A DNA stretch of 64,000 bases from a bacterium. Its GTDB lineage: Bacteria; BMS3Abin14. Shown one piece after another: positions 1 to 64,000 of the stretch. A program made the position numbers and the translations under genes. How positions within the stretch are numbered: position 1 is the stretch's first letter; each line of letters starts with the position of its first letter. The notes beneath the pieces are model-generated. The model was given only the letters and a program-made list of their open reading frames with translations. It was not told where the DNA came from and ran no database searches. The stretch lies in assembly GCA_029210965.1 (NCBI GenBank), contig JARGFZ010000002.1, positions 63,016 through 127,015 of the forward strand. The letters are read 5' to 3'.

Positions 1-1302
1 GTTGAGCACGATCCGCGGGAGCTTGTCCGTTCCCTACGTGAGGCCCTGGCCGAGATCGCGCAAAAGTCAGGGGGCAGCTTTGAAAAGATCAAGGCCGCAG
101 GCCTGGCTACTCAAAGATCGAGCATCGTATGCTGGGATAAGCATACGGGAGAGGCTTTGTCACCGGTCATCAGCTGGCAGGATACCCGGGCCAGGGAAAG
201 GATCATCCAGCTGGCACATCGGGCAGGTGAGGTCCACGAAAGAACAGGCCTCTTTTTGTCCGCCCATTACGGAGCCAGTAAGCTGGCCTGGTGTGTCGAC
301 AACATCCCGGAAGTAAAAAAAGCCCTGGATGCCCACAGGCTATGTTTCGGCCCCATGAGCAGTTTCCTGGTGTGGCAGTTGACCGCGGAGAAGCTCTTCG
401 TCAGCGACCCTGTCAGCGCATCACGCACCTTGTTGTGGAACCTCCACCGCAAGGAATGGGACAGCCAGCTCCTTGAAATGTTCAATTTGACCTCCAGCGC
501 CCTTCCGGTATGTGTTCCCACTGTACACGATTTCGGGAATATCAAGGCTGGAGGGCGACAGATTCCCCTTGCCCTTGTCACGGGAGACCAGTCAGCAGCC
601 ATGTATGCCTATGGGAAATTACAGCCGGAAACTGCTTATATGAACATTGGCACCGGCGCCTTTGTGTCCCGTTCCCTCGGACAGGAGCCCTTACTGGCAT
701 CCGGACTGCTGACAAGCGTTATCCACCAGCAGGATGATGTCAGTGAGTATGTCCTGGAAGGTACCATCAATGGAGCCGGCAGCGCTGTTCAGTGGCTGAG
801 GACAATCCACAGTACAGAGGACCTCTGGGAGCAAATGCCCGGGTGGCTGAGGACTGTGGAGGATCCGCCCCTGTTTCTGAACGGCATATCGGGTCTCGGA
901 GCACCTTTTTGGGTCCCGGATTTCGTTTCAGGTTTTGTGGGGAACGGTCAGCCCCATGAAAAGTTTGTTGCCGTGGTTGAAAGCGTTATTTTCCTGCTTC
1001 ACAGGAATGTGGTTGAGATGGGCTTCTCTCTGAGAGGACCTGAAAGGATCCAGGTCACCGGCGGGCTGGCTGCCCAGGACGGAATATGTCAGCGTATTGC
1101 AGATCTGACAAGAGTGCCCGTATATAGGCCTGCCCAGGCCGAAGCTACGGTGCGGGGAACGTGCTATCTCCTTGCAGGCAGGCCTGACCATTGGCCGGAA
1201 CCGGCGCCAGGACAGTGGTTTGAGCCTGGCGACGGAACACCCATCACCCAACGCTACAGCAGGTGGCTGGAGGAGATGGAGAAGAGAATTAACAGTAAAT
1301 AA
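1..1302 (+). CDS. FGGY-family carbohydrate kinase (glycerol kinase/xylulokinase-like), 5'-truncated at window edge
   Basis: Frame 1 is open from nt 1. Upstream of the listed Met the translation gives ...ATQRSSIVCWDKHTGEALSPVISWQDTR, the FGGY N-terminal motif. A GTGAFV-type motif follows downstream. Confidence 0.8.
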   Translation, partial: VEHDPRELVRSLREALAEIAQKSGGSFEKIKAAGLATQRSSIVCWDKHTGEALSPVISWQDTRARERIIQLAHRAGEVHERTGLFLSAHYGASKLAWCVDNIPEVKKALDAHRLCFGPMSSFLVWQLTAEKLFVSDPVSASRTLLWNLHRKEWDSQLLEMFNLTSSALPVCVPTVHDFGNIKAGGRQIPLALVTGDQSAAMYAYGKLQPETAYMNIGTGAFVSRSLGQEPLLASGLLTSVIHQQDDVSEYVLEGTINGAGSAVQWLRTIHSTEDLWEQMPGWLRTVEDPPLFLNGISGLGAPFWVPDFVSGFVGNGQPHEKFVAVVESVIFLLHRNVVEMGFSLRGPERIQVTGGLAAQDGICQRIADLTRVPVYRPAQAEATVRGTCYLLAGRPDHWPEPAPGQWFEPGDGTPITQRYSRWLEEMEKRINSK

Positions 1303-1643
1303 TAATTAAGGATTTCGGATTGAGTATTACAATCTTTTTTGAATCCAGAATCCAGAATTTCCGTTATTAGCTGATGCCGGGATAGAACCTGGACCGTTTT
1401 TCCCTCTCGGTTAAAGATCATATGACCTTATTGATGGATGCCCCATTCTACATCATTGTCAACGGATCGTGACGAGCGGATTACAGGCAGGGACAGGAAG
1501 TATGGCATCCGATGGCAAGGGAGTGCGGGAGGGTGGGTACAGGTGGATGATTGAGCGGAGAATATCTGTTAGGATGCCGGCTCGGGCCTGCTATCTGGAA
1601 GGGCTGTGAACGTTAACCTGTCGCGGGAACTCAAAGAGGAAGC

Positions 1644-2540
1644 ATGTACAGAACTGTCGTCATACTTATATCGGTATTTCTGATCACCCATGGCCTTGCC
1701 GGCGTTGTTCTGGCAAAAGAGGATGATCAACCCCCCACAGCTGTTCGTAAGCGCCTTGCCATGGAACAGGCGGCACGCGACAACCCCTTCCTGCTGCTGC
1801 CCCATCGGCCCAACTACATCCTGCCCCTGGCATACGCCCTGGACCCATACGAGGAGCCCTTCGGCCTGGCCCAGGGATCTTTCGACAAGATGGAAATGAA
1901 GTTCCAGGTCAGCCTGAAATTCCTCGTGAAAGAAGGCTTCATCGGCGGAGAGGGCAACCTCTACGCCGCCTACACCAACCGGTCCTGGTGGCAGGCCTAC
2001 AACCCCCGGAGGTCACGCCCCTTCCGGGAGACGAACCATGAGCCGGAGCTGTTCCTCATGTACGATACCGACTGGAAAATCCTGGGGATGAGGGCCACCA
2101 GTGTTATTTTTGGGATCTCCCACCAATCCAACGGGCAGGGAGGTGCCTTGTCAAGGGGCTGGAACAGGATCTATGGCAACCTGTTCCTCGAAAAGGGCAA
2201 CACGGTGTTCAGTGTGAAACCCTGGTACCGCATACCTGAGAGGGAAAAGAGCGCCCCCGATGAACCAAGGGGTGACGATAATCCGGATATCCGCCGTTAT
2301 ATGGGGTCGGTCGAAGCCGGCGTTCTATACTGCAAGGGAAAAAACTTTTTCACACTCATGCTCCGCAATAACCTCAGAAGGGACAACCGGGGTGCGGTGG
2401 AGGTTGGATGGTCCTATCCCCTGAAGGGCAGAATGAAAGGGTATGTGCAGGTTTTCGATGGTTACGGTGAAAGCCTCATCGACTACGACTACCGGATGAC
2501 AAGGGTGGGAGTGGGGATCCTGCTGGCGGATTGGTTGTAA
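1644..2540 (+). CDS. pldA: Outer-membrane phospholipase A1 (OMPLA)
   Basis: 298 aa with signal peptide. Carries the YNPRR...HEPELFLMY...ISHQSNGQ motifs typical of PldA. Confidence 0.85.
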   Translation: MYRTVVILISVFLITHGLAGVVLAKEDDQPPTAVRKRLAMEQAARDNPFLLLPHRPNYILPLAYALDPYEEPFGLAQGSFDKMEMKFQVSLKFLVKEGFIGGEGNLYAAYTNRSWWQAYNPRRSRPFRETNHEPELFLMYDTDWKILGMRATSVIFGISHQSNGQGGALSRGWNRIYGNLFLEKGNTVFSVKPWYRIPEREKSAPDEPRGDDNPDIRRYMGSVEAGVLYCKGKNFFTLMLRNNLRRDNRGAVEVGWSYPLKGRMKGYVQVFDGYGESLIDYDYRMTRVGVGILLADWL

Positions 2541-2543
2541 GAG

Positions 2544-2596
2544 CAGTGTAGAGTGCAGAGTGCAGAGTGTAGAGTGCAGAGTGCAGAGTGTAGAGG
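2544..2596. repeat. Tandem heptamer array (AGAGTGY)n, about 7-8 copies
   Basis: Read directly: agtgtag agtgcag agtgcag agtgtag ..., immediately downstream of pldA. Confidence 0.9.
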
Positions 2597-2599
2597 AAG

Positions 2600-2992
2600 A
2601 TGAATACAATGAAGTTCACAAGAAACTCATTGACGATGTTTGTTTTTCTATGGGTGCTGTCACCAGCGGCTGTTTCCTTTGCGGGGGAGGCGGATGTGGT
2701 GGGTGTAAAGGCAAGTTCCGGGAAAGATGGGACCTGGTCTTTCTCCGTCACGGTGAGGCATGACGACGAGGGATGGGATCATTACGCCGACCGGTGGGAG
2801 GTGCTGGGGCCTGATGGTGAGGTTCTCGGGACCCGGGTTCTCATGCACCCCCACGTTGGGGAGCAGCCCTTCACCAGAAGCCTGCGCGGAGTCAAGATCC
2901 CGAAGGGTGTCTCCAAGGTTGTGGTCCGTGCCCGGGACTCGGTCCACGAACATGGGGGTGAGGTGATGGAGGTTGAACTTCACCTGAAATAG
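2600..2992 (+). CDS. Small secreted hypothetical protein
   Basis: 130 aa with an N-terminal signal peptide (FVFLWVLSPAAVSFAGEA). I recognise no family. It is bracketed by heptamer arrays. Confidence 0.4.
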   Translation: MNTMKFTRNSLTMFVFLWVLSPAAVSFAGEADVVGVKASSGKDGTWSFSVTVRHDDEGWDHYADRWEVLGPDGEVLGTRVLMHPHVGEQPFTRSLRGVKIPKGVSKVVVRARDSVHEHGGEVMEVELHLK

Positions 2993-3025
2993 GTTGCCAT
3001 CTTGAAGGGTCTGTACAATTTTTTT

Positions 3026-3106
3026 CAGAACGCAGAACGCAGAACGCAGAACGCAGAACGCAGAACGCAGAACGCAGAACGCAGAACGCAGAACGCAGAA
3101 CGCAGA
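3026..3106. repeat. Tandem heptamer array (CAGAACG)n, about 11 copies
   Basis: Perfect 7-bp periodicity read directly. Spurious ORFs on both strands translate it as ...RSAFCVLRSAFCVL... Confidence 0.95.
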
Positions 3107-3153
3107 AGGGATAAGCAATGCTTTTGACAGCCGGACCGGGAGGGTGAACTGTT

Positions 3154-3205
3154 CGCCACGCGCCACGCGCCACGCGCCACGCGCCACGCTTCACGCTTTT
3201 CACGG
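3154..3205. repeat. Tandem heptamer array (CGCCACG)n, about 5 copies plus degenerate units
   Basis: cgccacg cgccacg cgccacg ... cttcacg read directly. Confidence 0.9.
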
Positions 3206-3270
3206 CACTTACTCCTTGACATTTTCACGGTCCAGGAGCATGTTTATAGGCTTTGCTATACAAATAACTT

Positions 3271-5100
3271 TTGAAAAGGGATGAAAACACAGTGCAGGAA
3301 AATACTCGTAACATCGCAATCATTGCCCACGTTGACCACGGTAAGACCACACTGGTGGATGCCATGCTCAAACAGTCAGGCGTCTTCAGGGAAAACGAAG
3401 TTGTCAACGAGCGCGTCATGGACTCCAACGACCTGGAACGGGAGAGGGGCATCACCATCCTCGCCAAGAACCTGAGCGTTCAATTTGAAGACATCAAGAT
3501 CAACATCGTCGACACCCCCGGACATGCGGATTTCGGGGGTGAGGTGGAACGGATCCTCACAATGGTGGATTCGGTCCTCCTCCTCGTGGACGCTGTGGAC
3601 GGTCCCATGCCTCAGACCCGTTTTGTCCTCAGGAAATCGCTGGAAATGGGGCTGCGCCCCATACTCATCGTCAACAAGGTTGACCGCCCGGCTGCCGACC
3701 CGCTCCAGGCCCAGAGCAGAGTGTTCGACCTTTTCTGCGATCTTGCCACGTCCGAGGATCAGCTGGACTTTCCCACACTGTTCACCAACGCCCGGCAGGG
3801 TACCGCTGTGCGGGACATGAGCGAGGAACCCCGGGACTTAAGACCCCTTTTTGAAACCATACGGGACAACATCCAGCCTCCTGAGGGAGATGCAAACGCT
3901 CCCTTCCAGATGCTGATCGCCCATATCGACTACAACGACTACCTCGGAAGGATCGCCACCGGCAAGGTGGCCAACGGCAGCGTTGCCGTTGGAGACAGTG
4001 TGGCCCTCATCAAGGGGGACGGAAGGGTAACCAAGGGTAGGGTCAGTCGTCTCCAGGCTCACGAGGGGCTTCGGCAGGTGGAGGTTAACACAGCTACTTG
4101 CGGCGATATAGTAACCATCGCCGGCCTGGAAAATGTGGAGATAGGCGAGACTGTCAGCGACCCCTCCCATCCCCAGGCCCTCCCCTATAGGGTCGTTGAC
4201 GAACCCACTCTGGCGCTGAACGTCATGGTCAGCACCAGCCCCTTCGCCGGTCGGGAGGGAAAGTACGTCACCTCCAGGAGCATTCGCGAGCGCCTGCACC
4301 GGGAGCTTCGCAACAACCTCTCCCTGCGGGTCGAAGATACTTCGAGCCCCGACACTTTTCGGGTGTCCGGCCGCGGGGAGCTGCACCTGGGGATCCTCCT
4401 TGAGAACATGAGGAGAGAGGGCTTCGAGATGGCTATTTCCAAGCCAGAGGTCATCTTCAAAGAGATCGACGGCGTTCGGATGGAGCCCATGGAATGTCTC
4501 GTGATCGACGTCCCCGTTGAGCATCAGGGAGCAGTCATGGCCAGCGTCGGGCCGCGCCGGGTGGAGCTGCTGTCAATGAACGCTGTCAACAACGAGGTCC
4601 GCCTGGAATTTTCCATACCAGCGAGGGGGCTCATCGGGCTGCGAGGAGAACTGCTCACCGAAACGCGGGGCACCGCGGTTTTGAACCATGTCTTTGACGG
4701 CTATGAACCGTACAAGGGAGATATGCCGGGCCGCAGGACCGGGGCCCTTGTGTCCATGGAGAACGGCTTCGTTACCGCCTATGCGCTGGAAATGCTTCAG
4801 GAGAGGGGAAAACTTTTCGTAGAACCGGGCACGGAGGTTTACGCGGGAATGGTGGTCGGAGAAAATGCGAAGGACAACGATCTGGATGTTAACCCGGTAC
4901 GCCTTAAGAAGCTGACCAACATGCGCTCTTCCTCGTCCGATTTCAGCGTCAAGCTGACACCTCCCACCGTCCTCACGCTGGAACAGGCCATGGAGTACAT
5001 TGGTGACGACGAGCTGGTGGAGATTACCCCCAATTCCATACGGTTACGCAAGAGGGTGCTCAACAAGAACTTCAGGACTAAAAAGAGCGCGGTGGTTTAA
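3271..5100 (+). CDS. typA: Translational GTPase TypA/BipA
   Basis: Has [17 protein letters not shown] (G1), DTPGHADF and NKVDR motifs. 609 aa is full BipA length. The listed start is TTG; an in-frame GTG at about 3292 with AAAGGG upstream is the more plausible start. Confidence 0.95.
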
Positions 5101-5221
5101 AAGCCTGGAAGAGTGAATAGTGAATAGGGAAGGTGGAATAAAGGCATCCCAGCCTTTTTCTTCCCCGTTCCCTATTCCAAATAGTTCCCTCGCGTTAAAA
5201 TCTTTCTCTACACGCTACACT

Positions 5222-5263
5222 CTCTTCGATTGAGCCGGGCCAGGCCCGAGATCAATCGAAGAG
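5222..5263. terminator. Long inverted repeat between convergent typA and the minus-strand gene (possible bidirectional terminator)
   Basis: ctcttcgattgagccgggcc a ggcccgagatcaatcgaagag is a near-perfect palindrome. It overlaps the last codons of the 5252..6307 gene and has no clear T-tract. Confidence 0.3.
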
Positions 5264-6307
5264 CAGGTTCGCGTCGATGAAAAAGCCGTTGGCCTTGAGG
5301 AGTTTCAGGAGGCCGATCTGCCACCCGCCTTCCTCCTTGTAGGGGATATAGCGTATTCCGAAGAGCCCCTCGGGGATATCCTGGGGTCGCTCACCGCTGT
5401 GCAGGATCACGACCTTTCCCGGACCGAGGCTACCCACCAGAAGACCAAGCTTAAAAGTGCTCTCATGTTTGGGGTAAGGTTTTCCGATCACCGAGGTGAG
5501 ACCGGAAAGGCCCCCCCTGGGTCCTGAGGATACCGACATGATGGTAAAGGCCATGTTCTTCTGCCCGATGATCCCCTCCATCTCGGAGGAGCTATCCTCA
5601 TCCAGAAGGGCAAGATCGATACCGATCTTCTCCAGCAGGGCCGCCACGGCCAAACTGATATCATCCCCCCCTTCCTGCAGCAGGAGTATCCGTCCCGGCT
5701 GTTTGGGGCTTACCTGGGGGGTTTTTTTGACAGTTTCCGCGGCCTTGGGAGCCGGCTTGGGTTCGGGTTCAGGTGCCGGTTTGGCCGCCCTGGCTGCCGA
5801 TGGCGCATCGGGTGCGTTGGGCCTGGTTCGGGGCACGGCCTTAGGCGGGGATGGCTTTGCCGGTGGGGTTTTTCCAGCAGGTTCGACCTCCACGAGATCC
5901 TCTGGGGACAGGTCCTGGATATCGTCCTCGGACAGATCTATGAGGCTGAGAAGCGCCTCCAGGCGCTGAGCCGCTTTTGGCAGCCCCAGTTCATATTTGG
6001 TCTGTTTTTCTGCCCGTGAATCACCCCTTGAAATATTTCCGGCGGCGATCTTGAACCCCTCGAACTCGCTGTACTCGGGTGACTCGCTCCCGAATACGTC
6101 GCACACTCCCTGGGCCACTCCGTCTTCAAGTGCCTGGATCTCGTCGCTGTCGAGAGGAACGATCCTGGGATTGATACTCTTCAGCTCACTGAGAATTGCA
6201 ATAAGTAGATCTTTACCCTGCTTCCCCGAGATCCCTGCCATAATATGCTCCCCTGTCGTTTCAATCAGTAGTTTGAGCCCCAGTGTATGTAGGTATTTTA
6301 CGCTCAA
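5252..6307 (-). CDS. Protein with C-terminal TIR-like (predicted nucleotide-binding, pfam10137-like) domain, a Pro/Ala-rich linker and an uncharacterised N-terminal domain
   Basis: C-terminal ...STFKLGLLVGSLGPGKVVILHSGERPQDIPEGLFGIRYIPYKEEGGWQIGLLKLLKANGFFID resembles the TIR-like ARQNVifElGyfiGkLGr...eiPSDl.Gv.y...d.W...La.EL.aaG consensus, recalled from memory. The linker is PAGKTPPAKPSPPKAVPRTRPNAPDAPSAARAAKPAPEPEPKPAPK. The true start is probably the internal MAGISGK near 6244. Confidence 0.5.
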   Translation of the reverse strand: MSVKYLHTLGLKLLIETTGEHIMAGISGKQGKDLLIAILSELKSINPRIVPLDSDEIQALEDGVAQGVCDVFGSESPEYSEFEGFKIAAGNISRGDSRAEKQTKYELGLPKAAQRLEALLSLIDLSEDDIQDLSPEDLVEVEPAGKTPPAKPSPPKAVPRTRPNAPDAPSAARAAKPAPEPEPKPAPKAAETVKKTPQVSPKQPGRILLLQEGGDDISLAVAALLEKIGIDLALLDEDSSSEMEGIIGQKNMAFTIMSVSSGPRGGLSGLTSVIGKPYPKHESTFKLGLLVGSLGPGKVVILHSGERPQDIPEGLFGIRYIPYKEEGGWQIGLLKLLKANGFFIDANLLFD

Positions 6308-6613
6308 GAAAATATTTTACACAAGGTCATTGTGTTGTAGGTTTGGCTTAGGAGCCAGGAGGAAATTAATTAAGAATTTGGAATTGAGCATTGAGGATTA
6401 ACATCAAAGGCCTCATTATTATAAATACTCAATTTTCAATGCTGCATCCGGAATCATATTTCCCAAACCTCAAACCTCAAACCCTTACCTTAATAATAAT
6501 AGGCCGTGTGCTGCAATCGTTCGGGTTTTGATCTTATTCTACGTTCTACATTCCACATTCTTCATTCTCACCAGACCCTAGACCCCAGACTCTAGACCCT
6601 ATACACTCCCCCC

Positions 6614-7225
6614 ATGTCTCCTTTCCTCTATTTTCTCATCTTCCCCCTGGTTGGAGCCCTCGTGGGTGGGTTCACCAACTGGCTGGCCATTCTCATGCTG
6701 TTTCGTCCCCGGGAACCGGTACGGATATTCTGGTGGTCCCTGCAGGGGGTTATCCCCAGCAGGCACGCTCAATTGGCTGAGCGTATTGCTGATACGGTGG
6801 AAAACAGCCTTCTGACTCAGGATGACATGGAAAAAGCCATGAGCGGTGTGAACTGGCACGATGAGGTAGACAGCCTCATACGAAAGGTCCTCCACGATCG
6901 GGGACCGGGCGGGATCCTAGAAAAGATCCCGGGCGTTTCACAGGCGTGGAATAGAATTATTTTTCCCTCTCTGCAGGAGGTTCTCAGCCGGGAGATAGTC
7001 CGGTTCATGGATGGACATGGTAAACGCTTTGCAGGCAAGCTGAGAGAATCGGTGGACATCAGGGAGATCGTCAGGATAAAGGTCATGGAGTTTGAGACCG
7101 AGGCCATGGAGGACCTTATCATGGCCGTTGCGAAAAAAGAGTTTGGTCACATCAAGATAGTGGGGGCCATCACCGGGGCGGCCATAGGTGTGGTGCAAGG
7201 AATAGTAATGTTAGTGGTGGGATGA
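6614..7225 (+). CDS. DUF445-family membrane protein
   Basis: N-terminal GxxTNWLAIxMLFRP motif, and C-terminal GAITGAAIGVVQG typical of DUF445. Confidence 0.7.
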   Translation: MSPFLYFLIFPLVGALVGGFTNWLAILMLFRPREPVRIFWWSLQGVIPSRHAQLAERIADTVENSLLTQDDMEKAMSGVNWHDEVDSLIRKVLHDRGPGGILEKIPGVSQAWNRIIFPSLQEVLSREIVRFMDGHGKRFAGKLRESVDIREIVRIKVMEFETEAMEDLIMAVAKKEFGHIKIVGAITGAAIGVVQGIVMLVVG

Positions 7226-7450
7226 AATGATCCTGGTGAGATCCAGGAGAAGGACTGGCCCGGAATGATGATTGTTTAATCCCTCCAGGAATTCGGTTTC
7301 AAGTTTCAGATTCCGGGTTTCGGGAGTTACCTCGATACCTGGATACATGAGCCTTTTCTCCCCCTTACCCTCTCACCCACTGTCCCCCTCCGATTTTCTC
7401 CCCCGTCAGAGCCTGTCACGCCAAAGGCGTGACGTCACCGTGTCCCCGTG

Positions 7451-8062
7451 TCAGACGGTCTCCAGCTCCTTTGCTATTTCCGGCCACATCTTACCGAAAT
7501 CCTCCAGGGCTCTGTGCCTGTGGCTGAACCTGTTTTTCTCTTCGGGCCTCATCTGGGAAAAGGTCTTGTCCTCGGGGATATAGAAGAAGATGGGATCGTA
7601 CCCGAAGCCGGCTTTGCCATGCTTTTCAAAGGTGATGAGCCCATCCACGCGGCCTCTGGTCTGCCAGGTCCGGCCATCCGGGGAGGCCAGAGCCAGAACA
7701 CAGACAAAGTAGGCCAGCCTTTCAGCCTCGGGGACTGCTTTCATCCTTTCGAGGAGCAGCGCCATGTTGGCTTCGTTGTCCCCATCCTCGCCTGCGTAGC
7801 GGGAAGAGTGGACCCCGGGGTCGCCTCCCAGGATCGGGACAACCAGTCCGGAATCGTCTGCCAGGGCCGGCATCCCTGCCCACCGTGCAACCTCAAGAGC
7901 CTTCTTCTGCGCGTTGGCTTCGAAGGTATCGCCATCTTCAACGATTTCAGGAAATTTACCTTCCAGGTCTTCCGGGGAGACGATATCAATCCCGAGGCTA
8001 CTGAGAATAGTTCTTATCTCAACTATTTTTCCCGGGTTTGAAGTTGCCAATACGATCTTCAT
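7451..8062 (-). CDS. rdgB: dITP/XTP pyrophosphatase (Ham1/RdgB)
   Basis: Has MKIVLATSNPGKIVEI...FGYDPIF motifs; 203 aa. Confidence 0.9.
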   Translation of the reverse strand: MKIVLATSNPGKIVEIRTILSSLGIDIVSPEDLEGKFPEIVEDGDTFEANAQKKALEVARWAGMPALADDSGLVVPILGGDPGVHSSRYAGEDGDNEANMALLLERMKAVPEAERLAYFVCVLALASPDGRTWQTRGRVDGLITFEKHGKAGFGYDPIFFYIPEDKTFSQMRPEEKNRFSHRHRALEDFGKMWPEIAKELETV

Positions 8063-8133
8063 TGGTATCCACCGAGGTTTGGTTCTACTGCGTTCTGAGT
8101 GCTGCGTTCTGAAAGAAATTTTGGGTCAGTTAG

Positions 8134-8904
8134 CTATCTCAACTCTCCCAAAATTTCTTTCTGCCATTTCACGATCTTTTTGATCCCCTTGCTTCCTTCC
8201 GCAATAAGCCGACTGAGGTCCTCCTGGCTAAAGGTCGTTCCCTCCCCACCGGCCTGGATCTCAACAATGCGTCCGCTTCCTGTCATCACAACAGTCATGT
8301 CCACATCGGCCTGGGAATCTTCTGTGTAGCAAAGATCCAGGAGGGTCTGCCTGTCAACGATCCCGATACTCACGGCGGCAAGATAGTCCTCCACAGGGAT
8401 CTTTCTAATCCGCTTCTGGTCCTTTACCTTCCGCAGCGCATCCACCAAAGCGATGAACGCTCCGTTTATGGCCGCGGTGCGCGTGCCCCCGTCAGCCTGG
8501 ATCACGTCACAATCCAGGTAAAAGGTGCGTTCCCCCAAAGCGGTGGTATCGACAACCGCACGCATGGCTCTCCCGATAAGCCTCTGGATCTCGTAGGTTC
8601 TCCCGGCAGTCTTGATGACAGTCTCCCGGTTCAGCCGGTTCTGGGTGGAGCGGGGCAGCATTCCGTACTCAGCCGTGATCCAGCCCTGCCCCGTACCCCT
8701 GAGCCAGGGCGGCACTCTCTCTTCCACCGAAGCGCTGCAAACAACCTTCGTATCGCCCATTTCCACCAGGACGCTTCCCTCAGCATGCTTCTGGAAGGGG
8801 CGGGTGATCTTTATTTCCCTTATCTGGTCGGGCTGGCGCCCGTCGGGACGGATGAGCTCGCCAAGCTTGAAGGTAAGATCTTTATCGTTCTTTTTGTCTG
8901 TCAC
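8134..8904 (-). CDS. rph: Ribonuclease PH
   Basis: RPDGRQPDQIR...GSVLVEMGDTKVVC...TQNRLNRE is the RNase PH signature. GTG start. Confidence 0.95.
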   Translation of the reverse strand: MTDKKNDKDLTFKLGELIRPDGRQPDQIREIKITRPFQKHAEGSVLVEMGDTKVVCSASVEERVPPWLRGTGQGWITAEYGMLPRSTQNRLNRETVIKTAGRTYEIQRLIGRAMRAVVDTTALGERTFYLDCDVIQADGGTRTAAINGAFIALVDALRKVKDQKRIRKIPVEDYLAAVSIGIVDRQTLLDLCYTEDSQADVDMTVVMTGSGRIVEIQAGGEGTTFSQEDLSRLIAEGSKGIKKIVKWQKEILGELR

Positions 8905-8930
8905 GTGTTCTCCTTTACGCCTTTTTTTTT

Positions 8931-8957
8931 GAGATTTGAGATATGAGATTTGAGATC
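8931..8957. repeat. Tandem heptamer array (GAGATTT/GAGATAT)n
   Basis: gagattt gagatat gagattt gagatcc, between rph and murI. The same unit recurs at 62530..62557. Confidence 0.8.
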
Positions 8958-8961
8958 CGTT

Positions 8962-9825
8962 TCACTCATCCCTTTCCAATATCGTTACCTGTTGAACATT
9001 TTCGAGTTTCCGGTCCAAAAAAACCTGCCCTACATCCAGAAATCTCTCAGGCAAGTCGGTGACCTCAAACAGGTCGGTACCTGAACCAGTCTCATCCACG
9101 AAACCGTTGTCGTCCAGAAAATTTTTAAGGGTTATAGCCGTCTCTTCGGCAGAATCTATGAGGGTGATCTCGGTTCCCATGACTATGGAAATGACCTCCT
9201 TGAGCATGGGGTAATGTGTGCACCCGAGGACCAGGGTATCCACCCCCTTTTCTATCAGCGGCTTAAGGTACCTGATGGCAACCTCCCGGGTGATGGGGTC
9301 CAGCAGCCACCCCTCTTCAACTAACGGCACGAAGAGGGGGCAAGGGGCGGCCAACACCTTGATATCAGGGTCAAGTTCTGTGATAGCGCGCTGGTAGGCT
9401 CCGCTCGCAACAGTCCCCCTGGTGCCGATCACACCTATTATACCGTTGGAGGTAGAACGCACAGCCGCAGCTGCTCCCGGCGCCACAACTCCGAACACAG
9501 GGATGGGCATGACGCTGCTGAGCAGATCAATGGCGTATGCGGAGGCCGTGTTGCAGGCAACTACCACCGCATCTACACCCCTTTCGCAAAGATAACGGCT
9601 TATCTGCACGCTGTAGCGGGTGACGGTTTCAGCAGACTTGGTTCCGTAGGGAACACGGGCAGTATCCCCGAAATAGTGGATGTCGGCACCGGGCAGCGCC
9701 TGGCTTACCTCCTTGTAGACAGTAAGCCCGCCAACACCGCTGTCAAATATTCCCAACTTGATCAAAAAAGCTCTCCCCGGAAGAGGAGAAGAGGGGACTT
9801 GGCGAAAAGGGGAAAACGGTCTCAC
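8962..9825 (-). CDS. murI: Glutamate racemase
   Basis: Has IGIFDSGVGGLTV...VVACNTAS...LGCTHYP motifs. Confidence 0.9.
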   Translation of the reverse strand: MRPFSPFRQVPSSPLPGRAFLIKLGIFDSGVGGLTVYKEVSQALPGADIHYFGDTARVPYGTKSAETVTRYSVQISRYLCERGVDAVVVACNTASAYAIDLLSSVMPIPVFGVVAPGAAAAVRSTSNGIIGVIGTRGTVASGAYQRAITELDPDIKVLAAPCPLFVPLVEEGWLLDPITREVAIRYLKPLIEKGVDTLVLGCTHYPMLKEVISIVMGTEITLIDSAEETAITLKNFLDDNGFVDETGSGTDLFEVTDLPERFLDVGQVFLDRKLENVQQVTILERDE

Positions 9826-9888
9826 TCCCCATTCTCCTTTTCTCCTCTTCGCCTTCTCCCCTTTTCGGTAATTCGTCCTGTGGACGAA

Positions 9889-10461
9889 TTATTCCCAGTC
9901 CCCCGCAAGCAGCTGGATCCTGCTTGTAAGAGGAGTACTGATGTCCACATGCCCGGCGAAAGTCTCGCTCTCCCGTCCGTTTATCAGGATCTGGACATTG
10001 GACACATCTGTGAAGTTCTCTGTCAGGGTGTTCACCACCGAGTAAACCGCAAGGACCTCGGTCCACGCTCCACCAGGGTGTTCATCCTGGATCGCCCCCC
10101 CCAGATCCACCCAGACCGTCTTTTCACGCTCAAAGATCGCCCTGACCAGAACAGATTCCGGAAGGGTCCTGAGCCTGTCCTCATCAACGGGTCCTTTAAT
10201 CAACTCTTCCACAACGCTTTTGAGCAGGTCTTCCCTGCTCTCTCCAGTCACTTCCCTGCGCTCCAAAGATAACCTTCGCCCGGTGATATCGGCAAAAAAC
10301 AGATCCATCTCTTTTGTCTGTGGGGTGGCTAATGCCGGCTTGCTCATAACCTCCCCGCCGGGAGGGGTAATCCCCGGCCCCGGCAAGGTAAAGTGTATAA
10401 ACAGATAAACTGCCCCTGCGACAAGGATAAGGATCACTGCAGCCATCAGGTTTTTTTTCAT
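9889..10461 (-). CDS. GerMN-domain lipoprotein
   Basis: Signal/TM N-terminus and a GerMN-like segment. In the classic position between the amidase and murI. Confidence 0.6.
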   Translation of the reverse strand: MKKNLMAAVILILVAGAVYLFIHFTLPGPGITPPGGEVMSKPALATPQTKEMDLFFADITGRRLSLERREVTGESREDLLKSVVEELIKGPVDEDRLRTLPESVLVRAIFEREKTVWVDLGGAIQDEHPGGAWTEVLAVYSVVNTLTENFTDVSNVQILINGRESETFAGHVDISTPLTSRIQLLAGDWE

Positions 10462-11750
10462 GGCCGTTCTCTCTTTATCTCACCCCGGAGAAGTCCCCTG
10501 TGATAATCCTCGATGGCCCGATAAAGCGCCGTGGCTATCTGCTTCTGATGGGCCTGGCGGTTCAGTCGGACCTCCTGCTCCGGGTTGGAGATATATCCGA
10601 TCTCTACCAAAGCCGCCGGCATCCTGGCACCCATGAGAACAGCCAGAGGAGCCTGCCGCACTCCTCTGTCCCGGCCCCTGAGTTCACCTATGATCCGTTT
10701 CTGAACCATGGATGCCAACTCGTTGCTCTCCTGGATATAACCAGTCTGGGCCATATCCCAGAGGATCGCCTCCAAAAGCGCTTTGTCGCCCTCATCCCCC
10801 TTGACCCCGAGAGCCTTATTTTCAATTTCGGCGTAGCTGCGGGCCTGCTTGTCAGTGGACTTAAGACTCAGGTAGTAAGTTTCATAACCCTCGATATCCC
10901 GGCGGAAGGTGGCGTTGGCGTGAATGCTCAGGAACAGGTCCGCGCGGTTGTTGTTGGCGATGGCCGTCCGTTCTTTAAGCCCTACATAGTAATCGGCTGT
11001 ACGAGTCAGGACGACCTTTATCCCGAGTCCTTCTTCCAGCCTGGTCTTGAGTATCTCCGTAACGGTGAGTACGAGGTCTTTTTCCCTTGTTCCAGTACTT
11101 CCCCTCGCTCCAAGGCTTCTACCCCCATGGCCTGGATCGAGAACTACAACCGAAAGCCCTTTCGGTTCCTTCTGGAGCACCTCTTCCGGAACATACTGGT
11201 CCCGACGGATGAAGGAGGCTGTTTTTGACAATTCCTCCGGGTTCTGACCCTGGAAACCCCCTGAACCCGGCTCTCCGAGTGTCAGTGCCCGGGAATCCAG
11301 TGAGGAAGAGCGTCCCGTGAGAGCAGGCAGCGCTTTGGTGAGAAAATCAGTGGGAATAGCCAGTCTGCCGCCCAGATTGACAAGGGGGCCCGACATGACA
11401 GAGAACAGTCCCCGTGACAGGACGAGGGGTGATTCCAACAGCAAACGGCAAGAACCCCGCTCACCAACCAGGTCCAACCTCTCCCCCAGGACATCCAGGC
11501 TCGAACGCAGATCGAAGACCTCAATGAGGGACTGCAGGTCGATCATCCCCGATCGTACGGTAAGCTGCCCGGCCTTGCCTCCCGGCAGGTGTACGGAGAT
11601 CTCCGATGTCAGGGAATAAGCCTTCATCGGCAAGGCGAGGGTTACCGAAAAAATGCAAACCAGGATAATTCGATTCAGGAGGTGTTGAAATAGGAAAGTC
11701 CTGCGTATCATATTCGAAACGGATGTGGAGTTAATAAACCGCTTCACCAT
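10458..11750 (-). CDS. N-acetylmuramoyl-L-alanine amidase (AmiC-like, amidase_3 with N-terminal AMIN-like region)
   Basis: VVLDPGHGG...DLFLSIHANA is the amidase_3 catalytic motif. Signal peptide present. Confidence 0.85.
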   Translation of the reverse strand: MVKRFINSTSVSNMIRRTFLFQHLLNRIILVCIFSVTLALPMKAYSLTSEISVHLPGGKAGQLTVRSGMIDLQSLIEVFDLRSSLDVLGERLDLVGERGSCRLLLESPLVLSRGLFSVMSGPLVNLGGRLAIPTDFLTKALPALTGRSSSLDSRALTLGEPGSGGFQGQNPEELSKTASFIRRDQYVPEEVLQKEPKGLSVVVLDPGHGGRSLGARGSTGTREKDLVLTVTEILKTRLEEGLGIKVVLTRTADYYVGLKERTAIANNNRADLFLSIHANATFRRDIEGYETYYLSLKSTDKQARSYAEIENKALGVKGDEGDKALLEAILWDMAQTGYIQESNELASMVQKRIIGELRGRDRGVRQAPLAVLMGARMPAALVEIGYISNPEQEVRLNRQAHQKQIATALYRAIEDYHRGLLRGEIKRERP

Positions 11751-11786
11751 TCACTGTTCACCTTTCACTATTCACCGTTTACAGCT

Positions 11787-14237
11787 CTAATAATCCCTCG
11801 GCAACATACCGGGGACCTCTGACTGTGGAACATAACCCGGTGTATAGGTCCTTGTACCAAACTGGCCTCCGGTCCTGTTGGGAGATTTAGCGTACTCCCT
11901 GGGTGCCGTGCCGATCTTGAACGCCTCGTAGATGAAGCGGTCTGCTCCCGGACCTGCCAGCAGGCCAGAATCGGGATCAATTTTCACCATCTCGATCCCG
12001 GGAGGAGGAGCAGGGAAGGGAAGAACTGGGCGGTCCTTCATAGCCTTCTCCATGAAGTTCACCCAGATCGGGGCTGCGGCACGGGAACCGGTCTCATTCT
12101 GTCCCAGGGGAGCCTCCTCATCGAAACCTACCCAGGTGCCGGTCACTATCTTGGGAGTAAAACCCATGTACCAGGCATCGATCATATCGTTGGTCGTACC
12201 GGTTTTGCCTCCGCTGGGCCGCCCGAGGGCTCTTGCTCTCCATCCTGTCCCCGATTGCACCACACTGCGCAGAAGGTTTTGCATCATGAAAGCGGTATCC
12301 TCGGAAAGGGACCGCGTCAACTCCGCACCGCCCTGCTCCAGGACGTTGCCCCCCCTGTCCTCAACCTTCATGATAAACCACGGAGCGGAACGCAAACCCA
12401 AATTGGCAAAAACAGTGTAAGCGGAGGTCAGTCCTATGGGGGTGATGCCCATGCTTCCCAGTGAGATGGACAGGTCCTCCGGAAGTTCTTCCTCGATACC
12501 GAACCGTTTGGCATACTGAATGACCGCCTGTATTCCCAGTTTTTGCACTAACTTTATCGTAATGACGTTCCTGGACTGGACCAACCCGGTTCGCAGGGGG
12601 GTAGGTCCGTAGAACTTTTCGGAATAGTTGCCAGGCTTCCACTTCAACTCCTGAGCAGGGTCATCGTAAATGATGGGGGAATCCACAATGATGGATGAAG
12701 GGGTGAAACCGTTATCCATGGCGGCACTGTAAACTATGGGCTTGAAGGCGGAGCCGGGCTGCCGTATAGCCTGGGTCGCACGGTTAAATTCGCTTCGGTT
12801 GTAATCGTACCCCCCTATCATGGCGAGGATCTGCCCGGTAGGAGCGTCCATACAGATCAGCGCAGCCTCGGCCTTCGGTTCCTGCTCCAGTGCAAATAGA
12901 GTACGGTTTTCACTGTCTTTGACTGCAAGGTACCGGGCCATGACCAGGGAACCGATGCTGACTACCTCGTCAGCTCTTTTTACAGCATATTCTGTATAGT
13001 CTATGGTGGTATCGATGGGCCTGGCCCACTTCATCTCCTTTAACGGGATGTGGCCCGGGACCCCCCCCAGATCCAGGTCCGCTCCGTCTTTGTCCACCCG
13101 CATGACCAGGGCGCTCAGGATCTGTCCTTCCTCCCAGGGTAGAGCGTCTGTTACTCCCGAAATGACATCGGCAAGGCCGTTCTGGACCCTAAGCTTCTCA
13201 ATGGCCTGAGGAAAGTTGTCTGATGATATAAACTCTATGGGGCCTCGATACCCCTGCCTCTTGTCAAGGTCCTTCAACCCCGTCCTGATTGCATCCTGGG
13301 CAAACCCCTGCAAGTTTTTATCCATGGTGGTTGAAACCTTCATCCCGCCACGATAGAGTATTTCCTCACCATATTTATCATAGAGGTAGCGGCGCACCTC
13401 TTCTGCGAAGTAGGCCGTCGGGTCCATGGGGTCTGCAGTCTTCGGGTTAAGTCCAAGAGGAAGTGAGGAGGCCTCGGTGCCTTCCTGGGCGGTACTGTAG
13501 TTCTCCTCTACCATCCGGTCCAGAACCTGGTTGCGGCGCGCCAAAGCCCGATCAGGGTTCCTTGTGGGATCGTAGGCGCTGGGAGCTTTGGGCAGGCCGG
13601 CGAGAAGGGCTGTCTCGGCCAGGGACAGTTCCCAGACATGTTTCTGGAAATAGTTCTGTGCCGCGGACTCGATACCGTAACTGCCGTTGCCGAAGTAACT
13701 TTGATTCATATAAATCTCAAGGATCTCGTCCTTGCTGAACCGTTTGTCTATCCGACGGGCCAGTATGGCTTCCTTGAGTTTACGTGAATAGGTGCGTTCG
13801 TTGGAGAGCAGAAGGGATTTGGCCACCTGCTGGGTAATGGTGCTGCCTCCCTGTACCACCTTCCCAGCCTTGAGGTTCTTAAGGAAGGCCCTGAAAATCC
13901 CGAGATAATCCAGTCCCTGGTGCTCGTAATAACTGGAATCTTCTATGGCGATAACGGCGTTAATCACCTGACGGGGAACCTGGTCAATAGAGATGAGTTC
14001 CCTGTTCTCGATGAAAAAGCGGGAAACCTCCACACCGTCCCTGTCGTACATGATGGTCGGAAGACTTGGATTATAGTCACCGATATCCTTCAGTTGGGGG
14101 AGGTTCAGGCTGAAATAGAAATATGCGGCCATGGCAAACAGCGTCCCTGCGGCCATGATCGAAAGCAGGCCAAATAGAGCGGTCTTTGACCTGCGGCGAC
14201 GGCGCTGCCTGCCAGTTGGAATGTTGCGAATCCTCAA
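11787..14237 (-). CDS. mrcA: Penicillin-binding protein 1A (bifunctional transglycosylase/transpeptidase)
   Basis: The GT51 motif QGGSTITQQVAKSL plus a transpeptidase domain. 816 aa with an N-terminal TM. Confidence 0.9.
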   Translation of the reverse strand: MRIRNIPTGRQRRRRRSKTALFGLLSIMAAGTLFAMAAYFYFSLNLPQLKDIGDYNPSLPTIMYDRDGVEVSRFFIENRELISIDQVPRQVINAVIAIEDSSYYEHQGLDYLGIFRAFLKNLKAGKVVQGGSTITQQVAKSLLLSNERTYSRKLKEAILARRIDKRFSKDEILEIYMNQSYFGNGSYGIESAAQNYFQKHVWELSLAETALLAGLPKAPSAYDPTRNPDRALARRNQVLDRMVEENYSTAQEGTEASSLPLGLNPKTADPMDPTAYFAEEVRRYLYDKYGEEILYRGGMKVSTTMDKNLQGFAQDAIRTGLKDLDKRQGYRGPIEFISSDNFPQAIEKLRVQNGLADVISGVTDALPWEEGQILSALVMRVDKDGADLDLGGVPGHIPLKEMKWARPIDTTIDYTEYAVKRADEVVSIGSLVMARYLAVKDSENRTLFALEQEPKAEAALICMDAPTGQILAMIGGYDYNRSEFNRATQAIRQPGSAFKPIVYSAAMDNGFTPSSIIVDSPIIYDDPAQELKWKPGNYSEKFYGPTPLRTGLVQSRNVITIKLVQKLGIQAVIQYAKRFGIEEELPEDLSISLGSMGITPIGLTSAYTVFANLGLRSAPWFIMKVEDRGGNVLEQGGAELTRSLSEDTAFMMQNLLRSVVQSGTGWRARALGRPSGGKTGTTNDMIDAWYMGFTPKIVTGTWVGFDEEAPLGQNETGSRAAAPIWVNFMEKAMKDRPVLPFPAPPPGIEMVKIDPDSGLLAGPGADRFIYEAFKIGTAPREYAKSPNRTGGQFGTRTYTPGYVPQSEVPGMLPRDY

Positions 14238-14340
14238 TTGTTTTTCCTCGTCTTGGGTTGAAATGTCAGCGGAATGTCAGTTCCGAAAGCAGATTTAGAC
14301 AGAGTACGGCTGAGAGGGTTAAGTGTCAACATGGAACCCT

Positions 14341-14588
14341 TTAGCCCGGACTATTCACGAGGTTCTTTTCCGTTCTGGCGGCGTTGCTGTGTCGTTCCCT
14401 TGTGCGGAATACTAAAGTATGCCTCCGCGCTCCCTGGACAGTCGCCTTGCCGGAACGAAAAACTCCTCTCGTGACTATGTCCGGACAACCCCGCATAATT
14501 CATGATGTTTATCGTGCCATTCCCATTTATCCATATTTGCCAAACAGTTAGCTCACATCTCATCACCATCATGAATAATGCGGGCTAG
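14341..14588. mobile_element. MITE-like non-autonomous element, copy 1 (imperfect TIRs of about 20 bp, TA flanks)
   Basis: About 90% identical to 34331..34587 over about 245 bp. Termini are gcccggactattcacgagg ... catcatgaataatgcgggc, the end being an imperfect reverse complement of the start. Both copies are flanked by TA. Confidence 0.7.
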
Positions 14589-15550
14589 AGACTGGCGACA
14601 TGGCCAGGGCATTCCCGGCAATGCTCCACCCGGCACTCGGCTGTTCTGCACCGCTCGTTGCAATACAGGACCGTGGTCACGTATCGGTCACCCCTGTCGG
14701 GAAGCAGCGTGACGATAGTGCCTGAATCCATTTCCAGAGCCAGGTCCAGTGCCACCCTGATAGCAGCCCCACTGGACATGCCCGAGAATATCCCCTCCCT
14801 GGAGGCCAGGGTCTTTGATGCTTCATAGGCGTCATCGTCCTGGATGACAACCTTACGATCAAGCTCCGCAGGAACGTAAATGCCCGGTACAATGGCCTCG
14901 GACATGTTTTTCAGACCCTGGACCTTGTGTCCCATTACCGGCTCCACTCCCACGATGGAAATGGAAGGGCCTTTGCTTTTGAGAAACCTGGAAATACCCA
15001 TGAGCGTCCCTGTGGTGCCCATGCCTGCAACGAACACATCTATATCACCTTCCGTCTGCTCCCATATTTCAGGGCCGGTTCCCGTAAAATGAGCCCGGAT
15101 GTTGTCAGGGTTGTTAAACTGATCAGGCATGTAGTAGGTGCCCGGGTCCTTCTCATGCATCCGCCTGGCTTCCATGATGGCGCCATCGGTCCCATGGCTC
15201 GCCGGTGTAAGGACGATCTCGGCGCCCAAAGCGGAGAGGACCCTCCTGCGTTCAATACTTACACCTTCCGACATGGTCAAAATGTTCCTGTACCCCTTGC
15301 AGGCGGCTACCAGTGAGATCCCGATACCGGTGTTCCCCGAGGTAGCCTCCAGGATCGTCATGCCTGATCTGAGCTCTCCCCTCGCCTCGGCTCCCTCGAT
15401 CATGGAAAGGGCGATCCGGTCCTTGACCGACCCCCCAGGGTTGTTTCCCTCCAGTTTGGCCAGTACTCTCACCTTGGGATTGGTGTTCATGTGCAGTATT
15501 TCCACGAGGGGTGTGTTGCCTATAGTATCCAGGATCGTCTTTTTGTTCAC
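14585..15550 (-). CDS. cysK: Cysteine synthase (O-acetylserine sulfhydrylase) with an unusual C-terminal Cys-rich tail
   Basis: GNTPLV...NPGGSVKDR...TSGNTGIG are the PLP fold-type II motifs. An extra tail of about 25 aa, CNERCRTAECRVEHCRECPGHVASL, follows the canonical end. Confidence 0.9.
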   Translation of the reverse strand: MNKKTILDTIGNTPLVEILHMNTNPKVRVLAKLEGNNPGGSVKDRIALSMIEGAEARGELRSGMTILEATSGNTGIGISLVAACKGYRNILTMSEGVSIERRRVLSALGAEIVLTPASHGTDGAIMEARRMHEKDPGTYYMPDQFNNPDNIRAHFTGTGPEIWEQTEGDIDVFVAGMGTTGTLMGISRFLKSKGPSISIVGVEPVMGHKVQGLKNMSEAIVPGIYVPAELDRKVVIQDDDAYEASKTLASREGIFSGMSSGAAIRVALDLALEMDSGTIVTLLPDRGDRYVTTVLYCNERCRTAECRVEHCRECPGHVASL

Positions 15551-15747
15551 TTCTCCATCCTTTCGTATCGTTACAGTGAGTCATATCTTGCGGGTAGGTC
15601 CCACTGAATAGCTGTTCAACCTGCCTTCTTGCCTTCTGAAAAATCGCTCTAATATACAGCAGTCGGACCGATTGGGCCATAGAGGCCCTGGCGGGTTGAC
15701 CGCCATTCCGGGGAGGACTATGATTCAGATTCTCACGGAGGCAGACT

Positions 15748-16179
15748 ATGGAACCAGGCATCGAGAATTTTGCGGGAGTTATCATTCAGAACGCAAAAGG
15801 TGAGACTCTTCTTGTGCGCAAGGTGGACCAGTACGCCTACGCCATCCCATGGTGCCGCATTACTCCGGGAAAAAGCCTTCAGGAATGCCTGATGGATCGG
15901 GTCATGCACCTGACGGGGCTGTCAATTCAGCCTGTTTTCCTCGGTCCCAGTGAGCATATCGATGGGGACAACCACTTTATTTCCTTTGACCACACCGCGA
16001 AGATCGACTCTGGCGAGCAGCATTTCGTCAGGGACGGACTGGACTACCTCTGGGCTGGCGTAGACGAACTGTTCACCGTACCCCTCGTGGCCCTGACCCG
16101 GCAGATCCTGGAAAAGCACTTCCTGAAACAGGGGATCGAGCCGGAACTGAGCTCCGAGCCGAAGGATTTTACTTCATGA
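15748..16179 (+). CDS. Hypothetical protein (weak NUDIX-like resemblance)
   Basis: 143 aa. AGVIIQNAKGETLLVRK is reminiscent of a NUDIX N-terminus, but no clear Nudix box. Confidence 0.3.
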   Translation: MEPGIENFAGVIIQNAKGETLLVRKVDQYAYAIPWCRITPGKSLQECLMDRVMHLTGLSIQPVFLGPSEHIDGDNHFISFDHTAKIDSGEQHFVRDGLDYLWAGVDELFTVPLVALTRQILEKHFLKQGIEPELSSEPKDFTS

Positions 16180-16188
16180 CAGGGTCGA

Positions 16189-17268
16189 TCAACTGAAAAT
16201 GGAGGCCAGGTCAGTTCCGCTCAGCAGTTCCTCGATCCAGCCACTTATTAGATCTTCCTTAACATCAACGTTAAGCCTCTCCCTGATCTTCGCGGCCGAG
16301 CTCCCCAGATCAGGGGAAAGCCGTATGATCAGATCCTCGGGCAAGTCCGCCTGGTATCCGAACTCTGTATTAAAAACAGCCACGCGCCCATTGTGCAGGA
16401 TGGATTTGACCAACGCTCCCTCGATGGGGGCTGACCACATGCTGGGACAAAGGACGAGGCGGCAGTTTTCCACCTCCTCACGGAGCCCTGTCTCCCAGGT
16501 GATGTCCATTATCTTCACATTACCAGGCAGGCCCACGTCCCCCGATTGGGTCGTCGCCTCTTCCATTGAACCGGGTAGAAGAAAGGACAGTTCGGGAAGG
16601 TGTCTGGCCAATTCAATAGCATATCCGGCCCCTTTGGCAGCATTTATGGCTCCGTGGAAGACAACATCATATCCTCCCGCACCGGGTTTTTCTCGCTCAA
16701 CACCCTCAAATTCGTCTGTCACCATTCCTACCAACCGAACTCTGACGTCAGATCCGAAATGTTTCCTGATAAGCCGCCCCTGGTTGGGGTTCTGCAGCAG
16801 GAACATGATCGCAGGGGCCACTTTTTTCAAATGGCTCAGATAGGACAGGTTCCTGGATCGATTGTAAAACACCGGGAAGGGATGGCATGATGGATGGCAC
16901 CGACTGACATCTCCCAGGCAGTCGAGGCATTCCTCCCATTTCTGTCCTCGATAATTGTAGGAACGGATGCAGAAAAAGCTGCTATCCAACACATAATGGG
17001 TCACGCGGTTGGAACCAACGAGGTTGAAAAAGGATCTCCACCTCAGGGTCTGTGGATGCAGAACAAGCACGTCCGCGTTACGTATTAACCTCAATCGCGC
17101 ATAGAACCTGACCAAGTCAAAGCCATATAAGATAATCCCCTGACCTTTTGATTGAGGGCGGCACAGAACCGTCCATCCGTTTTTTTCGGCCAATGGCGCC
17201 AGCACTGAAAGGAATCGGCCTAGACCGCCCGCGCCAGGCGGCAGACCGCTGACAAGGTAGCCTTTCAC
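16189..17268 (-). CDS. Glycosyltransferase family-1-like protein
   Basis: A C-terminal half with GT-B-like motifs (DVVFHGAINAAKG ... SAPIEGALVKSILHNGRVAV). Sits inside the polysaccharide locus. Confidence 0.4.
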   Translation of the reverse strand: MKGYLVSGLPPGAGGLGRFLSVLAPLAEKNGWTVLCRPQSKGQGIILYGFDLVRFYARLRLIRNADVLVLHPQTLRWRSFFNLVGSNRVTHYVLDSSFFCIRSYNYRGQKWEECLDCLGDVSRCHPSCHPFPVFYNRSRNLSYLSHLKKVAPAIMFLLQNPNQGRLIRKHFGSDVRVRLVGMVTDEFEGVEREKPGAGGYDVVFHGAINAAKGAGYAIELARHLPELSFLLPGSMEEATTQSGDVGLPGNVKIMDITWETGLREEVENCRLVLCPSMWSAPIEGALVKSILHNGRVAVFNTEFGYQADLPEDLIIRLSPDLGSSAAKIRERLNVDVKEDLISGWIEELLSGTDLASIFS

Positions 17269-18167
17269 TTTCCATCGCCCCTGTGTTTCCCTGAAAAATA
17301 CTTTATGGTTCTCGCTATCCCCTCATCGAGGCTAACCAGGGGTACCCAGCCCATTTCTCTCAAGTTCGCTGTGTTCGCTTTAGAATCCATGAGTTCACCT
17401 TCCTGCATGGGAAGGTCACCGAAAAGCAGAACCGAATCGGACCTGGTTGCCGCACGGATCTTCTTTGCCAAATGCCGGACAGACACGGAAGTGCCCGTTC
17501 CTATATCGAAATGAAGGTATCCCTCCGGCAATACATCGAGGTTCTCCAGCATTTTCACATATGCCTGGACCGCGTCCGAAATATAGATAAAATCCCGTTT
17601 CTGCGTTCCTTCGGTCAGGGGGATCTCCGGAACCCGCTTGAGGCAGCTCTCTATGAGAAAGGGTATGAATTTATCCTCACGGTCATCAGGTCCGTATAGG
17701 TGCTGGAGGCGCAGGTTTATAAAACGACCACCCCTGTTTTTGACTTGAGCTCTGCCCCACTGGCTGAACTGTCCTTTGGATGACGCATATGCGTATAGGG
17801 GGGCGTAACTCCGAGGATAGAAGGTGTCGGTGTTAATAAAGTTCCGGACCTTGTTGTCCGCGGCCTGCTTGGCAAGTTCCATTGGGAAGAGGACATTGCT
17901 TTGGTACACTTCACTGGCCTCTTCCTCCGCCCGGCCGTATCGGGTGGCGGTGTGGACCACAGCGTGCGGAGGTGGGCTTCCCTCAAACAACCCCCCAATT
18001 CCCCGCTGGTCCAGATCAACCAGTTCCATCCTGTCAAGGAAATCCTCCACCCTGTCAAGACTTGTGGATCCCCTTACACCGGCCACAACCGTGTGACCGT
18101 CATCGACGAGCCTACGTGCCAGGTGGCTTCCCAGAAACCCGGAGGCTCCGGTCAGGACGATCTTCAT
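17265..18167 (-). CDS. NAD-dependent epimerase/dehydratase (SDR); candidate CDP-paratose/abequose synthase
   Basis: MKIVLTGASGFLGSHL Rossmann motif and YxxxK. 300 aa, matching RfbS/RfbJ size. Translationally coupled to rfbH. Confidence 0.7.
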   Translation of the reverse strand: MKIVLTGASGFLGSHLARRLVDDGHTVVAGVRGSTSLDRVEDFLDRMELVDLDQRGIGGLFEGSPPPHAVVHTATRYGRAEEEASEVYQSNVLFPMELAKQAADNKVRNFINTDTFYPRSYAPLYAYASSKGQFSQWGRAQVKNRGGRFINLRLQHLYGPDDREDKFIPFLIESCLKRVPEIPLTEGTQKRDFIYISDAVQAYVKMLENLDVLPEGYLHFDIGTGTSVSVRHLAKKIRAATRSDSVLLFGDLPMQEGELMDSKANTANLREMGWVPLVSLDEGIARTIKYFSGKHRGDGK

Positions 18168-19498
18168 TTCTGTGCGAATTCCAGGATGCTGTCGACCATG
18201 TAGCCTGCCATGGCAGTAGATATCCCGGGATAAACACCTACCCAGAAGGCTGATCGCATGATCTCATCAGTTGCCACGAGGTCTCCCACGACCCTGTAGC
18301 TGTCCGAACTGCTCCTTATGTGGTCGAAGCAGGGTTGATGGAGGAAATTGCCGGCAAAAAGCATGCGAGTCTGAATCCCTCGGGATTCCAGGTGGGCGAC
18401 GATCTCATCACGGGAAAAGGGAGCTTCTTGACGAACGAGCATGAGAAAACCGAACCAGCTTGGCAAAGATCCCGGCGCCGGTTCCGGAAGAATAAGATAA
18501 TGCCCGAGATCTGAAAGCCCATCCCGCATCAGCTGCCAATTTTCTCTTCTTCTTTCGATGAAGGTTGGGAGTTTTTCCAGCTGCGCGACCCCGATGGCGG
18601 CTTGCAGATCGGTTGCCTTCAGGTTATATCCGAACTGGGAATAAACGTATTTGTGGTCGTAACCCGGCGGCAACGATCCGTACTGGCCCGAAAAACGGCG
18701 CCCGCACGTGTCATCGATCCCGGACGGACAGATGCAGTCCCTGCCCCAATCTCTAAGAGAAATGAGGATCCCGGCAAGCTCCGAGTTGTCCGTGTAAACA
18801 GCTCCCCCCTCACCGGTGGTCATGTGATGGGGAGGATAAAAACTACTCGTCCCTATGTCTCCGAAGGTCCCGGTCATTTGATCCTTGTAGCGGCTGCCCA
18901 AGGCGTCGCAGTTGTCTTCAATAAGCCAGAGGTCATGCTTCCGGCAGAATTCCGTAACCGTGTCCAGATCGAAAGGGTTGCCGAGGGTGTGAGCGAGCAT
19001 TACTGCCCGCGTTCTCGGGGAAAGGGCTTCTTCAAGAAACCGGGTATCGGCGTTGCAGGTAGATAGTTCTACATCGATAAAAACTGGAATTGCACCGTAT
19101 TGCATCACAGGTGTGACAGTTGTGGGAAAGGCCGCGGCCACCGTGATAACTTCATCCCCCCGCTCGATAGCCTTGGCACCGAGTCCGGGTGATGTGAGAG
19201 CCATGAAGGCAAGGAGGTTGGCAGAAGAGCCCGAGTTTACAAAACAGCAGTTAGACAGGCCCATAAACTTACCAAAATTTTTCTCAAAACTGTCAGAGTA
19301 ACGGCCCTGAGTGAGCCAGAATTCCAGAGCTGCATCCACCAGAGTGACGAGTTCGGCATCATCAAAAACCCGACCGGCATAGGGTATCCGTGTCTTTCCA
19401 GGCACGAACTCCTTTCCCTCAAAGGTCTCCTGGTAATAGGCCCTCACCAGATTCTGGATCTGATCCCTGATATTGTGGTCACCGCCCGTTTTTTTCAT
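18164..19498 (-). CDS. rfbH: CDP-6-deoxy-D-xylo-4-hexulose-3-dehydrase (DegT/DnrJ/EryC1 aminotransferase fold, RfbH/DdhC-like)
   Basis: A DegT-family PLP fold with a Cys-rich region (CICPSGIDDTCGRR). Probable start is MKKTGG. Adjacent to rfbG and rfbF. Confidence 0.8.
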   Translation of the reverse strand: MKKTGGDHNIRDQIQNLVRAYYQETFEGKEFVPGKTRIPYAGRVFDDAELVTLVDAALEFWLTQGRYSDSFEKNFGKFMGLSNCCFVNSGSSANLLAFMALTSPGLGAKAIERGDEVITVAAAFPTTVTPVMQYGAIPVFIDVELSTCNADTRFLEEALSPRTRAVMLAHTLGNPFDLDTVTEFCRKHDLWLIEDNCDALGSRYKDQMTGTFGDIGTSSFYPPHHMTTGEGGAVYTDNSELAGILISLRDWGRDCICPSGIDDTCGRRFSGQYGSLPPGYDHKYVYSQFGYNLKATDLQAAIGVAQLEKLPTFIERRRENWQLMRDGLSDLGHYLILPEPAPGSLPSWFGFLMLVRQEAPFSRDEIVAHLESRGIQTRMLFAGNFLHQPCFDHIRSSSDSYRVVGDLVATDEIMRSAFWVGVYPGISTAMAGYMVDSILEFAQK

Positions 19499-19499
19499 T

Positions 19500-20624
19500 T
19501 CAATGCACTTCCCCTGTCCAGGGCGCCCGAGCCAGACGGGCATCATCAACGTATTGCCTGATCTGATCCAGACAAAGGGAATAAACATCTATTTCCGAAT
19601 TACCGTGAACCTGTTTATACCACGAGATCGTTTTATCGATGGACCGCTGGACTCCGTACACAGGTCTGAAGCCCAATTCCCTCATGGCCTTTGAAGTGTC
19701 CAGATTGAGAAGCTTGGCCTCATGAACTTCATTCTCACCACCCTGTCTTTCCCAGGACCCGTACCCCCATATCCGTAATACTCCGTCAACTACCTCGCCG
19801 ACGGTAAGGTTTTTCGGCTCCATCGGACCGAAGTTCCAGGGTCCGCAAAATGTTGTGGGGTCATCCATCATCATGGAAGCCAGGTGCAGGTAGCCCGCCA
19901 CCGGATCCAGGATAAACTGCCAGGGCCTTACAGCGTCCGGGTTCCTCAGGCGGATCCTTTCTCCGGTCTGAAGGGTCCTGATACAGTCCGGGATCAGCCT
20001 GTCACTGGCCCAGTCCCCGCCGCCGATGATATTCCCCGCCCGCACCGTGGCCACAGCTGTATCGGTTTGGAAAAAAGACCGCCTGTATGCAGCCGTCACT
20101 AATTCCGCGCCGGCTTTGCTGGAACTGTAAGGATCGTGTCCGCCCAGGGGGGCTTTTTCATTATACGCCTGTCCCGTTTCCCGGTTTTCGTAACACTTGT
20201 CCGTTGTGATGACCTGACACACCTTGATGGACGGACATCCGCGAACTGCCTCCAGGAAATGAACCGTTCCCATAATATTGGTGCCGTAGGTGCCCACCGG
20301 ATCGTCATAGCTGGGTCGCACAAGGGATTGAGCTGCAAGATGAAAGGCCGAATCGGGTTTACTCTGAGCCATGGCCGACTTAAGAAACTCCAGGTCCCTG
20401 ACGTCACCATGAATGTGGGTCACTCTCCCGGCGAGGGCGGCTTTTTCAAAAAGGCTTGGGTCAGAGGGCGGTTCCAGGGAGAAACCCACAACGCGGGCAC
20501 CCAGGGCGCCCAGCCAAATTGCCATCCAGGAACCTACAAACCCCGTGTGGCCGGTCAGAAAGACTGTTTTCCCCCTAAAAGCCCCTTTGAACAGGCTGCC
20601 CCTATCCATGGCACTTATTCCCAT
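19500..20624 (-). CDS. rfbG: CDP-glucose 4,6-dehydratase
   Basis: Has GKTVFLTGHTGFVGSWM and YSSSK motifs; 374 aa. Confidence 0.85.
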   Translation of the reverse strand: MGISAMDRGSLFKGAFRGKTVFLTGHTGFVGSWMAIWLGALGARVVGFSLEPPSDPSLFEKAALAGRVTHIHGDVRDLEFLKSAMAQSKPDSAFHLAAQSLVRPSYDDPVGTYGTNIMGTVHFLEAVRGCPSIKVCQVITTDKCYENRETGQAYNEKAPLGGHDPYSSSKAGAELVTAAYRRSFFQTDTAVATVRAGNIIGGGDWASDRLIPDCIRTLQTGERIRLRNPDAVRPWQFILDPVAGYLHLASMMMDDPTTFCGPWNFGPMEPKNLTVGEVVDGVLRIWGYGSWERQGGENEVHEAKLLNLDTSKAMRELGFRPVYGVQRSIDKTISWYKQVHGNSEIDVYSLCLDQIRQYVDDARLARAPWTGEVH

Positions 20625-21385
20625 TGTTTCCAGGGTGCCTTACCGGAAGCCCATAACTCCTCAAGGGCGCTCTTGTCACGCAATGTGTCCATGGCGCTCC
20701 AGAACCCTTCATGAGGATAGGCGGCCATCTGTCCGTCCCTGGCGAGATTTTCCATGGGCTCACGCTCCCAGTATGTCTCGTCGCCCTGGACATATCCGAG
20801 GGCTCCGGGAGATAACACGAAAAAACCTCCGTTTATCCAGCTTCCATCTCCCATGGGTTTTTCCCTGAAACTTTTTACCTTGCCGCCATCAAGAACCATG
20901 GACCCGAACCGTCCGGGCGGCTGTACTGCAGTTACCGTGACAAGCTTACCTCCTTCGGCGTGAAATCGCCTGAGCGCGGCGATGTCAATATTTGCCAGGC
21001 CGTCACCATAGGTCATGCAGAAATCCCCCTCCTCCACATAAGGAAGGATCCTCTTGAGCCGCCCGCCAGTTTGGGTAGACTCACCGGTGTCCACCAGGGT
21101 CACCTTCCACGGTTCCGCGAACCGGTTGTGGATCTCGAGGCTGTTGTCGGACAAGTCTATGGTCACATCGGACATATGGAGAAAATAGTTGGTGAAGTAC
21201 TCTTTTATCATATAACCCTTGTAACCCAGGCAAATGATAAAATCGTTGATGCCATGGGCGGAGTAGATCTTCATAATGTGCCAGAGCATCGGCCGTCCGC
21301 CGATCTCCACCATAGGTTTGGGCTTTACCATCGTTTCTTCACTCAGTCGGCTGCCTAACCCGCCCGCAAGAATCACAGCTTTCAT
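20615..21385 (-). CDS. rfbF: Glucose-1-phosphate cytidylyltransferase
   Basis: MKAVILAGGLGSRL...KPKPMVEIGGRPMLWHIM; 256 aa. Confidence 0.9.
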   Translation of the reverse strand: MKAVILAGGLGSRLSEETMVKPKPMVEIGGRPMLWHIMKIYSAHGINDFIICLGYKGYMIKEYFTNYFLHMSDVTIDLSDNSLEIHNRFAEPWKVTLVDTGESTQTGGRLKRILPYVEEGDFCMTYGDGLANIDIAALRRFHAEGGKLVTVTAVQPPGRFGSMVLDGGKVKSFREKPMGDGSWINGGFFVLSPGALGYVQGDETYWEREPMENLARDGQMAAYPHEGFWSAMDTLRDKSALEELWASGKAPWKQWE

Positions 21386-21517
21386 TATTTGACCCCTCCA
21401 GAGAGTAAACGGTTGATCAATCTACGGTTTGTCTGCGATACGGCTATTGAGAGTAGCACAAATTTCAGGCAGTTACATAAATCACCTAATCTGGACCTGA
21501 GTGTTCACGACCCCATG

Positions 21518-22816
21518 CTACCGTAGTCCGAGCCGGCTCCTGATGATTCCGTCAAGTTCATGGGCCCGGGTATTGAAATTGTGGTCTTTCAGAGTTCTGG
21601 CCTGGGCCGCCTGACCAATGGTTTTTCTCTCAGAGGGGTGGTCAAGGAGGTAAAGCGCTTTTTCGACGCACTCCTCGGCGGTCCTGTAGGAAACCACTTC
21701 ATGGTCCGGCTCGAAAAGTTTCGAGGTCCTCTCCATGTGATCCGTCAGAAGGCATGTTCCCACACCCGTGGACTCGAACATCCTCATGTTGGAGGAAGAA
21801 TGAACGGAGATGTTCAGGTGACTGTTGAAAGTGACTTTAGAATCGCGCAGGACCCGGAACATGTTTAGTCCAAAAACGGGAGGGCGCAGGTGCTTCTTCA
21901 GCCTGGGGTGGACCGGAAGGAGCGGGTGATCGTGATACCTCGGTCCACGGGAGACTATTGGGATCCGGTCCAGAGTTCCCTCCGGTAAGCCCAGATGTGA
22001 AAGACCACTGTAGGTTGCGTAAACTCCCTTTCTTGCAAGCGCCATAAGGTATTTGTCTACACCGGCACTCCCGCTCATGGAAAAAACAGTCAAAGGAGTA
22101 CTGGTAACAAGATGCAGGAGTACCTTTTCCCTTTCGCGGTGAAACCCCGACTGCCGGTTGACCTGCCCTACGAAGGTGAAATCATGGGGAACCCTGTCAG
22201 CACCTGCGATCCTGTCTAAAACCCTCCTGTCGAATGCGTGGTTCAAATGGTACGACCTGTGCCCCATTCGTTCAAACATCTCTACCAGTTCGGGCACACA
22301 GCTCAGCACCGCATCGTACCCTTTAAACACCTCCGCATCGGGAAAGGGGGCCCCACACCACCCGAGTACCAGGCGTATGGACGGACAGTTATCACGGACC
22401 TCCTCTATCCATGCCTTGCTGAAGGAAACGTAGTCGTTAATGAACAGAACGTCGGGCTGCAGAGCCTTTATCCTGTCCGTGGCCAATTGCAGGAACCAGT
22501 CTCCACCCGGCTGCCGATAACCGTTATCCCTGGCCCAAGCTCTTTGAAGAGGTTCGACGTTGGCGATCACCTCGCACACATCATATCCCAGATGGGCCAA
22601 CGGTCCCTTCCAAAAATCGGCCCATCCAAAAGCGTCGTACAGCAGGGTCTCCTCCTGGTGGGCACAGGGTTCCTTTTCAAGGCCCGGATGATGGCCATAA
22701 AACTGTCTCTGGTATTCGGGGTAGACCGTGGACAGTCGGACCATCTTCAAGGTTTTTCCCCCTGAACCGCACCGGCACCAGGTGGGACAGCATTTTTTTC
22801 CAGAGAACGCTCCCAC
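21518..22816 (-). CDS. CgeB-family glycosyltransferase (DUF3880/Glyco_trans_1_2-like)
   Basis: 432 aa. The C-terminal MFESTGVGTCLLTD...VVSYRTAEEC...LDHPSERKTIG is typical of the CgeB-like family. GTG start. Confidence 0.6.
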   Translation of the reverse strand: MGAFSGKKCCPTWCRCGSGGKTLKMVRLSTVYPEYQRQFYGHHPGLEKEPCAHQEETLLYDAFGWADFWKGPLAHLGYDVCEVIANVEPLQRAWARDNGYRQPGGDWFLQLATDRIKALQPDVLFINDYVSFSKAWIEEVRDNCPSIRLVLGWCGAPFPDAEVFKGYDAVLSCVPELVEMFERMGHRSYHLNHAFDRRVLDRIAGADRVPHDFTFVGQVNRQSGFHREREKVLLHLVTSTPLTVFSMSGSAGVDKYLMALARKGVYATYSGLSHLGLPEGTLDRIPIVSRGPRYHDHPLLPVHPRLKKHLRPPVFGLNMFRVLRDSKVTFNSHLNISVHSSSNMRMFESTGVGTCLLTDHMERTSKLFEPDHEVVSYRTAEECVEKALYLLDHPSERKTIGQAAQARTLKDHNFNTRAHELDGIIRSRLGLR

Positions 22817-24156
22817 ATGTACGGGGATAACCCTTCCCAGGCGCCCTGGGCATCGGCAAAGGAGAAACTCCGGCCGCTGGTAAGCTGGAGTATTTTTTCA
22901 CGTGTGCTTACTGGATCTACCAGTGCGCACGTCTTAAAGTCCGCTGAAGCGAGAAGATCCAGGAAGCACTCGCTTAACAAACCCTGCATCCAGTCAACAA
23001 TAGGGCTGTTGAAACCGGGTTTTGTCCTACTTCGCACAACTTCCTCCTGGACCAGACCCCCGTCCTGCTCGTTTCGCAGACCGTCAGAGCAGGCAATGAG
23101 CCTACTGCTTTCGGCCAGGTGGTTCTCTACCTCAGCTCTCATCATTTTCTTAAAGCCAGTTATCAGTTGTTTCCAGTTCGCCGTCCCTCACTGAAGCACA
23201 CCAGGCATTTCTTTTCCCAATTACCGACTGAATCACAAAACAGCCTCCTTTATCAAGGGGCTTTAGCGCGGTTTCTTGCCCCTCTCCGGCAACAGATGCT
23301 CCTTGAGGTCCCTGTTGACAGGCATCCGAGGCCTACCAGTCCATTTGGCCGCGCTTGATATTCCCGGAATTCCCGCAAGGAAAGAATCAGGGATTCTGGC
23401 ACCCCTTGCCAACCTTACCAGATCGTACGCACCGATCCGCAGGCTCGCCATAAATTCGTCCCTCAAACCCAACGCTGAGCTCGGAGAAAAGATTGTAAGG
23501 GGCGTATTTTTTAGGAGTTGGAGCAGGAGTTTTTCGCGATCATAGTGAAAATCGTTCGGCCTGTTGATCTGGCCTACGAAGGTAAAATCCGGTCTGGAAT
23601 CAGTATATGGATCCAATCGCTCCAGAACAGAGGGATTAAAAGAATGATCGATATGTTCTGAACAGAACCCCAATTTCCTGAACCTCTCTCTCAGCTCAGG
23701 GATACAAGTTAGCACCAGGTCGCTGGCAGCAAAAACCGAATGGTCAGAAAACGGAGCGCCGCACCAGACAACGACCAGCCTTATGAACGGCACTGCTGCA
23801 CGCAGGTCCCGTATCCAGGAACCCGGGAATTTATTGTACTCCGTGAGGAGCACGATGTCGGGGCTTATTTGCCTGATCTGACGGGTGACTAAGTGATAAA
23901 ACCAGTCGGGACCGTCCGACGGAACGTCATTCTCTCGTGCCCACGCCTTTTGAAGCGGTTCCGCGTTGGCCAGTATTTCCGTCGCGTCATAACCGAGAGG
24001 CTTTAATGCCGAAGTCCAGAAATCGGCAGTGCCGAATACATCCGCAAAAATTTCTTCCTGCTGCTGCGAGTATGGTTTATCCGACAGGCCCGGAATAGAC
24101 TGGTATATTTTCTGAAGATAGGCAGGGTATGCCGTGGAAAGCTTCACCAGCTTCAA
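22747..24156 (-). pseudogene. Disrupted tandem paralog of the CgeB-family glycosyltransferase
   Basis: ORF 23263..24156 aligns to the N-terminal two-thirds of the 21518..22816 product (MKLVKLSTAYPAYLQKIY vs MVRLSTVYPEYQRQFY). ORF 22747..23145 aligns weakly to the C-terminal part. Between them the reading frame carries several stops and a deletion relative to the intact paralog. Confidence 0.45.
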
Positions 24157-24481
24157 CGCGAGCCCCTTTGTGCAATCTCACTGGAAATAAAAACCTATTT
24201 TCTCAAGGGAACCCCATCCGACAGTCGGTCAGACTTTTGAAAACAGGCATTGCGCTCCTCGGCACGACTTTCTCACCGACCAGCCCTGGTAACCTCGGTT
24301 TAAGAATCTGACGGCCCCGGCCATGAACCGTCCGGTTCCGGCACGCCAGTTCTGTTTCAGGTCCCCGATGGTCTGTCGCTCGCTCCGAAGCTTGTCAGAT
24401 GCGAATGATCGGCTGGAGGTTCGATGCCCGGTTCTGGCTCCCGTACCCGAAGGTTTTTCATGTCCAGCTTGCGTTGTCTTT

Positions 24482-25237
24482 TCAAGCATCGTCGCGTAAA
24501 TCGCCGTGAGGCTTTTTCCAGATTACGGTTTTACAAAAACCCCTTACATAAGGGAGGATGCCAAAAAACTCCCGGCTCGGCCACTTTTCAATCAGCTTCA
24601 TGCCGGGCCGGTACCCCTCTCTTTCCGCGTTATCAAGCACAAGATATCCCCCCGGTTTTAGCTTCCCGCGGGCATGCCAGAGACAGGCGTTTCTGGCCCT
24701 GCCATCCACTACCACCAGATCGAAACTGCTGTCTTCATAGGCATCGATCTTACTTGCGTAGTCGTAAAATGTCATTCCAGGATACCCGCCATCCTCATAA
24801 CCAAGGGGACAAGGGTCCGTATCGCTTCTTACGGGGTCCGGGGACGGGACCTCAAGATAATACTCGCCGTTTGAAATTTCCTCCTCGTCGAGAAGGCTCT
24901 TAACCGTCGCATACCAGTCCTCATCGTGCTCAACAGACACGAGGTGTTTGACCCTGCCCAGGAAATAGAGGGTGGAACCTCCCGAGCCGAACTCGAAAAC
25001 AACGCTTTCAGGACCAATGGAGCGGCCGATAAAATCCTGACAAGCAAAGGGGAGCCAGGGGATCCGGTGAACGAGAGGGCTGCCCTCATGGGTAAAGGAG
25101 TTTTTCCAGGGCCTGTAGTATCGGAAGGCATCCCTAAGGTGAGAAACAATGCGGCCAGGCTGCGCCAGAACTACTTTTATTACAAGCTTAAGGTAGCTCC
25201 AGAAATAGCTTTTTATATCTTCGGGAAATGCAGTCAT
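24482..25237 (-). CDS. Class I SAM-dependent methyltransferase
   Basis: VVFEFGSGGSTLYF is SAM-binding motif I. Probable start is MTAFPEDIK. Confidence 0.6.
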   Translation of the reverse strand: MTAFPEDIKSYFWSYLKLVIKVVLAQPGRIVSHLRDAFRYYRPWKNSFTHEGSPLVHRIPWLPFACQDFIGRSIGPESVVFEFGSGGSTLYFLGRVKHLVSVEHDEDWYATVKSLLDEEEISNGEYYLEVPSPDPVRSDTDPCPLGYEDGGYPGMTFYDYASKIDAYEDSSFDLVVVDGRARNACLWHARGKLKPGGYLVLDNAEREGYRPGMKLIEKWPSREFFGILPYVRGFCKTVIWKKPHGDLRDDA

Positions 25238-25268
25238 CCCGGCTCCTTGCGGGGGAGGGCTGATCGTT

Positions 25269-26042
25269 TCATGGCAGGTCGCGGACAGTTTCCAACTGAG
25301 GTGCCACCGGACGCCACTCCTCCGCACTCATGAACAGGCCCGTTCTTTGCGTCTTTGCAATCAGACGATAACCAAGCTCAGACAAAAAACTATAAATGTC
25401 ACCGGAAACAATTTCCTCCGTTGCTGACTCGAGAAGTTCCACGGCAACGACCCGGGGCCTGAAACTGTTCCAATCGTTTGATCGCAGAACTTCCAGGTCC
25501 ATTCCCTCGGCATCCACGTTAAGGAAATCGATGGACCTTTTCAACGCCCACTTTTGCAGGATCTCCTTCAGGGGCAGGACCTGCACCTCGAGCGTCTCGA
25601 CAAGCCGGCACTTTCCCCTGCTCAACCTCTCACGGGTCAACGCCTGGTCAAAGGAGTTCAATGCGGGCTCATCTAGAACATAATATTCCATCGATCCCTT
25701 CTCAAGACCGACCCCCATGCACAGATTCACATCCCTTTTGCGATGGACCCTGAATTTCTCCAGGGCCTCGGGATTGGGCTCAATATTGATTCCGCTCCAT
25801 CCTGACTCGTAGAAGATCTGCGTGTTTGAAAAACGCTTCGGGTGGTGCGCGCCCACATCCACATAAAATCCATCCCTGCGGTTTTCAAGCAGGGACATCA
25901 CCAGGAGGTCTTCACCTTCCTGGGAGTAGGACTGAACCGCGTACCCGCTACCGTGTTCGAGATACAGATCACGCAAGGGCCTTACAAGCCTTTCCGGAAG
26001 GATCCTTTTCAGCTTGTCCTTAAGCACTCTTTTCGAAAACAC
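25269..26042 (-). CDS. FkbM-family methyltransferase
   Basis: GFYVDVGAHHPKRFSNT matches the FkbM motif; 257 aa. Confidence 0.7.
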   Translation of the reverse strand: MFSKRVLKDKLKRILPERLVRPLRDLYLEHGSGYAVQSYSQEGEDLLVMSLLENRRDGFYVDVGAHHPKRFSNTQIFYESGWSGINIEPNPEALEKFRVHRKRDVNLCMGVGLEKGSMEYYVLDEPALNSFDQALTRERLSRGKCRLVETLEVQVLPLKEILQKWALKRSIDFLNVDAEGMDLEVLRSNDWNSFRPRVVAVELLESATEEIVSGDIYSFLSELGYRLIAKTQRTGLFMSAEEWRPVAPQLETVRDLP

Positions 26043-27444
26043 AGGCGAGTCCCTTCAGCTGCATCTTGAAGACAGGTCTGGTTACCTGAAAAAGCAGGTT
26101 GGAAAACATGGCAGCAAAAGCGTAAGAGGCAACGGTGGCCACCGCCGCTCCCATGATACCAAAGACCGGGATCAGGAGGAGGTTAAGGATCACATTGGCG
26201 ATGGCCCCGAGAAGCGTTCTGAAGAGGGAAAGCCTTGTAAGTCCCTCGTTGACCAGCCATGTACTTTGTACAACGCCCAGGGAAACGAACAATCCGCCCC
26301 AGACGTGCATCGCCACGACCTTCCCTGACGCGGCGTAGGCCGGGCCGAACAGTGCAACGATGATGACATGGGAAAACAATACCAGAGGAAGTATCATGAA
26401 ATAGGAAAAAACACATGTCAGCGAGAAAAGGTCCTGGAGGCGCCGGTTATAAAGGGTCTGATCCTCACCCCTTGACTGGACAATGATCGGGAAGGCGGAC
26501 TGGGCCAGGAACGTAGGGATAAAGTACCAGACCTCGGAGATCCTCACCGCTGCCGCGTACAGTCCTACCTCTTCAATTCCGCTCATCTGTCCCAGCATGA
26601 TCTGGTCTATTCTCATATAGACCATGATGGAGAGGCCGGACAGGAGGAGCGGCCAGCTTTCCGACAGGGTTCTCAAGGCGATATCCCTGTCGAACCGGAG
26701 GCCAGCTGGTTTTTGGCCGCGCAGTCTGTAGATCACCACGAGGCCTATGGCCTCGAGAGCGGCCTCAAGGGTGAATGCAGCCGCGAAGGCTGCTACTCCA
26801 GCTTCACTCAACACGAGAGCGACCTTGAAAGCTGAGATTAAAAGAAAGGGCACCACTTTTCCCAGAACAATATAACGGGCCTCCACCCGTGATCGAAAAT
26901 GGAATTCGACGATCTTAACCGATTGAAAAACAAAGGAGATGGCCACGATAAACACGAGCCAGAAGGTCCCGTCCACACCATGCGGAAGAAGGGCTACCAC
27001 CGCGATCACGATCCCCCAGGTCAGAATACCGGCCGCGAATTGCAGGAAAAAGGCGGTCCCGAGGAGACGCTGCTGGTCCCATGGCCTTTTAACAAGTTCC
27101 CTTATTACGATATTCTCCAATCCCAGGCCGGCCAGTACACCGAACAGGGAAGCGAAGGCAATAGCGTAGCTCAAGAGACCGAAACGCCCGGGGCCCAGAT
27201 ATCGCGCGACAAGAACGCTGACAAAAAGACCGACCACCAGTCTCAGGATTTTGTCTGAGACAAGCCACCCGGAATTGGCCACGATCTCCTGGCGGTTAGG
27301 GCTGTCGGAGAGGTGTCTCCGGATAAAAGAGGGCAGGAGTCGCAACAAGTCCATCAGTTCCGGCGCAGGGGATGAAGGTGCACCCGTTCTTCGGGCATCT
27401 GAAAGGAGTCCGTTTCCTGGAAAGAGCGCGCAGAACTTGCGCAA
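26020..27444 (-). CDS. wzx: Polysaccharide/O-antigen flippase (Wzx, MOP superfamily)
   Basis: About 12 predicted TMs. Has the N-terminal SGWLVSDKILRLVVGL motif typical of the polysaccharide biosynthesis protein family. Confidence 0.75.
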   Translation of the reverse strand: MRKFCALFPGNGLLSDARRTGAPSSPAPELMDLLRLLPSFIRRHLSDSPNRQEIVANSGWLVSDKILRLVVGLFVSVLVARYLGPGRFGLLSYAIAFASLFGVLAGLGLENIVIRELVKRPWDQQRLLGTAFFLQFAAGILTWGIVIAVVALLPHGVDGTFWLVFIVAISFVFQSVKIVEFHFRSRVEARYIVLGKVVPFLLISAFKVALVLSEAGVAAFAAAFTLEAALEAIGLVVIYRLRGQKPAGLRFDRDIALRTLSESWPLLLSGLSIMVYMRIDQIMLGQMSGIEEVGLYAAAVRISEVWYFIPTFLAQSAFPIIVQSRGEDQTLYNRRLQDLFSLTCVFSYFMILPLVLFSHVIIVALFGPAYAASGKVVAMHVWGGLFVSLGVVQSTWLVNEGLTRLSLFRTLLGAIANVILNLLLIPVFGIMGAAVATVASYAFAAMFSNLLFQVTRPVFKMQLKGLACVFEKSA

Positions 27445-27732
27445 ACTGCTAACCGTACACTGTTAAGCCTCAGGGAGTCCTGGCTGATCGATAGGTCATT
27501 ATAACGGGTCATGGGGGGAGTATACCGGAATCAGGAGTCAGGAGCCAGAATCCAGGAGACAGGGGGTAATAAAAGTACGCAGGACGTAGAACGCAGCACG
27601 CAGGAGGAAAACAGAGCGAAGGGCGCCAAGAGCAGTTCGGAGTGCGGTTCGCCTACCTCGGCTGGTGCAAAGAGACATTCCATTGAGATTGCATGACAAG
27701 TGAGCGATAAACCTGGATCCTAGACCCTGGTT

Positions 27733-28824
27733 TTAACCGGGCAGGTTTTCTGTCGTATCTGATACATCCTTCGCCAAATTAATAGTCACCCTGGGATTGT
27801 CCGGGATATGGAGAGTCACCATATTGAACGGGATGGTGATCCCCTCCTCATCATATCTTCCCTTCAGGCGCTTGATGAACTGGTGGGTCATTTCGTAACT
27901 GTCGAAGAACTCCTCTGCGGCAAGAACGACTTTGAAAATTATACCCGAGTCGCCGAACTCATTGTACCAGATCCTGGGCTTGTGGTCCCTTCTGGCTCCA
28001 TTGACCGTAGCCTGTATGTCGTCCGCAACTTCCAGGGTCACGCGCTCAACGTGCTCCAGGTCGCTGTCGTAGTGCACCCCTACATTGACGTATACCCGCA
28101 TCTCTTTTGCCGGCTGATGGTAGTTTGTGAGAATGGCAGAAGCCAGTTTGGAGTTGGGGACGATGATCATATTGTTTTGCAGTGCGCGTATAGTCGTGTT
28201 TCTCCAGGTCACGTCGGTAACGTAACCCTCTTCCAGGGAGTCGAGGTGTACGTAATCCCCCGGTTTGATCTGCCGGGCAGCGATGATCTGCAAACCTGCA
28301 AACAGGTTGGACAGGGTTTCCTGAAGGGCCAGGGCCACGGCAAGACCGCCGACCCCCAGAGCCGTCAGGACCGGAGTGATGGATATCTCCAGCGATTGAA
28401 GGATGACCAGGACCCCGAGGATATAAACACCAAGTTTAATGATGTTTCCAAAAAGGGAGATGGTGGGTGTGTCACCCTTGCCTTTTTTGGCCTGGAGATT
28501 GAACAGACCAATGGAAACCCGGGCAAGGACCACCGTCAGTGAAAACAGAAAGAGGACCACCGGGACGTGTCCCAGGAATCTGGCGACATCAGGTTTCAGG
28601 ACAATTGCCGAAAGGGCACCTATCATGCCGGCCAGGAAACCCCACAGGATGAGCATCCCCTTGACAGAGCGCATGACGAGACTTGCAGATTCAAAATTGA
28701 TCTTCCGGAAAGCCTTGAGCATCAGGGGGAGAAGGATCTTCTCGGCGACAATGCCAAGAAGCAGGCCTCCGAGCAGGAACATGGCGGGGGCGAACCAGGG
28801 GCCAAGCGTATCTATTTCGAGCAT
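27733..28824 (-). CDS. Mechanosensitive ion channel (MscS family)
   Basis: TM helices followed by a GLQIIAARQIKPGDYVHL beta-domain. Confidence 0.85.
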   Translation of the reverse strand: MLEIDTLGPWFAPAMFLLGGLLLGIVAEKILLPLMLKAFRKINFESASLVMRSVKGMLILWGFLAGMIGALSAIVLKPDVARFLGHVPVVLFLFSLTVVLARVSIGLFNLQAKKGKGDTPTISLFGNIIKLGVYILGVLVILQSLEISITPVLTALGVGGLAVALALQETLSNLFAGLQIIAARQIKPGDYVHLDSLEEGYVTDVTWRNTTIRALQNNMIIVPNSKLASAILTNYHQPAKEMRVYVNVGVHYDSDLEHVERVTLEVADDIQATVNGARRDHKPRIWYNEFGDSGIIFKVVLAAEEFFDSYEMTHQFIKRLKGRYDEEGITIPFNMVTLHIPDNPRVTINLAKDVSDTTENLPG

Positions 28825-28906
28825 CAGTTTTTCCCTTTAGAGAAATTGGCTCTATTCACCTAAACCATGTGATACTTTATTATACTAAATTTACCATGAC
28901 ACAATA

Positions 28907-30106
28907 GTGGCTATTGTGTCCGTGGGAACTACCTCAAGGGTAATATACCGTCTGGGCGGGAGAATTGGGAGAGAATCTATGGGTAATCACAGAAAAACAG
29001 GACAAAGGAAGCGAGGGGTTTTTCGCCGTCAGACCCTTCCGGGGGCCGTTCCCGGAACCCTTGAGGTTGATCCCGGAGCTCCCTTTTCAAAGATCCACAT
29101 CATCGGTTGTTCCCCGGAGGAGATGGAAGAGAAAGAGATAGCGGAATCCACGGAGCTTTCTGCCTTTATGAAAGCCTGGCCGTTGACCTGGGTTAACGTG
29201 GATGGTCTGGGAGACAGCGCCACCCTCCTGGAACTGGCGGAAATATTTCAGATCCACAAGCTTGCCCTCGAAGATGTCGTCCACGTGCACCAACGCTCCA
29301 AGGTCGATGTGTACGACAACAACCTCTTTGTCGTCGCCCGGATGGCTTCTGTTTTAAACGGGGCCCTGGAAACAGAGCAGCTGAGCATCTTTCTTGGCGA
29401 CGGTTTCATTGTGACCTTTCAGGAGAGGGAGGGTGACTGCCTTGATCCGGTGAGAGACAGGATCAGGAAAGGGAAGGGGAGGATCAGGCGGTCAGGTGCC
29501 GACTATCTCGCCTACGCCATCCTGGATGCCGTAATCGACGGATGGTTCCCGGTTCTGGAGGATTATGGGGAGAAGCTGGAAGCGCTGGAGGACTCCATCC
29601 TGGAAAAACCGGACAGTCAGACCGTCTCCTCTATTCACAGGGTCAAAAGGGATCTGCTGGAGATAAGGCGCACCGTGTGGCCTACGAGGGAAACCGTCAA
29701 CAGCCTCATGCGAGAGACCGATTTTATTCAGCCAGAGACCAACCTGTACCTCAGGGACTGCTATGACCATGTTATACAGATCATCGACATGGTGGAAAGC
29801 TACAGGGACATGGCTTCCGGTCTGATGGAGTTCTACCTTTCCTCGGTGAGTAACCGAATGAACGAGATCATGAAGGTTCTGACCATTATTGCCACGATCT
29901 TTATTCCTCTGACCTTTTTCGCGGGGATCTACGGGATGAACTTTAACCCGGATGCCTCTCCGTGGAACATGCCGGAGCTGAACTGGAAATACGGTTACCT
30001 CTTTTTCTGGGCTATAATTGCTGTATTAGGTGTGACCATGCTGCTGTTTTTCCGCCGGATGGGCTGGTTGGGATCCAAAGGGGAAAAAAGGGAAAGTGAT
30101 CTGTGA
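28907..30106 (+). CDS. corA: Magnesium/cobalt transporter CorA
   Basis: C-terminal YGMNF (GMN) motif plus 2 TMs. The true start is probably the internal MGNHRK. Confidence 0.9.
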   Translation: MAIVSVGTTSRVIYRLGGRIGRESMGNHRKTGQRKRGVFRRQTLPGAVPGTLEVDPGAPFSKIHIIGCSPEEMEEKEIAESTELSAFMKAWPLTWVNVDGLGDSATLLELAEIFQIHKLALEDVVHVHQRSKVDVYDNNLFVVARMASVLNGALETEQLSIFLGDGFIVTFQEREGDCLDPVRDRIRKGKGRIRRSGADYLAYAILDAVIDGWFPVLEDYGEKLEALEDSILEKPDSQTVSSIHRVKRDLLEIRRTVWPTRETVNSLMRETDFIQPETNLYLRDCYDHVIQIIDMVESYRDMASGLMEFYLSSVSNRMNEIMKVLTIIATIFIPLTFFAGIYGMNFNPDASPWNMPELNWKYGYLFFWAIIAVLGVTMLLFFRRMGWLGSKGEKRESDL

Positions 30107-30201
30107 GACAAAGCTGAACAAAAATACTATCTTCTTGCCCATCACCGCCCGAGGCCAAGCCAGCACGGGTCTAACCCCTCCCATGAAAATGGTCGGTCCT
30201 G

Positions 30202-31764
30202 GTGGCAAACCTGGTATTCAGGTTCCTGTGTCAGCTATTTCGGGCAGGCGGCTTTTTTAATCAAAAGTGTATATTTATTAGAGGCGTTGCATGGGTTCCC
30301 CTTAATAATATAGGATATTCATATGGCAATGGCCATACAATCGGCGCACAGTCCGGTCAAGGTAGGGGGGTGACTGTGTGGGCTATTATGGAATTAGAAG
30401 ACAAGGGAACCTGCCGCTTTCCCACCGTTGGGTTTTTCCGGGGCCTTTTCCCGGTAATCTTGAGATTTATCCTCGTGCACTGTATGGGAGCCGGGGGGAA
30501 TTTTGAGAAGCGGGACCGTGAAGCAGCCCTCAATTTTGTTGAAGCGGCCAGGGCTGCCTCAATCAGTCGCATCATTTACCTCGGAGGGCTGACCCACGGG
30601 GAATGCCTTTCATCCCATCTTCGCAGTCGCATGGAGGTTGGCCGCATCCTCAGGGAGAGCGGAGTCCCCACGGTGGAGTTCCGGGCTTCCGTCATAATCG
30701 GATCGGGGAGCCTTTCCTTTGGCATGGTCAGGGCTCTTGTGGAGTGCCTCCCGGTCATGATCACCCCCAAGTGGGTCCGGGCTCTCGCTCAGCCCATTGC
30801 CGTAGAGGATGTCATCCAATATCTGCTGGACGCAGTAGATCTGCCGCTGGAGGGCAGTGCTGTTTTCGAAATAGGTGGGGCAGACAAGGTGTCCTACGAA
30901 GGGATCATGCGGGAGTACGCCAGGCAGCGAAAGCTCCGAAGGATCATGATCCCGGTCCCCTTTTTTTCACCCAAGGCAGCGAGCTACTGACTGGCACTGG
31001 TTACGCCGCTATATTTCAGGGTGGGCCGCAAACGCATCGCTTCCGTGAAGAACGACAGTGTGGTTAGGGATGCAGCTGCTCTTGAGGCTTTTTCGATCAG
31101 ACCCAAGGGGCTTGCAGAAGCCATAACCAGGGCCATCGGGAACGAGGACCAGCAGTTTGCGGCAACCCACTGGTCCGACGCCCTGGCCGGAGACAACAAG
31201 GGACACCATCTGTGGGGTTTAGGTTTCGGGTCTCGCCTTGTAGACTCCTACACCAGGGTACTGGAATACTCGCCTTCGGAAGTATTTTTACCGATCCATT
31301 GTATAGGTGGAGACCACGGTTGTTACATTTACCGCTGGCTTTGGTGGATCAGGGGAACTCGGGACCGCTGTTTGGGAGGAGTGGGCCTGCGAAGGGGACG
31401 GCGGGATCCCTGCGATCTGCGGGTGGGAGACGCCATAGATTCCTGGCGGGTGGAAAAGTTCATTCCTGACCGTTTTCTCCTGCTTTTCTCAGAGATGAAG
31501 CTTCCAGGCCGGGCGTGGACCTACTTCGACGTTTCTCCCCATGAAAAAGGATCAAGGGTTCGAATAACAGCTGTCTTCGATCCCAAGGGTTTCTGGGGAA
31601 GGATCTTGTGGGTCACGGTTTCTCCTTTTCACGCCCTCGTGTTCAAAAGTATGCTTAAAGGTATCGCCAAGGCGGTCGAGCGCAATAAAAAGTGTCCGAT
31701 GCAGGTTGAATATGAAGCTTTCCCGATCACTGCGGTTTCATCTTCTCCCCTATATCCGGGGTGA
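30202..31764 (+). pseudogene. Decayed paralog of the downstream NmrA-like/DUF2867 gene
   Basis: A single reading frame aligns to residues about 70-485 of the 31894..33351 product. It is interrupted by an in-frame TGA (ASSY*LALVTPLY) exactly where the intact copy has TGG-Trp (SSHWLSLVTPLY). The N-terminal Rossmann GxxGxxG region is missing or degenerate. Confidence 0.5.
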
Positions 31765-31893
31765 TCGACCTTGTTCTTGAATCAACCTCGACACTTATCA
31801 CAGAACTTTCTGTAAATTAAATATCAGGAAACAGATCATGCGGAATTACCTAATCCCTTGAAAGAAGGATAGAGCTGGCCTATTGTATTAAAC

Positions 31894-33351
31894 ATGGAAG
31901 ATGATCGCCTTATTCTGCTCACCGCTGCGTCTGGATACATAGGAGGACGCCTTCTCTCTGATCTGGAGGACAGAGGGGAGAGGGTCCGATGCCTCGTGCG
32001 CCATCCAGTCTATATGCGTTCCCGTATCGAACCCAGGACCCAGATCGTTGGTGGGGATGTCCTCGACCCGGAATCACTGGAAAAAGCTCTGGAAGGTGTG
32101 CACACAGCTTATTATCTCGTTCATTCCCTCGGTGGAGGAGAGGACTATGAAGAAAAGGACCAACAGGCGGCATCAAACTTCGGCAAAGCCGCTCTAAAGG
32201 CAAGCGTACGGCAGATCATCTACCTTGGAAACCTGGGGCGAGGAGAGGATCTGTCACCCTATCTGGCCAGCCGCCAGGAGGTGGGCCGCATCCTGCGGGA
32301 GTCGGGGGTGCCCACAATCGAGTTCCAGTCCTCCATCATCATCGGCTCCGGGAGCCTGTCCTATGAAATGGTGAGGGGATTGGTGGAGCGCCTGCCCATC
32401 ATGATAGCCCCTCGCTGGGTAAGGTCGAAGGTTCAGCCCATCGCAGTAGAAGATGTTCTGGTGTATCTGATTCAGGCTCTCGACCTGCCGGAACCCGAAA
32501 ATAGGATCTATGAGGTCGGGGGGGCGGACATATCCTCCTATGAGGGTGTTTTGAGACAGTACGCCCGCCAGAGGGGGCTGCGCCGCATAATTATTTCCAT
32601 CCCCCTCCTCACACCGCAGTTGTCCAGTCACTGGCTGTCCCTTGTAACTCCCCTTTATTACAAGGTTGGGCACCAGCTTGTTGAAGGGGTCAGGAACGAG
32701 AGAACCGTCCAGGACCCGAAGGCTCTGGAGGTTTTTCCCCTCAGACCCATGGGCCTGACGAAAGCCATGTCAAGGGCTATGTCCAAGGAGGATCATCAGT
32801 TTGCCAAGACCCACTGGTCCGATGCCCTTCCGGATATCATCCCCGGTCATCACTGGTGGGGTATGCCATTCGATGGCAGGCGGGTTGATTCCTATCACCG
32901 GATTCTGCCCTATTCCCCCGAGGAGGTTTTCACTCCCATCCAGTGTGTGGGGGGGGAGCATGGATGGTACGGCTGCAACTGGATGTGGAAAATAAGGGGG
33001 GCCATGGACCGATTGATTGGCGGCGTCGGCCTGCGCAGGGGGCGCAGGGAGCTCTGTGACATAAGAGTCGGGGATGCTATTGATTTCTGGCGGGTGGAAA
33101 AATACGTAGAGAACACACACCTTCTGCTTTACGCCGAGATGAAGCTGCCTGGCCGGGCGTGGCTCTATTTCGAGGTGGGTCCCAACGAGAAGGGCGCCGA
33201 GGTCCGTATGACGGCTGTTTTCGATCCCATGGGTGTATGGGGGAGGGTTTACTGGTACCTTGTCTATCCTTTCCATTACCTGGTCTTTAACAGCATGTTC
33301 AAGGGGATCGTCAGGGCTATTGAACAAAACAAAAAGGAGTGTGTCGTTTGA
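31894..33351 (+). CDS. NAD(P)-binding NmrA/SDR-like domain fused to DUF2867
   Basis: LLTAASGYIGGRL Rossmann motif at the N-terminus. The C-terminal half is the DUF2867-type domain. 485 aa, intact. Confidence 0.7.
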   Translation: MEDDRLILLTAASGYIGGRLLSDLEDRGERVRCLVRHPVYMRSRIEPRTQIVGGDVLDPESLEKALEGVHTAYYLVHSLGGGEDYEEKDQQAASNFGKAALKASVRQIIYLGNLGRGEDLSPYLASRQEVGRILRESGVPTIEFQSSIIIGSGSLSYEMVRGLVERLPIMIAPRWVRSKVQPIAVEDVLVYLIQALDLPEPENRIYEVGGADISSYEGVLRQYARQRGLRRIIISIPLLTPQLSSHWLSLVTPLYYKVGHQLVEGVRNERTVQDPKALEVFPLRPMGLTKAMSRAMSKEDHQFAKTHWSDALPDIIPGHHWWGMPFDGRRVDSYHRILPYSPEEVFTPIQCVGGEHGWYGCNWMWKIRGAMDRLIGGVGLRRGRRELCDIRVGDAIDFWRVEKYVENTHLLLYAEMKLPGRAWLYFEVGPNEKGAEVRMTAVFDPMGVWGRVYWYLVYPFHYLVFNSMFKGIVRAIEQNKKECVV

Positions 33352-33421
33352 TGGACCCGGAAAAGTTCATCAAACAGTCCCGCCAGAAAACGGGAAGGGA
33401 TTTTTTGGGAGGATATCAACA

Positions 33422-33931
33422 ATGAAGGGGAAATTGCAGTCCGGTGCCGGTTTTGTGGTTTTTCTGCTGATGTGCCTGGGGACCCAGCTTACCGGCAGTT
33501 TTCTGACCTTGCCGGCCATTCGCTCGGGATGGTACGCAGGTCTCGAAAAACCGTTCTTTAACCCGCCCGGTTGGCTCTTCGGGCCGGTCTGGACTGTGCT
33601 CTATTTTACTATGGCTGTGGCAGCCTGGATGGTATGGAACCGGGATCCCGAAGCTCCCCTCGTCAAGCCTGCTCTGCTGATCTTCTTTACACAGCTTATC
33701 TTCAACGTGTTCTGGTCGGCTTTTTTCTTCGGTATGCGTCGGCCCGGGTTGGCCCTCATGGAGATCATTGTGTTGTGGCTGTTGATATTGGCCACTGTAC
33801 TTGTTTTTGCCAGGATCAGCAGATGGGCGGCTTTGCTTCTGGTTCCATACCTGGTCTGGGTTCTATATGCTGCGGCACTCAACGGTGCCATCTGGTGGTT
33901 GAACCGGGGTCTTGCGGCTCCAGGGGGGTGA
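33422..33931 (+). CDS. tspO: TspO/MBR family (tryptophan-rich sensory protein)
   Basis: 5 TMs and the Trp-rich motifs FFNPPGWLFGPVWTVLY ... VPYLVWVLYAAALN. Start at MKGKLQSG; the longer listed ORF overlaps the upstream gene. Confidence 0.85.
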   Translation: MKGKLQSGAGFVVFLLMCLGTQLTGSFLTLPAIRSGWYAGLEKPFFNPPGWLFGPVWTVLYFTMAVAAWMVWNRDPEAPLVKPALLIFFTQLIFNVFWSAFFFGMRRPGLALMEIIVLWLLILATVLVFARISRWAALLLVPYLVWVLYAAALNGAIWWLNRGLAAPGG

Positions 33932-33989
33932 TGATGACCTGCGGTAGAGCAGAACCCGGAAAAACGGGGAGTTCTGAAAGGAAGCCTTC

Positions 33990-34280
33990 TTGGAGGTAGT
34001 GTCGACCATCGCGTCAGGGGCGCGACTCATGCGATCCCATCCGAAAAAATCTGTTCTTTCCCTTACGTTCACTAATGGCGCTAAATCCAATGGGCAGGTC
34101 ATAAAGGGCATGAAAGAGCTGGCCAAAGGTAACGAGCCCTATATGCTTGGGGCGGCCCTTGTGGGTGTAAAGGGTCTTCAAAAGATCGTTGCGGATGCCG
34201 CCAGCCTGTTTTTCAACCGTGAATTTGCCGCCTTTGACGACATGGATGAGGCGAAGGAATGTCTGCTCTCGCACGGGTAA
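33990..34280 (+). CDS. Small STAS/SpoIIAA-like domain protein (tentative)
   Basis: 96 aa. The pattern ...VKGLQKIVADAASLFFNREFAAFDDMDEAKECL resembles STAS-like families that end ...eeAleWL. Confidence 0.35.
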   Translation: MEVVSTIASGARLMRSHPKKSVLSLTFTNGAKSNGQVIKGMKELAKGNEPYMLGAALVGVKGLQKIVADAASLFFNREFAAFDDMDEAKECLLSHG

Positions 34281-34330
34281 AATAAAGTACCCGGTACCCA
34301 GGAGCCAGTAGCCAGGAGGAAAGAACTGTA

Positions 34331-34587
34331 TCTAAGTCTCTAGCCCGGACTATTCACGAGGTTCTTTTCCGTTCCGGCGGCGTTGCTGAGTCGTTCGCTT
34401 GTGCGGAATACTAAAGTATGCCTCCGCGCTCACTGGACAGTCGCCTTGCCGGAACGAAAAACTCCTCTCCTGACTCTGTCCGCTCAACCCCGCCTAATTC
34501 ATGATGCTTATAGCGCCATTCCCATTTATCTTTAATTGCCACACAGTTAGCTGACATCTCATTTGCATCATGAATAATGCGGGCTAG
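34331..34587. mobile_element. MITE-like non-autonomous element, copy 2
   Basis: See copy 1 (14341..14588). Same orientation, about 90% identity, TA on both flanks. Confidence 0.7.
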
Positions 34588-34730
34588 GTGTCGAAGTGTC
34601 GAGGTAAAACCTTCAATAATCAACCTGCCACAGCGATTAGTCACGGCAAACCAAAGGCGACTACGGAAGCTGAATTAATCTTTGATTTTTGGTCAACTTT
34701 GAGATCTGAGATCTGAAATTTGAAATTTGA

Positions 34731-35192
34731 CTAACTTTCCGGCAGGAACCCTGACACCTCGGTCTGCAGCAGGTGTGTTATGGTGTCCCTATCCTGTGAA
34801 ACATCCCAGATGGATTCCAGGTTCTTATACCTTGAAATAACTCCACCTTTTTTCTCGACGATAATGATGGAGCTGGAGAAAATTTCAAATTGTTCCAGAA
34901 AGTGTCTGTTTTCAGGATCATCCACGTTGATAATGCACATAGCCAATTTGCCGGCGCCGAAGTGGTCGGCATAGGTTATCTGCAAAGTATTTTGGAGGGT
35001 TGATTCCAGGACTTCACACGATTGGCAACGGAACTTGCGATGAAAGTAGTAAACGATAACCTGGTTCTCGTTAAGGTTCCCGAGACATCCGTCAGGCAAC
35101 GAACTCTCAGCCAAGGCTGGCCCTGGTGTTGCCACCAGCAGGGTTGCCAGCAGCATGGTGGCAAAAAACACCGTTACACGAAACGCAGTCAT
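34731..35192 (-). CDS. Secreted thioredoxin-fold protein (CxxC)
   Basis: Signal peptide, a YYFHRKFRCQSCEV CxxC motif and a second Cys in MCIINVDDPENRHFLEQF. Tentative. Confidence 0.35.
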   Translation of the reverse strand: MTAFRVTVFFATMLLATLLVATPGPALAESSLPDGCLGNLNENQVIVYYFHRKFRCQSCEVLESTLQNTLQITYADHFGAGKLAMCIINVDDPENRHFLEQFEIFSSSIIIVEKKGGVISRYKNLESIWDVSQDRDTITHLLQTEVSGFLPES

Positions 35193-35597
35193 CTCAGGCA
35201 ATGCCTCCCCTCGGCAAAATATCCCGGTCAAACACCTGTTAGCAGAAGATAAGTCGGTGGGCTTTCTTTATGATTGCCTACCGAACAACACAATATTTTA
35301 GAGGAATACAGAAATAAAATCCACCATCTAATAACGGATTTTTTTAAACGCAGAGTTCGCGAAGGACGCAGAGGAAGGCTCTAAACTTGGGAAAGCGCGG
35401 TTACTTTAATAGCAGAATGCAGAACGTAGAACGTAGAACGTAGAATTAAACTCGAACCCGAACCCGAATGTTCTGTCATTCCGGGCAAAGCGCAAGGGAT
35501 GACCCGGAATCCAGTATCTTAAAGTGATTAAAGCCTTAACGCAGGAGGAGATCAAAAGCATGTTGATTACAGTAATCAGCTGACAGACAATTTCTCT

Positions 35598-35677
35598 TGC
35601 ACCTTGCACCTTGCACCTTGCACCTTGCACCTTGCACCTTGCACCTTGCACCTTGCACCTTGCACCTTGCACCTTGG
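35598..35677. repeat. Tandem heptamer array (GCACCTT)n, about 11 copies
   Basis: Perfect 7-bp period read directly. It is preceded at about 35413..35470 by (CAGAACG/TAGAACG)n and (AACCCGA)n arrays. Confidence 0.95.
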
Positions 35678-35678
35678 A

Positions 35679-36851
35679 TCAACCAACCCCTTCGATCATA
35701 AAGATCGTCACCTCAGGTGGTGCGAAAAGCCTCAGTGGAGGCCCCCATGTCCCGGTTCCGCGGCTGGTGTAAATTTTAGATCCCATCCCGAGATCATACA
35801 GGCCTGCCAAATAGGGATAGCGCAGTTTAACCGGATAGTTGAAGGGGAAGATCTGGCCCTTGTGTGTGTGGCCGGACAGCTGGAGCTGGAAGCGTCCCAG
35901 GGATGATTCCTCGATGACAGGATGGTGTTTTAACATGATCGTAAAGAGACCCTCCTCATCACCCATGTTCAGGGCGGCTCCCTCGTCGGTGTAGGAGAGT
36001 TGCCTGGTTTGCCGTTCTGCCGGAAAGTCAACACCTGCTATACGTACAGGACCGGTTGTCACTGCCTGGCCGCGCAGCACGGTGAACCCGGCATCCTTGA
36101 TAAAGGCAAGGCTTTCCTTGAGGCCGGCGTAAAACTCATGATTACCGGTGACAGCAAATTTTCCCAGGGGAGGGTTGATGGCGGCAAAATAGGCGCTCAT
36201 GTGGTTAAGGTGAGGAATCGCCCCGTCCATGAAGTCCCCTGTACAAACTAGAAGATCCGGTTTCTCATCAAAAATTATGGAGGCTATCTGATCGATACGC
36301 TTCTGGCCTTCAATGACCCCGAGGTGCACATCCGATATTTGAGCGACCTTGACCGGTTTGCTGCCAAGGGGGAGAAGCTGTGTTCTGATAGTGATCCTTT
36401 CCGTTTTCAGGTTCCGGGCTTCAAAAAAGCCAAGGACAGTAGCCGCTGATATAATAACGATAATGGCAATATATGCTGCTTTCGGGGGCAGGATGAGTCT
36501 GTAGGATTCCGGTGTGATAAGAGCTGCCGCCCTCACTCCCGTGTTCCACAGGTCCCGGACAATACCCAGGGACAGAAACCACAGCAGGATCGCCATCCAG
36601 GTGTAGGAGACCCATGCCATGGCGGTTGCTCCCAATATCTGGTCATTTCTTTCCAGAAAACGAACGAGAATGGGCCCGTTCAGCATCAGGAGCAGGAACC
36701 CGGTAAGAAGAGCAAGCCACCACCCCTGAGGTTGAAGAACCTGAACAGTCTTCCAGAAAAAATAGGCGTGCATGCTGCCGTAGATGCCAAAATAGATGAG
36801 AAGGAAAATCAGCATATTATTTCCCCAGGGTGCAGTTATGTGGGAATTCAC
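35679..36851 (-). CDS. Membrane-anchored metallophosphoesterase (calcineurin-like)
   Basis: Has ISDVHLG...GDFMDG...GNHEF motifs. N-terminal TM helices. Confidence 0.8.
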   Translation of the reverse strand: MNSHITAPWGNNMLIFLLIYFGIYGSMHAYFFWKTVQVLQPQGWWLALLTGFLLLMLNGPILVRFLERNDQILGATAMAWVSYTWMAILLWFLSLGIVRDLWNTGVRAAALITPESYRLILPPKAAYIAIIVIISAATVLGFFEARNLKTERITIRTQLLPLGSKPVKVAQISDVHLGVIEGQKRIDQIASIIFDEKPDLLVCTGDFMDGAIPHLNHMSAYFAAINPPLGKFAVTGNHEFYAGLKESLAFIKDAGFTVLRGQAVTTGPVRIAGVDFPAERQTRQLSYTDEGAALNMGDEEGLFTIMLKHHPVIEESSLGRFQLQLSGHTHKGQIFPFNYPVKLRYPYLAGLYDLGMGSKIYTSRGTGTWGPPLRLFAPPEVTIFMIEGVG

Positions 36852-36956
36852 ACAATGACATCTGTTATATTAGAATTCATTCAGACAAGGCAAGCAAGCT
36901 TGAATGAGAATATCCCTGAAGCGCAAACTGAAGACAGTGGGAACTAGATCCCGGGA

Positions 36957-37919
36957 GTGCTTTCCATGAATATCACCATTCGGATGGTCCTCATTCTTTC
37001 CTCTTTCGCTGTTGTTCTTGCCATAGCAACTTTCCTTGCGGCTGTTTCCCCTGCTCTCGCTACGACTGACTACGCCATCGAGACGGGGCAGGAATGTTCT
37101 ATCTGTCACATCTCCTCATCGGGCGGCGGAGGGTTGACCCAGGCTGGCGAGTCCTACAGCGAGGACGCAGAGAACTGGAAGGCCCCGGCCGGGCCTGCCA
37201 AAAAGATTCCGGTCTACCTCCGGGTGGTTCACATGATCATTCTTTATGCTCACGTCTTTTTCGGTATCATATGGATAGGTACCATCCTCTACGTACACCT
37301 GGTTTTAAAACCCAAATACGCACTGGGAGGTCTTCCCAGAGCGGAACTCAGGCTGGCATGGCTCTCCATGCCCATGCTGGGTCTGACGGGTGTGCTCCTT
37401 ACAATGTGGAGGCTACAGCTTGCGCCGGGCCTTTTTACGACCATGTTTGGAAAGCTGCTCCTTGCCAAGATCACGGTGTTCCTTCTAATGGTGTCTTCGG
37501 CCACCTTCGTGACCCTTTACATCGGCCCCCGGCTCAAGGCACTTGTGGCGCATCACGGATCTGTTAGGGATATCTCCGGCAAGGACCGGTTCACCCCGGA
37601 GGAGCTGGAGGACTACGATGGTGTCGGGGATAGCAAAACCCTCATCGCCGCCATGGACAAGGTGTACGACGTTTCACCAAGCCCCATGTGGAAGGGGGGA
37701 GTGCATGCCAGACGCCACAAGGCGGGACAGGATCTGACAGAATATCTGGATGGCGCCCCCCACGGACCTGAAGTTCTGGACAGGTACGAGAAGGTGGGGG
37801 AGTTTGTTAAAGTGTCGGCTAAAGTTCCCGCCGTTGTGCGGATCTTTACCGTAAACGCCTACTTCAACCTCATCGGATGTTTCCTCATAGTCCTTATCCT
37901 TGCCCTGTGGAGATGGTGA
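36957..37919 (+). CDS. Membrane protein with N-terminal CxxCH motif, four TMs and a C-terminal cytochrome b5-like heme-binding domain
   Basis: ECSICH after the signal peptide. The C-terminal FTPEELEDYDG...KVYDVSPSPMWKGGVHARRHKAGQDLTEYL fits the cyt-b5/steroid-binding fold. Confidence 0.6.
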   Translation: MLSMNITIRMVLILSSFAVVLAIATFLAAVSPALATTDYAIETGQECSICHISSSGGGGLTQAGESYSEDAENWKAPAGPAKKIPVYLRVVHMIILYAHVFFGIIWIGTILYVHLVLKPKYALGGLPRAELRLAWLSMPMLGLTGVLLTMWRLQLAPGLFTTMFGKLLLAKITVFLLMVSSATFVTLYIGPRLKALVAHHGSVRDISGKDRFTPEELEDYDGVGDSKTLIAAMDKVYDVSPSPMWKGGVHARRHKAGQDLTEYLDGAPHGPEVLDRYEKVGEFVKVSAKVPAVVRIFTVNAYFNLIGCFLIVLILALWRW

Positions 37920-38002
37920 AGGACAGTGCGAAGCCATCAACCTTGAAACCCGAAACTGATAATTCTGCCCTCAATCGATTCATTTCACATTATCATGATC
38001 AA

Positions 38003-38476
38003 ATGACAGACGAAACCCACACATATCGATTAATGCATCCTGGAGAGGAACGGACCGTTTGCGAAATGGTTCATCGTGTTTTCGACCTTTCGATAGCGCC
38101 TCTCTACAGTAAAAAAGGCCAGCAAAACTTTAAAAAATATGTTGATCCGGAAGAGATGTCCGCGAGGACCCACGCCCACCATTTCGTCCTTCTGGCACTG
38201 GCAGATGGTGTTATGATCGGGATGATCGAGATGCGCCGCCATCGGCACGTATCCCTGTTTTTTGTAGAGTCGGAGTTTCAGGGCAAGGGGGTGGCAAGGG
38301 AGCTTCTGAAAAAGGCTGTTAAGTTTTGCCGATCGACAGACCCAAAGTTGAGGGAGTTCACGGTGAACTCCTCCCCCAATGCCCTCGGGGCCTACCAACG
38401 GTTGGGTTTTACGGCCACCGGAGAAGAAAATACCATTAGTGGAGTGCGATATATTCCCATGAAAAAGGTGTTGTGA
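38003..38476 (+). CDS. GNAT-family N-acetyltransferase
   Basis: VMIGMIEMRR...FFVESEFQGKGVARELLKKA is the acetyl-CoA binding motif A. The start chosen is the internal MTDETH. Confidence 0.75.
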   Translation: MTDETHTYRLMHPGEERTVCEMVHRVFDLSIAPLYSKKGQQNFKKYVDPEEMSARTHAHHFVLLALADGVMIGMIEMRRHRHVSLFFVESEFQGKGVARELLKKAVKFCRSTDPKLREFTVNSSPNALGAYQRLGFTATGEENTISGVRYIPMKKVL

Positions 38477-38631
38477 CGCGATCCCGGTTACTATAAGAGG
38501 CGACCTCTTTTTACCGCAGAGGACGTCACGCCAGAGGCGTGATGTCGCCGCGTCACCGCGTCACCCTGTCATGTGAATTTCAATCTACCCCGTGTCCCCC
38601 GCCTGCCCTGAGCTTGTCGAAGGGCGTCCCC

Positions 38632-39324
38632 ATGTCATATGAATTTCAAACCACCTGCTTCAACACACCTTCCCCTCGATATTATCCCCGTGCTAATATA
38701 ATTGCCGTGAGTGTCCTTTATTTTCTTGATCTTCTGGGTACAGCCGCTTTCGCTGCCTCCGGTGCCCTCGCCGGTGTTCAGCGGAGAATGGATCTTCTCG
38801 GAGTGGTGGTCCTCGCATTGGTCACGGCCGTCGGAGGCGGTACTATAAGAGACGTCCTGCTGGGTTCGGTGCCGCCGTTCTGCTTCAAGGACGAAAATTA
38901 TCTTTACCTGTCTATTGTTGTGGCTCTACTGGTCTTCTATTTTCATCACAGCCTGGATTTTCTGCACCGGCCCCTGCTGTACTTCGATGCTCTGGGTCTC
39001 GGGACCTTCCTCGTGATTGGCACCGGCAAGGCCCTGGCTTACAATCATGGTTTTTTGGTGGCTGTTATGATGGGTGTGATGACGGCTACCGCAGGCGGAG
39101 TGGTGCGGGACGTTCTGTCTGACCAGGTGCCGTTCATTCTTCAGAAGGAGATCTATGCCACCGCCTGCATCTTCGGGGGTATCCTGTACTATTTTCTTTA
39201 TCGATTGGGAGTGAACGAATCTCTGGTCGCGGTGGTCGCAGCCCTTGTGGTTGTCGTTATCCGCGTCATCGCCATCCACCGGCACTGGTCCCTGCCTGTA
39301 GCCAAGATCGACCAGGGCCTTTGA
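38632..39324 (+). CDS. UPF0126/TRIC-family membrane protein (YadS-like, duplicated glycine-rich domains)
   Basis: Two copies of ...AASGALAG...DLLGVVVLALVTAVGGGTIRDVLL... Confidence 0.7.
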   Translation: MSYEFQTTCFNTPSPRYYPRANIIAVSVLYFLDLLGTAAFAASGALAGVQRRMDLLGVVVLALVTAVGGGTIRDVLLGSVPPFCFKDENYLYLSIVVALLVFYFHHSLDFLHRPLLYFDALGLGTFLVIGTGKALAYNHGFLVAVMMGVMTATAGGVVRDVLSDQVPFILQKEIYATACIFGGILYYFLYRLGVNESLVAVVAALVVVVIRVIAIHRHWSLPVAKIDQGL

Positions 39325-39426
39325 TCTCATGGGAAACGGTTCTCAAATTAAACACGAGCCATTTGATTCTACAGGAAGAGTCATCCATCCGGGAGGGCTG
39401 ATCCTGTCAGCGAAAGCAGAAAGAAA

Positions 39427-40083
39427 ATGAACATCGCAAAAAACGTCTTGTTCGATTTTGATGGAACCCTGATGAACACCTGGCCTGGGATCGAAGCGAC
39501 TCTCAAGGCTTCCCTGAAAGCCCTTGATATCTCTGTGCCTGATGCTATTGTAACCCGCGCCCTGGTGGGGATCCCCCTTATGAGGGTTTTTGAAGTGCTC
39601 CTGGAAGGTGATACGGTCAGGGCCGGGCTTGCCACGGACAAGTACAGAGAGTTGTTCCCCGTGGTTGGCATGTCCGGTGCCAGCCCTTTTGAAGGAGTGC
39701 CGGGGATGTTGGAAGGGCTGAAGATGGAGGGTCGGGAGGTTTTTCTGGTCACGGCTCGCAATGAGATGATCACAAAGCAGATGATGATAGACCACAGCCT
39801 GACCCGATTCTTCACATGGGTGCGGGGAGAACAGGAGGGCGAGGTCCTCGATGGGAAAGAGCGCATGGTGGCTGAGGTCCTTCAGAAATTCAGCCTGAAC
39901 CCTGAAGATTGTGTTTTTGTCGGTGACCGCAGGTACGATGTTGAGGCCGCCCTTGCCAACAGTATGCAGGCTGTGGGTGTAACCTATGGATATGGTACGG
40001 AAGAAGAGTTAATGGATGCCGGAGCCGCGCAGTTGGCGGGATCTATAGAGGAGTTGGGGGAAATGCTTTTAAAAGCAAATTAA
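39427..40083 (+). CDS. HAD-IA family hydrolase (phosphoglycolate phosphatase-like)
   Basis: Has FDFDGTL, VTARNE and VGDRRYDVEAA motifs. Confidence 0.8.
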   Translation: MNIAKNVLFDFDGTLMNTWPGIEATLKASLKALDISVPDAIVTRALVGIPLMRVFEVLLEGDTVRAGLATDKYRELFPVVGMSGASPFEGVPGMLEGLKMEGREVFLVTARNEMITKQMMIDHSLTRFFTWVRGEQEGEVLDGKERMVAEVLQKFSLNPEDCVFVGDRRYDVEAALANSMQAVGVTYGYGTEEELMDAGAAQLAGSIEELGEMLLKAN

Positions 40084-40090
40084 TTGAGGA

Positions 40091-40765
40091 TTGAGTTTTA
40101 AATGCTTGTCAAAATCCATGATCTATTTTTCATCTTTCATTTTTCATAATGCGGAGCTCGCCTTGGAAACTTTCATAAAAGCCTTTGTGGCCTACTTTGT
40201 CATCGTTGACCCTGTCGGGACTTCCATGATCTTCAGCGGGCTCACCAGCGGGAAGGATGAGCTCTATGCACGCAGAATGGCCGTGCGATCTGTCCTGTTT
40301 TCAACAGTGCTGGTCCTGCTCTTCGGGTTCTGGGGGATGGCTCTCCTGGGTGTCCTGGGCATACAGATGGAATCCTTCCGCATCGCCGGCGGGCTTTTGA
40401 TCTTCTATGCTGCCTTTGGCATGATCACTCGTCCAGACAGTTCAACAGACCCTTACCGGAAGGGTGTTTTCGAGGATATCTCCGTGTATCCCCTTACGAT
40501 ACCCCTTATTGCCGGTCCCGGCTGTCTGACCCTGACGATCCTTCTTTTCTCCAATGCCCGCGACCAGGGAGCGGGCTTTGCTCCGCTGATCCTGGCCATC
40601 CTTGCCATTTTTTCAATGACATTCTTGAGTTTTCTGTTTTCAAAGAAGATGGCCCGCCTGGTGGGACAGACCGTCAACAGTATTTTCACCAGGCTCCTTG
40701 GGGTTATTCTGGCCTCTCTCGCCATCCAGTTCATTGCCGACGGGATCAAGGCGCTGTGGAGGTGA
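40091..40765 (+). CDS. MarC-family integral membrane protein (UPF0056)
   Basis: FVAYFVIVDPVGTSMIFSGLT motif plus 6 TMs. Confidence 0.8.
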   Translation: MSFKCLSKSMIYFSSFIFHNAELALETFIKAFVAYFVIVDPVGTSMIFSGLTSGKDELYARRMAVRSVLFSTVLVLLFGFWGMALLGVLGIQMESFRIAGGLLIFYAAFGMITRPDSSTDPYRKGVFEDISVYPLTIPLIAGPGCLTLTILLFSNARDQGAGFAPLILAILAIFSMTFLSFLFSKKMARLVGQTVNSIFTRLLGVILASLAIQFIADGIKALWR

Positions 40766-41078
40766 TAAAGACCGGATCCCGGTTCATGCAAATCGACCAA
40801 CTAATTCCGTGATACCTGGCTACCCCGAAACCAGACTCGGAACGATGATCTCTGGAACTCCCACTCTGCTCGCCTCCGTGATCAAAAAACACGAAAATTC
40901 CACAATGAACAATAAGCTTTTTTGTTCCCCTTTCTTTACATAGTCCCCACGCGGATCTAAGCTTTCAATACCCTTCGAATATCGTGAACGTCTTAAAGTC
41001 CAATCTGTGTCCGAATAACTCTGCCGAGGTTCGTTGGAAGGAAATGGTCCTTCCACGTTTAATAACAGGAGGTTAGAT

Positions 41079-42056
41079 ATGAACGGAAAATGGATGAAAC
41101 TGGCTGCGGCTGCTCTGGTGCTGGTCGTGGGTACAGCGGTTCCGGCCTTGGCTTTCGAGCCTGCAGGGGTCACATGCATCGCTCCGGCCAACCCGGGGGG
41201 AGGTTGGGACTTTACCTGCCGTTCGGGAGCCCAACTCCTTTATGACCTGAAGATGGTCAGCAGGCCGATCCAGGTGATCAACATGCCCGGGGCCGGAGGT
41301 GGCGTGGCCTACGCACACGTGGTCACGGAAAAGAAGGGTGACAACAACCTGTTGGTGGCGGCAAGCCGATCCACCACTACAAGGCTGGCCCAGGGTCAGT
41401 ACAAGGGCTTTACCGAGAATGACGTAAGGTGGCTGGCGGCAAACGGGGCCGACTACGGTGTGATCTCCGTCAGGACAGACGCGCCGTGGAAAAACCTCAA
41501 GGAACTCATGGCGGCGTGGAAGACTGATCCGAGCAAGATCGCTGTGGGCGGCGGCAGCGCCGTGGGCGGTCAGGACCACATGAAGGTCATGATCCTGGCC
41601 AAGGCGGCCGGTATCGACCCCAAAGCGGTCAAGTATGTACCCTTTGACGGCGGCGGTGAGGTCATGACCGCACTCCTCGGTGGATTCGTGCAGGTATTCC
41701 CGGGGGACATTTCGGAGGTCAAGGCGCAGCTGGACGGCGGGCAGATCCGCGTGCTTGCTGTCATGGGTGACGAGAGGCTTCCGGATGAACTGAACAGCAT
41801 CCCCACAGCCATTGAAGAGGGTTACAAAGCCAAGTGGGTTGTCTGGAGAGGGTTCTACATGCCCGCCGGGACCTCTGACGAAGCATACAACTACTGGATC
41901 GACGTCCTTAAAAAGGCAACAGCTTCCCCTGAGTGGGCCAAGATGAGAAAGCAGAACGGGATCGCGCCCTTCTACAGGAGCGGTGCTGATTTCAAGGCTT
42001 TTGTTGATGAGCAGGTTGAAGAGATCCGTGGGCTCACGAAGGAGCTAGGTCTGTGA
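41079..42056 (+). CDS. tctC: Tripartite tricarboxylate transporter substrate-binding protein
   Basis: Bug/TctC family with a signal peptide. AGGAGG RBS 8 nt upstream of the ATG. Confidence 0.8.
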   Translation: MNGKWMKLAAAALVLVVGTAVPALAFEPAGVTCIAPANPGGGWDFTCRSGAQLLYDLKMVSRPIQVINMPGAGGGVAYAHVVTEKKGDNNLLVAASRSTTTRLAQGQYKGFTENDVRWLAANGADYGVISVRTDAPWKNLKELMAAWKTDPSKIAVGGGSAVGGQDHMKVMILAKAAGIDPKAVKYVPFDGGGEVMTALLGGFVQVFPGDISEVKAQLDGGQIRVLAVMGDERLPDELNSIPTAIEEGYKAKWVVWRGFYMPAGTSDEAYNYWIDVLKKATASPEWAKMRKQNGIAPFYRSGADFKAFVDEQVEEIRGLTKELGL

Positions 42057-42487
42057 CAGATCGACTGACAGGCGGCTTGCTGCTGGTTCTCTCCCTGGGA
42101 TATGCCTATCAGGCAAAATCCTTTGATGTAGGGTTCATGGCTGACCCCATCGGGCCCAAGGCCTTCCCTCTCATCATCGCCGCCTTCATGTTTCTGATCT
42201 CCCTGTATCTCATATTCAAGCCGGATCCGGAACCAGAGTGGCCGGTACAAAGGGTGTGGGTGAACAAGGGGCTGGTTCTCCTGAGCTTCGTATTGTATGC
42301 CTATGCCTTGGTTCCACTGGGGTTTCTCCTGTCAACGACGCTCCAGGTGACATTCCTGGCTTTCATGTTCAAAGGTAAGATCTGGAAGGGGCTGGCGGCC
42401 GCTGTGGCCGCCAGCCTCATTCTCTATTCCATCTTCGTGTTCCTGCTGGGCATCCCTCTGCCAGTGGGGAAAATATTCGGAGGCTAG
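42053..42487 (+). CDS. tctB: Tripartite tricarboxylate transporter small permease
   Basis: 144 aa with 4 TMs. Start overlaps the tctC stop. Confidence 0.7.
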   Translation: MTDRLTGGLLLVLSLGYAYQAKSFDVGFMADPIGPKAFPLIIAAFMFLISLYLIFKPDPEPEWPVQRVWVNKGLVLLSFVLYAYALVPLGFLLSTTLQVTFLAFMFKGKIWKGLAAAVAASLILYSIFVFLLGIPLPVGKIFGG

Positions 42488-44008
42488 ATGAGTGTAATTC
42501 ACTCCATGGCACAGGGATTTGCAGTCGCCCTGACCCCCATGAACCTGATGCTGGCCTTTTCGGGGGCGGTGGTAGGGACCATGGTGGGTGTTCTGCCCGG
42601 CATCGGCCCTATCACGGGTGTCGCTATCCTGGTGCCCCTTACCTACGCTATGAAGCTCCCACCCGAATCGGCCATCATCCTCCTGGCCGGCATCTACTAC
42701 GGAGCTATGTACGGTGGCTCCACCACAAGCATCCTGCTCAACGTTCCTGGAGAGACAGCCTCGGTGGTCACCACCCTTGACGGGTACCAGATGGCCAGGC
42801 AGGGCCGGGCGGGATCCGCTCTGGCCATGGCAGCTATCGGTTCCTTCGTGGCTGGAACATTGTCAGTCCTGGGGCTCATGCTCTTCGGACCCTTCCTCGC
42901 CAAGTGGGCCATCCGTTTCGGCCCGGCTGAATATCTGGCTCTGATGGTGTTCGCCTTTTCCATGATCTCGACCCTGGCAGGGAAGAACCTGGCAAAGGCC
43001 CTCATCGCCACACTGCTAGGCCTCGCCTTCGCCACAGTGGGGATCGATCCAGGGAGTGCTGTACCCCGCTACACATACGGTCAACTCAAGCTTTACGACG
43101 GGATGGATTTCCTTGTAGTTGCCATCGGTCTGTTCGCCATAAGTGAAATTCTTGTCCTGCTGGAGGAGACTCACACAGGACAGACGGTGGCCGCCGAGAT
43201 GGGAAAAGTGTGGATCTCATTTAAAGAACTGATGTTCTCCATGGGGGCCGTTCTCCGCGGCAGTATTCTCGGCTTCTTTATCGGCGTGCTGCCGGGTGCC
43301 GGTGCGTCTATTGCCAGCTTCATTTCCTACACTCTTGAAAAGCGGGTGTCCAACCGCAGCGACACCTTCGGCAAGGGTGACATACGCGGTGTTGCCGGTC
43401 CCGAAGCGGCCAACAACGCGGCTGCGGGGGGCGCTCTTATCCCCCTTCTCACCATGGGCATACCCGGTAGCGGAACCACCGCCATCCTCCTTGGTGCCCT
43501 TATGGGGATGAATGTCACCCCGGGTCCCCTGATGTTCCAGAACCACCCCAAGGTCGTTTGGGGCCTGGTGGCCTCCATGTACATCGGTAATGTCATGCTC
43601 CTGATCCTCAACCTTCCCCTTGTGGGGCTGTTTGTGAAGATCCTGCTGGTCCCGCGTTGGATCCTCCTGCCCGTTGTTACGGCTGTCAGCTTCATAGGTG
43701 TCTATTCGGTGAACAACAGTCCCTTCGACCTCCTTCTCATGGCGGGGTTCGGACTGCTGGGCTATCTTATGAGGAAAATGGACTATCCTCTTGCGCCGGT
43801 GATCCTGGGGCTTGTGCTTGGCGAGATGATGGAGAAAAACCTGAGAAGGGCGCTGTCTATAAGCGGGGGAGAGTGGAGCTATCTCTTCAAGAGCCCGATT
43901 TCCATCACCCTTTGGGTACTGGCTGCTGTCAGCCTCTTTACACCCCTGATCTTCCGGAAACTGAAAACGATGAAGGATGAGATCGTGACAGGAGAGGAAG
44001 AGCTTTGA
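42488..44008 (+). CDS. tctA: Tripartite tricarboxylate transporter large permease
   Basis: 506 aa polytopic protein. Conserved TctA motifs (GVLPGIGP, GIPGSGTTA). Confidence 0.9.
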   Translation: MSVIHSMAQGFAVALTPMNLMLAFSGAVVGTMVGVLPGIGPITGVAILVPLTYAMKLPPESAIILLAGIYYGAMYGGSTTSILLNVPGETASVVTTLDGYQMARQGRAGSALAMAAIGSFVAGTLSVLGLMLFGPFLAKWAIRFGPAEYLALMVFAFSMISTLAGKNLAKALIATLLGLAFATVGIDPGSAVPRYTYGQLKLYDGMDFLVVAIGLFAISEILVLLEETHTGQTVAAEMGKVWISFKELMFSMGAVLRGSILGFFIGVLPGAGASIASFISYTLEKRVSNRSDTFGKGDIRGVAGPEAANNAAAGGALIPLLTMGIPGSGTTAILLGALMGMNVTPGPLMFQNHPKVVWGLVASMYIGNVMLLILNLPLVGLFVKILLVPRWILLPVVTAVSFIGVYSVNNSPFDLLLMAGFGLLGYLMRKMDYPLAPVILGLVLGEMMEKNLRRALSISGGEWSYLFKSPISITLWVLAAVSLFTPLIFRKLKTMKDEIVTGEEEL

Positions 44009-44517
44009 CCACTTTTGGGGAGGAACTGAATTTGAACCTGTTCTATGTGGTTTTATGGGCGTCGGTGGGGGGGGTGGCCGCATGGAGGCTTCATCTGCCC
44101 GGCGGAGCGTTCATAGGAGCGCTTTTAGCCTGTGTCCTCTACAGAGCTGTCGCGGCTCAGCTGCCGACCCTTCCCGGGTCGGTCTCTTTTGTGATCCAGA
44201 TCCTGGCCGGCATCCTTGTGGCATCCTCTTTCGACCCTCATCTGGCAAAAACCTTCAAACACCTTCTCCCGTGGGCTTTTGCCGGAGCTGTTTTTTACAT
44301 TCTGGTGGGTTTCCTCCTGGCCCATTTTTTCACCGCCCTGGGTGTCCTGGAGCCCAGGACCGCACTTTTCAGCCTCACCCCTGGCGGCCTCATGGGGATG
44401 AGCGTCATTTCCACAGCGGAGAATTCACAGCCAGGGGTTGTAGTCATGTTTCATTTCATCCGTGTGATCTTCGTCCTCCTTGTCACCCCCTTTATAGGGT
44501 ATTTCATTCACAGATGA
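44005..44517 (+). CDS. AbrB-family (AmoA-like) membrane protein, half-size
   Basis: 170 aa with 5 TMs. Start overlaps the tctA stop. Confidence 0.5.
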   Translation: MTTFGEELNLNLFYVVLWASVGGVAAWRLHLPGGAFIGALLACVLYRAVAAQLPTLPGSVSFVIQILAGILVASSFDPHLAKTFKHLLPWAFAGAVFYILVGFLLAHFFTALGVLEPRTALFSLTPGGLMGMSVISTAENSQPGVVVMFHFIRVIFVLLVTPFIGYFIHR

Positions 44518-45230
44518 CGCCCGGGCGACGGGGGGGGGGAGGCTCGACGGTAATATCTTCTCTCGGGCCGACCCACCTTACGATAGGTCAGGTCAGCCAG
44601 GAGGGAGCCGCTTGAAACCAGAAATTCCAGGTAGCGTCGTGCCGTGGTCCGGCTGACACCAAGAACAATCCCGGCTTTCTCAGCGCTTATTCCCTCATCT
44701 GATAAACCTGCCAATACCTTCTGCACCTTTTCCAGGGTAAGTGGGTCGATCCCCTTGGGAAGGTCGGAGGCTGCAGCCCTCCTCGTCTGAGCTGTACCCA
44801 GAAGGCGATCCACCTCATTTTGTTCCAGATCATCATCATGGTCCAGTACCCGGCGGTACTCCAGATACTTTTCCATGGATTCCCTGAAACGGGAAAAAAC
44901 CACAGGTTTGATGATGTAATCAAAAACACCACTGCGAAGCGCTTCCCTGAGGGGTGTGACCTCCCGGGCCGCGGTGATGAGGATCAGGTCAACCTCCCGA
45001 TGCTCGCTGCGCAGATCGTGCAGCAGATCCATCCCGTAGCCATCGGGAAAGAAAAGGTCCAGGAGGACAAGATCGGGATCGAGGACCTCGCACATCTCCT
45101 TGCCGTGAACAAGGCTATTGGCTATCCCTACAACTTCGAACCCCTCCACTTTTTGGGTGAAACGTCGGTGAATATCGGAGATGCGTTCATCATCCTCCAC
45201 GATGAGAACCCGAATTGCGCTGTTGGTCAA
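44508..45230 (-). CDS. Two-component response regulator (CitB/DcuR family)
   Basis: Receiver domain (VLIVEDDERIS...LLDLFFPDG) plus a C-terminal HTH. Confidence 0.85.
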   Translation of the reverse strand: MTNSAIRVLIVEDDERISDIHRRFTQKVEGFEVVGIANSLVHGKEMCEVLDPDLVLLDLFFPDGYGMDLLHDLRSEHREVDLILITAAREVTPLREALRSGVFDYIIKPVVFSRFRESMEKYLEYRRVLDHDDDLEQNEVDRLLGTAQTRRAAASDLPKGIDPLTLEKVQKVLAGLSDEGISAEKAGIVLGVSRTTARRYLEFLVSSGSLLADLTYRKVGRPERRYYRRASPPPSPGRHL

Positions 45231-46927
45231 ATCTGGACCTCCTTGGGTATGGCAACTGTGAAGAGGGCGCCGCCGATCTCGCTTGTTCCGATGGTGATAT
45301 GACCTCTCAGTCCTTCCAACGCTTCTTTTACCAGGAAAAGGCCAATTCCGCTGTGAGGATGCTTCTTGGAAGATTCACCACGCCCGAAGATCCTCTCTTC
45401 GGCCCCATGAGGGACGCCTTTACCGGAATCCTCCACCTCGATGATGATATCCTCACCAAGGTCTGTCATGGAAAGTCTTACTTCTGCTTCATTTTCATGG
45501 TTCTCCATGGCGGCTTCCAGGGCGTTGTCCAGGAGGTTTCCCAGTATCGTGATGATCTTTTCACGGCTCATCCCTTTTGGCATATCTGACAGGCTGCTTT
45601 CCTCGTCTACTTTGAAGGTGACCTTCAGTTCCTGGGCCCTGTTGAATTTACCAAGGATAATGGCAGACAGGACGGGATCAGGGACCGCCGATGTCAGCAG
45701 GTGTATGATACTCTGGTAGCCAGAGGTTTCAAGGGCTAAGATCTCCAGGGCTTCGCTGTAAGACTCCAGCTGGATAAGCCCTGCCAGCGTGTGAAGTTTG
45801 TTGGAGTATTCGTGGGTCTGTGAACGGAGCATCTCGGAATATTCCCTGACGTGGAAAAGCTCCATGGCCAGCCGGTCGATCTCACCTTTTCTGCGGAAGG
45901 TCGTCACGACACCTGTAACTCCCTTTTTCCCGGTAATTGGGAGGATGTTGAAGATCATCTCTTTACCATCAACGGTGACCTCCCTGTCCAGAATAGATGT
46001 GCCTGTAGCCAGCACCTCTTTCATCCCGGTGCGTGGGAACACATCATTAATCCCTCGACCCTCCAGACTGTCGGCTGTGGTGTATCCCAGGTTGCTCAAT
46101 GCCGCCTGGTTGGCCAGTGTTATTGTCCCTTCACCGTTGACGGCAATGATCCCCTCCCTTGCCGTTTCCAGAATAGCTGTCCGCTCAGTGAAAAGTCGTG
46201 CGATCTCATGTGGTTCAAGGCCGAAAATTGCGCTCTTGACGTCATTTGCTATGAAAGCAGCCCCGATGACCCCCGCGATAAACAGGACCCCTATGTACCA
46301 GACCACCTGCGACTGGCGGCCTCGGATGGCGCTGTTAACGTCCTCAATAAGGTAACCGACCGACACGATCCCCACGACCTTTCCATCCTCATCGAGGACA
46401 GGGGTCTTTCCCCTGAGTGAAGGGCCGAGCGTTCCCACTGCCCTTGAGACATAGGATCGGCCTTCCTCGAGGGCGGGGGCGTTGTCGCCGCCCACCATCA
46501 GTTTTCCCAGACGGTCCGGATTGGGGTGGGAATAGCGACGGCCTTCCCAGTCTCCCACAACAACAAATTCAGCTCCCGTAAGTTGCCGGATCTCTTCGGC
46601 GATCTCCTGTATTCGTCCCTCAGGATCCTTAATAACAAGCTGTGACCTGACCTGGGGGATACGGGAAACGGACTGGGCCAGGCTCAGCGCCCGGTTGCCG
46701 ATCTGACTTTCAAGGATCTGGGCAATGGTGTTGGAAAAGGCCATCCCGATGAGCCCCAGCATGAAAATAAGAAGCACCGTTACAAGAATGATCAGCCGCA
46801 GCTGGAAGGGGACCGGGCCAATGGTCTTGAGGCTTGTGCGAAAACCGTTCATGGTGTCAAGCTCCTGTGGTTTTTCCTTTATGATATATTTATATTCCGG
46901 ATATGGGGAGTAGTTAAAATAGATCAT
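45227..46927 (-). CDS. Sensor histidine kinase (CitA/DcuS family)
   Basis: 2 TMs flank a periplasmic sensor, then a PAS domain. The His kinase has H in HEYSNKLHTLAGLIQL, and a GHKL ATPase domain follows. Confidence 0.85.
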   Translation of the reverse strand: MIYFNYSPYPEYKYIIKEKPQELDTMNGFRTSLKTIGPVPFQLRLIILVTVLLIFMLGLIGMAFSNTIAQILESQIGNRALSLAQSVSRIPQVRSQLVIKDPEGRIQEIAEEIRQLTGAEFVVVGDWEGRRYSHPNPDRLGKLMVGGDNAPALEEGRSYVSRAVGTLGPSLRGKTPVLDEDGKVVGIVSVGYLIEDVNSAIRGRQSQVVWYIGVLFIAGVIGAAFIANDVKSAIFGLEPHEIARLFTERTAILETAREGIIAVNGEGTITLANQAALSNLGYTTADSLEGRGINDVFPRTGMKEVLATGTSILDREVTVDGKEMIFNILPITGKKGVTGVVTTFRRKGEIDRLAMELFHVREYSEMLRSQTHEYSNKLHTLAGLIQLESYSEALEILALETSGYQSIIHLLTSAVPDPVLSAIILGKFNRAQELKVTFKVDEESSLSDMPKGMSREKIITILGNLLDNALEAAMENHENEAEVRLSMTDLGEDIIIEVEDSGKGVPHGAEERIFGRGESSKKHPHSGIGLFLVKEALEGLRGHITIGTSEIGGALFTVAIPKEVQI

Positions 46928-46968
46928 TCAATGTTTATGGATCAAATGCGCGTTCATGGAGATGTAAG

Positions 46969-48042
46969 ATGTATCTTGAGGGTGTGGGGTTTGACGATCG
47001 TTTTGCCCGGGATTTCGAATCACTGAAGTTTGAGGGAGTTGTACCGGGCCGGGTGATCTGGCAGAGTGCCTACAGTTACAGGGTGCAGTGTGAGGACGGG
47101 GAGATCGCCGCTGAACTCTCAGGGAAGCTCAAAGCCGGGGATCTTCCAGCAGTGGGCGACTGGGTGGCTGTACGCCCTGCAGCTGTGGATGAGATGGGCA
47201 CCATACTGGCCATCCTGCCGCGAAAAAGCGCCTTTTCGAGAAACACAGCAAGTAAAGGCGTGAATGAGCAGGTCGTAGCAGCCAACATAGACGAAGTGCT
47301 CATCGTCACGGACCTTGACCGGGATTTCAATCTGCGCCGAATCGAAAGGTATATCACCCTGGTCTATAACAGCGGAGCGAGCCCGGTGGTGGTGCTTAAC
47401 AAAACCGATCTCGCAACTGATGTGGAAGCGGTGTTTGCCCAAACCGAGGCGGTTTCTCCAGGAGTCCCCATCTTCGCGGTGAGCGCTGAGAAAAATCAGG
47501 GGATAGAGCAGCTGAAAAACCACATCGGTCAAGGCAAGACCGTGGCCTTTCTGGGCTCCTCGGGCGTCGGCAAATCAACCATCATAAACTGCCTTCTGGG
47601 CGAGGACCGCATGGAGGTGGGCGAAGTCAGGGAAGCGGACGGCAAGGGACGGCACACAACCACTCACCGTGAACTGGTCCGCCTCCCGGGGGGCGGCGCG
47701 GTCATCGATACTCCGGGGATGCGGGAGATCCAGGTCTGGGGTGATGAAGAAGGCCTGGTTGAGGCTTTCCCGGAAATAGAGGCCCTGACTGCCGCCTGCC
47801 GTTTCCGGGATTGCCGCCACGATTCGGAGAAGGGTTGCGCTGTACTGGAAGCGTTGGACTCTGGCCGCCTGGATAAGGGGCGCTTCGAAAGTTATATGAA
47901 GCTCAGGGGAGAATTTGAAAGCCTCGAGGTCAGAAAGAGCAAAAACGCCCGCCTGGAAGAGAGGCGTGAAGGGAAAAGGTTTGCCAAGATGGTACGTGAA
48001 GTAAAGCGTCATAATCCGAAGAGAAAAAACCGTGACTCGTGA
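46969..48042 (+). CDS. rsgA: Ribosome small-subunit-dependent GTPase A
   Basis: Circularly permuted GTPase: NKTDL before GSSGVGKST. C-terminal zinc finger CRFRDCRHDSEKGC. Confidence 0.9.
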   Translation: MYLEGVGFDDRFARDFESLKFEGVVPGRVIWQSAYSYRVQCEDGEIAAELSGKLKAGDLPAVGDWVAVRPAAVDEMGTILAILPRKSAFSRNTASKGVNEQVVAANIDEVLIVTDLDRDFNLRRIERYITLVYNSGASPVVVLNKTDLATDVEAVFAQTEAVSPGVPIFAVSAEKNQGIEQLKNHIGQGKTVAFLGSSGVGKSTIINCLLGEDRMEVGEVREADGKGRHTTTHRELVRLPGGGAVIDTPGMREIQVWGDEEGLVEAFPEIEALTAACRFRDCRHDSEKGCAVLEALDSGRLDKGRFESYMKLRGEFESLEVRKSKNARLEERREGKRFAKMVREVKRHNPKRKNRDS

Positions 48043-48084
48043 CTCGTGAACCGTGATCCGTGATCCGTGATCGGTGATCGGTAA
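48031..48084. repeat. Tandem heptamer array (CGTGAYC/GGTGATC)n, about 8 copies
   Basis: cgtgact cgtgact cgtgaac cgtgatc x3 ggtgatc x2. The first units overlap the last rsgA codons and its stop. Confidence 0.9.
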
Positions 48085-48099
48085 AATCTGGATACAGCT

Positions 48100-48560
48100 C
48101 TTCCCCGGTTTAAAGGGTTACCTTGCATAACCCTGCCCTTCGACGCCCTGTCGTTTGCTCAGGGTCCCGAGCTTAACCGAGGGACGGGGAGCGGCCTTGG
48201 CACGGGCCAATCTGCCTGCCCTGAGCTTGTCGAAGGGCGAGAGACAGCATTTGTCGCTTTTATAGAAACCGGGATCGCTTCGCATGGGACTCGGCTCGCG
48301 ATGACCCGTCTTCGTCCTTCGCACTTCGCCGTGGCAGACAAGAGCGACTGGATTCCGGGTCATCGTGTTCTCTCTGCCCGGAATGACGTTGGTGGAGGTT
48401 TCCCCAGGCTGAGATTTCCTCCGCCTGTCTCCCTGTCTCAACGTCTCCGTGGTGAAAAAAACATCCCCTTTATTGTAACCGGCCTTTCCCCAAGTCACCG
48501 GCTTCCTCTGCCTGCCCTTCGATCCCGCCGATGGCGGGATCGAAGAATGGTAAAATTGAT
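48100..48560. repeat. GC-rich multi-hairpin noncoding region carrying motifs shared with other loci
   Basis: Part of a 594-bp gene-free stretch. Motif ctgccctgagcttgtcgaagggcg recurs at about 38598. Motif ttcgacgcc.tgtcgtttgctcagggtcccgagc is similar to 63885..63925. tcccgccgatggcgggatc is similar to 63932..63950. Confidence 0.5.
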
Positions 48561-48636
48561 CGCATTAATATTAACATACTTAATTGATTTGTTTTTATCT
48601 TGATAAAAACGATAAGTTGTAATATAATTTCAGATT

Positions 48637-49458
48637 ATGGAACCCTTGTCTCCCATCCAGATGCATGAGCGGTTCGAGGAAATTTACAGGACCTGGAACC
48701 GGAGGGAGTTTGTTCATCCCGATCCTCTGGAGTTCGTGCTCAAGTTCGAGGACCCGGCTGATCAGGAGCTAGCAGGCCTCATAGCCTCCAGCCTGGCTTA
48801 TGGAAATGTGGGGTATATCCTCAAAAGCCTGGAAAAGGTCTTTAATGTCCTTAGCCGCCCAGCCGCTGATCTAAAAGCCATGGGCAGGAAAGACCTTCTG
48901 GAAGAGTTGGGCTCATTCCGCCACCGCTGGACAACCGGGGAAGATCTTGCTTTTTTTCTCAGGGGAATAGCCGTTCTGAGGGATGAGTACGGCTCTCTTG
49001 AAAACTGTTTCCTGCAGGGCGCAGGAGAAGGCGATCAGGATGTGATCCCGGCCCTTACCGGCTTTGTAGCAAAGCTGCGCTCAGCTTCCGGGCGAAGGGA
49101 CTCCAGTCTGCTGGCCTGCCCCTCCATGGGGAGTGCCTGCAAGCGCATGTTCCTGTACCTCCGCTGGATGGTGCGCCGCGATGAAGTAGATCCCGGCCCC
49201 TGGTCGCAGGCCTCTTCCGCCCAACTTGTTGTTCCCATGGATGTCCATATGCACCGCGTCAGCTTCCAGCTTGGTCTGACATCCCGCAGACAGGCCGACC
49301 TTAAAAGCGCTCTGGAGGTGACCGGTTTTTTCCGGGAACTTGAGCCTGAAGACCCGGTTAAATACGACTTTGCCATGACGCGGCCCGGCATTCGCTCCCA
49401 ACTGGAGCCCCCGGCTGGTTTTGATCAATTTAATGCAGAGAATGTTCAGCTCTGTTAA
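48637..49458 (+). CDS. TIGR02757/DUF2400-family protein (HhH-GPD-like fold)
   Basis: 273 aa. VPMDVHMHRVSFQLGL resembles the pLDtHv.Rv..rLGL motif of this family. Assignment from memory. Confidence 0.5.
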   Translation: MEPLSPIQMHERFEEIYRTWNRREFVHPDPLEFVLKFEDPADQELAGLIASSLAYGNVGYILKSLEKVFNVLSRPAADLKAMGRKDLLEELGSFRHRWTTGEDLAFFLRGIAVLRDEYGSLENCFLQGAGEGDQDVIPALTGFVAKLRSASGRRDSSLLACPSMGSACKRMFLYLRWMVRRDEVDPGPWSQASSAQLVVPMDVHMHRVSFQLGLTSRRQADLKSALEVTGFFRELEPEDPVKYDFAMTRPGIRSQLEPPAGFDQFNAENVQLC

Positions 49459-49640
49459 ACTTGATTTGGGCAACCGGGAGGATTTACGGTCAGGTTGCCC
49501 AATCATTTTTATTGGAAGGTTTTCAAAAAAACTCATTGGAAGCTGCGAGCGGGTTGAAAAAGCTGACAGACTTTTTGCAGCATATTGGATTTTTCATTTT
49601 GTAGCTGGAGCCTAAATCTTCAGGAGAAGGAGGAAGCACC

Positions 49641-50213
49641 ATGAGTGTCAAAAATACACAAACGGAAAAGAATCTCCTCACTGCCTTTGCAGGCGAGTCT
49701 CAGGCCAGGAACAGGTACACCTATTTTGCCAGTAAGGCCCGGAAAGAGGGCTTTCGCCAGATAGCGGATATATTTGAGGAGACCGCCAACCAGGAAAAAG
49801 AACATGCTAAAAGGCTTTTCAAGTTCCTGGAGGGTGGGGAGGTTGAGTTTACAGCATCTTTTCCGGCAGGTGTTATTGCCGATACTATCACCAACCTGAA
49901 AGAGTCCGCAGGTGGGGAAAACTACGAGTGGTCCGAGATGTACCCGGGTTTTGCCAAGGTCGCCCGAAAAGAGGGCTTCGAGGAGATCGCCAAGGTATTC
50001 GAAGCTATTGCGGTAGCTGAAAAGCAGCACGAGAAGCGCTATCTGGCTCTCATGAATAATATAGAGAAGGGGAGGGTTTTCTTCAGGGACGAGGAGGTTA
50101 CATGGCGGTGCCTCAACTGCGGTTATCTTCATGAAGGGACCGAGGCTCCTGATTCCTGCCCGGCCTGTGACCACCCCAGGGATCATTTCGAACTGATGTG
50201 TGAGAACTGGTAA
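49641..50213 (+). CDS. rbr: Rubrerythrin
   Basis: Ferritin-like diiron domain ([18 protein letters not shown] ... EKEH) plus a C-terminal rubredoxin CxxC...CxxC. Confidence 0.9.
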
Positions 50214-50275
50214 AGATAAGTGAACAGTGAAAAGTGAACTGTGAACCGTTAACTTCTTCCGAAAGGAGAACGACT

Positions 50276-50653
50276 ATGGCGGAAAGACTTCAGGTTTACA
50301 AATGTGGAGTGTGCGGCAATATCGTGGAAGTGGCTCATGGCGGGGCCGGGGAGTTGGTCTGCTGCGGACAGCCCATGAACCTCCTGGTTGAAAACACCAC
50401 CGATGCTGCCGTGGAAAAGCATGTTCCGGTGGTTGAGGAGCTGGAGCACGGCATCAAGGTTACGGTAGGAAGCGTCCCCCATCCCATGGGTGATGACCAT
50501 TATATCGAGTGGATAGAGGTAGTGGCTGGCGGCAGGTCATACACAGAATATCTGTCTCCCGGCGGCGCTGCTGAAGCCACATTTTGTGTAAAGGCTGCCG
50601 AGGTGACCATGGTTAGGGAGTACTGCAACCTTCATGGGCATTGGAAAGCGTAG
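50276..50653 (+). CDS. dfx: Desulfoferrodoxin (2Fe superoxide reductase)
   Basis: N-terminal desulforedoxin [10 protein letters not shown]...CCGQPM plus a SOR domain (EKHVPV...H...C). AAAGGAGA RBS 8 nt upstream of the ATG. Confidence 0.9.
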
Positions 50654-50658
50654 AATTC

Positions 50659-50695
50659 AGTAGCCAGTAGCCAGTAGCCAGTAGCCAGTAGCCAG
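50659..50695. repeat. Tandem heptamer array (AGTAGCC)5
   Basis: Read directly, immediately after the dfx stop. Confidence 0.9.
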
Positions 50696-50712
50696 ATTTA
50701 AAATGTGTTTGA

Positions 50713-50752
50713 ACCCGGAGAAGAGATTCTCCGGGTTTTTTTATCCAACCTT
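50713..50752 (+). terminator. Rho-independent terminator after dfx
   Basis: cccggagaagagattctccggg hairpin followed by a T8 run. Confidence 0.75.
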
Positions 50753-51080
50753 GAATCATCTCCATACTTTTAATCCTCTTCCTAGCAGCGTGTCGGGAAA
50801 CCATCCCACGCTGCTAGATATGTTTGCCGAAAGGCGTGTCCTTTAATAAAGGCGATTTTAACTGCTTAATTTACCTGGCCTTTTAAGAACGCTATTTTCC
50901 GGCAAACTCCAGCTAGGAGCCTGAATGGGGTTCTCCGACAGGCTCCTAGTGTTCCTTGGTCCGCTAAGGGCTCTACTATTTGATGTCGGTCAAAAAGCCT
51001 CTGTTTTAAGCCCTTTCAGGGAGGTTTTTTCTTTGTTGTTTCGAAAAGGTTGTTATATTTGGACCATCGAAACGATTAAC

Positions 51081-51111
51081 CTGGGTACTGGGTACCGGGT
51101 ACTGGGTACCG
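51081..51111. repeat. Tandem heptamer array (CTGGGTA/CCGGGTA)n
   Basis: ctgggta ctgggta ccgggta ctgggta, just upstream of the RBS of the 4Fe-4S gene. Confidence 0.85.
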
Positions 51112-51129
51112 ACCCTAAGGAGGTTCACA

Positions 51130-52011
51130 ATGGCAGTCAGAACAATGGTTCATATCGACGAAGACAAGTGTGACGGATGCGGATTGTGCGTACCCGATTG
51201 CGCTGAGGGCGCCCTCCAGATAGTGGATGGCAAGGCTAAGCTGGTAAGCGATATCTATTGCGATGGTTTGGGTGCGTGTCTGGGTTCCTGCCCCCAGGAC
51301 GCGATAACAATGGTAGATCGGGATGCCGATGAGTATGACGAAGGTGCTGTCAATGATCGCCTCAAGGATCTGGGCAGGGATCCTCTTCCCCACGGTCATG
51401 ACGACGCGGAAACTGGATCGCAGGATTGTGAACCGGCTGATAACAAGGTTGAAGATTCAGCCTGCGGATGTTCCGGAACACTTTCCCAGAGTTTTGATAA
51501 ACCTCAGGCCGTGCCAGCGCCGGCTGCTCCCAGGATGGGTGGTTGTCCGGGATCGCGTTCCCAGAGTTTTGACGCGCCCAAGGCTTCACCATCAGCCGAC
51601 CAGGCGGGACCTGTAGCCTCCAGGCTTGGCAACTGGCCGGTGCAGATCATGCTTGTTCCCCCCAAGGCTCCCTATCTTGATGGTGCGGATCTGCTCCTTG
51701 CTGCTGACTGCGCACCCTTTGCCTACGGGGATTTTCACCGCCGCTTCATGGAGGGCAAGACACTCCTCGTTGGTTGCCCCAAACTGGACGATACCCAGGT
51801 CTATGTAGAGAAGCTCAGTCATATGTTCAGGGAAAACAATATCAATTCGATCAGCGTTGTTTACATGGAGGTTCCATGCTGTACCGGTCTCGTCCAGTTG
51901 ACCCAGGAGGCACTCAGGAAGAGTAGGGCCAATATCCCGACGACCCTGTACCGGGTAGGCATCAAGGGGGATTTCGTTGAGGAGAGAACCCTGGATCAGT
52001 CGGCGGCGTGA
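51130..52011 (+). CDS. 4Fe-4S dicluster domain protein with an internal tandem repeat and an uncharacterised Cys-containing C-terminal domain
   Basis: Two ferredoxin CxxCxxCxxxCP motifs. Then two repeats of about 22 aa (C[SP]G..SQSFD.P). The C-terminal domain carries DCAPFAY, VGCPKLDD and EVPCCTGL. Confidence 0.6.
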   Translation: MAVRTMVHIDEDKCDGCGLCVPDCAEGALQIVDGKAKLVSDIYCDGLGACLGSCPQDAITMVDRDADEYDEGAVNDRLKDLGRDPLPHGHDDAETGSQDCEPADNKVEDSACGCSGTLSQSFDKPQAVPAPAAPRMGGCPGSRSQSFDAPKASPSADQAGPVASRLGNWPVQIMLVPPKAPYLDGADLLLAADCAPFAYGDFHRRFMEGKTLLVGCPKLDDTQVYVEKLSHMFRENNINSISVVYMEVPCCTGLVQLTQEALRKSRANIPTTLYRVGIKGDFVEERTLDQSAA

Positions 52012-52263
52012 GGTATCGTGCATGCGTAGAGCGTGAGTACGTGGGTGCGGGAACGCCGCCTGATGGGTTTTTAGGCCGGAGATCAGACTTCCAGCAGCTC
52101 TTGTTTATTGCTGATTACTGATCACCGATCAACGATCACTGAAATATTTACAGCCGGGGAAGGAGGAACCGCAGTTTCCTTTTCCCCCGGCTGTAGTTTT
52201 GATAATATGATACACCGTGGTTATATTCATTCGTAGACGAATACCCAAACCAGGAGGCACATA

Positions 52264-52752
52264 ATGGAGAGAAAAGCAGCCTACGGTCCCTATGAAGCGG
52301 TCACTTTGGGGATCCAGTTGGAAGATGATGGGTTTACATTTTATTCCGCGGTGGCAGGAGCTTCAGTGGACCACCGTGTGAAAGACCTTTTCAGCTACCT
52401 GGCGGATGCGGAGATCGAGCATAAAAGAGTCATTCGGGAGGAGATCGCGCCCCTGTTTAAACCGGAATGGTACAAGGAGGAAGATCAGCAGCAGTTGGCT
52501 GAATATTTAAAGGACGTGGAGCAGCAGCCAGTATTTCCGGAGCCTGACAAGGCTGTGGAGTTTGCCAAGTCCATGAAGGACGCGCACAGGGCCGTGGATA
52601 TCGGTATTCTGGCCGAGGAGAGGGCCCGTGACTATTTCGCTTTTTTGAGAGATACCACCCGGGACCAGGAGGGAAAGGATATATTTCAGCGGCTGCACCT
52701 GGAAGAGATAAAACATCTGGAACTGTTGCTGAACCTCCGGAAAGAGCTTTGA
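52264..52752 (+). CDS. Ferritin-like/rubrerythrin-family diiron protein (erythrin-like)
   Basis: Two ExxH-containing helices (LADAEIEH ... LHLEEIKHLE). 162 aa. Confidence 0.6.
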   Translation: MERKAAYGPYEAVTLGIQLEDDGFTFYSAVAGASVDHRVKDLFSYLADAEIEHKRVIREEIAPLFKPEWYKEEDQQQLAEYLKDVEQQPVFPEPDKAVEFAKSMKDAHRAVDIGILAEERARDYFAFLRDTTRDQEGKDIFQRLHLEEIKHLELLLNLRKEL

Positions 52753-53066
52753 ACTAAAAGCTTTTCACCACAGAGACGCAGAGACCTCAGAGAAAGGCTT
52801 GAACCCTGGAGGAAGGCAAGGGACATGGTGGTTCAGCATAAAGCCTGGCAGCCAAATACGCTCGGTCCCGTTTTCCTCAGCCTTCTTTATACATTTATTA
52901 TCCCGTTTGGCTCCGTTGATTCACAGTTCCGGAGTAGGTTATGAACGGGTGATGAAAAAATTGCATGTGGAGTCAGGAGTGACAGATCCCGGATCTGAGA
53001 AATAATGTCTCGTTTGCAGGTACTCTATCTCCGGATGAGTTCCTAAAAAAAGGGAGGTCAGAATCG

Positions 53067-53588
53067 ATGTCGGATATTAGAGAGGCAAACGTGGAAGCTC
53101 TCCAGATCGCCCTGGATACCGAGAAAAAGGGCTACATATTCTACAAGGTCGCTGCGAAGAGCAGCAAAGACCCCAAAGGGCAGGAGGTGTTCGAGCACCT
53201 GGCAAAGGATGAGATCGAGCACATGGGCGTGATCGCGGCGGTATTTCAGTCGTTGACCAACAATGAGCCCTGGATGACTTACGAAGAGGCGGTGGATAAG
53301 TACGGTTCCACACCCAGGGAAAAGATCATCTTCCCCGATGTGCCGGAGGAGGCCCAGGAAGGTTTTGACGACCTCAAGGCTCTCGAAGAAGCACTGGAGT
53401 TTGAAAAAAAAGCGGTGCAGTTCTACACAGCCCAGGCTGCCGATGTCGGAGACGGGAATGCCAGGGCCTTTTATCAGAGCCTCATCGAGATCGAGGCAGG
53501 TCACGTGCAGATCATCCAGGCCGAACTGGATTCCCTCATGGGGACCGGTTTCTGGCTGGGTTCCCAGGAGATATCGCTGGAGCACTAG
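53067..53588 (+). CDS. Ferritin-like/rubrerythrin-family diiron protein (paralog of 52264..52752)
   Basis: LAKDEIEHMG ... IEIEAGHVQ; 173 aa. Confidence 0.6.
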   Translation: MSDIREANVEALQIALDTEKKGYIFYKVAAKSSKDPKGQEVFEHLAKDEIEHMGVIAAVFQSLTNNEPWMTYEEAVDKYGSTPREKIIFPDVPEEAQEGFDDLKALEEALEFEKKAVQFYTAQAADVGDGNARAFYQSLIEIEAGHVQIIQAELDSLMGTGFWLGSQEISLEH

Positions 53589-53623
53589 GGATCAGACGCG
53601 GCGACGCGGAGACACGGAGACAC

Positions 53624-53656
53624 AAAGGCGGTCACAACCCGCCCTTTCTTTTTTGG
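53624..53656 (+). terminator. Rho-independent terminator after the second ferritin-like gene
   Basis: aaaggcgg tcacaac ccgccctttcttttttg: a GC stem followed by a T-run. Confidence 0.5.
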
Positions 53657-53692
53657 GGAAGATGATTAAATAGAGAAAGTGGCAAGAGATCA

Positions 53693-53717
53693 GGGATAAG
53701 GGATAAGGGATAAGAGA
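53693..53717. repeat. Tandem heptamer array (GGGATAA)3-4
   Basis: Read directly. Confidence 0.85.
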
Positions 53718-53796
53718 AGATCCTTCTATGCAGGCTTTCTAATTTACTGTAACACTTATCTCTTAGAAATCAGGACTGGATCAAGGAGGTTTTCGT

Positions 53797-54189
53797 TTGT
53801 TCTTAAGACTTTTTTTACTCTTCACTCTCATCCCCGCTATTGAGCTTTTTCTCATCATCAAGGTGGGTTCAGTGATCGGTGCCCTTAACACCATTCTCAT
53901 CATCATTTTCACAGGTATTCTGGGCGCCTATTACGCCCGGGAGCAGGGGTTCAGGGTCGTCAGCAATATCCAGATGAAGATGCAGCAGGGGGTTGCTCCC
54001 GGGGATGACCTGATCAACGGTGCCATGCTACTGGTGGGCGGTGCTTTTCTTATCACCCCGGGCTTTCTTACTGACTTCGCGGGTTTTGCCCTTATCTTCC
54101 CCCCCACGAGAGAGGCGATCAAGGTGGGTGTGAAGCGCTCTCTGGAGAAAAGGGTGCGCCAGGGGCAGGTGAAGGTGTATCGGTATTAA
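53797..54189 (+). CDS. fxsA: FxsA-family inner membrane protein
   Basis: LLFTLIPAIELFLIIKVGSVIG plus 3 TMs; 130 aa. Confidence 0.75.
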   Translation: MFLRLFLLFTLIPAIELFLIIKVGSVIGALNTILIIIFTGILGAYYAREQGFRVVSNIQMKMQQGVAPGDDLINGAMLLVGGAFLITPGFLTDFAGFALIFPPTREAIKVGVKRSLEKRVRQGQVKVYRY

Positions 54190-54946
54190 AAAGCAGAACC
54201 CAGTAGCCAGGATCCAGTAGCCAGTAGGGCAAACCGCCTGACACGGAGACACGGTGACGCGGAGACACGGGGTTAAAACTGGTGGTCGGTGATCGGTAAA
54301 GCCGAACCCGAATTCGAACCCGGGAGCGATCTTAGGCAAAAGCTTTTGACATGGATGAAGGGGATAGATGGGATGATTGGTGAAACCCTGAAATCCCCTC
54401 TTGTCATTGCGAGCGAAGCGCGGCAATCCCGGTTTACATAAAGACGGTGTTTTCCACTACCGTGAATGTTGGTTTGTTTTTGCTAGTCACGAGCTACTAG
54501 CCACAAGATCTCTTTTGAATCTTGAATTGCCCTTTCGCTCAGTCGCCAAGTCGCCTAGTCGGAAAGTCGGTTGTTAATGACCCTTATCTTCCATCTCTAT
54601 CTAATCGCTCCTCTTGTCCTGGTAGTTTTCATATACCGTTCGGGTAAGCGATCCTGGTAAACCCTCGTAACCGTTCCGGTAGCCTTCTATTCCCTCCCCG
54701 TACTTGTTGTGATCGGATTCTACCTTCTGCGCACTCCCATACAGCAGGGGAGATTCCTGGCAGAGTTCGGCCCGATCTTGAGCCTGGTCTTTCCTCCGGA
54801 AGATCTTTATGTCCCCTTGGCTTCTGTGGCTCTCGGACCGGTCAAGAAAGAATACAGCGCTGATTTTATTCATAAATATGTTGGCTATCATGCGGTGGAG
54901 ATATCCATACCCGGTAAGTCGAAAATGAGATGCCGGGCTCAAAGCT

Positions 54947-56052
54947 GAAGTGCAACACTTAGAGGAGTTAAAGTGTTGCAATGGAAAAGACATACGAGCA
55001 TTTGGATTGCACGGAACGTGCGATGATTCAATTGGGGCTGGAGCAAGGGCTTTCGTTGCGATCAATCGCCCGAAGTTTGCATCGCCCCGTGAGTACAGTG
55101 AGTCAGGAATTACATCGGAATGGTTGGGAGCCTCCCGCGGTTCGTATGGGGCGGCGGGGCCGACGTCCGGTGGCGGGCGGTTATCAGGCCGTGCGAGCTG
55201 AACAACGCGCCAGACAAGTGGAGTGTCAGCCGAGAAAAGCCAAGCGACTGGTTCCGGGCGAGGCGCTCTGGAACGAAGTCGTTAATCTCTTGAAGGCTGG
55301 CAACTCACCGGAGCAGGTTTCTGCTACACTGAAGCGTATGCACCCTGAAGAGCCGCAGTTCCAGGTCAGCCATGAGACCATCTACACGGCGATCTACGCG
55401 ATGCCGCGCGGCGAGTTGCGCAAGGAGATCATTGCCTTGTTGCGACAATCACGCAAGAAGCGTCGGCCACGCACCCGCGGGGAAGATCGACGTGGCAGCA
55501 TACCGAACATGGTCAGCATTCATGAGCGACCTGCCGAAGTGGAAGAACGGCTGGTCCCGGGCCACTGGGATGGTGATCTGATCAAGGGGGCGCGCAACGC
55601 CTCAGCTGTCGGGACACTGGTGGAACGCAGCTGCTTGTTTGTGACCCTGGCCAAAGTCGACAATGCCAGCACCGAAACCGCAGAAAAAGGATTCAGCTTC
55701 GTTCTCAACCGGATTGATGCCCAACGGCGATTGAGTATGACCTACGACCAGGGCAAGGAGATGGCCTGTCACGAGAAGTTGGCCGAGAACACGAAAATCA
55801 AGGTCTACTTTGCCGACCCACATAGCCCTTGGCAACGCGGTATCAACGAGAACACCAATGGGTTGCTGCGCCAGTATTTGCCAAATAGAACAGACCTGTC
55901 TGCTTACTCTCAAAAGGAGCTTGACCAGATTGCCTTGAAGCTTAACACCAGGCCGAGGAAAAGCCTTGGCTGGAAGTGCCCGGCGGAAATCTTCTTGCCG
56001 GACTTTAATTTTGAAGAATATTATGGGCGCATCTTAAACCCTGTTGCACTTC
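54947..56052 (+). mobile_element. IS30-family insertion sequence (about 1.1 kb) with 11-bp terminal inverted repeats GAAGTGCAACA
   Basis: Left end gaagtgcaaca (about 54947) and right end tgttgcacttc (about 56052) are exact reverse complements. A single transposase ORF lies between them. Confidence 0.8.
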
Positions 56053-56060
56053 GAACTTGA
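54981..56060 (+). CDS. IS30-family transposase (DDE)
   Basis: N-terminal HTH (LSLRSIARSLHRPVSTVSQELHRN) and a DDE core (HWDGDLI...TYDQGKEM...DPHSPWQRGINENTNGLLRQY). Confidence 0.85.
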   Translation: MEKTYEHLDCTERAMIQLGLEQGLSLRSIARSLHRPVSTVSQELHRNGWEPPAVRMGRRGRRPVAGGYQAVRAEQRARQVECQPRKAKRLVPGEALWNEVVNLLKAGNSPEQVSATLKRMHPEEPQFQVSHETIYTAIYAMPRGELRKEIIALLRQSRKKRRPRTRGEDRRGSIPNMVSIHERPAEVEERLVPGHWDGDLIKGARNASAVGTLVERSCLFVTLAKVDNASTETAEKGFSFVLNRIDAQRRLSMTYDQGKEMACHEKLAENTKIKVYFADPHSPWQRGINENTNGLLRQYLPNRTDLSAYSQKELDQIALKLNTRPRKSLGWKCPAEIFLPDFNFEEYYGRILNPVALRT

Positions 56061-56385
56061 AACCGCCACCTCAAATACAAGAACTGCCGCCTTAAATAAG
56101 CTTAAAAATGTACAATTTAATCCACCAGATGTTTTAATCACTGGTGACGATGTAAGAAATGGCAAACCTCCACCAGAGGGATATTTAATGGCTGCATCCA
56201 CGATTGGAGTTGCGCCTGAAAATTGCGTTGTGGTAGAGGATTCACCCGTTGGCATTGAGGCTGGAAAAAGTGCAGGTATGTATATTATTGTGGTCGAAAC
56301 TACCCACGGGGAAAGTTTTTTACGAAACGCTGATGTGATCGTTGATGATTTATATGATATGTGTATTGCTGAAGTCCCGGCCTGA
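56044..56385 (+). pseudogene. C-terminal fragment of a HAD-IA hydrolase gene, low GC, abutting the IS30 right end
   Basis: The translation VLITGDDVRNGKPPPEGYLMAASTIGVAPENCVVVEDSPVGIEAGKSAGMYIIVV is HAD motifs III/IV only. No N-terminal DxDGT half is present. GC is markedly lower than the surrounding DNA. Confidence 0.55.
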
Positions 56386-56760
56386 CCCTTGTTTCTCTCG
56401 GTTTTAATCCAGTTCAGCCGATCACGGTTTAGGAACATATGGCGGGGAGTTGCGAAAAACCAAACTCAGCCATGTTTGAGCAACAACCCGTCACGGCCTG
56501 TCCCCACATCACCCTGCCCCTTTCATCCCCGACTGCCTTTGCAGGATAACAATCTTCCCACAACCCGACTGCCTGGACATGGCTATGTGAGAGAAAGAGG
56601 TTATTATTTAATAATGGAAAGATTGAAAACGTCCGGTGACGCAGTCAATTCGAATCGATTGAATCAGGTACGCGAGGAGTCTGGCCGACCCCAGATATTT
56701 CAATCCCGGAGAGCAAGGGGTCAAGGGCGGCATGGCGGCCTGAACACATGAAGGTGGGAT

Positions 56761-57489
56761 ATGAAGAAAACGATACTTCTGTTTTTCACAATGGCACTGC
56801 TAGGCAGCTCCCAGGCCGGTGCCCAGAGCCTGGCCGTCTACGGCACTTCGGGGCCCTATGGGCCTATTGGCGAATGTGCCCAGCTCTTTTCGGATGAAAA
56901 CGACGTCCAGGTTCAGGTGACTTCGGCGGCCCGGGGTGAGTGGATGAAAGAGGCTTTGGAAAAGGCTGACCTCATTTTCGAGGCGGCGGAATACACCATG
57001 GACGAATTCATTCAAAAGAACCCGGGGTTCATTGACACACGTTACCGGTATAGCCTCGGTGTGCGGCCATCCGGCATCCTTGTCAGGCCAAACAACCCGA
57101 AAAGGATCAGGAAGTTGGCTGACCTTTACAACCCCGGCATCAAGGTCATGGTCGTTGCTGGTGGCGGACAGACGGGAATATGGGAAGATATGGCGGCAAG
57201 AAAAGGTGATATCTCGACCCTGCGCAAAAACGTCACGGCTATTGCCGCAGATGAGAACGAGGCAATACGGATCTGGAAGGAGAGCAAAGAGCTCGATGCC
57301 TGGATCACCTGGGAATCATGGCACTACCGCCTGAAGACGATCACCGAGTTTGTGCCGGTTGCTGAAAATATCAGGGTCTATCGGAGCACGCCCATCGCCA
57401 TCACAACCCGCTCGCAGAACAAAGAGCTTTCCTTCAAGTTCGTCACCTTCATGCAGTCCGACAAGGCCCAGGAGGTTTTCAAAAAATGA
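56761..57489 (+). CDS. Periplasmic substrate-binding protein (ModA-like molybdate/tungstate/sulfate SBP family), orphan
   Basis: Signal peptide. The LAVYGTSGPYGPIGECAQLF...QVTSAARGEWMKEALEKADLIFEAAE pattern resembles ModA-type SBPs. No intact permease or ATPase is adjacent. Confidence 0.5.
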   Translation: MKKTILLFFTMALLGSSQAGAQSLAVYGTSGPYGPIGECAQLFSDENDVQVQVTSAARGEWMKEALEKADLIFEAAEYTMDEFIQKNPGFIDTRYRYSLGVRPSGILVRPNNPKRIRKLADLYNPGIKVMVVAGGGQTGIWEDMAARKGDISTLRKNVTAIAADENEAIRIWKESKELDAWITWESWHYRLKTITEFVPVAENIRVYRSTPIAITTRSQNKELSFKFVTFMQSDKAQEVFKK

Positions 57490-58189
57490 GGCTGGAAATA
57501 GAATAAACGCCAGTATGACGGGGAGCCGCCTGATAAAAGGGCGGCTCCCCGCGTTGATATCCTGCCAGGATGACCTGGTTCTCGCACCCCGGCTGTTTAG
57601 TCAGGCTCATGAGGGCGTCCCTCATCTGCAGAAAACCGATGAGGTACTCGAAGGTAACACGCCACATTGTCTCCATGGAGAGGAACAGGAAAAGGACCAG
57701 GGCTGCAAAGGCAGCCTGGTCGCGGGGTCTGACATGGTCCAGGATCAGCTTTAGGATCCTTCAGCAACCATCCAGTACCTGCGCTTTACCCGCATCGCCG
57801 AATACCAGCTAAGCACGGGGATCCCCAGCGCGCCAAGGTAATAACACACAAGCAGCACGGGAAAGCTGATAAAGTTCCGGAAGCTCAGAATATCTATTAA
57901 CCCCTGCATTCGAAGCACCTCCCCTTTGCCGACCCCGACCAGAAGGTTCAACATCTCCAGGCAGTATAAGTTAAATTGCAGCCTGCCGAAAGGTCGAGGT
58001 AGAGGGGGTCAGGAATCTTTGGAGTTCGTCTTGGGGGGCTCTTCCTGGGGTCAGGATTTCCACCTTTGATTATGGTTTCACTTTCACAACCGTATCAACA
58101 ACCTGTCAGTTTTCTGGAGGTGTAATATAAAAGAGAAAAGCATCGATCCCAAGGTATATGATCTATACGATGAATACGCTCACACTCTC

Positions 58190-59008
58190 ATGGATAGACG
58201 CACCTTTTTCAATGTGGCATCAGCGCTGGCTGTGGTCGGCGGAACCGGTCTTGCTATGGCTGAAGCCATGATGCCCCGCTACGCCGAAGCGCAGACTATC
58301 TCCTTTACAGATGAGCGAATCAAGGCACGTTATGTGGAATATGACTCTCCTGGCGGCACATCAGGCAAGATGCGAGGGTACCTGGTCAAGCCAGCCGGAG
58401 GTGGCCCCTTTCCAGCGGTACTGGTTATCCATGAAAATAGGGGCTTGAATCCATACATTGAAGACGTGGCACGCAGGGCAGCGGCGGAAGGTTTTCTCGC
58501 CCTGGCACCTGACGGGCTCTCACCCATAGGCGGCTACCCCGGAAACGATGACGACGGCAAGGTCATGCAAAGTTCTTTAGATGCAGCCAAGCTTTTTACC
58601 GATCTGCTCAACAGCGCCAGATATCTGAAAGGTCACGAGCTGTCTAGCGGCAAGCTTGGCGCCACGGGTTTCTGCTATGGCGGGGGCGTGGTTAATAACC
58701 TGGCCATCGTTATGGGAACGGACCTGAATGCCGGAGCTCCTTTTTACGGTATGGCCCCGGCCACTGAAGATGTACCTAAGATAAAGGCACCTTTGATGAT
58801 CCATTATGCCGAGGACGATCCCCGGATCAATGCTTCAAGTGAAGCCTACCGCGGCGCCCTGGAAAAAAACGGGAATGATTTTGTCATGTACACCTACGAG
58901 GGGACCCGTCACGGCTTCCATAACAATTCCACGCCCCGTTATGATGAAGCACAAGCAAATATAGCCTGGGAGAGGACCGTGGCATTTTTCAAAAAACACC
59001 TCTCCTGA
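58190..59008 (+). CDS. Dienelactone hydrolase-family protein with Tat signal
   Basis: MDRRTFFNVASALAVVGG twin-arginine motif. Has GFCYGGG nucleophile-elbow and VLVIHENRGLNPYIEDVARR motifs. Confidence 0.8.
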   Translation: MDRRTFFNVASALAVVGGTGLAMAEAMMPRYAEAQTISFTDERIKARYVEYDSPGGTSGKMRGYLVKPAGGGPFPAVLVIHENRGLNPYIEDVARRAAAEGFLALAPDGLSPIGGYPGNDDDGKVMQSSLDAAKLFTDLLNSARYLKGHELSSGKLGATGFCYGGGVVNNLAIVMGTDLNAGAPFYGMAPATEDVPKIKAPLMIHYAEDDPRINASSEAYRGALEKNGNDFVMYTYEGTRHGFHNNSTPRYDEAQANIAWERTVAFFKKHLS

Positions 59009-59248
59009 TATTTCCAGGATACTCTTGAAGTACCTTTCGACTCAGGGTCTGCAAGGGGGTCAGAGTGGGAAGGGAATTATAGGCTAAAGGTTAAGGGATA
59101 AAGGTGAATCTATAAGTGCAGTAGAGCAGAAAGTGCAGCAGTGCACTCATGCACCGTATTCCCTGCACTTATGCCCTGCCTTCTTCATTTTTAACCGTTC
59201 TCCCCTTCGACAGGCTCAGGGCCTCAGGCTTTCTCCTTTTCCCTGTTT

Positions 59249-60922
59249 TTAGTTAATCCCCGTTATGACGCCGTCGTCATCGATGTCGATGTTGTAGGCA
59301 GCCGGGGCCTTGGCCAGGCCGGGCATGCGCAGAATCTGACCCGTGATGGGGATGAGGAAACCCGCGCCCGATGCGATCTTGATCTCGCGCACCGTGACGA
59401 TGAAGTTGGAAGGCAGACCCAGCAGGGACGGGTTATCCGAAAGCGACTGCTGCGTCTTGGCGATGCAGATCGGGAGTTTGTCGAATCCGTATTTTTTGAT
59501 GAGTTCCAGGTTGCGCTTGGCCATGGGCTGATAGTCCACCGAGACAGCGCCGTATATCTCGCTGGCCACGCTGAAGATCTTGTCTTCCACGGGCTGGTCC
59601 CATTCGTAGAGCGGGCGATAGTTACCGGTGGATTGGGAGCATAGCTTAATGGTTTTCTCGGCCAGATCCAGTCCGCCTTCACCGCCCTGACTGAATATAT
59701 CGGCTGCGGCGATATTCATGCCTTCGTCTTCGGCCGCCTGGATGACGGCTTGAATCTCCTCGTCCGTATCCTGTGCAAAACGGTTAAGTGCAATGATGCA
59801 CTGCACGCCGAACTTGTCGATGTTTCCGTAATGCTTGCGCAGATTGGCCATTCCGAGCACCGCCAACCGCGGATTGGGGGTGTCCAGGTCATCGGGCGCC
59901 ACACCTGCGTGGTATTTCAGGGCCCGCACCGTGGCCACCAGTACCACCACCTTGGGGTTGAAGTCGCCGTAGCGTGCCACGATGTCAAAGTATTTTTCCG
60001 CGCCCAGGTCAAAGCCGAAACCTGCCTCGGTCACAACATAATCCGCCAGCCGGAGCGCCATATCCGTGGACATGATGCTGTTGGTGCCCTGGGCGATATT
60101 GGCGAAGGGGCCGCCGTGGATAACAGCAGGTACACCCTCACTGGTCTGCACCAGGTTGGGCAGCAGGGCATGCTTGAGCAGGGCCGTGACCGCGCCTTCC
60201 ACTTTCAGATCACCCGCGAGCACCGGTTTGTCGTCATAGGTAAAACTCACCAGGATCTTGCGGATCCTGTCCTTGAGGTCCTGATAGGAACGGGAGAGAC
60301 AGAGGATGGCCATGATCTCGCTGGAAGGCACGATGTCAAAGCCGGACTCCCGCGGCACGCCATTAGTGGAACCGCCCAGGCCGATGATGATATCCCGCAG
60401 CGAACGATCATTCATATCCACCACGCGCGGCCAGGTTATCTTTCGCGGGTCGATATTCAGCGGGTTACCGTGAAAGACCGTATTGTCCAGGATGGCGGCC
60501 AGCAGGTTGTGCGCGCTCTCCACTGCCGGGAAGTCGTTGGTGAAATGCAGGTTGATCTCGTCGGCCGGCAGCACGCACGAGCGCCCTCCGCCCGTGGCTC
60601 CGCCCTTGATGCCGAAGACCGGACCAAGGGATGGCTCGCGCAGCGCCGCGATGGTCTGCTTGCCCAGCTTGGCCAGGGCCTGGGTCAGCCCGATGGAAAC
60701 CGTGGTCTTGCCTTCGCCCGCGGGTGTGGGCGTCATGGCTGAGACGAGGATGAGGTTGGCCCCGGGGCGGCGCTCGAAGCGCCCGATGGCCTCCAGCCGG
60801 ACCTTGGCCTTGTAGCGGCCGTAAAATTCCAGGTCGTCTTCGCCAAGGCCGATGGATTCCGCGATCTCAATTATAGACTTTAATGCCGGCTGAAGAGGAT
60901 CCGCTTTCTTGGGTGTTGTCAT
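59249..60922 (-). CDS. fhs: Formate--tetrahydrofolate ligase
   Basis: PTPAGEGKTTVSIGL P-loop. 557 aa, full-length FTHFS. Confidence 0.95.
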   Translation of the reverse strand: MTTPKKADPLQPALKSIIEIAESIGLGEDDLEFYGRYKAKVRLEAIGRFERRPGANLILVSAMTPTPAGEGKTTVSIGLTQALAKLGKQTIAALREPSLGPVFGIKGGATGGGRSCVLPADEINLHFTNDFPAVESAHNLLAAILDNTVFHGNPLNIDPRKITWPRVVDMNDRSLRDIIIGLGGSTNGVPRESGFDIVPSSEIMAILCLSRSYQDLKDRIRKILVSFTYDDKPVLAGDLKVEGAVTALLKHALLPNLVQTSEGVPAVIHGGPFANIAQGTNSIMSTDMALRLADYVVTEAGFGFDLGAEKYFDIVARYGDFNPKVVVLVATVRALKYHAGVAPDDLDTPNPRLAVLGMANLRKHYGNIDKFGVQCIIALNRFAQDTDEEIQAVIQAAEDEGMNIAAADIFSQGGEGGLDLAEKTIKLCSQSTGNYRPLYEWDQPVEDKIFSVASEIYGAVSVDYQPMAKRNLELIKKYGFDKLPICIAKTQQSLSDNPSLLGLPSNFIVTVREIKIASGAGFLIPITGQILRMPGLAKAPAAYNIDIDDDGVITGIN

Positions 60923-60926
60923 GGGT

Positions 60927-61466
60927 TTATTTGCCTACCACCGCATCGAAGCGGATATCGATATTGGATTCGTTGCTGATACTGGTGAATTCGGCTTTCA
61001 GGTCCGCGATCTTAACCGTGGCAGGCAGCGAGAAATAACACGTCATTTCAAAGATGCTGGCGCCGGTGACCGGATTGTTGTCTACATTGGTGGAGATATC
61101 ATCAATATTGATACCCTTGGTATAAAGCACCTTGCAGATCTGATGCACAATACCGGGACGGTCCAGCGTGATGGCGATGAGTTTATAGGGTATGGACGGC
61201 TGAACCTCGCGATGAGAAGGAGCCTTGGTTTTATGAATATTGATATCAAGCCCTGTTTTTTCCCTGAGGCTGTCCAATTCGCCGATGAAGCTCTCGATAT
61301 CATCGGCCTTGCCCGAGGTAAGGATGATCATGCCGAATTCGTTGCCCAACACGCAACCTCGCGAACGTTCAATATTGATACCGCGCGCGGTGAAGAATTT
61401 CGCAATGTCCTTGACTAGACCTGGTCGGTCCTGTCCCATAGACGAGAAGACGACGTATAAACGCAT
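60927..61466 (-). CDS. Tandem ACT-domain protein (GcvR-like)
   Basis: Two ACT repeats (VVFSSMGQDRPGLVKDIAKFF ... IAITLDRPGIVHQICKVL). Start at MRLYVV. Confidence 0.6.
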   Translation of the reverse strand: MRLYVVFSSMGQDRPGLVKDIAKFFTARGINIERSRGCVLGNEFGMIILTSGKADDIESFIGELDSLREKTGLDINIHKTKAPSHREVQPSIPYKLIAITLDRPGIVHQICKVLYTKGINIDDISTNVDNNPVTGASIFEMTCYFSLPATVKIADLKAEFTSISNESNIDIRFDAVVGK

Positions 61467-61760
61467 GACCAGCCTCCTTCTTGATCGGTTTCTTTCGCCA
61501 ACACCTTTTATCATTTAAGAAATAAACGTCCAGGACGGGCCTGTCAAGCTGGCATCCCCTTGGGGTATCCCTATGGGGTCAGTTCCAGTCTAGGGAATCA
61601 AAAGGGTCAGGGCCTGTCCCCAGGACGCACAGAATTAATGCAAAAGCGGCAAGATCTGGCTCTCTCAGGGGCAGGACGAACGAGCGAGAGACAGCCTCTT
61701 TTGGATTATTGATTGCTTCCTTCACTTGACACCGCCTTAAATCTCTTTAATCTAAAAAAT

Positions 61761-62363
61761 ATGGAAACGAAGCTGAAAAACATCCTTGCCCTTCCCCATG
61801 ATCTGGACCGGACGGCGGCCCTGGCCTGGTGGATGCAGAGCTGTTATCCCGATGAGGCGGTACGGCCCATCCTCGTCGGAGGCGCGGCCATGGAGTTGTA
61901 TTCTGAGGGCGCCTTCATCACGGCGGAGCTGGATTTCGTGGGGATCGTGCCGCCCCCCGTCGCAAGCGATCTGAAGAAGGCCGCGTTCGGGCGGCTGGGC
62001 CGGCAATGGCTGCACGATAAGGAGAGTGTCTCGATCGTTTTCCACAACGATACGCTACGAAAGGGTGAAAGGGCCGTGGACCAGAGCTTCGGAGACTACC
62101 CTGTCCTCATGGTCAGCCCGGAGGACCTCCTGGTCGACCGCTTGGCGTCATGGAGGCACCGGGAGTCACCCACACACGGCGTTCAGGCCTACCTCCTTTA
62201 CTACCTAAAACACGGACCGATGGACCTGGAGCATCTCCGGCAAAGAGCAGCCCAGGAGGACGTCGAGCCCGCCCTGGATTCGGTGACCAGGCTGTTCTTT
62301 AAAAACAAAGGCCAGCTTCCCGAGGCTGAATACCTGGGCGCCTGGGCGAGCAGGGAAATATGA
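61761..62363 (+). CDS. Hypothetical protein with nucleotidyltransferase-fold-like motif (AbiEii-like?)
   Basis: ILVGGAAMELYSEGAFITAELDFVG is reminiscent of the GGTAL...R.S.DIDF motif of AbiEii/DUF1814 toxins. Weak. Confidence 0.35.
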   Translation: METKLKNILALPHDLDRTAALAWWMQSCYPDEAVRPILVGGAAMELYSEGAFITAELDFVGIVPPPVASDLKKAAFGRLGRQWLHDKESVSIVFHNDTLRKGERAVDQSFGDYPVLMVSPEDLLVDRLASWRHRESPTHGVQAYLLYYLKHGPMDLEHLRQRAAQEDVEPALDSVTRLFFKNKGQLPEAEYLGAWASREI

Positions 62364-62715
62364 ACTCCAGTCCAACGGCTAATGTCCAAAGTCTAAAGTG
62401 GAACGCGTGCCGCTTGTCATTGCGAGCCGAATCCTGAGCGACTTGTCACGGCGAAACTGGAACCTGGAACACCAACCGAAGGTTGGCGTCATCGCGAGCC
62501 GATACCATGCGAAGCGATCTCGGGTTTTTGAGATTTGAGGTCTGAGATTTGAGATTCGCCCTTTTTACAGGGATGAAGGGGATGAAAGGGATTTGGAAAA
62601 ACAGGTTCTATGTCAATAAATCTGGTTACCTACGTTCTGACCACACCTGACACAAAAGGATCTTCATCTGAAGATGAGGGTCCCTAATATAACTTGTACC
62701 GCTAATGCTGTTTTC

Positions 62716-62970
62716 TTATTCCAGGGGTTCCGTGCTTTCCTCCTCGTAATTCCAGTTCATGCGGCGCTGGAACTCCAGATCGATCCACTTTGCCGTATTG
62801 TCTTCAAGCTTCCTGGCGATCTCTCGTCTGTCACCGCCTTTTTTAATGCGAACCTTGAATTCCTTGTTGTACCACTCGGCCGCATCGGAACGGACGTCTC
62901 TCATGATGTCCTCTTTCGAGCGCCTGTAGTTCATACCGGGGATGATCAGGTGATCATATTCCACTTCCAA
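62716..62970 (-). CDS. Small hypothetical protein
   Basis: 84 aa, charged. I recognise no family. Confidence 0.3.
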   Translation of the reverse strand: MEVEYDHLIIPGMNYRRSKEDIMRDVRSDAAEWYNKEFKVRIKKGGDRREIARKLEDNTAKWIDLEFQRRMNWNYEEESTEPLE

Positions 62971-63025
62971 TTCCTCCTTCCAGTCTCCCCTCTTGATATT
63001 AAATTTAAGTCAGACCCACCTCAAT

Positions 63026-63712
63026 TCAACTCCTGACCCCTGTTGCTTCTTGTAAAAGTCCCGCTCCCAGCTCAAAGGCCTTCTCGCAGTCAACGGGGAA
63101 CCGCTCTTCCCTGCTCTTCGCCTTGTCCTCCGGTTTCCACCGGTCGGCTACAACTTCAGAGTAGTCCTCGAACTGTAGCGTGTCCATGCTCAGCTGATAG
63201 GCCGAGTGCCCGAAGATCCTCGAAAAATAGCCCTGGTTCATGTCGAAATGGCTGTAGTAGATCTCGTACATCCCGCGGCTTTTAAGTTCTTCATCAGCCA
63301 TGTTCATCGTGTAGATGAAGGCGGTCCGCAACCTGCCGGGAAAGAGAGTCCGGGGGGGATTGGTGTAGGTGAGGTAGGGGAACATCCAGCGCTCCAGGAA
63401 GGACCTCATCTCACCTGTGACGGCTCCGAAGTAGATGGGCGAACCCAGGACGACAGCGTCCGCCTCCTCTACCTCCTTAAATACAGGCATTAGATCGTCT
63501 TTCACGGCGCACCTCCCGTAGCTTTTCCCTCCCCTGGTCTTGCAGGCGAAACAGCTGAGACACCCTTTAAATTCAAGGTCGTACAGGTGGATGAGCCTCG
63601 TTTCGGCGCCCTTCGATAAAGCGCCCTCAAGGGCCTTTGCAATAAGGGTCGCCGTGTTCCACTTTTTCCTCGGGCTTCCGTTAAGGCCAATGACTTTTTT
63701 CCGATCCGGCAT
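63026..63712 (-). CDS. Flavodoxin-like fold NAD(P)H-dependent FMN reductase family protein (iron-sulfur flavoprotein-like)
   Basis: VIGLNGSPRKKWNTATL ... AVVLGSPIYFGAVTG motifs plus a CLSCFAC Cys cluster. Confidence 0.75.
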   Translation of the reverse strand: MPDRKKVIGLNGSPRKKWNTATLIAKALEGALSKGAETRLIHLYDLEFKGCLSCFACKTRGGKSYGRCAVKDDLMPVFKEVEEADAVVLGSPIYFGAVTGEMRSFLERWMFPYLTYTNPPRTLFPGRLRTAFIYTMNMADEELKSRGMYEIYYSHFDMNQGYFSRIFGHSAYQLSMDTLQFEDYSEVVADRWKPEDKAKSREERFPVDCEKAFELGAGLLQEATGVRS

Positions 63713-64000
63713 GGGATTCCTCCATTAAAGACAGGGAAGTTGGAACGGTAATATCTGGGGTTCATCCGGGAAATGAACACCTTGAACCCAATAGGTACTT
63801 CGACAAGTTTAAAACCTTTAACGCGGAGGGCTGCCGTTGAAACCCTGTATCTGATTTGATTCTAGCTGCGGCTCTCTGCCTTTCGACGCATTTCATTTGC
63901 TCAGGCTCCCGAGCCTGTGGAGGGACGGTACGGCCACAGGTCCCGCCAAAGGCGGGATCCTGCGTAACTCTGTATTATAGCTTTAACGTTCTTATAAAAC

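Follow-up and report, generated by a model that had tools for sequence, protein, structure and literature searches.

Why do so many intergenic spacers of this uncultured bacterium carry short tandem arrays with a 7-nt period, and are these arrays functional elements or a by-product of slippage? Within the window, the whole 64,000-nt stretch of DNA analysed here, lag-7 identity of intergenic DNA was 0.315 compared to 0.254 ± 0.004 after shuffling (300 shuffles, z=14.1), bearing out the original prediction, and the signal extended to lag 14 (z=10.6) and lag 21 (z=7.1). Coding DNA, which makes up 85% of the window, was self-similar at period 3 only. Under a single scoring rule we obtained 13-22 arrays at period 7, compared to 0-4 at each of periods 6, 8 and 9 and zero at periods 5, 10 and 11 under the same rule. 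Arrays occupied 10% of intergenic DNA, and only one of about 27 period-7 arrays fell in coding DNA despite its large share of the window. Period-7 arrays occurred at 3.4 per 10 kb here and at 0.2 per 10 kb in 160 unrelated BipA loci (2.38 Mb), 136 of which had none; array density was approximately 17-25 times that of the unrelated loci (2.4 Mb). The 7-periodic arrays are real.

Tandem Repeats Finder recovered arrays at essentially all coordinates listed in the original prediction, and 18 of its 22 items were true period-7 arrays while the rest were not. The unit length, said to be always 7, is 8 at 53594, 54240 and 54541 and 9 at 62569, and a supposed array at 8088 consists of only two copies of CAGAACGCAG placed 14 nt apart (8088-8120, -; 14-21 nt past the RNase PH stop). 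Arrays had also been assigned to almost every intergenic spacer; they are present in approximately 45% (18-20 of the 43 spacers that are 20 nt or longer), and many long spacers are empty. The existence of the arrays and the dominance of period 7 were confirmed, while their share of spacers, constancy of length and locus-specificity had been overstated.

The arrays are unevenly placed relative to genes, whose boundaries were taken from Pfam matches, ORF calls and gene calls computed beforehand. In the window, 13 of 29 lie no more than 12 nt from a stop codon, compared to 4.6 expected (P<2e-4), and there is no enrichment near starts (3 arrays, 4.0 expected). Stop-proximal examples (strand signs are given where assigned) are the perfect (CTTGCAC)x11.6 array beginning 2 nt past a metallophosphoesterase stop (35596-35676, -), (TTTGAGA)x4.1, in gene sense TCTCAAA, 5 nt past the murI stop (8928-8956, -), (GTACCCG)x2 followed by (AGCCAGK)x3 from 6 nt past a stop (34287-34318, +), (AGTGAAT)x3.4 from 7 nt past the bipA stop in a convergent spacer (5108-5131, +) and (CCAGTAG)x4 from 10 nt past the FxsA stop (54200-54227, +), the last followed by a period-8 array, (GACACGGA)x3.9, at 54240-54270 (+). 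Others touch the stop itself: (TGAGATC)x2 then (TGAAATT)x2 abuts that of ORF 34731-35231 (34698-34730, -), period-8 (GACACGGN)x2.5 overlaps that of Ham1/RdgB (7434-7453, -), and the second unit of (CGTGAYC)x7.1, an array built of blocks of identical adjacent units, supplies the rsgA stop codon (48031-48082, +). The perfect (CAGAACG)x11.7 array begins 33 nt past a stop (3026-3107, +). Three cases show the order stop, array, terminator: (GAATCCA)x2.6, 38 nt past the FGGY kinase stop (1341-1358, +) and upstream of a terminator-like hairpin at 1377-1392; perfect (CAGTAGC)x5.4, 4 nt past a stop (50658-50695, +) and followed by a 12-bp terminator hairpin at 50711-50738; and period-8 (GACRCGGN)x3.5, 6 nt past a rubrerythrin stop (53594-53623, +) and followed by a terminator-like hairpin at 53627-53643.

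As had been proposed, some arrays lie precisely in the interval that separates a stop codon from the following ribosome-binding site. (AGAGTGY)x7.3, a perfect 21-nt super-repeat at 2545-2595 (+), fills the 59-nt gap from the PLA1 stop (2540) to an ATG (2600), (AGTGAAC)x4-5 spans the rubrerythrin stop to the desulfoferrodoxin ribosome-binding site (50219-50253, +), and the stretch 11743-11775 belongs to a degenerate (GTGAAnn)x5.9 array reaching from the PBP1 stop to the amidase gene start (11738-11779, -). About half of the arrays are away from stop codons and occur there in both orientations. Further arrays are degenerate (GGAGYCA) with about five copies (27527-27563), (ACGCAGR)x3.9 of the CAGAACG family (27577-27603), degenerate (GATCAnY) with about 4.6 copies (52107-52139; the reverse complement of the 48031 family), (AAGGGAT)x4.4 (53684-53714) and period-8 (AGTCGCCA)x3.6 (54541-54569). 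Four of six convergent spacers carry arrays, compared to one of six divergent, promoter-only spacers, the sole bearer holding (CAAACCT)x2.9 at 6464-6483, degenerate (ATTCTAC)x4.7 at 6536-6568 and (AGACCCT)x4.1 at 6573-6601, the last ending 12 nt 5' of the ORF start at 6614.

This distribution bears on the original proposal that 7-bp steps alter promoter geometry and make the arrays phase-variable contingency switches, or that they act as insulators. The bipA promoter and leader, from TTGACA to the GTG start at 3292 (3217-3291, +), are 85-87% identical in relatives, while the adjoining upstream arrays are swapped for other units. At this promoter, the sole one locatable by conservation, the arrays are found 5' of the -35 box, (CGCCACG)x5.1 plus two decayed units (3154-3198) ending about 19 nt 5' of the conserved TTGACA, and no array was found to separate a -35 box from a -10 box. 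Although this array is just 5' of a promoter, (CTGGGTA)x4.1 lies in a 5' leader (51081-51109, ending 20 nt 5' of the ATG at 51130), and copy number differs by whole units between relatives and samples, we regard switching as highly improbable: arrays gather at stops and not at starts, favour convergent over divergent spacers and neighbour housekeeping genes (bipA, rph, murI, rsgA, PBP1 and the rubrerythrins), and about 20 arrays are base-for-base identical, with no copy change, between two 99.9%-identical genomes (MAGs; 18 SNPs in 29 kb).

We also compared units and flanks. Rather than being locus-specific, as first claimed, the units form families that recur both at several loci and in the genomes of relatives (CAGAACG, TTTGAGA, CCAGTAG, GTGAnnn and AGAGTGY). 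Within the window, 19 array pairs match with at most one mismatch (any rotation or strand), compared to 6-7 expected and a maximum of 17 in 2000 shuffles; across loci and genomes there are 140 near-identical unit pairs compared to 55 expected, and identical units turn up in related genomes at loci that are not orthologous. Several loci share flanks as well. Likeness of array plus flank reaches 91% between 3017-3049 and 8088-8120 (both with an AATTTnTTT flank), 80%, in reverse complement, between 6519-6568 and 35414-35463, and 91% between 8926-8959 and 62525-62558, and the TAAA..CGAACCCGAA flank that follows (GYAGAAC)x5 at 35412-35445 is found again behind two other arrays, at 54297 and, as its reverse complement, at 6519. 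A 106-nt composite (62488-62592) joins a hairpin motif (GTCATCGCGAGC...) to (TTTGAGA)x4.3 at 62527-62556 and a 9-mer array, (AGGGATGAA)x2.7, and has a second copy in the same genome (L081, 1230-1334; 88.7% identity).

An IS30-like transposase gene and dispersed hairpin motifs were likewise found in spacers rich in repeats. These features, with the duplicated composite, the three similar locus pairs and the non-orthologous recurrence of units, would suit arrays that spread inside MITE-like composites of hairpin motifs and arrays instead of arising de novo at each locus. We think this unlikely as the main explanation, since the flanks of most arrays are unlike those of any other array, neither terminal inverted repeats nor target-site duplications were seen, homogenisation and unit-step changes happen in place, and mobility does not itself explain one period for unrelated units. 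Mobile modules more likely contribute to the pattern than account for all of it.

Comparison with relatives showed how the arrays turn over. The trait is present in relatives with 74-97% identical BipA and absent from the next outgroups, and is clade-specific. As the original prediction had suggested, copy number differs in whole units: L168 has one AGAGTGT more (+7 nt) than L167, L169 and L170, and the CAGAACG array of 11.7 copies has an orthologue of 2.7 copies in L164, where AGAGTGC of the 2545-2595 array is matched by a homogenised (AGAGTCC)x3. Between samples, one 8-nt unit was gone from a GTAACGGA array and about three units from a GAAGGAT array. All three indels between L167 and L168 fall inside arrays, as do 7 of 15 SNPs, within a single array. 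A 7-periodic stretch 3' of bipA is kept in all relatives with 87-97% identical BipA, with different sub-units expanded (GTGATCG, GTAATCA or AGTGAAT), and L165 and L166 encode an identical BipA protein yet (CGATCAC)x10 abuts the -35 box in only one of them, the other having no array there.

Contigs of the clade are mostly short and that of L166 starts within an array, so the arrays do disturb assembly. Nevertheless, collapsed or chimeric reads are almost certainly not their source. Arrays of the same kind, often orthologous, were found in independent NCBI, ENA (MEGAHIT k141) and JGI assemblies from different samples, two MAGs agree on about 20 arrays to the base, and the arrays are shorter than the reads.

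On balance we lean, with slightly better than even confidence, towards reading the arrays as heptanucleotide long simple-sequence repeats, a lineage-wide genome habit and not one element or a set of switches. Slippage would both create them and drive their turnover, and untranslated DNA would tolerate them. Head-to-tail units, whole-unit gain and loss, homogenisation as point mutations spread along an array, the higher-order 14-nt and 21-nt repeats present within arrays, and the decay of some arrays into mosaics of related units are all expected of slipped-strand mispairing or unequal exchange. The clade's slippage would strongly favour steps of 7 nt, steps of 8 nt forming a minor class, and arrays may survive only where a length change not divisible by three is harmless, chiefly in the stretch that runs from a stop codon to the following ribosome-binding site or the terminator, and also upstream of promoters; most would therefore be transcribed, as 3'-untranslated or intercistronic RNA. 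Because of the L165/L166 contrast, the fixed copy numbers in the 99.9%-identical pair and the housekeeping neighbours, most arrays are probably near-neutral passengers. The unit repertoire appears limited, drifting and common to many loci, partly because arrays travel within small duplicated modules. A single period across many unit sequences agrees with the original view of a length-specific process instead of one spreading mobile repeat; promoter rotation, phase variation, insulation and locus-specific units are not supported. Slippage alone does not predict the repertoire shared by loci and genomes or the orientation rule described below, and gives no reason for a step of 7. The weak stop-proximal enrichment in loci of relatives (7 of 47 arrays, 4.2 expected, P=0.12) also counts against this reading.

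Such arrays are a known genome habit in cyanobacteria, where work on STRRs describes repeats of this kind, Xanthomonas, giant sulfur bacteria and Geobacter. Among long simple-sequence repeats, heptanucleotides were reported to be the most abundant class, and polymerase slippage was put forward as a hypothesis (Mrázek 2007, summarised in PMC4679880 and PMC4692102). New here are the lineage and a location mostly after stops rather than at promoters.

The RNA itself could matter. Among stop-proximal arrays, orientation relative to the upstream gene is constant within each of five families (chance approximately 1/256), and relatives mostly agree. This rule, the adjacency to stops, the stop-array-terminator order and the retention of arrays at orthologous 3' positions despite sequence change would suit heptad-periodic, unstructured platforms in 3' untranslated or intercistronic RNA, to which a single-strand-binding protein covering about 7 nt, with a cold-shock-domain or S1-like OB fold, would bind. 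Such binding would influence mRNA stability, translational coupling or termination. A lack of structure is predicted for several arrays (e.g. CAGAACG, z=+3.3), CSP or S1 binding was proposed for TAACTGA repeats, with CspB noted to bind as one protein per heptamer (MacGregor 2015, PMC4679880), and heptamer repeats were reported to affect recF and recO expression in Nostoc (preprint, 10.1101/2022.06.06.494920). However, the units are highly diverse and have no common motif; some arrays are predicted as zipper hairpins, and the 3' end of that at 5108-5131 is one hairpin arm (-34 kcal/mol, z=-4.5), while others are not, so there is no common structure. The half of arrays away from stops, the presence or absence of a whole array beside an identical bipA gene, zero Rfam family matches and no candidate array-binding protein encoded in the window also tell against it, and we give this reading a modest chance.

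Tandem hepta- and octanucleotide families in Geobacter metallireducens are similar and were read as sites bound by a nucleoid-associated protein or a global regulator (Aklujkar 2009, PMC2700814); its consensus units are not found as tandem arrays here. Double-stranded sites of this type are quite unlikely in our case, given a variety of units too great for one or a few regulators, the post-stop concentration, the scarcity in divergent promoter spacers and the variable presence beside an identical housekeeping gene. Favouring them are the recurrent families of 3-5 copies, the arrays abutting the bipA -35 box, and inverted pairing of some arrays, as in the AATTGAG ... CTCAATY pair 3' of bipA in L165 and L167.

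Tandem Repeats Finder returned 59 rows for the window, the majority with a period of 7 or of its multiples 14 and 21, and these included perfect arrays at 3026-3107 (CAGAACG x11.7), 35596-35676 (CTTGCAC x11.6), 3154-3189 and 50658-50695. The original prediction of a 7-bp rhythm between genes was borne out by autocorrelation: base identity at lag 7 in intergenic DNA was 0.315, compared to 0.254 ± 0.004 in 300 shuffles (z=14.1), with further signals at lag 14 (z=10.6) and lag 21 (z=7.1) against the same shuffles, and the codon period was the sole periodicity in the coding DNA of the window. Arrays occupied 964 of the 9,676 intergenic bases (~10%), and masking them lowered the lag-7 signal to z=3.1. 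Under a single scoring rule, the window contained 13-22 arrays of period 7, 2-4 of period 8, one each of periods 6 and 9, and none of periods 5, 10 or 11. The resulting density is very high, at about one array per 2-3 kb, and amounts to 17-25 times that of 160 unrelated bipA-centred loci (2.38 Mb) taken from BipA scans of genome and metagenome contigs, in which the relatives listed all had at most 66% BipA identity; these control loci held 49 period-7 arrays, with 136 of the 160 lacking any. Given this excess over both shuffled sequence and unrelated loci, the heptamer arrays are a real phenomenon, far beyond chance. Two broader claims required correction. Arrays had been ascribed to almost every spacer, but one is present in only 18-20 of the 43 spacers that reach 20 nt, and while period 7 is dominant, unit length is not always 7, with period-8 arrays at 53594, 54240 and 54541 and a period-9 array at 62569.

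The units had also been described as specific to each locus, whereas we found that they fall into recurring families. Among the consensus units of 26 window arrays, 19 pairs differed by at most one mismatch in any rotation and on either strand, compared to 6-7 expected and a maximum of 17 in 2000 shuffles. The same was seen for 66 arrays from six clade genomes, which yielded 140 near-identical pairs (55 expected, maximum 72), 95 of them between genomes (39 expected). CAGAACG, TTTGAGA, CCAGTAG, GTGAnnn, AGAGTGY and CGTGATC each occur at three or more loci. In the window, the CAGAACG/GTAGAAC family lies at 3026, 8088, 27577, 35412 and 6537, TTTGAGA at 8928, 34700 and 62527, CCAGTAG at 34298, 50658 and 54200, and GTGAnnn at 5108, 11743, 50219 and 48031; AGAGTGY is found at 2545 and in the related loci L166 and L167, and an 8-mer family, GACACGGA, at 7434, 53595 and 54240. 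Some members of a family also have flanking sequence in common, and a 106-nt composite (62488-62592) is found twice in the genome. Spread of the arrays inside small duplicated modules is an improbable explanation in our judgement.

We next related the arrays to genes, using gene calls that combined ORFs, Pfam matches and the precomputed calls of the sister assembly. A stop codon lay within 12 nt of 13 of the 29 intergenic arrays, compared to 4.6 ± 1.4 expected from random placement in the same spacers (P<2e-4); start codons in the window showed no such enrichment, with 3 arrays within 12 nt and 4.0 expected. Array-bearing spacers comprised four of the six convergent and one of the six divergent spacers in the window. 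At three places the order was stop codon, array and terminator-like hairpin (1341/1377, 50658/50711 and 53595/53627), at 2545, 50219 and 11743 the array fills the gap from the stop to the next ribosome-binding site or start, and at 48031 and 7434 the stop codon is part of the array itself. A weak bias in the same direction was seen at relatives' loci, with 7 of 47 arrays within 12 nt of a stop (4.2 expected, P=0.12) and 15 within 30 nt (9.9 expected, P=0.04). The neighbouring genes are ordinary housekeeping genes, including PLA1, bipA, Ham1, RNase PH, murI, an amidase, PBP1, rsgA, rubrerythrins and desulfoferrodoxin. We additionally observed a co-directional oxidative-stress run at 49641-53588, encoding a rubrerythrin/ferritin-like protein, desulfoferrodoxin, a 4Fe-4S protein and two rubrerythrins, with arrays at almost every junction.

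Stop-proximal arrays from five families each kept one fixed orientation relative to the upstream gene, an outcome with a chance probability of about 1/256, and most cases in relatives agreed, with one exception. A stop triplet was present on the sense strand in 9 of the 13 stop-proximal arrays and on the antisense strand in 2 of 13; stop triplets within the units as the cause of stop proximity are suggestive only, and two families contradict this idea. Stop proximity together with family-specific orientation suggests a link with the transcript or with a strand-specific process rather than with promoters. One possibility is that the arrays act at the RNA level in 3' untranslated and intercistronic regions, which we regard as unlikely. 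A common RNA structure was considered and discarded, as folding predicted zipper hairpins in some arrays and left others unstructured; Rfam covariance models gave no match in the window at the gathering threshold or at E<=0.5, and a scan of the window for tRNA and tmRNA found none. A related and rather improbable view is that the arrays are polar elements anchored at the stop, with the orientation of each family kept by a function in the transcript or produced by strand-specific deposition tied to transcription. Under that view, the array could offer an OB-fold RNA-binding protein a heptad-periodic landing pad between the stop and the terminator or next gene.

Comparison with related genomes revealed how the arrays change. 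BipA homologues with 74-97% identity form an isolated clade found mainly on short contigs; among the matches listed, the nearest named relatives are Geobacteraceae by BipA (66%), and by formate-tetrahydrofolate ligase (FTHFS) the named relatives are Syntrophales (82-84% identity). Across the 64 kb studied here and ~120 kb of related loci, clade loci carry 2.3-10 arrays per 10 kb, with the exception of L083, which has none. The trait is present in clade loci with BipA at 74-97% identity, save for L083, and in one whose FTHFS is 92% identical, and it is absent from a locus at 89% and from Syntrophales-like loci at 82-83%, so that it switches on between close sister lineages across a sharp phylogenetic boundary.

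The promoter and leader of bipA are conserved among relatives, whereas each lineage has different arrays immediately 5' of the -35 box: (CGCCACG)5 in the window, (CGATCAC)10 in L165 and, in L166-L170, (GAGTGYA)10 accompanied by short arrays. Despite these differences, L165 and L166 encode an identical BipA protein, and unrelated arrays lie on both flanks of the gene (L165 4500-4870 versus L166 1-200, and L165 6668-6860 versus L166 1995-2235), which suggests that the spacers around this conserved gene turn over very fast or recombine. For the orthologous CAGAACG array, the window has 11.7 copies and L164 has 2.7, and in the spacer 3' of PLA1 the window has (AGAGTGC/T)7 where L164 has (AGAGTCC)3, a single base change that has spread through the array. 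A degenerate 7-periodic stretch 3' of bipA is kept in every member, with differing expanded sub-units. In L165 (6730-6800) and L167 (11858-11945) this convergent spacer holds (AATTGAG)n followed ~40 nt on by its reverse complement (CTCAATY)n, a pair that, judged from sequence, could form a long hairpin. Between two near-identical JGI populations, all three indels fell in arrays, being a single 7-mer unit, a single 8-mer unit and about three units in size, and 7 of the 15 SNPs fell in one array. From these unit-step differences and in-array indels and SNPs, we conclude that the arrays evolve more quickly than the DNA around them, by whole-unit steps and by homogenisation, and that they are unlikely to be hypermutable switches. 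Proteins of the window have exact matches in two NCBI metagenome-assembled genomes, one of them GCA_032251125.1. The window differs from this assembly at 13 positions over 14.7 kb and at 5 over 14.3 kb, all SNPs, and therefore comes from the other of the two; at this 99.9% identity between the sister assemblies, their consensus sequences showed no length change in ~20 arrays. Assemblies of the array-bearing clade are fragmented, in association with arrays; that the arrays themselves are assembly artefacts is poorly supported.

The structure of the arrays and the ways in which they change lead us to lean, with limited confidence, towards slippage with a 7-nt step and retention at harmless sites. 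Slipped-strand mispairing that favours steps of seven would generate and alter the arrays, which would then persist at sites unharmed by changes in length other than by multiples of three. Slippage leaves the orientation rule and the shared repertoire of units unaccounted for, and the readings that invoke an RNA-level role or duplicated modules therefore stay live. Phase-variable contingency loci of Haemophilus and Neisseria resemble the arrays in having short tandem units that change by whole units. Unlike those loci, the window arrays do not lie in -35/-10 spacers, flank housekeeping genes, enter an ORF only at 40128 and show no hypervariability between near-identical genomes. Phase variation is accordingly poorly supported, and we rejected a phase-variable locus in the strict sense, with the repeat inside the ORF of a surface or virulence gene or between its promoter elements, as the bipA arrays lie upstream of the -35 box and have housekeeping flanks.

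An excess of 7-nt tandem repeats with many units in non-coding DNA has been on record since 1990 and 2007, so the arrays do not constitute a new class. Mazel et al. reportedly described the STRR heptamer sequences of Calothrix and Nostoc in 1990. Cyanobacterial STRR units include CCCCAGT, TTGGTCA and CAACAGT. Several heptamer families at many loci in both orientations, the mark of STRR-type repeats, are present here as well. Multi-family heptamer arrays have long been known in cyanobacteria, including the mixed heptamers of Microcystis (PMC4692102, PMC4679880) and the GGGGAYT heptamer of Nostoc PCC 7120 (PMC4692102). As in the window, several families are dispersed at many intergenic loci, with 2 to more than 20 copies and extensive variation in length and sequence between strains. 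In contrast, the window units are not G-rich, quadruplexes are not expected, and the phylum is another; no tandem dimer of CCCCAGT, TTGGTCA, CAACAGT or GGGGAYT was found in the window or clade loci. In Nostoc, heptamer repeats affect expression according to a preprint (10.1101/2022.06.06.494920).

As summarised in later papers (PMC4679880, PMC4692102), Mrázek, Guo and Shah (2007, PNAS) described long simple-sequence repeats (LSSRs) with tandem units of 5-11 nt, among which heptanucleotides are the commonest class in repeat-rich prokaryotic genomes and polymerase slippage is the hypothesised generator. The window arrays likewise consist of head-to-tail units of 5-11 nt beyond chance length, have 7 as the commonest long unit length, and keep units that are not multiples of three to non-coding DNA, the array at 40128 being the lone period-7 array inside an ORF and all others being intergenic or overlapping only a stop codon. 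Those summaries also describe LSSRs as having many units per genome, a mainly non-coding location and a scattered phylogeny with slippage proposed, all as here; the present case differs in concerning an unclassified bacterium whose nearest named relatives are Geobacteraceae and Syntrophales, and in its high density, with ~10% of the intergenic DNA of the window in arrays. In the LSSR literature as represented by these summaries of Mrázek 2007, we found no prior description of stop-codon proximity or family-specific orientation.

The phylogenetically nearest described case is Geobacter metallireducens, whose multicopy tandem hepta- and octanucleotide elements have been considered regulator sites or RNA elements (Aklujkar et al. 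2009, PMC2700814). These are also tandem 7- or 8-mers, three to five at a time, at many intergenic places and with some opposite-strand pairs, and period 8 is a minor class in the window too. Their copy number is fixed, in contrast to the 2.5-11.7 copies of the window arrays, which vary between relatives, and for GGACCGG, MTYCTGA, GTTGCTYN and TWGTTGAY, which occur there in sets of 4-5, we found no tandem array and one MTYCTGA dimer only. Extending the global-regulator proposal made for Geobacter metallireducens to the window arrays is poorly supported. Marine Beggiatoaceae carry TAACTGA direct repeats (MacGregor 2015, PMC4679880), which are similarly intergenic, in 2-6 copies, and beside unrelated or housekeeping genes, but a single unit dominates and lies just upstream of starts, whereas the window has many units mainly just downstream of stops; no TAACTGA dimer occurs in the window or clade loci. 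The Xanthomonas GGGAATC repeat (Rehm et al. 2015, PMC4692102) likewise forms intergenic arrays that lie between the same genes across related species and vary extensively in both length and sequence, and it too has inverted pairs, but it is a single G-rich family with quadruplex potential, unlike the many families here, which are not G-rich, and GGGAATC is absent from the window as a tandem array. A few unrelated control loci also contain clusters of heptamer arrays, namely L004 (17618-18330, Citrifermentans bremense), L091 (15122-15850), L015, L109 and L125; the two Geobacteraceae loci among these have GTTCTAC- and ACGTTCT-type units resembling the clade GTAGAAC/CAGAACG family, and L109 has (CAGTTGC) and (AACTGGA) arrays of ~10 copies.

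What is notable here is the density of the arrays, their sharp phylogenetic boundary and their placement after stops in a fixed orientation. The window adds an uncultured lineage, related to the former Deltaproteobacteria, in which the arrays are very dense, and its on/off boundary could be used to seek the cause of the seven-base preference: since the trait switches between close sisters, the clade would allow this question to be tested, by a comparison across the boundary that would cover replication, repair and RNA-binding genes. The arrays also carry a practical warning. Where units lack a stop triplet, long spurious ORFs arise, on the opposite strand at 2660-3187 (-), 35406-35672 (-) and 2892-3203 (-), and at 35604-35906 (+); these would encode 7-residue peptide repeats and are a hazard to automatic annotation.

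Finally, we recorded other features of the window. The GC skew reverses twice, near 6 kb and again near 26 kb; an origin of replication at 26-28 kb was considered and rejected, since the skew follows gene orientation and there is no DnaA-box cluster. A 250-nt direct repeat, 92% identical between 14339-14588 and 34338-34587 and with starts exactly 19,999 nt apart, brackets the array-poor cell-wall/polysaccharide gene cluster. We rejected the view that this 20-kb cluster has few arrays because it is a recent island, as its 2 arrays do not differ significantly from the ~4 expected from intergenic length. One contig of the sister assembly (L173) matches the window to 14,344 and then diverges, and beyond this point holds a third, more distant copy of the repeat beside a transposase-like HTH gene; the repeat is a multicopy element, and it marks the site of either a rearrangement or a junction made in assembly. 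Small ORFs within it (14351-14572 and 34411-34644) had no Pfam match.

The repeat-rich spacers that carry arrays also contain short dispersed hairpin-like repeats that start with GTCATTSCGRGC, for example GTCATTCCGGGC...GATGACCCGGAATCC, at 35475-35515, 48266-48305 (-), 48347-48387 (-), 54403-54430, 62416-62440 and 62488-62526; these had no Rfam match. Dispersed repeats make up ~500 nt of non-coding DNA at 48100-48636, where 48214-48239 is a perfect 26-nt copy of 38601-38626, and a mechanical ORF at 48118-48498, with no Pfam match, is probably not a gene. The sister assembly has an N run (12-nt difference) at window position 57295, and there the SBP_bac_11 gene (56761-57489; L081 13434-14174) is split into two gene calls; the split reflects either a scaffold gap or a pseudogene. 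The most repeat-rich spacer of the window (54190-54980) lies directly upstream of an IS30-like transposase gene (54981-56060, HTH_38 and rve integrase core), and it is in this gene, at 55105-55914, that SNPs between the two assemblies cluster.

Follow-up and report, generated by a model that had tools for sequence, protein, structure and literature searches.

A bacterial TIR-like protein with replaced active-site motifs encoded at a conserved housekeeping locus

The window, the whole 64,000-nucleotide stretch of bacterial DNA that was analysed, carries on its minus strand a gene (5252..6241) which encodes a protein of 329 amino acids followed by a stop codon (5252-5254). The protein is 100% identical to an NCBI entry of the same length, 'hypothetical protein P1S59_01710 [bacterium]' (P0001), and with 71 close homologues it is not the orphan that the original prediction took it to be. 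That prediction had recognized a real open reading frame on this strand (5252-6307); however, its TTG start at 6307 is wrong and would add 22 codons which are absent from every homologue. All 71 homologues begin with MAG(I/L)SGK, which corresponds to the ATG at 6241, and a Shine-Dalgarno-like GGGGAG (6248..6253, read from the minus-strand sequence) precedes this ATG with a 6-nt spacer. The coding sequence was therefore placed at 5252-6241.

The gene stands alone and is monocistronic, as had been proposed. It also converges with typA (3271-5100) and diverges from a DUF445 gene (6614-7225), in agreement with the original description. Its neighbours in the window also include rdgB, rph, and murI. 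On the plus strand, tblastn located a homologue of PLA1 (1644-2540) and a homologue of a ~139-aa hypothetical protein (2594-2980), which together span 1644..2980. In other genomes of the clade to which the protein belongs (hereafter the window clade), this pair is found directly downstream of the gene, whereas here typA intervenes.

The intergenic region upstream of the gene has a GC content of 0.40, compared with 0.54 for the window, and contains period-7 arrays at 6464-6483, 6536-6568, and 6573-6601. These features agree with the AT-rich promoter region carrying heptamer arrays that had been described. However, heptamer arrays were also found in other intergenic regions throughout the 64-kb window and are therefore not specific to the promoter of this gene, and a promoter-specific heptamer element was rejected. 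The sole sigma-70-like match upstream (TTGAGG-16-TATGAT; 6453..6480, minus strand) is at chance level, with one match found and 0.8 expected. An Rfam scan of the window gave no matches.

The three-part architecture read from the sequence is borne out by the AF2 model, which contains a confident helical N-domain (residues 1-108), a disordered linker (residues ~110-177, pLDDT<50), and an α/β C-domain (residues 181-329). The N-domain (5918..6241, minus strand) is a four-helix bundle which corresponds to the N-terminal module in PDLC05005. This PADLOC model belongs to the set PDLC05003-05007 for PDC-S35, a single-gene 'phage defence candidate'. The N-domain is acidic, with a median net charge of -9 across the clade. 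No Pfam model matches it, in keeping with its earlier description as not recognisable, and literature searches found no description of the protein's family or of the N-domain. It had also been called a novel sensor domain. This holds as far as Pfam is concerned, but the domain is not unique to the window protein and is shared by PDC-S35-type proteins and other effector fusions. A profile search found it in 172 cluster representatives, where the partners comprise at least ten different effector-type domains, including HEPN (Hypoth_Ymh), TIR_2, REase, SEFIR, CHAT, PLD, and kinase domains.

The linker (residues 109-180; 5702..5917, minus strand) is disordered, rich in Pro, Ala, and Lys, and mildly basic. 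Weak TonB and SucB matches fall on it, and two homologues (P0064 and P0067) are annotated by JGI as 'cell division septation protein DedD', which would make the window protein a DedD/TonB-type envelope or cell-division protein. However, these matches are confined to the low-complexity Pro/Ala/Lys linker. Neither SPOR nor TonB_C was detected in a Pfam scan of the window protein and the clade, and the sequence and the secondary structure of the AF2 model show no transmembrane segment or hydrophobic stretch at the N-terminus. An envelope protein of this type was rejected on domain content and is extremely unlikely.

The C-domain (5255..5701, minus strand) has a TIR/flavodoxin-like α/β fold. Searches of Pfam, NCBIfam, and PDB with the single sequence returned only sub-threshold or low-complexity matches, and the Pfam score of the window protein for PF10137 is 11.6 bits (E 0.28) against a gathering score of 24.7. 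The assignment of the C-domain as TIR-like is therefore based on profile evidence and not on the Pfam score. PF10137 matches at E<=0.1 were found in 34 of the 37 clade members (best 2.6e-6). The PDC-S35 models PDLC05005 (E 2.1e-14) and PDLC05007 (E 1.4e-11) matched the window protein in the C-domain only; the relationship of the N-domain to PDC-S35 is visible with profiles and not as a direct PADLOC HMM match. When the clade was compared with canonical PDC-S35-type relatives by hhalign, the probability was 100% (E 3.1e-42) across 263 aligned columns which cover both domains. Moreover, TIR-STING was the top Foldseek match for the C-domain in PDB, and profile matches reached the Cap12 structures 7un8 (E 0.0065) and 9lmq. 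Together, the profile comparisons show common descent of the C-domain and the PF10137 TIR-like family, and the TIR-like (pfam10137-type) domain of the original prediction was well founded.

Other models added little. PADLOC TIR-effector and PycTIR models gave weak matches to the window protein, and no enzyme family other than PF10137 was matched in Pfam, NCBIfam, PDB, or profile searches. Response_reg (PF00072) had no match at E<=1, similarity to receiver domains being at the fold level only. A word-indexed search for homologues, run with the C-domain profile, gave only 7 fragments and no new information.

The most extensive differences between the window clade and its canonical relatives lie in the active site. 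In SfSTING, E84 is the catalytic residue (residue roles from PMC9402430). R78, N80, and E84 of SfSTING align to K258, E260, and K264 of the window protein, which lie in a remodelled αC motif, K258-H259-E260-S-T-F-K264-L-G266 (5444..5470, minus strand), where the canonical motif is R-Q-N-V-I-F-E-L-G. K264 (codon 5450-5452) stands where the catalytic Glu is found in Cap12, in the 24 canonical relatives that align across the whole domain, and in the hhalign alignments. A catalytic Glu at this position, which would have suited the original prediction, is replaced by Lys in all 37 members of the clade. H259 is conserved in 34, E260 in 35, and E291 in 35 of these proteins. The canonical HG in βA is changed to Q/S at 189, DD after βC to S/G at 239-240, R-x-RQN to x-x-KHE (K258-H259-E260), and PSD to PE-x (P290-E291-x). 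Every canonical PF10137 active-site motif is replaced in the window clade. By contrast, the catalytic Glu (x-E-x-G) and the βA His are kept in the 24 canonical relatives and in three sister-clade proteins, and the canonical relatives also keep VHG, DD, RxRQN, and PSD.

Following the lost DD position, residue counts and comparison with the canonical relatives delimit a clade-specific Gly/Ser-rich loop, G243-G-L-S-G-L-T-S-V-I-G-K-P-Y256 (5474..5515, minus strand). Within it G244, S246, L248, and I252 are invariant, and AF2 pLDDT is low across residues 241-257. The substituted residues are assumed, by homology, to cluster in one pocket. E260 is nearly invariant and sits one helical turn ahead of K264, and may therefore be a relocated catalytic acid.

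The loss of the catalytic motifs and a score under the Pfam threshold would also fit a defence gene that is decaying into a relic or pseudogene, or a reading frame that is spurious. However, constraint is strongest in the C-domain, with dN/dS of 0.04-0.13, and values of 0.09-0.15 were obtained for the N-domain from unsaturated close-pair comparisons, while the linker has 0.47. Purifying selection on the two folded domains is strong, and a spurious ORF or pseudogene was rejected on these values, which are far below 1. The 71 homologues are intact, share many invariant residues, and are 44-90% identical; in addition, AF2 models the domains with confidence, and a Shine-Dalgarno sequence is present. 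There is hardly any chance that the gene is a relic.

Phylogenetic analysis placed the proteins with Lys at position 264 (the window clade, or Lys clade), which come from uncultured bacteria, in a monophyletic group in 50 of 50 NJ bootstraps. The same was true of a long-linker clade in which the Lys clade is joined by its Glu-retaining sister proteins P0078, P0079, and P0080. The sister proteins, from uncultured bacteria, are annotated as 'predicted nucleotide-binding protein containing TIR-like domain'. They share with the window clade a long Pro/Lys-rich linker, a 'DANxLFE' C-terminal tail, and a similar GL(P/S)GL loop. Unlike the window clade, they keep the FELG Glu, the βA His, DD/DE, and RQD or RPA, and, with E 1e-9 to 1e-15, they score above the PF10137 threshold, which the window protein does not reach. 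The Glu-clade and the Lys-clade form a natural pair for asking how immune enzymes get repurposed.

The gene is carried by only 5 GTDB species genomes, namely JALHUC01, CP070698.1, CBFDCL01, JAFGWO01, and CP070682.1, and no relatives were found in the IMG/VR viral contigs scanned. Further analysis of the genomic context found no defence genes near any of 8 distinct clade loci; the neighbours are housekeeping genes with partly conserved synteny, which does not favour the defence role that had been proposed. MTHFR with a ~120-aa hypothetical protein, or PLA1 with a small hypothetical protein, flanks the gene in six of the loci (L002 and L004-L008), and the same type of flanks was found at the sister-clade locus L010. 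The neighbours of P0078, which is carried by GCA_041556335.1 among other genomes, are also those of the window clade, namely MTHFR, the ~120-aa hypothetical protein, SnoaL_3, and Zn_ribbon_8. No conserved operon partner pointing to a pathway was found at the clade loci, no second paralogue that could act as a partner was found within the window, and no CD-NTase, pyrimidine cyclase, or ThsA-like gene lies near the window gene.

PDC systems are candidate defence systems, and the 'guilt-by-embedding' criterion used for them calls for embedding in or beside known defence systems (bioRxiv 10.1101/2024.01.29.577857). Such embedding was seen at 0 of the 8 clade loci. The window protein does match the PDC-S35 HMMs and has the PDC-S35 architecture, in which a single polypeptide carries a helical module at its N-terminus and a PF10137 domain after it. 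PDC-S35 proteins such as P0082 and P0089 (both 289 aa) have this same order of four-helix bundle and TIR-like domain, and they share with the window clade FG-x-x-S in the N-domain, a (V/I)DxN C-terminal tail, and a GxW motif. The two groups differ in three respects. The linker is ~20-30 aa in canonical PDC-S35-type proteins, whereas the Pro/Ala/Lys linker of the window protein's homologues is 51-111 aa long. HG, DD, R-x-RQN, E, and PSD are invariant in the canonical proteins and all replaced in the window clade. Finally, the two canonical loci examined adjoin an AAA_22-like gene or recombinases, whereas the neighbours in the window clade are syntenic housekeeping genes.

Domains of the TIR and TIR-like type are commonly interpreted as immune effectors that consume NAD+, and automated pipelines such as the PADLOC models would therefore flag the window gene as a defence candidate. 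The original prediction was of this kind and proposed, as a candidate, a stand-alone defence or stress-signalling protein with a TIR effector domain of the NAD+-consuming type. If the protein acted in abortive infection or another form of defence, the bundle would sense a phage cue, the protein would oligomerise, and the TIR-like domain would degrade NAD+ or make a signal, with E260, or E291 of a neighbouring subunit, as an alternative catalytic acid. The homology to PDC-S35 candidates is in line with this, as are the fusions of the N-domain to the partners listed above (kinase aside), which are typical of defence proteins. In sequence, the almost invariant E260 and E291 lie near the pocket, and the gene is monocistronic, as in single-gene systems. 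However, PDC-S35 is itself only a candidate system. The catalytic Glu is replaced in all clade members by a Lys of opposite charge, and four more motifs are lost. Moreover, the neighbourhood is conserved and housekeeping, viral contigs contain no relatives, and the gene is restricted to a narrow lineage in which it is monophyletic, consistent with vertical descent. An active effector is thus quite unlikely. Because the Glu and the other active-site residues are replaced clade-wide at a housekeeping position, an immune function based on NAD+ destruction is improbable for the window protein. The wider family looks defence-like, and in this sense the original prediction had the right superfamily; its error was to give a defence function to a derived clade in which the chemistry is lost.

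The explanation we favour, with moderate confidence, is that the protein descends vertically from a defence-type TIR-like protein, has been remodelled into a form without NADase activity, and is encoded at a conserved housekeeping locus. It would be a cytoplasmic two-domain protein, with a four-helix bundle connected to a TIR-like domain by a flexible Pro/Ala/Lys linker. As judged from the replaced residues, NAD+ hydrolysis by the TIR mechanism would have been lost in the window clade, and the TIR-like domain would now work without NADase activity, most likely as a scaffold or as a regulator that binds a ligand or partner. The putative remodelled pocket, formed by K258, H259, E260, K264, and E291 with the GGLSGLT loop, would serve for binding, and the N-terminal bundle may retain an ancestral sensing or oligomerisation role.

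Alternatively, the rewritten putative pocket could have acquired a new enzyme activity on a nucleotide or other phosphorylated substrate in normal physiology. Its positions have not relaxed but are fixed to reactive residues (K264, H259, E260, and E291) and to the GGLSGLT loop, in the most constrained domain of the protein, and the Gly/Ser-rich loop is reminiscent of phosphate-binding loops. However, this loop is modelled with low confidence, PF10137 is the only enzyme family matched, and no conserved operon partner suggests a pathway, so that a new enzyme is unlikely. It can also be proposed, tentatively and with some doubt, that a PDC-S35-like effector was domesticated. In one lineage of uncultured bacteria, the gene would have become fixed in the chromosome and its NADase set converted to an equally conserved Lys/His/Glu/Lys pocket, with a Gly/Ser-rich loop and a new, non-immune function. 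This function would be nucleotide or metabolite sensing or new chemistry, and the four-helix 'sensor' module would have been kept. If true, such domestication would parallel, in prokaryotes, the change of TIR domains from enzymes to adaptors in animals.

The defence-like appearance of the wider family and of the N-domain fusion partners counts against the favoured non-NADase derivative, as does the fact that stand-alone defence genes exist outside defence islands. Taken together, the architecture shared with PDC-S35, the purifying selection, the replaced catalytic motifs, and the conserved housekeeping locus make the window clade a counter-example to the usual reading of TIR-like domains and a reason for caution in defence-system annotation.

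Known systems with related folds differ from the window protein in their domains and partners. Cap12 TIR-STING and Pycsar PycTIR effectors are PF10137 TIR NADases. Cap12 TIR-STING of Sphingobacterium faecium (7un8/7una, also 9lmq) and PycTIR have the same fold as the C-domain and can be aligned with it in the αC-βD-βE region. Unlike these effectors, the window protein contains no STING, SAVED, or cNMP-binding domain in a Pfam scan. Compared with Thoeris (ThsB and ThsA), it has no TIR_2 or ThsB match and no adjacent ThsA. The flavodoxin-like TIR domains of the adaptors MyD88, TRIF, TIRAP, and SIGIRR and the pseudo-receiver (PsR) domain of CikA were among the structural matches. These TIR and pseudo-receiver domains are non-catalytic scaffolds or binding modules. 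Neither the eukaryotic TIR adaptors nor the cyanobacterial clock PsR has a detectable sequence relationship to the window protein, and the likeness is an analogy only. The N-terminal four-helix module, defined here, widespread, and without a Pfam model, is a candidate for a shared sensor/adaptor domain of single-gene defence proteins.

The gene was first called on the minus strand as an ORF of 351 aa with a TTG start (5252-6307) in the ORF listing of the window. All 71 homologues found start with MAG(I/L)SGK, which equals the ATG at 6241, and GGGGAG lies upstream of this codon with a 6 nt spacer. Therefore the real CDS spans 5252-6241 on the minus strand and encodes 329 aa, identical to NCBI P1S59_01710 from an uncultured 'bacterium' MAG (100% identity over 329 aa). 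The three-part architecture originally proposed for 5252-6307 was upheld, with the start moved from TTG 6307 to ATG 6241. An AlphaFold2 model built from a 37-sequence alignment (mean pLDDT 72.8) consists of a confidently predicted helical N-domain (residues 1-108, pLDDT about 90), a disordered linker (residues ~110-177, pLDDT<50), and an α/β C-domain (residues 181-329). The N-domain is strongly acidic; the linker is Pro/Ala/Lys-rich, mildly basic, and 51-111 aa long across homologues.

The window protein scored under the threshold for PF10137, the TIR-like NADase family of Pfam (11.6 bits, cut-off 24.7, E 0.28). PF10137 was matched at E<=0.1 by 34/37 clade members, and the models of the PADLOC candidate defence family PDC-S35 matched the window protein itself (E 2e-14 and 1e-11). 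The clade profile matched two Cap12 TIR-STING proteins of solved structure, 7un8 (E 0.0065) and 9lmq, in their TIR domains, and the best Foldseek matches in the PDB were TIR-STING (E 3.8e-5). Moreover, hhalign aligned the clade with 18 canonical relatives through both domains (263 columns, probability 100%, E 3.1e-42). Homology of the C-domain to PF10137 is secure despite the sub-threshold single-protein score, and the window protein belongs over its full length to the superfamily containing PDC-S35-type proteins; that it is instead a DedD/TonB-like envelope protein is extremely improbable. With these matches, the original prediction named the right fold family for the C-domain.

In the TIR-STING protein SfSTING, the phosphodiester and ribose of NAD+ are held by R78 and N80, with E84 as the catalytic residue (PMC9402430). 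HMM alignments place its R-D-N-V-V-F-E-F-G motif against K258-H259-E260-S-T-F-K264-L-G266, so the window clade (Lys clade) has a lysine at the catalytic Glu position. MAFFT was used to align C-domains from three sets: 24 canonical proteins with the N-domain plus PF10137 (those aligned across the entire domain), three sister-clade proteins, and seven Lys-clade members. The catalytic Glu (x-E-x-G) and the βA-motif H were kept in all canonical and sister-clade sequences, and V-H-G, D-D, R-x-R-Q-N, and P-S-D were also kept in the canonical ones. At these positions the Lys clade contains Q/S189, S/G239-240, K/N/R258-H259-E260, K264, and P290-E291-x, in agreement with hhalign, and retains none of the residues that define the PF10137 NADase site. 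Conservation of K264 (37/37), H259 (34/37), E260 and E291 (35/37 each), together with a nearly invariant new loop, G-G-L-S-G-L-T-x-V-I, shows that the site was rewritten rather than relaxed. It is unlikely that the protein remains an active, if atypical, defence effector that uses E260 or E291, and new enzymatic chemistry is doubtful. Most likely, the window protein is a non-NADase binding or regulatory module. The rewritten, conserved polar pocket would recognize a ligand or partner. Sensing or oligomerisation would remain, as in the ancestor, the task of the N-terminal bundle, with the long linker uncoupling the two domains.

Compared with its orthologues in L005 and L006, two Lys-clade loci in other genomes, the window gene gave low Nei-Gojobori dN/dS values in the C-domain (0.04-0.13) and N-domain (0.09-0.15) and a value of 0.47 in the linker. 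These values exclude a decaying relic, and a pseudogene or spurious ORF has a negligible probability. In a neighbor-joining tree (311 columns, 50 bootstraps) the Lys clade was monophyletic in 50/50 bootstraps, as was the long-linker clade that joins it to the Glu-retaining sister proteins P0078, P0079, and P0080; canonical short-linker proteins sit beside this long-linker clade. The clade of the window protein is thus derived, monophyletic, and strongly constrained, and the simplest reading is one Glu-to-Lys remodelling event, later than the gain of the long linker.

When GTDB was scanned with a single genome for each species, only five genomes carried the Lys clade; all five are uncultured MAGs, and two are closed chromosomes (2.0-2.2 Mb). 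Viral contigs in IMG/VR yielded no relative. At 8/8 distinct loci the gene is solitary and surrounded by housekeeping genes, and this neighbourhood is conserved, with partial microsynteny: an MTHFR gene and a ~120-aa hypothetical occur in L002, L004, L007, and L008, and L005 keeps the hypothetical without MTHFR. A small hypothetical and phospholipase A1 (PLA1) lie downstream in L002, L004, L006, L008, and the window, and L007 keeps only small hypotheticals, without PLA1. Since the sister P0078 adjoins the same MTHFR, ~120-aa hypothetical, SnoaL_3, and Zn_ribbon_8 genes, the two clades share a rearranged neighbourhood, which is consistent with orthology. In one Lys-clade copy (L001/L009 8001-8909; CP070682.1, a closed MAG chromosome) the protein is annotated as partial, with 303 aa ending GGWQIVL, whereas translation continues to about 340 aa and yields another C-terminus, suggesting a frameshift or long-read assembly error in the last helix.

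Unlike these loci, canonical PDC-S35-type locus L015 has an overlapping AAA_22-like gene and L016 lies near serine recombinases, two loci being too few to generalize. At L015 (4239-6502) the P0082 gene overlaps a downstream 464-aa gene with a faint AAA_22 match by one base; therefore some 'single-gene' PDC-S35 loci may be two-gene systems. PDC systems are themselves candidates, put forward on the 'guilt-by-embedding' principle because they lie within BREX, DISARM, and type I RM loci (bioRxiv 10.1101/2024.01.29.577857).

With catalytic motifs replaced and a housekeeping context, the predicted NAD+-consuming stand-alone defence effector was not borne out for this protein and fails the refutation test that came with the original prediction. 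The window protein probably does not deplete NAD+ by the TIR mechanism and does not appear to be a mobile defence gene in this lineage. On balance we favour a domesticated non-NADase module with a ligand- or partner-binding pocket, of which loss of NADase activity and domestication are much better supported than the proposed positive function. The protein may represent an immune TIR-like protein that was domesticated, and it calls for caution in defence annotation; it also points to an undescribed, widespread four-helix module at the N-terminus of effectors.

An exhaustive search of 1.84 billion cluster representatives with a profile of residues 1-112 (E<=1e-3) matched 172 proteins, mostly at the N-terminus of 160-400-aa proteins. 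Pfam contained no model for this domain. In PADLOC it is equivalent to positions ~7-103 of PDLC05005, a model that the canonical proteins P0082 and P0089 match over its whole length (E about 1e-80). Among 140 bearers, the C-terminal partners were PF10137 (34 proteins), Hypoth_Ymh/HEPN (21), TIR_2 (5), DpnII-MboI REase (3), GGDEF (2), and SEFIR, CHAT, PLDc_2, protein kinase, and others (1 each), and bearers accordingly match the PADLOC PDC-S35, PD-Lambda-3_B, SpbK, ThsB, bSEFIR, and PD-T4-6 models. The N-domain thus serves effector proteins as a promiscuous N-terminal module, common to several PADLOC candidate families. Sensor or adaptor domains of conflict systems typically show this kind of fusion pattern, and a similar role is suggested here. 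C-terminal to the module, P0088 has a PD-(D/E)xK nuclease-like region, P0091 a Hypoth_Ymh/HEPN-like region that contains an RNxxxH motif, P0093 a transmembrane-containing region, and P0086, a PDC-S66 match, a ThsB-like TIR_2 domain. In some very long proteins the module is present 3-7 times and Pfam domains are almost absent (P0084, 1721 aa; P0221, 2480 aa; P0108, P0109, P0110, P0168, P0174, P0206), and P0095 (548 aa) has two near-identical copies.

As predicted, typA/bipA (3271-5100) is convergent with the window gene and a DUF445 gene (6614-7225) divergent, with rdgB, rph, and murI beyond the latter. The intergenic region upstream has a GC content of 0.40 (0.54 for the window) and contains period-7 arrays, as originally described. 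Tandem Repeats Finder located arrays with differing units in intergenic regions across all 64 kb (2545-2595, 3026-3107, 3154-3189, 5108-5131, 6464-6601, 8928-8956, 11738-11779, 35421-35445, 35596-35676, 48030-48079, 50658-50695, 51081-51109, 53684-53714, 54200-54227, and 62527-62556), including CAGAACG x11.7 and CTTGCAC x11.6, each 100% matched. They are therefore a genome-wide feature, resembling cyanobacterial STRR heptamer repeats, and not specific to this promoter. In related genomes (L004, L006) the small hypothetical and PLA1 directly follow the orthologue; in the window typA lies between, a sign of local rearrangement or insertion. Translation of the heptamer array 3026-3107 accounts for the minus-strand ORFs with 'CVLRSAF' repeats in 2660-3228, and the gene at ~2594-2980 appears to be plus-strand, a homologue of the ~139-aa hypothetical downstream of orthologues elsewhere.

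Follow-up and report, generated by a model that had tools for sequence, protein, structure and literature searches.

We have analyzed a 64-kb stretch of bacterial DNA, referred to here as the window, which carries two copies of a short repeat that lie 20 kb apart. Copy 1 is located between the stop codon of a cysK gene and the start of a gene for PBP1A, and is antisense to the transcription of both. Copy 2 is sense to its upstream ORF. The initial annotation had labelled the 96-aa ORF beside copy 2 as STAS-like; this label was not reproduced, as the ORF had no NCBIfam match. The ORF downstream of copy 2 matches the ArsF family (NF040494). The coordinates of the two copies, their parts and the other features of the window are presented in Table 1.

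Table 1. Positions in the window of the two repeat copies, their component parts and other features (strand and remarks where assigned)
Feature	Position	Strand	Remarks
Copy 1, left target copy	14341-14344		TTAG on +, CTAA on the cysK strand; a diverged CTAG (empty sites carry a single CTAG)
Copy 1, element proper	14345-14584	+	240 nt: module A, 4-nt spacer, module B
Copy 1, outer left terminal repeat CCCGGACTATTCACGAGG	14345-14362	+	18/18 identical to the IS1380-family IS end in L004 and L017; 54 sites in other genomes
Copy 1, module A	14345-14485	+	141-nt full-length hairpin, 52 pairs
Copy 1, module A inner arm	14465-14485		Degenerate inverted copy of the outer repeat
Copy 1, spacer	14486-14489		CAAC, 4 nt, between the modules
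Copy 1, module B	14490-14584	+	95 nt: 18-nt arms, 59-nt loop
Copy 1, module B arm CCCGCATAATTCATGATG	14490-14507
Copy 1, module B arm CATCATGAATAATGCGGG	14567-14584
Copy 1, sigma-70-like site	14552-14579	+	Weak; CTCACA or CTGACA, 16 nt, AATAAT
Copy 1, right target copy	14585-14588		CTAG; holds the cysK stop (TAG on the minus strand, 14587-14585)
cysK	14585-15550	-	Ends in the right-hand CTAG
Copy 2, left target duplication	34340-34343		CTAG
Copy 2, element proper	34344-34583	+	240 nt, 91.7% identical to copy 1
Copy 2, module A	34344-34484
Copy 2, spacer	34485-34488
Copy 2, module B	34489-34583
Copy 2, sigma-70-like site	34551-34578	+	Weak; hexamers and spacing as for copy 1
Copy 2, right target duplication	34584-34587		CTAG
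Heptamer arrays	2549-2590, 3012-3123, 27517-27614, 34277-34318, 35399-35454, 35582-35690, 50650-50691, 54186-54228		Tandem heptanucleotide repeats
216-nt direct repeat	31477-31692, 33121-33336		70% identity
NmrA/DUF2867 gene	31894-33351		485 aa
IS30-family transposase gene	54981-56057	+	NF033563, 2.2e-87

The two copies align without gaps and in the same orientation over 240 nt, with 220 identical positions, and thus confirm the two ~90%-identical copies that had been described. The coordinates given earlier for copy 1 were right, as were the end sequences quoted for both copies; the start given for copy 2 (34331) lies ~10 nt too far to the left, since the flank begins at 34340. A comparison of the flanks had been proposed as a check for segmental duplication. 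The flanks of the two copies are unrelated and the similarity ends abruptly on either side, so segmental duplication is excluded and the repeat is a discrete one. A third copy, a degenerate copy or a solo module was not found in the window by sensitive blastn and nhmmer searches. The exact 240-bp composite had no match beyond the two copies in a species-level genome scan, in 72,556 plasmids or in the JGI metagenomes: blastn against the plasmids returned only chance matches of 25-30 nt, and an interior 20-mer of the element returned a single unrelated 26-nt chance match from the metagenomes. Copy 2 is also present, intact, in the sister strain GCA_032251125.1 (locus L073, 5445-5694). We conclude that the element is non-coding: its longest ORF, of 73 aa on the minus strand of copy 1, is interrupted by a stop in copy 2, and a search of 5.8 billion proteins returned no homologue.

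Each copy is made up of two hairpins, a structure that was overlooked in the initial annotation. When either strand is folded, the start of the element does not pair with its end, and the fold consists of two consecutive hairpins, corresponding to modules A and B. Both strands fold far better than shuffled sequences (z -4.3 to -6.6). The outer ends of the element are complementary at 14 of 18 positions (CCCGGACTATTCACGAGG compared with CCCGCATTATTCATGATG, the reverse complement of the right end), while the two arms of module B are complementary at 17 of 18. Variants of the motif CCCG-A--ATTCA-GA-G are common to all four arms, and the 18-mer with up to 3 mismatches is seen 2-4 times in the window, against 0.02-0.04 occurrences expected by chance. 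The spacer between the modules has the same length, 4 nt, as the target duplication described below. Neither module A nor module B is flanked by a matching 4-bp duplication of its own. The 20 substitutions that separate the copies had been described as scattered, which holds only in part: the outermost 31 nt of the left end and 18 nt of the right end are free of them, and five fall in the inner arms. None is compensated, and in copy 2 the basal stem of hairpin A is disrupted by several of them.

Several other repeats were observed in the window. Tandem heptanucleotide arrays of four kinds, (CAGAACG)n, (CTTGCAC)n, (CCAGTAG)n and (AGAGTGC)n, occur at eight positions, one of them immediately upstream of copy 2. 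Similar heptamers (CCAAAGY) are found downstream of cysK in a more distant relative, GCA_020349685.1 (L074). The second copy of the 216-nt direct repeat lies at the 3' end of the NmrA/DUF2867 gene; this repeat is probably a duplicated domain, because the ORF that directly precedes this gene in the sister strain also carries DUF2867.

The insertion site of copy 1 and the sister strain

As had been reported, copy 1 abuts the stop codon of cysK, which ends in the right-hand CTAG. A search for CysK homologues identified two close relatives, L080 and L081, whose CysK proteins are 96% identical in amino acid sequence and whose cysK loci do not contain the element. Both read ...CTCTAGATGGTTCC... where the window has CTCTAG, the 240 nt and CTAAAGGGTTCC. 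On the cysK strand, L080 has the cysK stop directly joined to the PBP1A upstream region (...GACCTCTAGATGGTTCCGTGTTGACACTTAACCC), whereas the window reads ...AGTCTCTAG, 240 nt, CTAAAGGGTTCCATGTTGACACTTAACCC. Because the relatives carry a single CTAG and no element, copy 1 is an insertion with duplication of CTAG, and the stop codon existed before it. The gain amounts to 244 bp, that is, the 240-bp element and a second copy of the CTAG target which now reads CTAA. The element does not, as had been proposed, supply the cysK stop; the TAG lay in the pre-existing target, as L080 and L081 show. The length of CysK, 321 aa, is the same in relatives whether or not they carry the insertion.

The empty sites have some features of their own. 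L081 is like L080 except for a 15-nt tandem duplication of TCTAGATGGTTCC(A/G)T. This duplication (L081 1443-1472, TCTAGATGGTTCCAT/TCTAGATGGTTCCGT) includes the CTAG target, and could be the result of replication slippage or the footprint of an earlier event. In L080 a scaffold gap of 100 N lies 50 nt past the site, bracketed by a duplicated 54-nt overlap which looks like a scaffolding artefact. The C-terminus of CysK (window 14588-14660, minus strand) is a cysteine-rich tail, ...CNERCRTAECRVEHCRECPGHVASL; the protein is 321 aa long in homologues of 72-96% identity and ~302 aa in more distant ones (~60%). For copy 2, a look-up of the exact proteins of the flanking genes, made to find an empty site, returned no record.

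As a result of the insertion of copy 1, two strong hairpins now lie between the stop of cysK and the start of PBP1A; both proteins are unchanged. An effect of these hairpins on the neighbouring genes or on read-through transcripts is possible.

The sister strain GCA_032251125.1 is 99.8-99.98% identical to the window over shared DNA. Its contig 4 (L001) stops in the loop of module B, at window position 14512. Its contig 31 (L054) starts with an ISNCY/IS1202-like IS, represented by the N-terminus of the transposase (NF033594, 9.7e-18) and the IS end ...GGACTAACAGC, which is joined directly to window position 14344; the 167 nt of the element between (14345-14511) are missing or replaced. The break on contig 31 thus coincides exactly with the outer left terminus of the element, and the ISNCY element is absent from the window. 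High repetitiveness of the element was considered as a reason for the break of the sister assembly at copy 1. This was rejected, since copy 2 was assembled intact and the break lies beside the ISNCY element. Elsewhere, window positions ~23016-25550 correspond to positions 1-2535 of L001, where ~2.5 kb of the sister contig has no megablast match to the window. This segment of the sister strain contains FrhB/FdhB-like and polysaccharide pyruvyl-transferase genes. It is a strain-variable polysaccharide-synthesis segment of similar length in both strains, because the DNA on both sides is >99.7% identical.

Terminal sequences, target sites and IS1380-family partners

The initial annotation had assigned the element to the IS630 family. 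It had also stated that the window holds no transposase of that family, and this is correct: the IS30-family gene listed in Table 1 is the only recognised transposase, and it is unrelated to the ends of the element. A search for IS1380 transposases (tblastn) likewise found none in the 64-kb window. The family of the element was instead traced through its ends in other genomes. A scan of one genome per species gave 54 exact matches to the 18-mer CCCGGACTATTCACGAGG in 51 loci, where ~17 matches would be expected by chance in 596 Gb by our own estimate. The loci belong to Planctomycetota, Acidobacteriota/Holophagae, Myxococcota (Polyangiaceae), Proteobacteria and Actinomycetota, and a single Pirellulaceae MAG accounts for 12 of the 51. 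Inverted pairs of the ends at distances of 175-277 nt represent short elements bounded by the same repeat; 33 such pairs were scored, a few of them overlapping alternatives.

An all-against-all comparison of the ORFs in these loci led to a repeat in an Acidobacteriota MAG (L004 2334-4013, 94% identical to L017). Within it, L004 2337-4009 is a ~1.67-kb element that starts with the same 18-mer, ends in ...GATGAATTATCCGGG and has TTAG on both sides. Its 455-aa ORF matches PF13701 (1.1e-119) and the NCBIfam model NF033539, IS1380 family transposase (7.2e-106), which represent transposases of the DDE type. At least 7,995 homologues of this transposase were found at E<=1e-30. The DNA around three of them contains elements of 1674-1683 bp with ends CCCGGAYTATTCAC... 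and ...TGAATAATCCGGG or ...TGAATAATGCGGG; the latter form of the right end is identical at 13 of 13 positions to the right end of the window element. The outer right arm of module B is identical at 23 of 28 positions to the 3' end of one IS1380-family IS, P0013. Wherever these ends were found on an element with a transposase, that element was of the IS1380 family, and an IS630-family element with CCCGGACTATTCA ends was found neither among the 51 loci nor among the fetched IS copies. Between the ends, the element interior shows no similarity beyond 18-28 nt to the subterminal parts of four IS1380 lineages. No mention of the terminal sequence or of the assembly accession was found in the literature.

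The flanks of the related elements define the target site. The IS with transposase P0040 occurs in copies whose flanks are TTAA/TTAA, CTAA/CTAA and CTAG/CTAG. The bases beside the TA thus vary between copies of one IS and repeat on both sides, and are therefore derived from the target. Short elements in phyla other than that of the Pirellulaceae mostly have CTAG/CTAG flanks. In the Pirellulaceae MAG, 187-nt copies have variable 5-bp direct repeats (TTTAC, CTCAA, CTGAT, TTGAA, ATAAA, TTTAA, GCAAG, TTAAG) that directly abut CCCGG...CCGGG. Mismatched flanks such as CTAG/CTAA occur on some short metagenomic contigs, and at least one of these loci, L058, is visibly chimeric between two insertion sites, with the left flank of L056 and the right flank of L059. 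The flanking tetranucleotides of copy 1 differ at one base (TTAG and CTAG). The element has the ends CCCGG...CCGGG, the target YTAR and a 4-bp duplication. The TA flanks noted initially are present on both sides, where they sit within a 4-bp YTAG. Duplication of TA alone did not hold, since the flanking bases repeat directly (TTAG/TTAG in addition to TTAA/TTAA and CTAA/CTAA) and relatives have 5-bp duplications without TA. In the window copies by themselves, duplications of 4 bp and 2 bp are inseparable because CTAG is palindromic, and the distinction rests on the related elements.

Six elements of 175-177 nt (L009, L018, L023, L026, L027 and L048), from Planctomycetota, Acidobacteriota, Myxococcota and Proteobacteria, were compared. 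Their shared sequence is limited to the 18-nt ends and a small stem at the apex (CGTAS-loop-STACG), and their interiors can barely be aligned. Each is nevertheless a near-perfect full-length hairpin, with 62-69 symmetric pairs. In a sequence alignment of the six, 22 of 57 consensus pairs have changed in both partners; pairing is found in 82.5% of cells and falls to 34-42% if the partner column is shifted, and the covariation score was reached by none of 500 shuffles. Module A has the same layout as these elements. It would be tempting to place the window element with them in a class of non-autonomous IS1380/piggyBac-like elements that spans several phyla and retains a hairpin over the full length of the element, but we consider this rather improbable. 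If the palindrome is under selection, this could reflect a requirement of the transposase or a function of the RNA or DNA hairpin for the host. Alternatively, fold-back synthesis from IS ends, or repair from arm to arm, could regenerate the palindrome without selection.

Origin and significance of the element

The two copies and their anatomy, ends identical to those of IS1380 elements, the 4-bp duplication of that family and the empty site of copy 1 were all observed directly. Each copy is very probably a non-autonomous MITE derived from the IS1380 family of insertion sequences. As is the case for MITEs, the 240 bp are non-coding, have terminal inverted repeats and a target duplication, and are polymorphic for presence and absence (L080, L081); descent from the IS1380 family is indicated by ends common to elements with PF13701/NF033539 transposases and by a duplication of 4-5 bp. 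The initial proposal of a non-autonomous transposable element that has terminal inverted repeats and duplicates its target site is thus supported, but not its family assignment. In the mechanism that we propose, an IS1380-family DDE transposase encoded outside the window would recognise the outer ends, CCCGGAYTATTCA..., and insert the 240-bp unit into YTAR (here CTAG), duplicating 4 bp. Mobilisation in trans may be carried out by a transposase of this particular genome.

Other kinds of element account less well for these observations. An IS630/Tc1-mariner-type MITE that duplicates TA would read GCCCGG...CCGGGC and be 242 bp long. TA does flank both copies on both sides, and a 2-bp duplication looks like a 4-bp one at the palindromic CTAG; however, the base between TA and CCCGG is target-derived in the P0040 copies, the Pirellulaceae repeats include ones without TA such as CTGAT and GCAAG, and the transposases that accompany these ends are those of the IS1380 family. 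The IS30-family gene aside, the window offers no transposase, and the HTH fragment in the sister strain scores better as ISNCY (9.7e-18) than as IS630 (1.4e-4) and belongs to an IS whose end is unlike that of the element. An IS630 origin is accordingly highly improbable. The chance that the repeat is a REPIN/REP element moved by a RAYT tyrosine transposase, or a palindromic element of the IS200/IS605 type, is negligible: its long hairpins and intergenic location are reminiscent of these, but its ends equal those of elements with DDE transposases, its termini lack a GTAG head, and it has target duplications, which REPIN/RAYT and IS200/IS605-type elements are not known to make. A conserved structured small RNA or cis-regulatory RNA in two paralogous copies, with the hairpins as its functional structure, had been raised as an alternative and is very unlikely. 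The strong folding of both strands would agree with it, as would the retention of pairing despite sequence turnover in the related 176-nt hairpin elements and the weak outward promoter-like site at the right end of both copies (which at copy 1 would read antisense into cysK). The folding is, however, accounted for by inverted repeats that match transposon ends, and the promoter-like hexamers are only weak. Rfam gave no match at gathering thresholds over the whole window and only a meaningless one (E=7.4) on the element at a permissive E<=10, and no terminator-like site (a hairpin followed by a T-run) occurs in or beside either copy. The lack of compensation at all 20 substitutions and the erosion of hairpin A in copy 2 also argue against a conserved RNA, as do the differing orientations to neighbouring genes (copy 1 antisense, copy 2 sense) and the absence of the element at the same site in close relatives.

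The composition of the IS1380-derived unit from two modules may be explained in two ways. It is probably a fused dimer, formed by a tandem insertion that later moved as one. One mini-element would have inserted into the CTAG flanking another, leaving modules A and B 4 nt apart; the shared junction and the inner ends would then have decayed, and the pair would later have moved as one unit through its intact outer ends only. Both copies have the same A-spacer-B layout in different flanks, and the duplication is found at the outer ends only. Each insertion of this family makes two new CTAG targets at its own borders, and the Pirellulaceae loci L008 and L040 provide examples of elements that abut or are nested. 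Movement as one unit is suggested because the outer ends are unchanged and the inner ends are decaying; this history is drawn from two copies. The main alternative is that a single MITE arose by internal deletion of one IS, with outer ends that represent its left and right repeats (IRL and IRR) and inner copies that are secondary fold-back duplications. This is favoured by the outer ends, which resemble the two differing ends of a P0013-like IS (CCCGGAC... and CCCGCAT...), and by the absence from either module of its own matching 4-bp duplication. Against it, the spacer is equal in length to the duplication, solitary elements that form a full hairpin, as module A does, are common elsewhere, and the abutting and nested Pirellulaceae elements also speak for fusion. 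We regard the single-deletion origin as unlikely, but as deserving more weight than any of the readings in the preceding paragraph.

IS1380 and ISEcp1 are members of the IS1380 family. Another member, IS1247, is 1672 bp long and makes a 5-bp direct repeat (PMC3281130). Its size and duplication fit the IS1380 elements recovered here, and its 5-bp repeat matches that of the Pirellulaceae copies. The window element resembles this family in its identical or near-identical terminal sequence, in ends that begin with CC and in a 4-5-bp duplication; unlike an IS1380 IS, it lacks a transposase gene, is 240 bp rather than ~1.67 kb in length, and consists of two hairpin modules with an unrelated interior. 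Bacterial MITEs include Correia/NEMIS, RUP and ERIC elements. The Tn3-derived TIMEs are also bacterial MITEs (PMC4133298). Like these, the element is short, non-coding and intergenic, shares its terminal inverted repeats with an autonomous family, duplicates its target and varies in presence between strains. It differs from bacterial MITEs in general by its IS1380 parent, by its dimeric form, and by a module A that is a near-complete palindrome rather than terminal repeats alone. Descriptions of IS1380-derived MITEs were not found in the literature searched.

MITEs derived from the eukaryotic piggyBac elements use TTAA targets. IS1380 transposases have served as the prokaryotic outgroup of piggyBac (PMC10813416). 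The element is like piggyBac MITEs in having a 4-bp palindrome-like target with a central TA (YTAR, including TTAA in L055) and termini that start with CCC; it is unlike them in its bacterial host, in a target that is mostly CTAG and not strictly TTAA, and in that one subfamily has 5-bp duplications. Like REPINs, it forms a long imperfect hairpin (100-180 nt) between genes, although its target duplications, DDE-type IS ends and lack of any RAYT association set it apart, and it is not a member of that group.

From the wider viewpoint of genome biology the finding is an ordinary one of mobile DNA; the element is of an ordinary kind, and reports of such miniatures from its family are rare. The family assignment is corrected, in that these elements ride on transposases of the IS1380 family, the bacterial relatives of piggyBac, and not on those of IS630. 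Copy 1 illustrates that an element can enter a CTAG overlapping a stop codon without altering the protein, and the dimer, if correctly read, that miniature elements lying side by side can be mobilised together as a unit. If palindromy is selected, the hairpin class would represent mobile elements under structural constraint rather than simple deletion derivatives. The defined ends and target, CCCGG...CCGGG at YTAR with 4 bp duplicated, let annotators find elements that are currently unannotated in many phyla.
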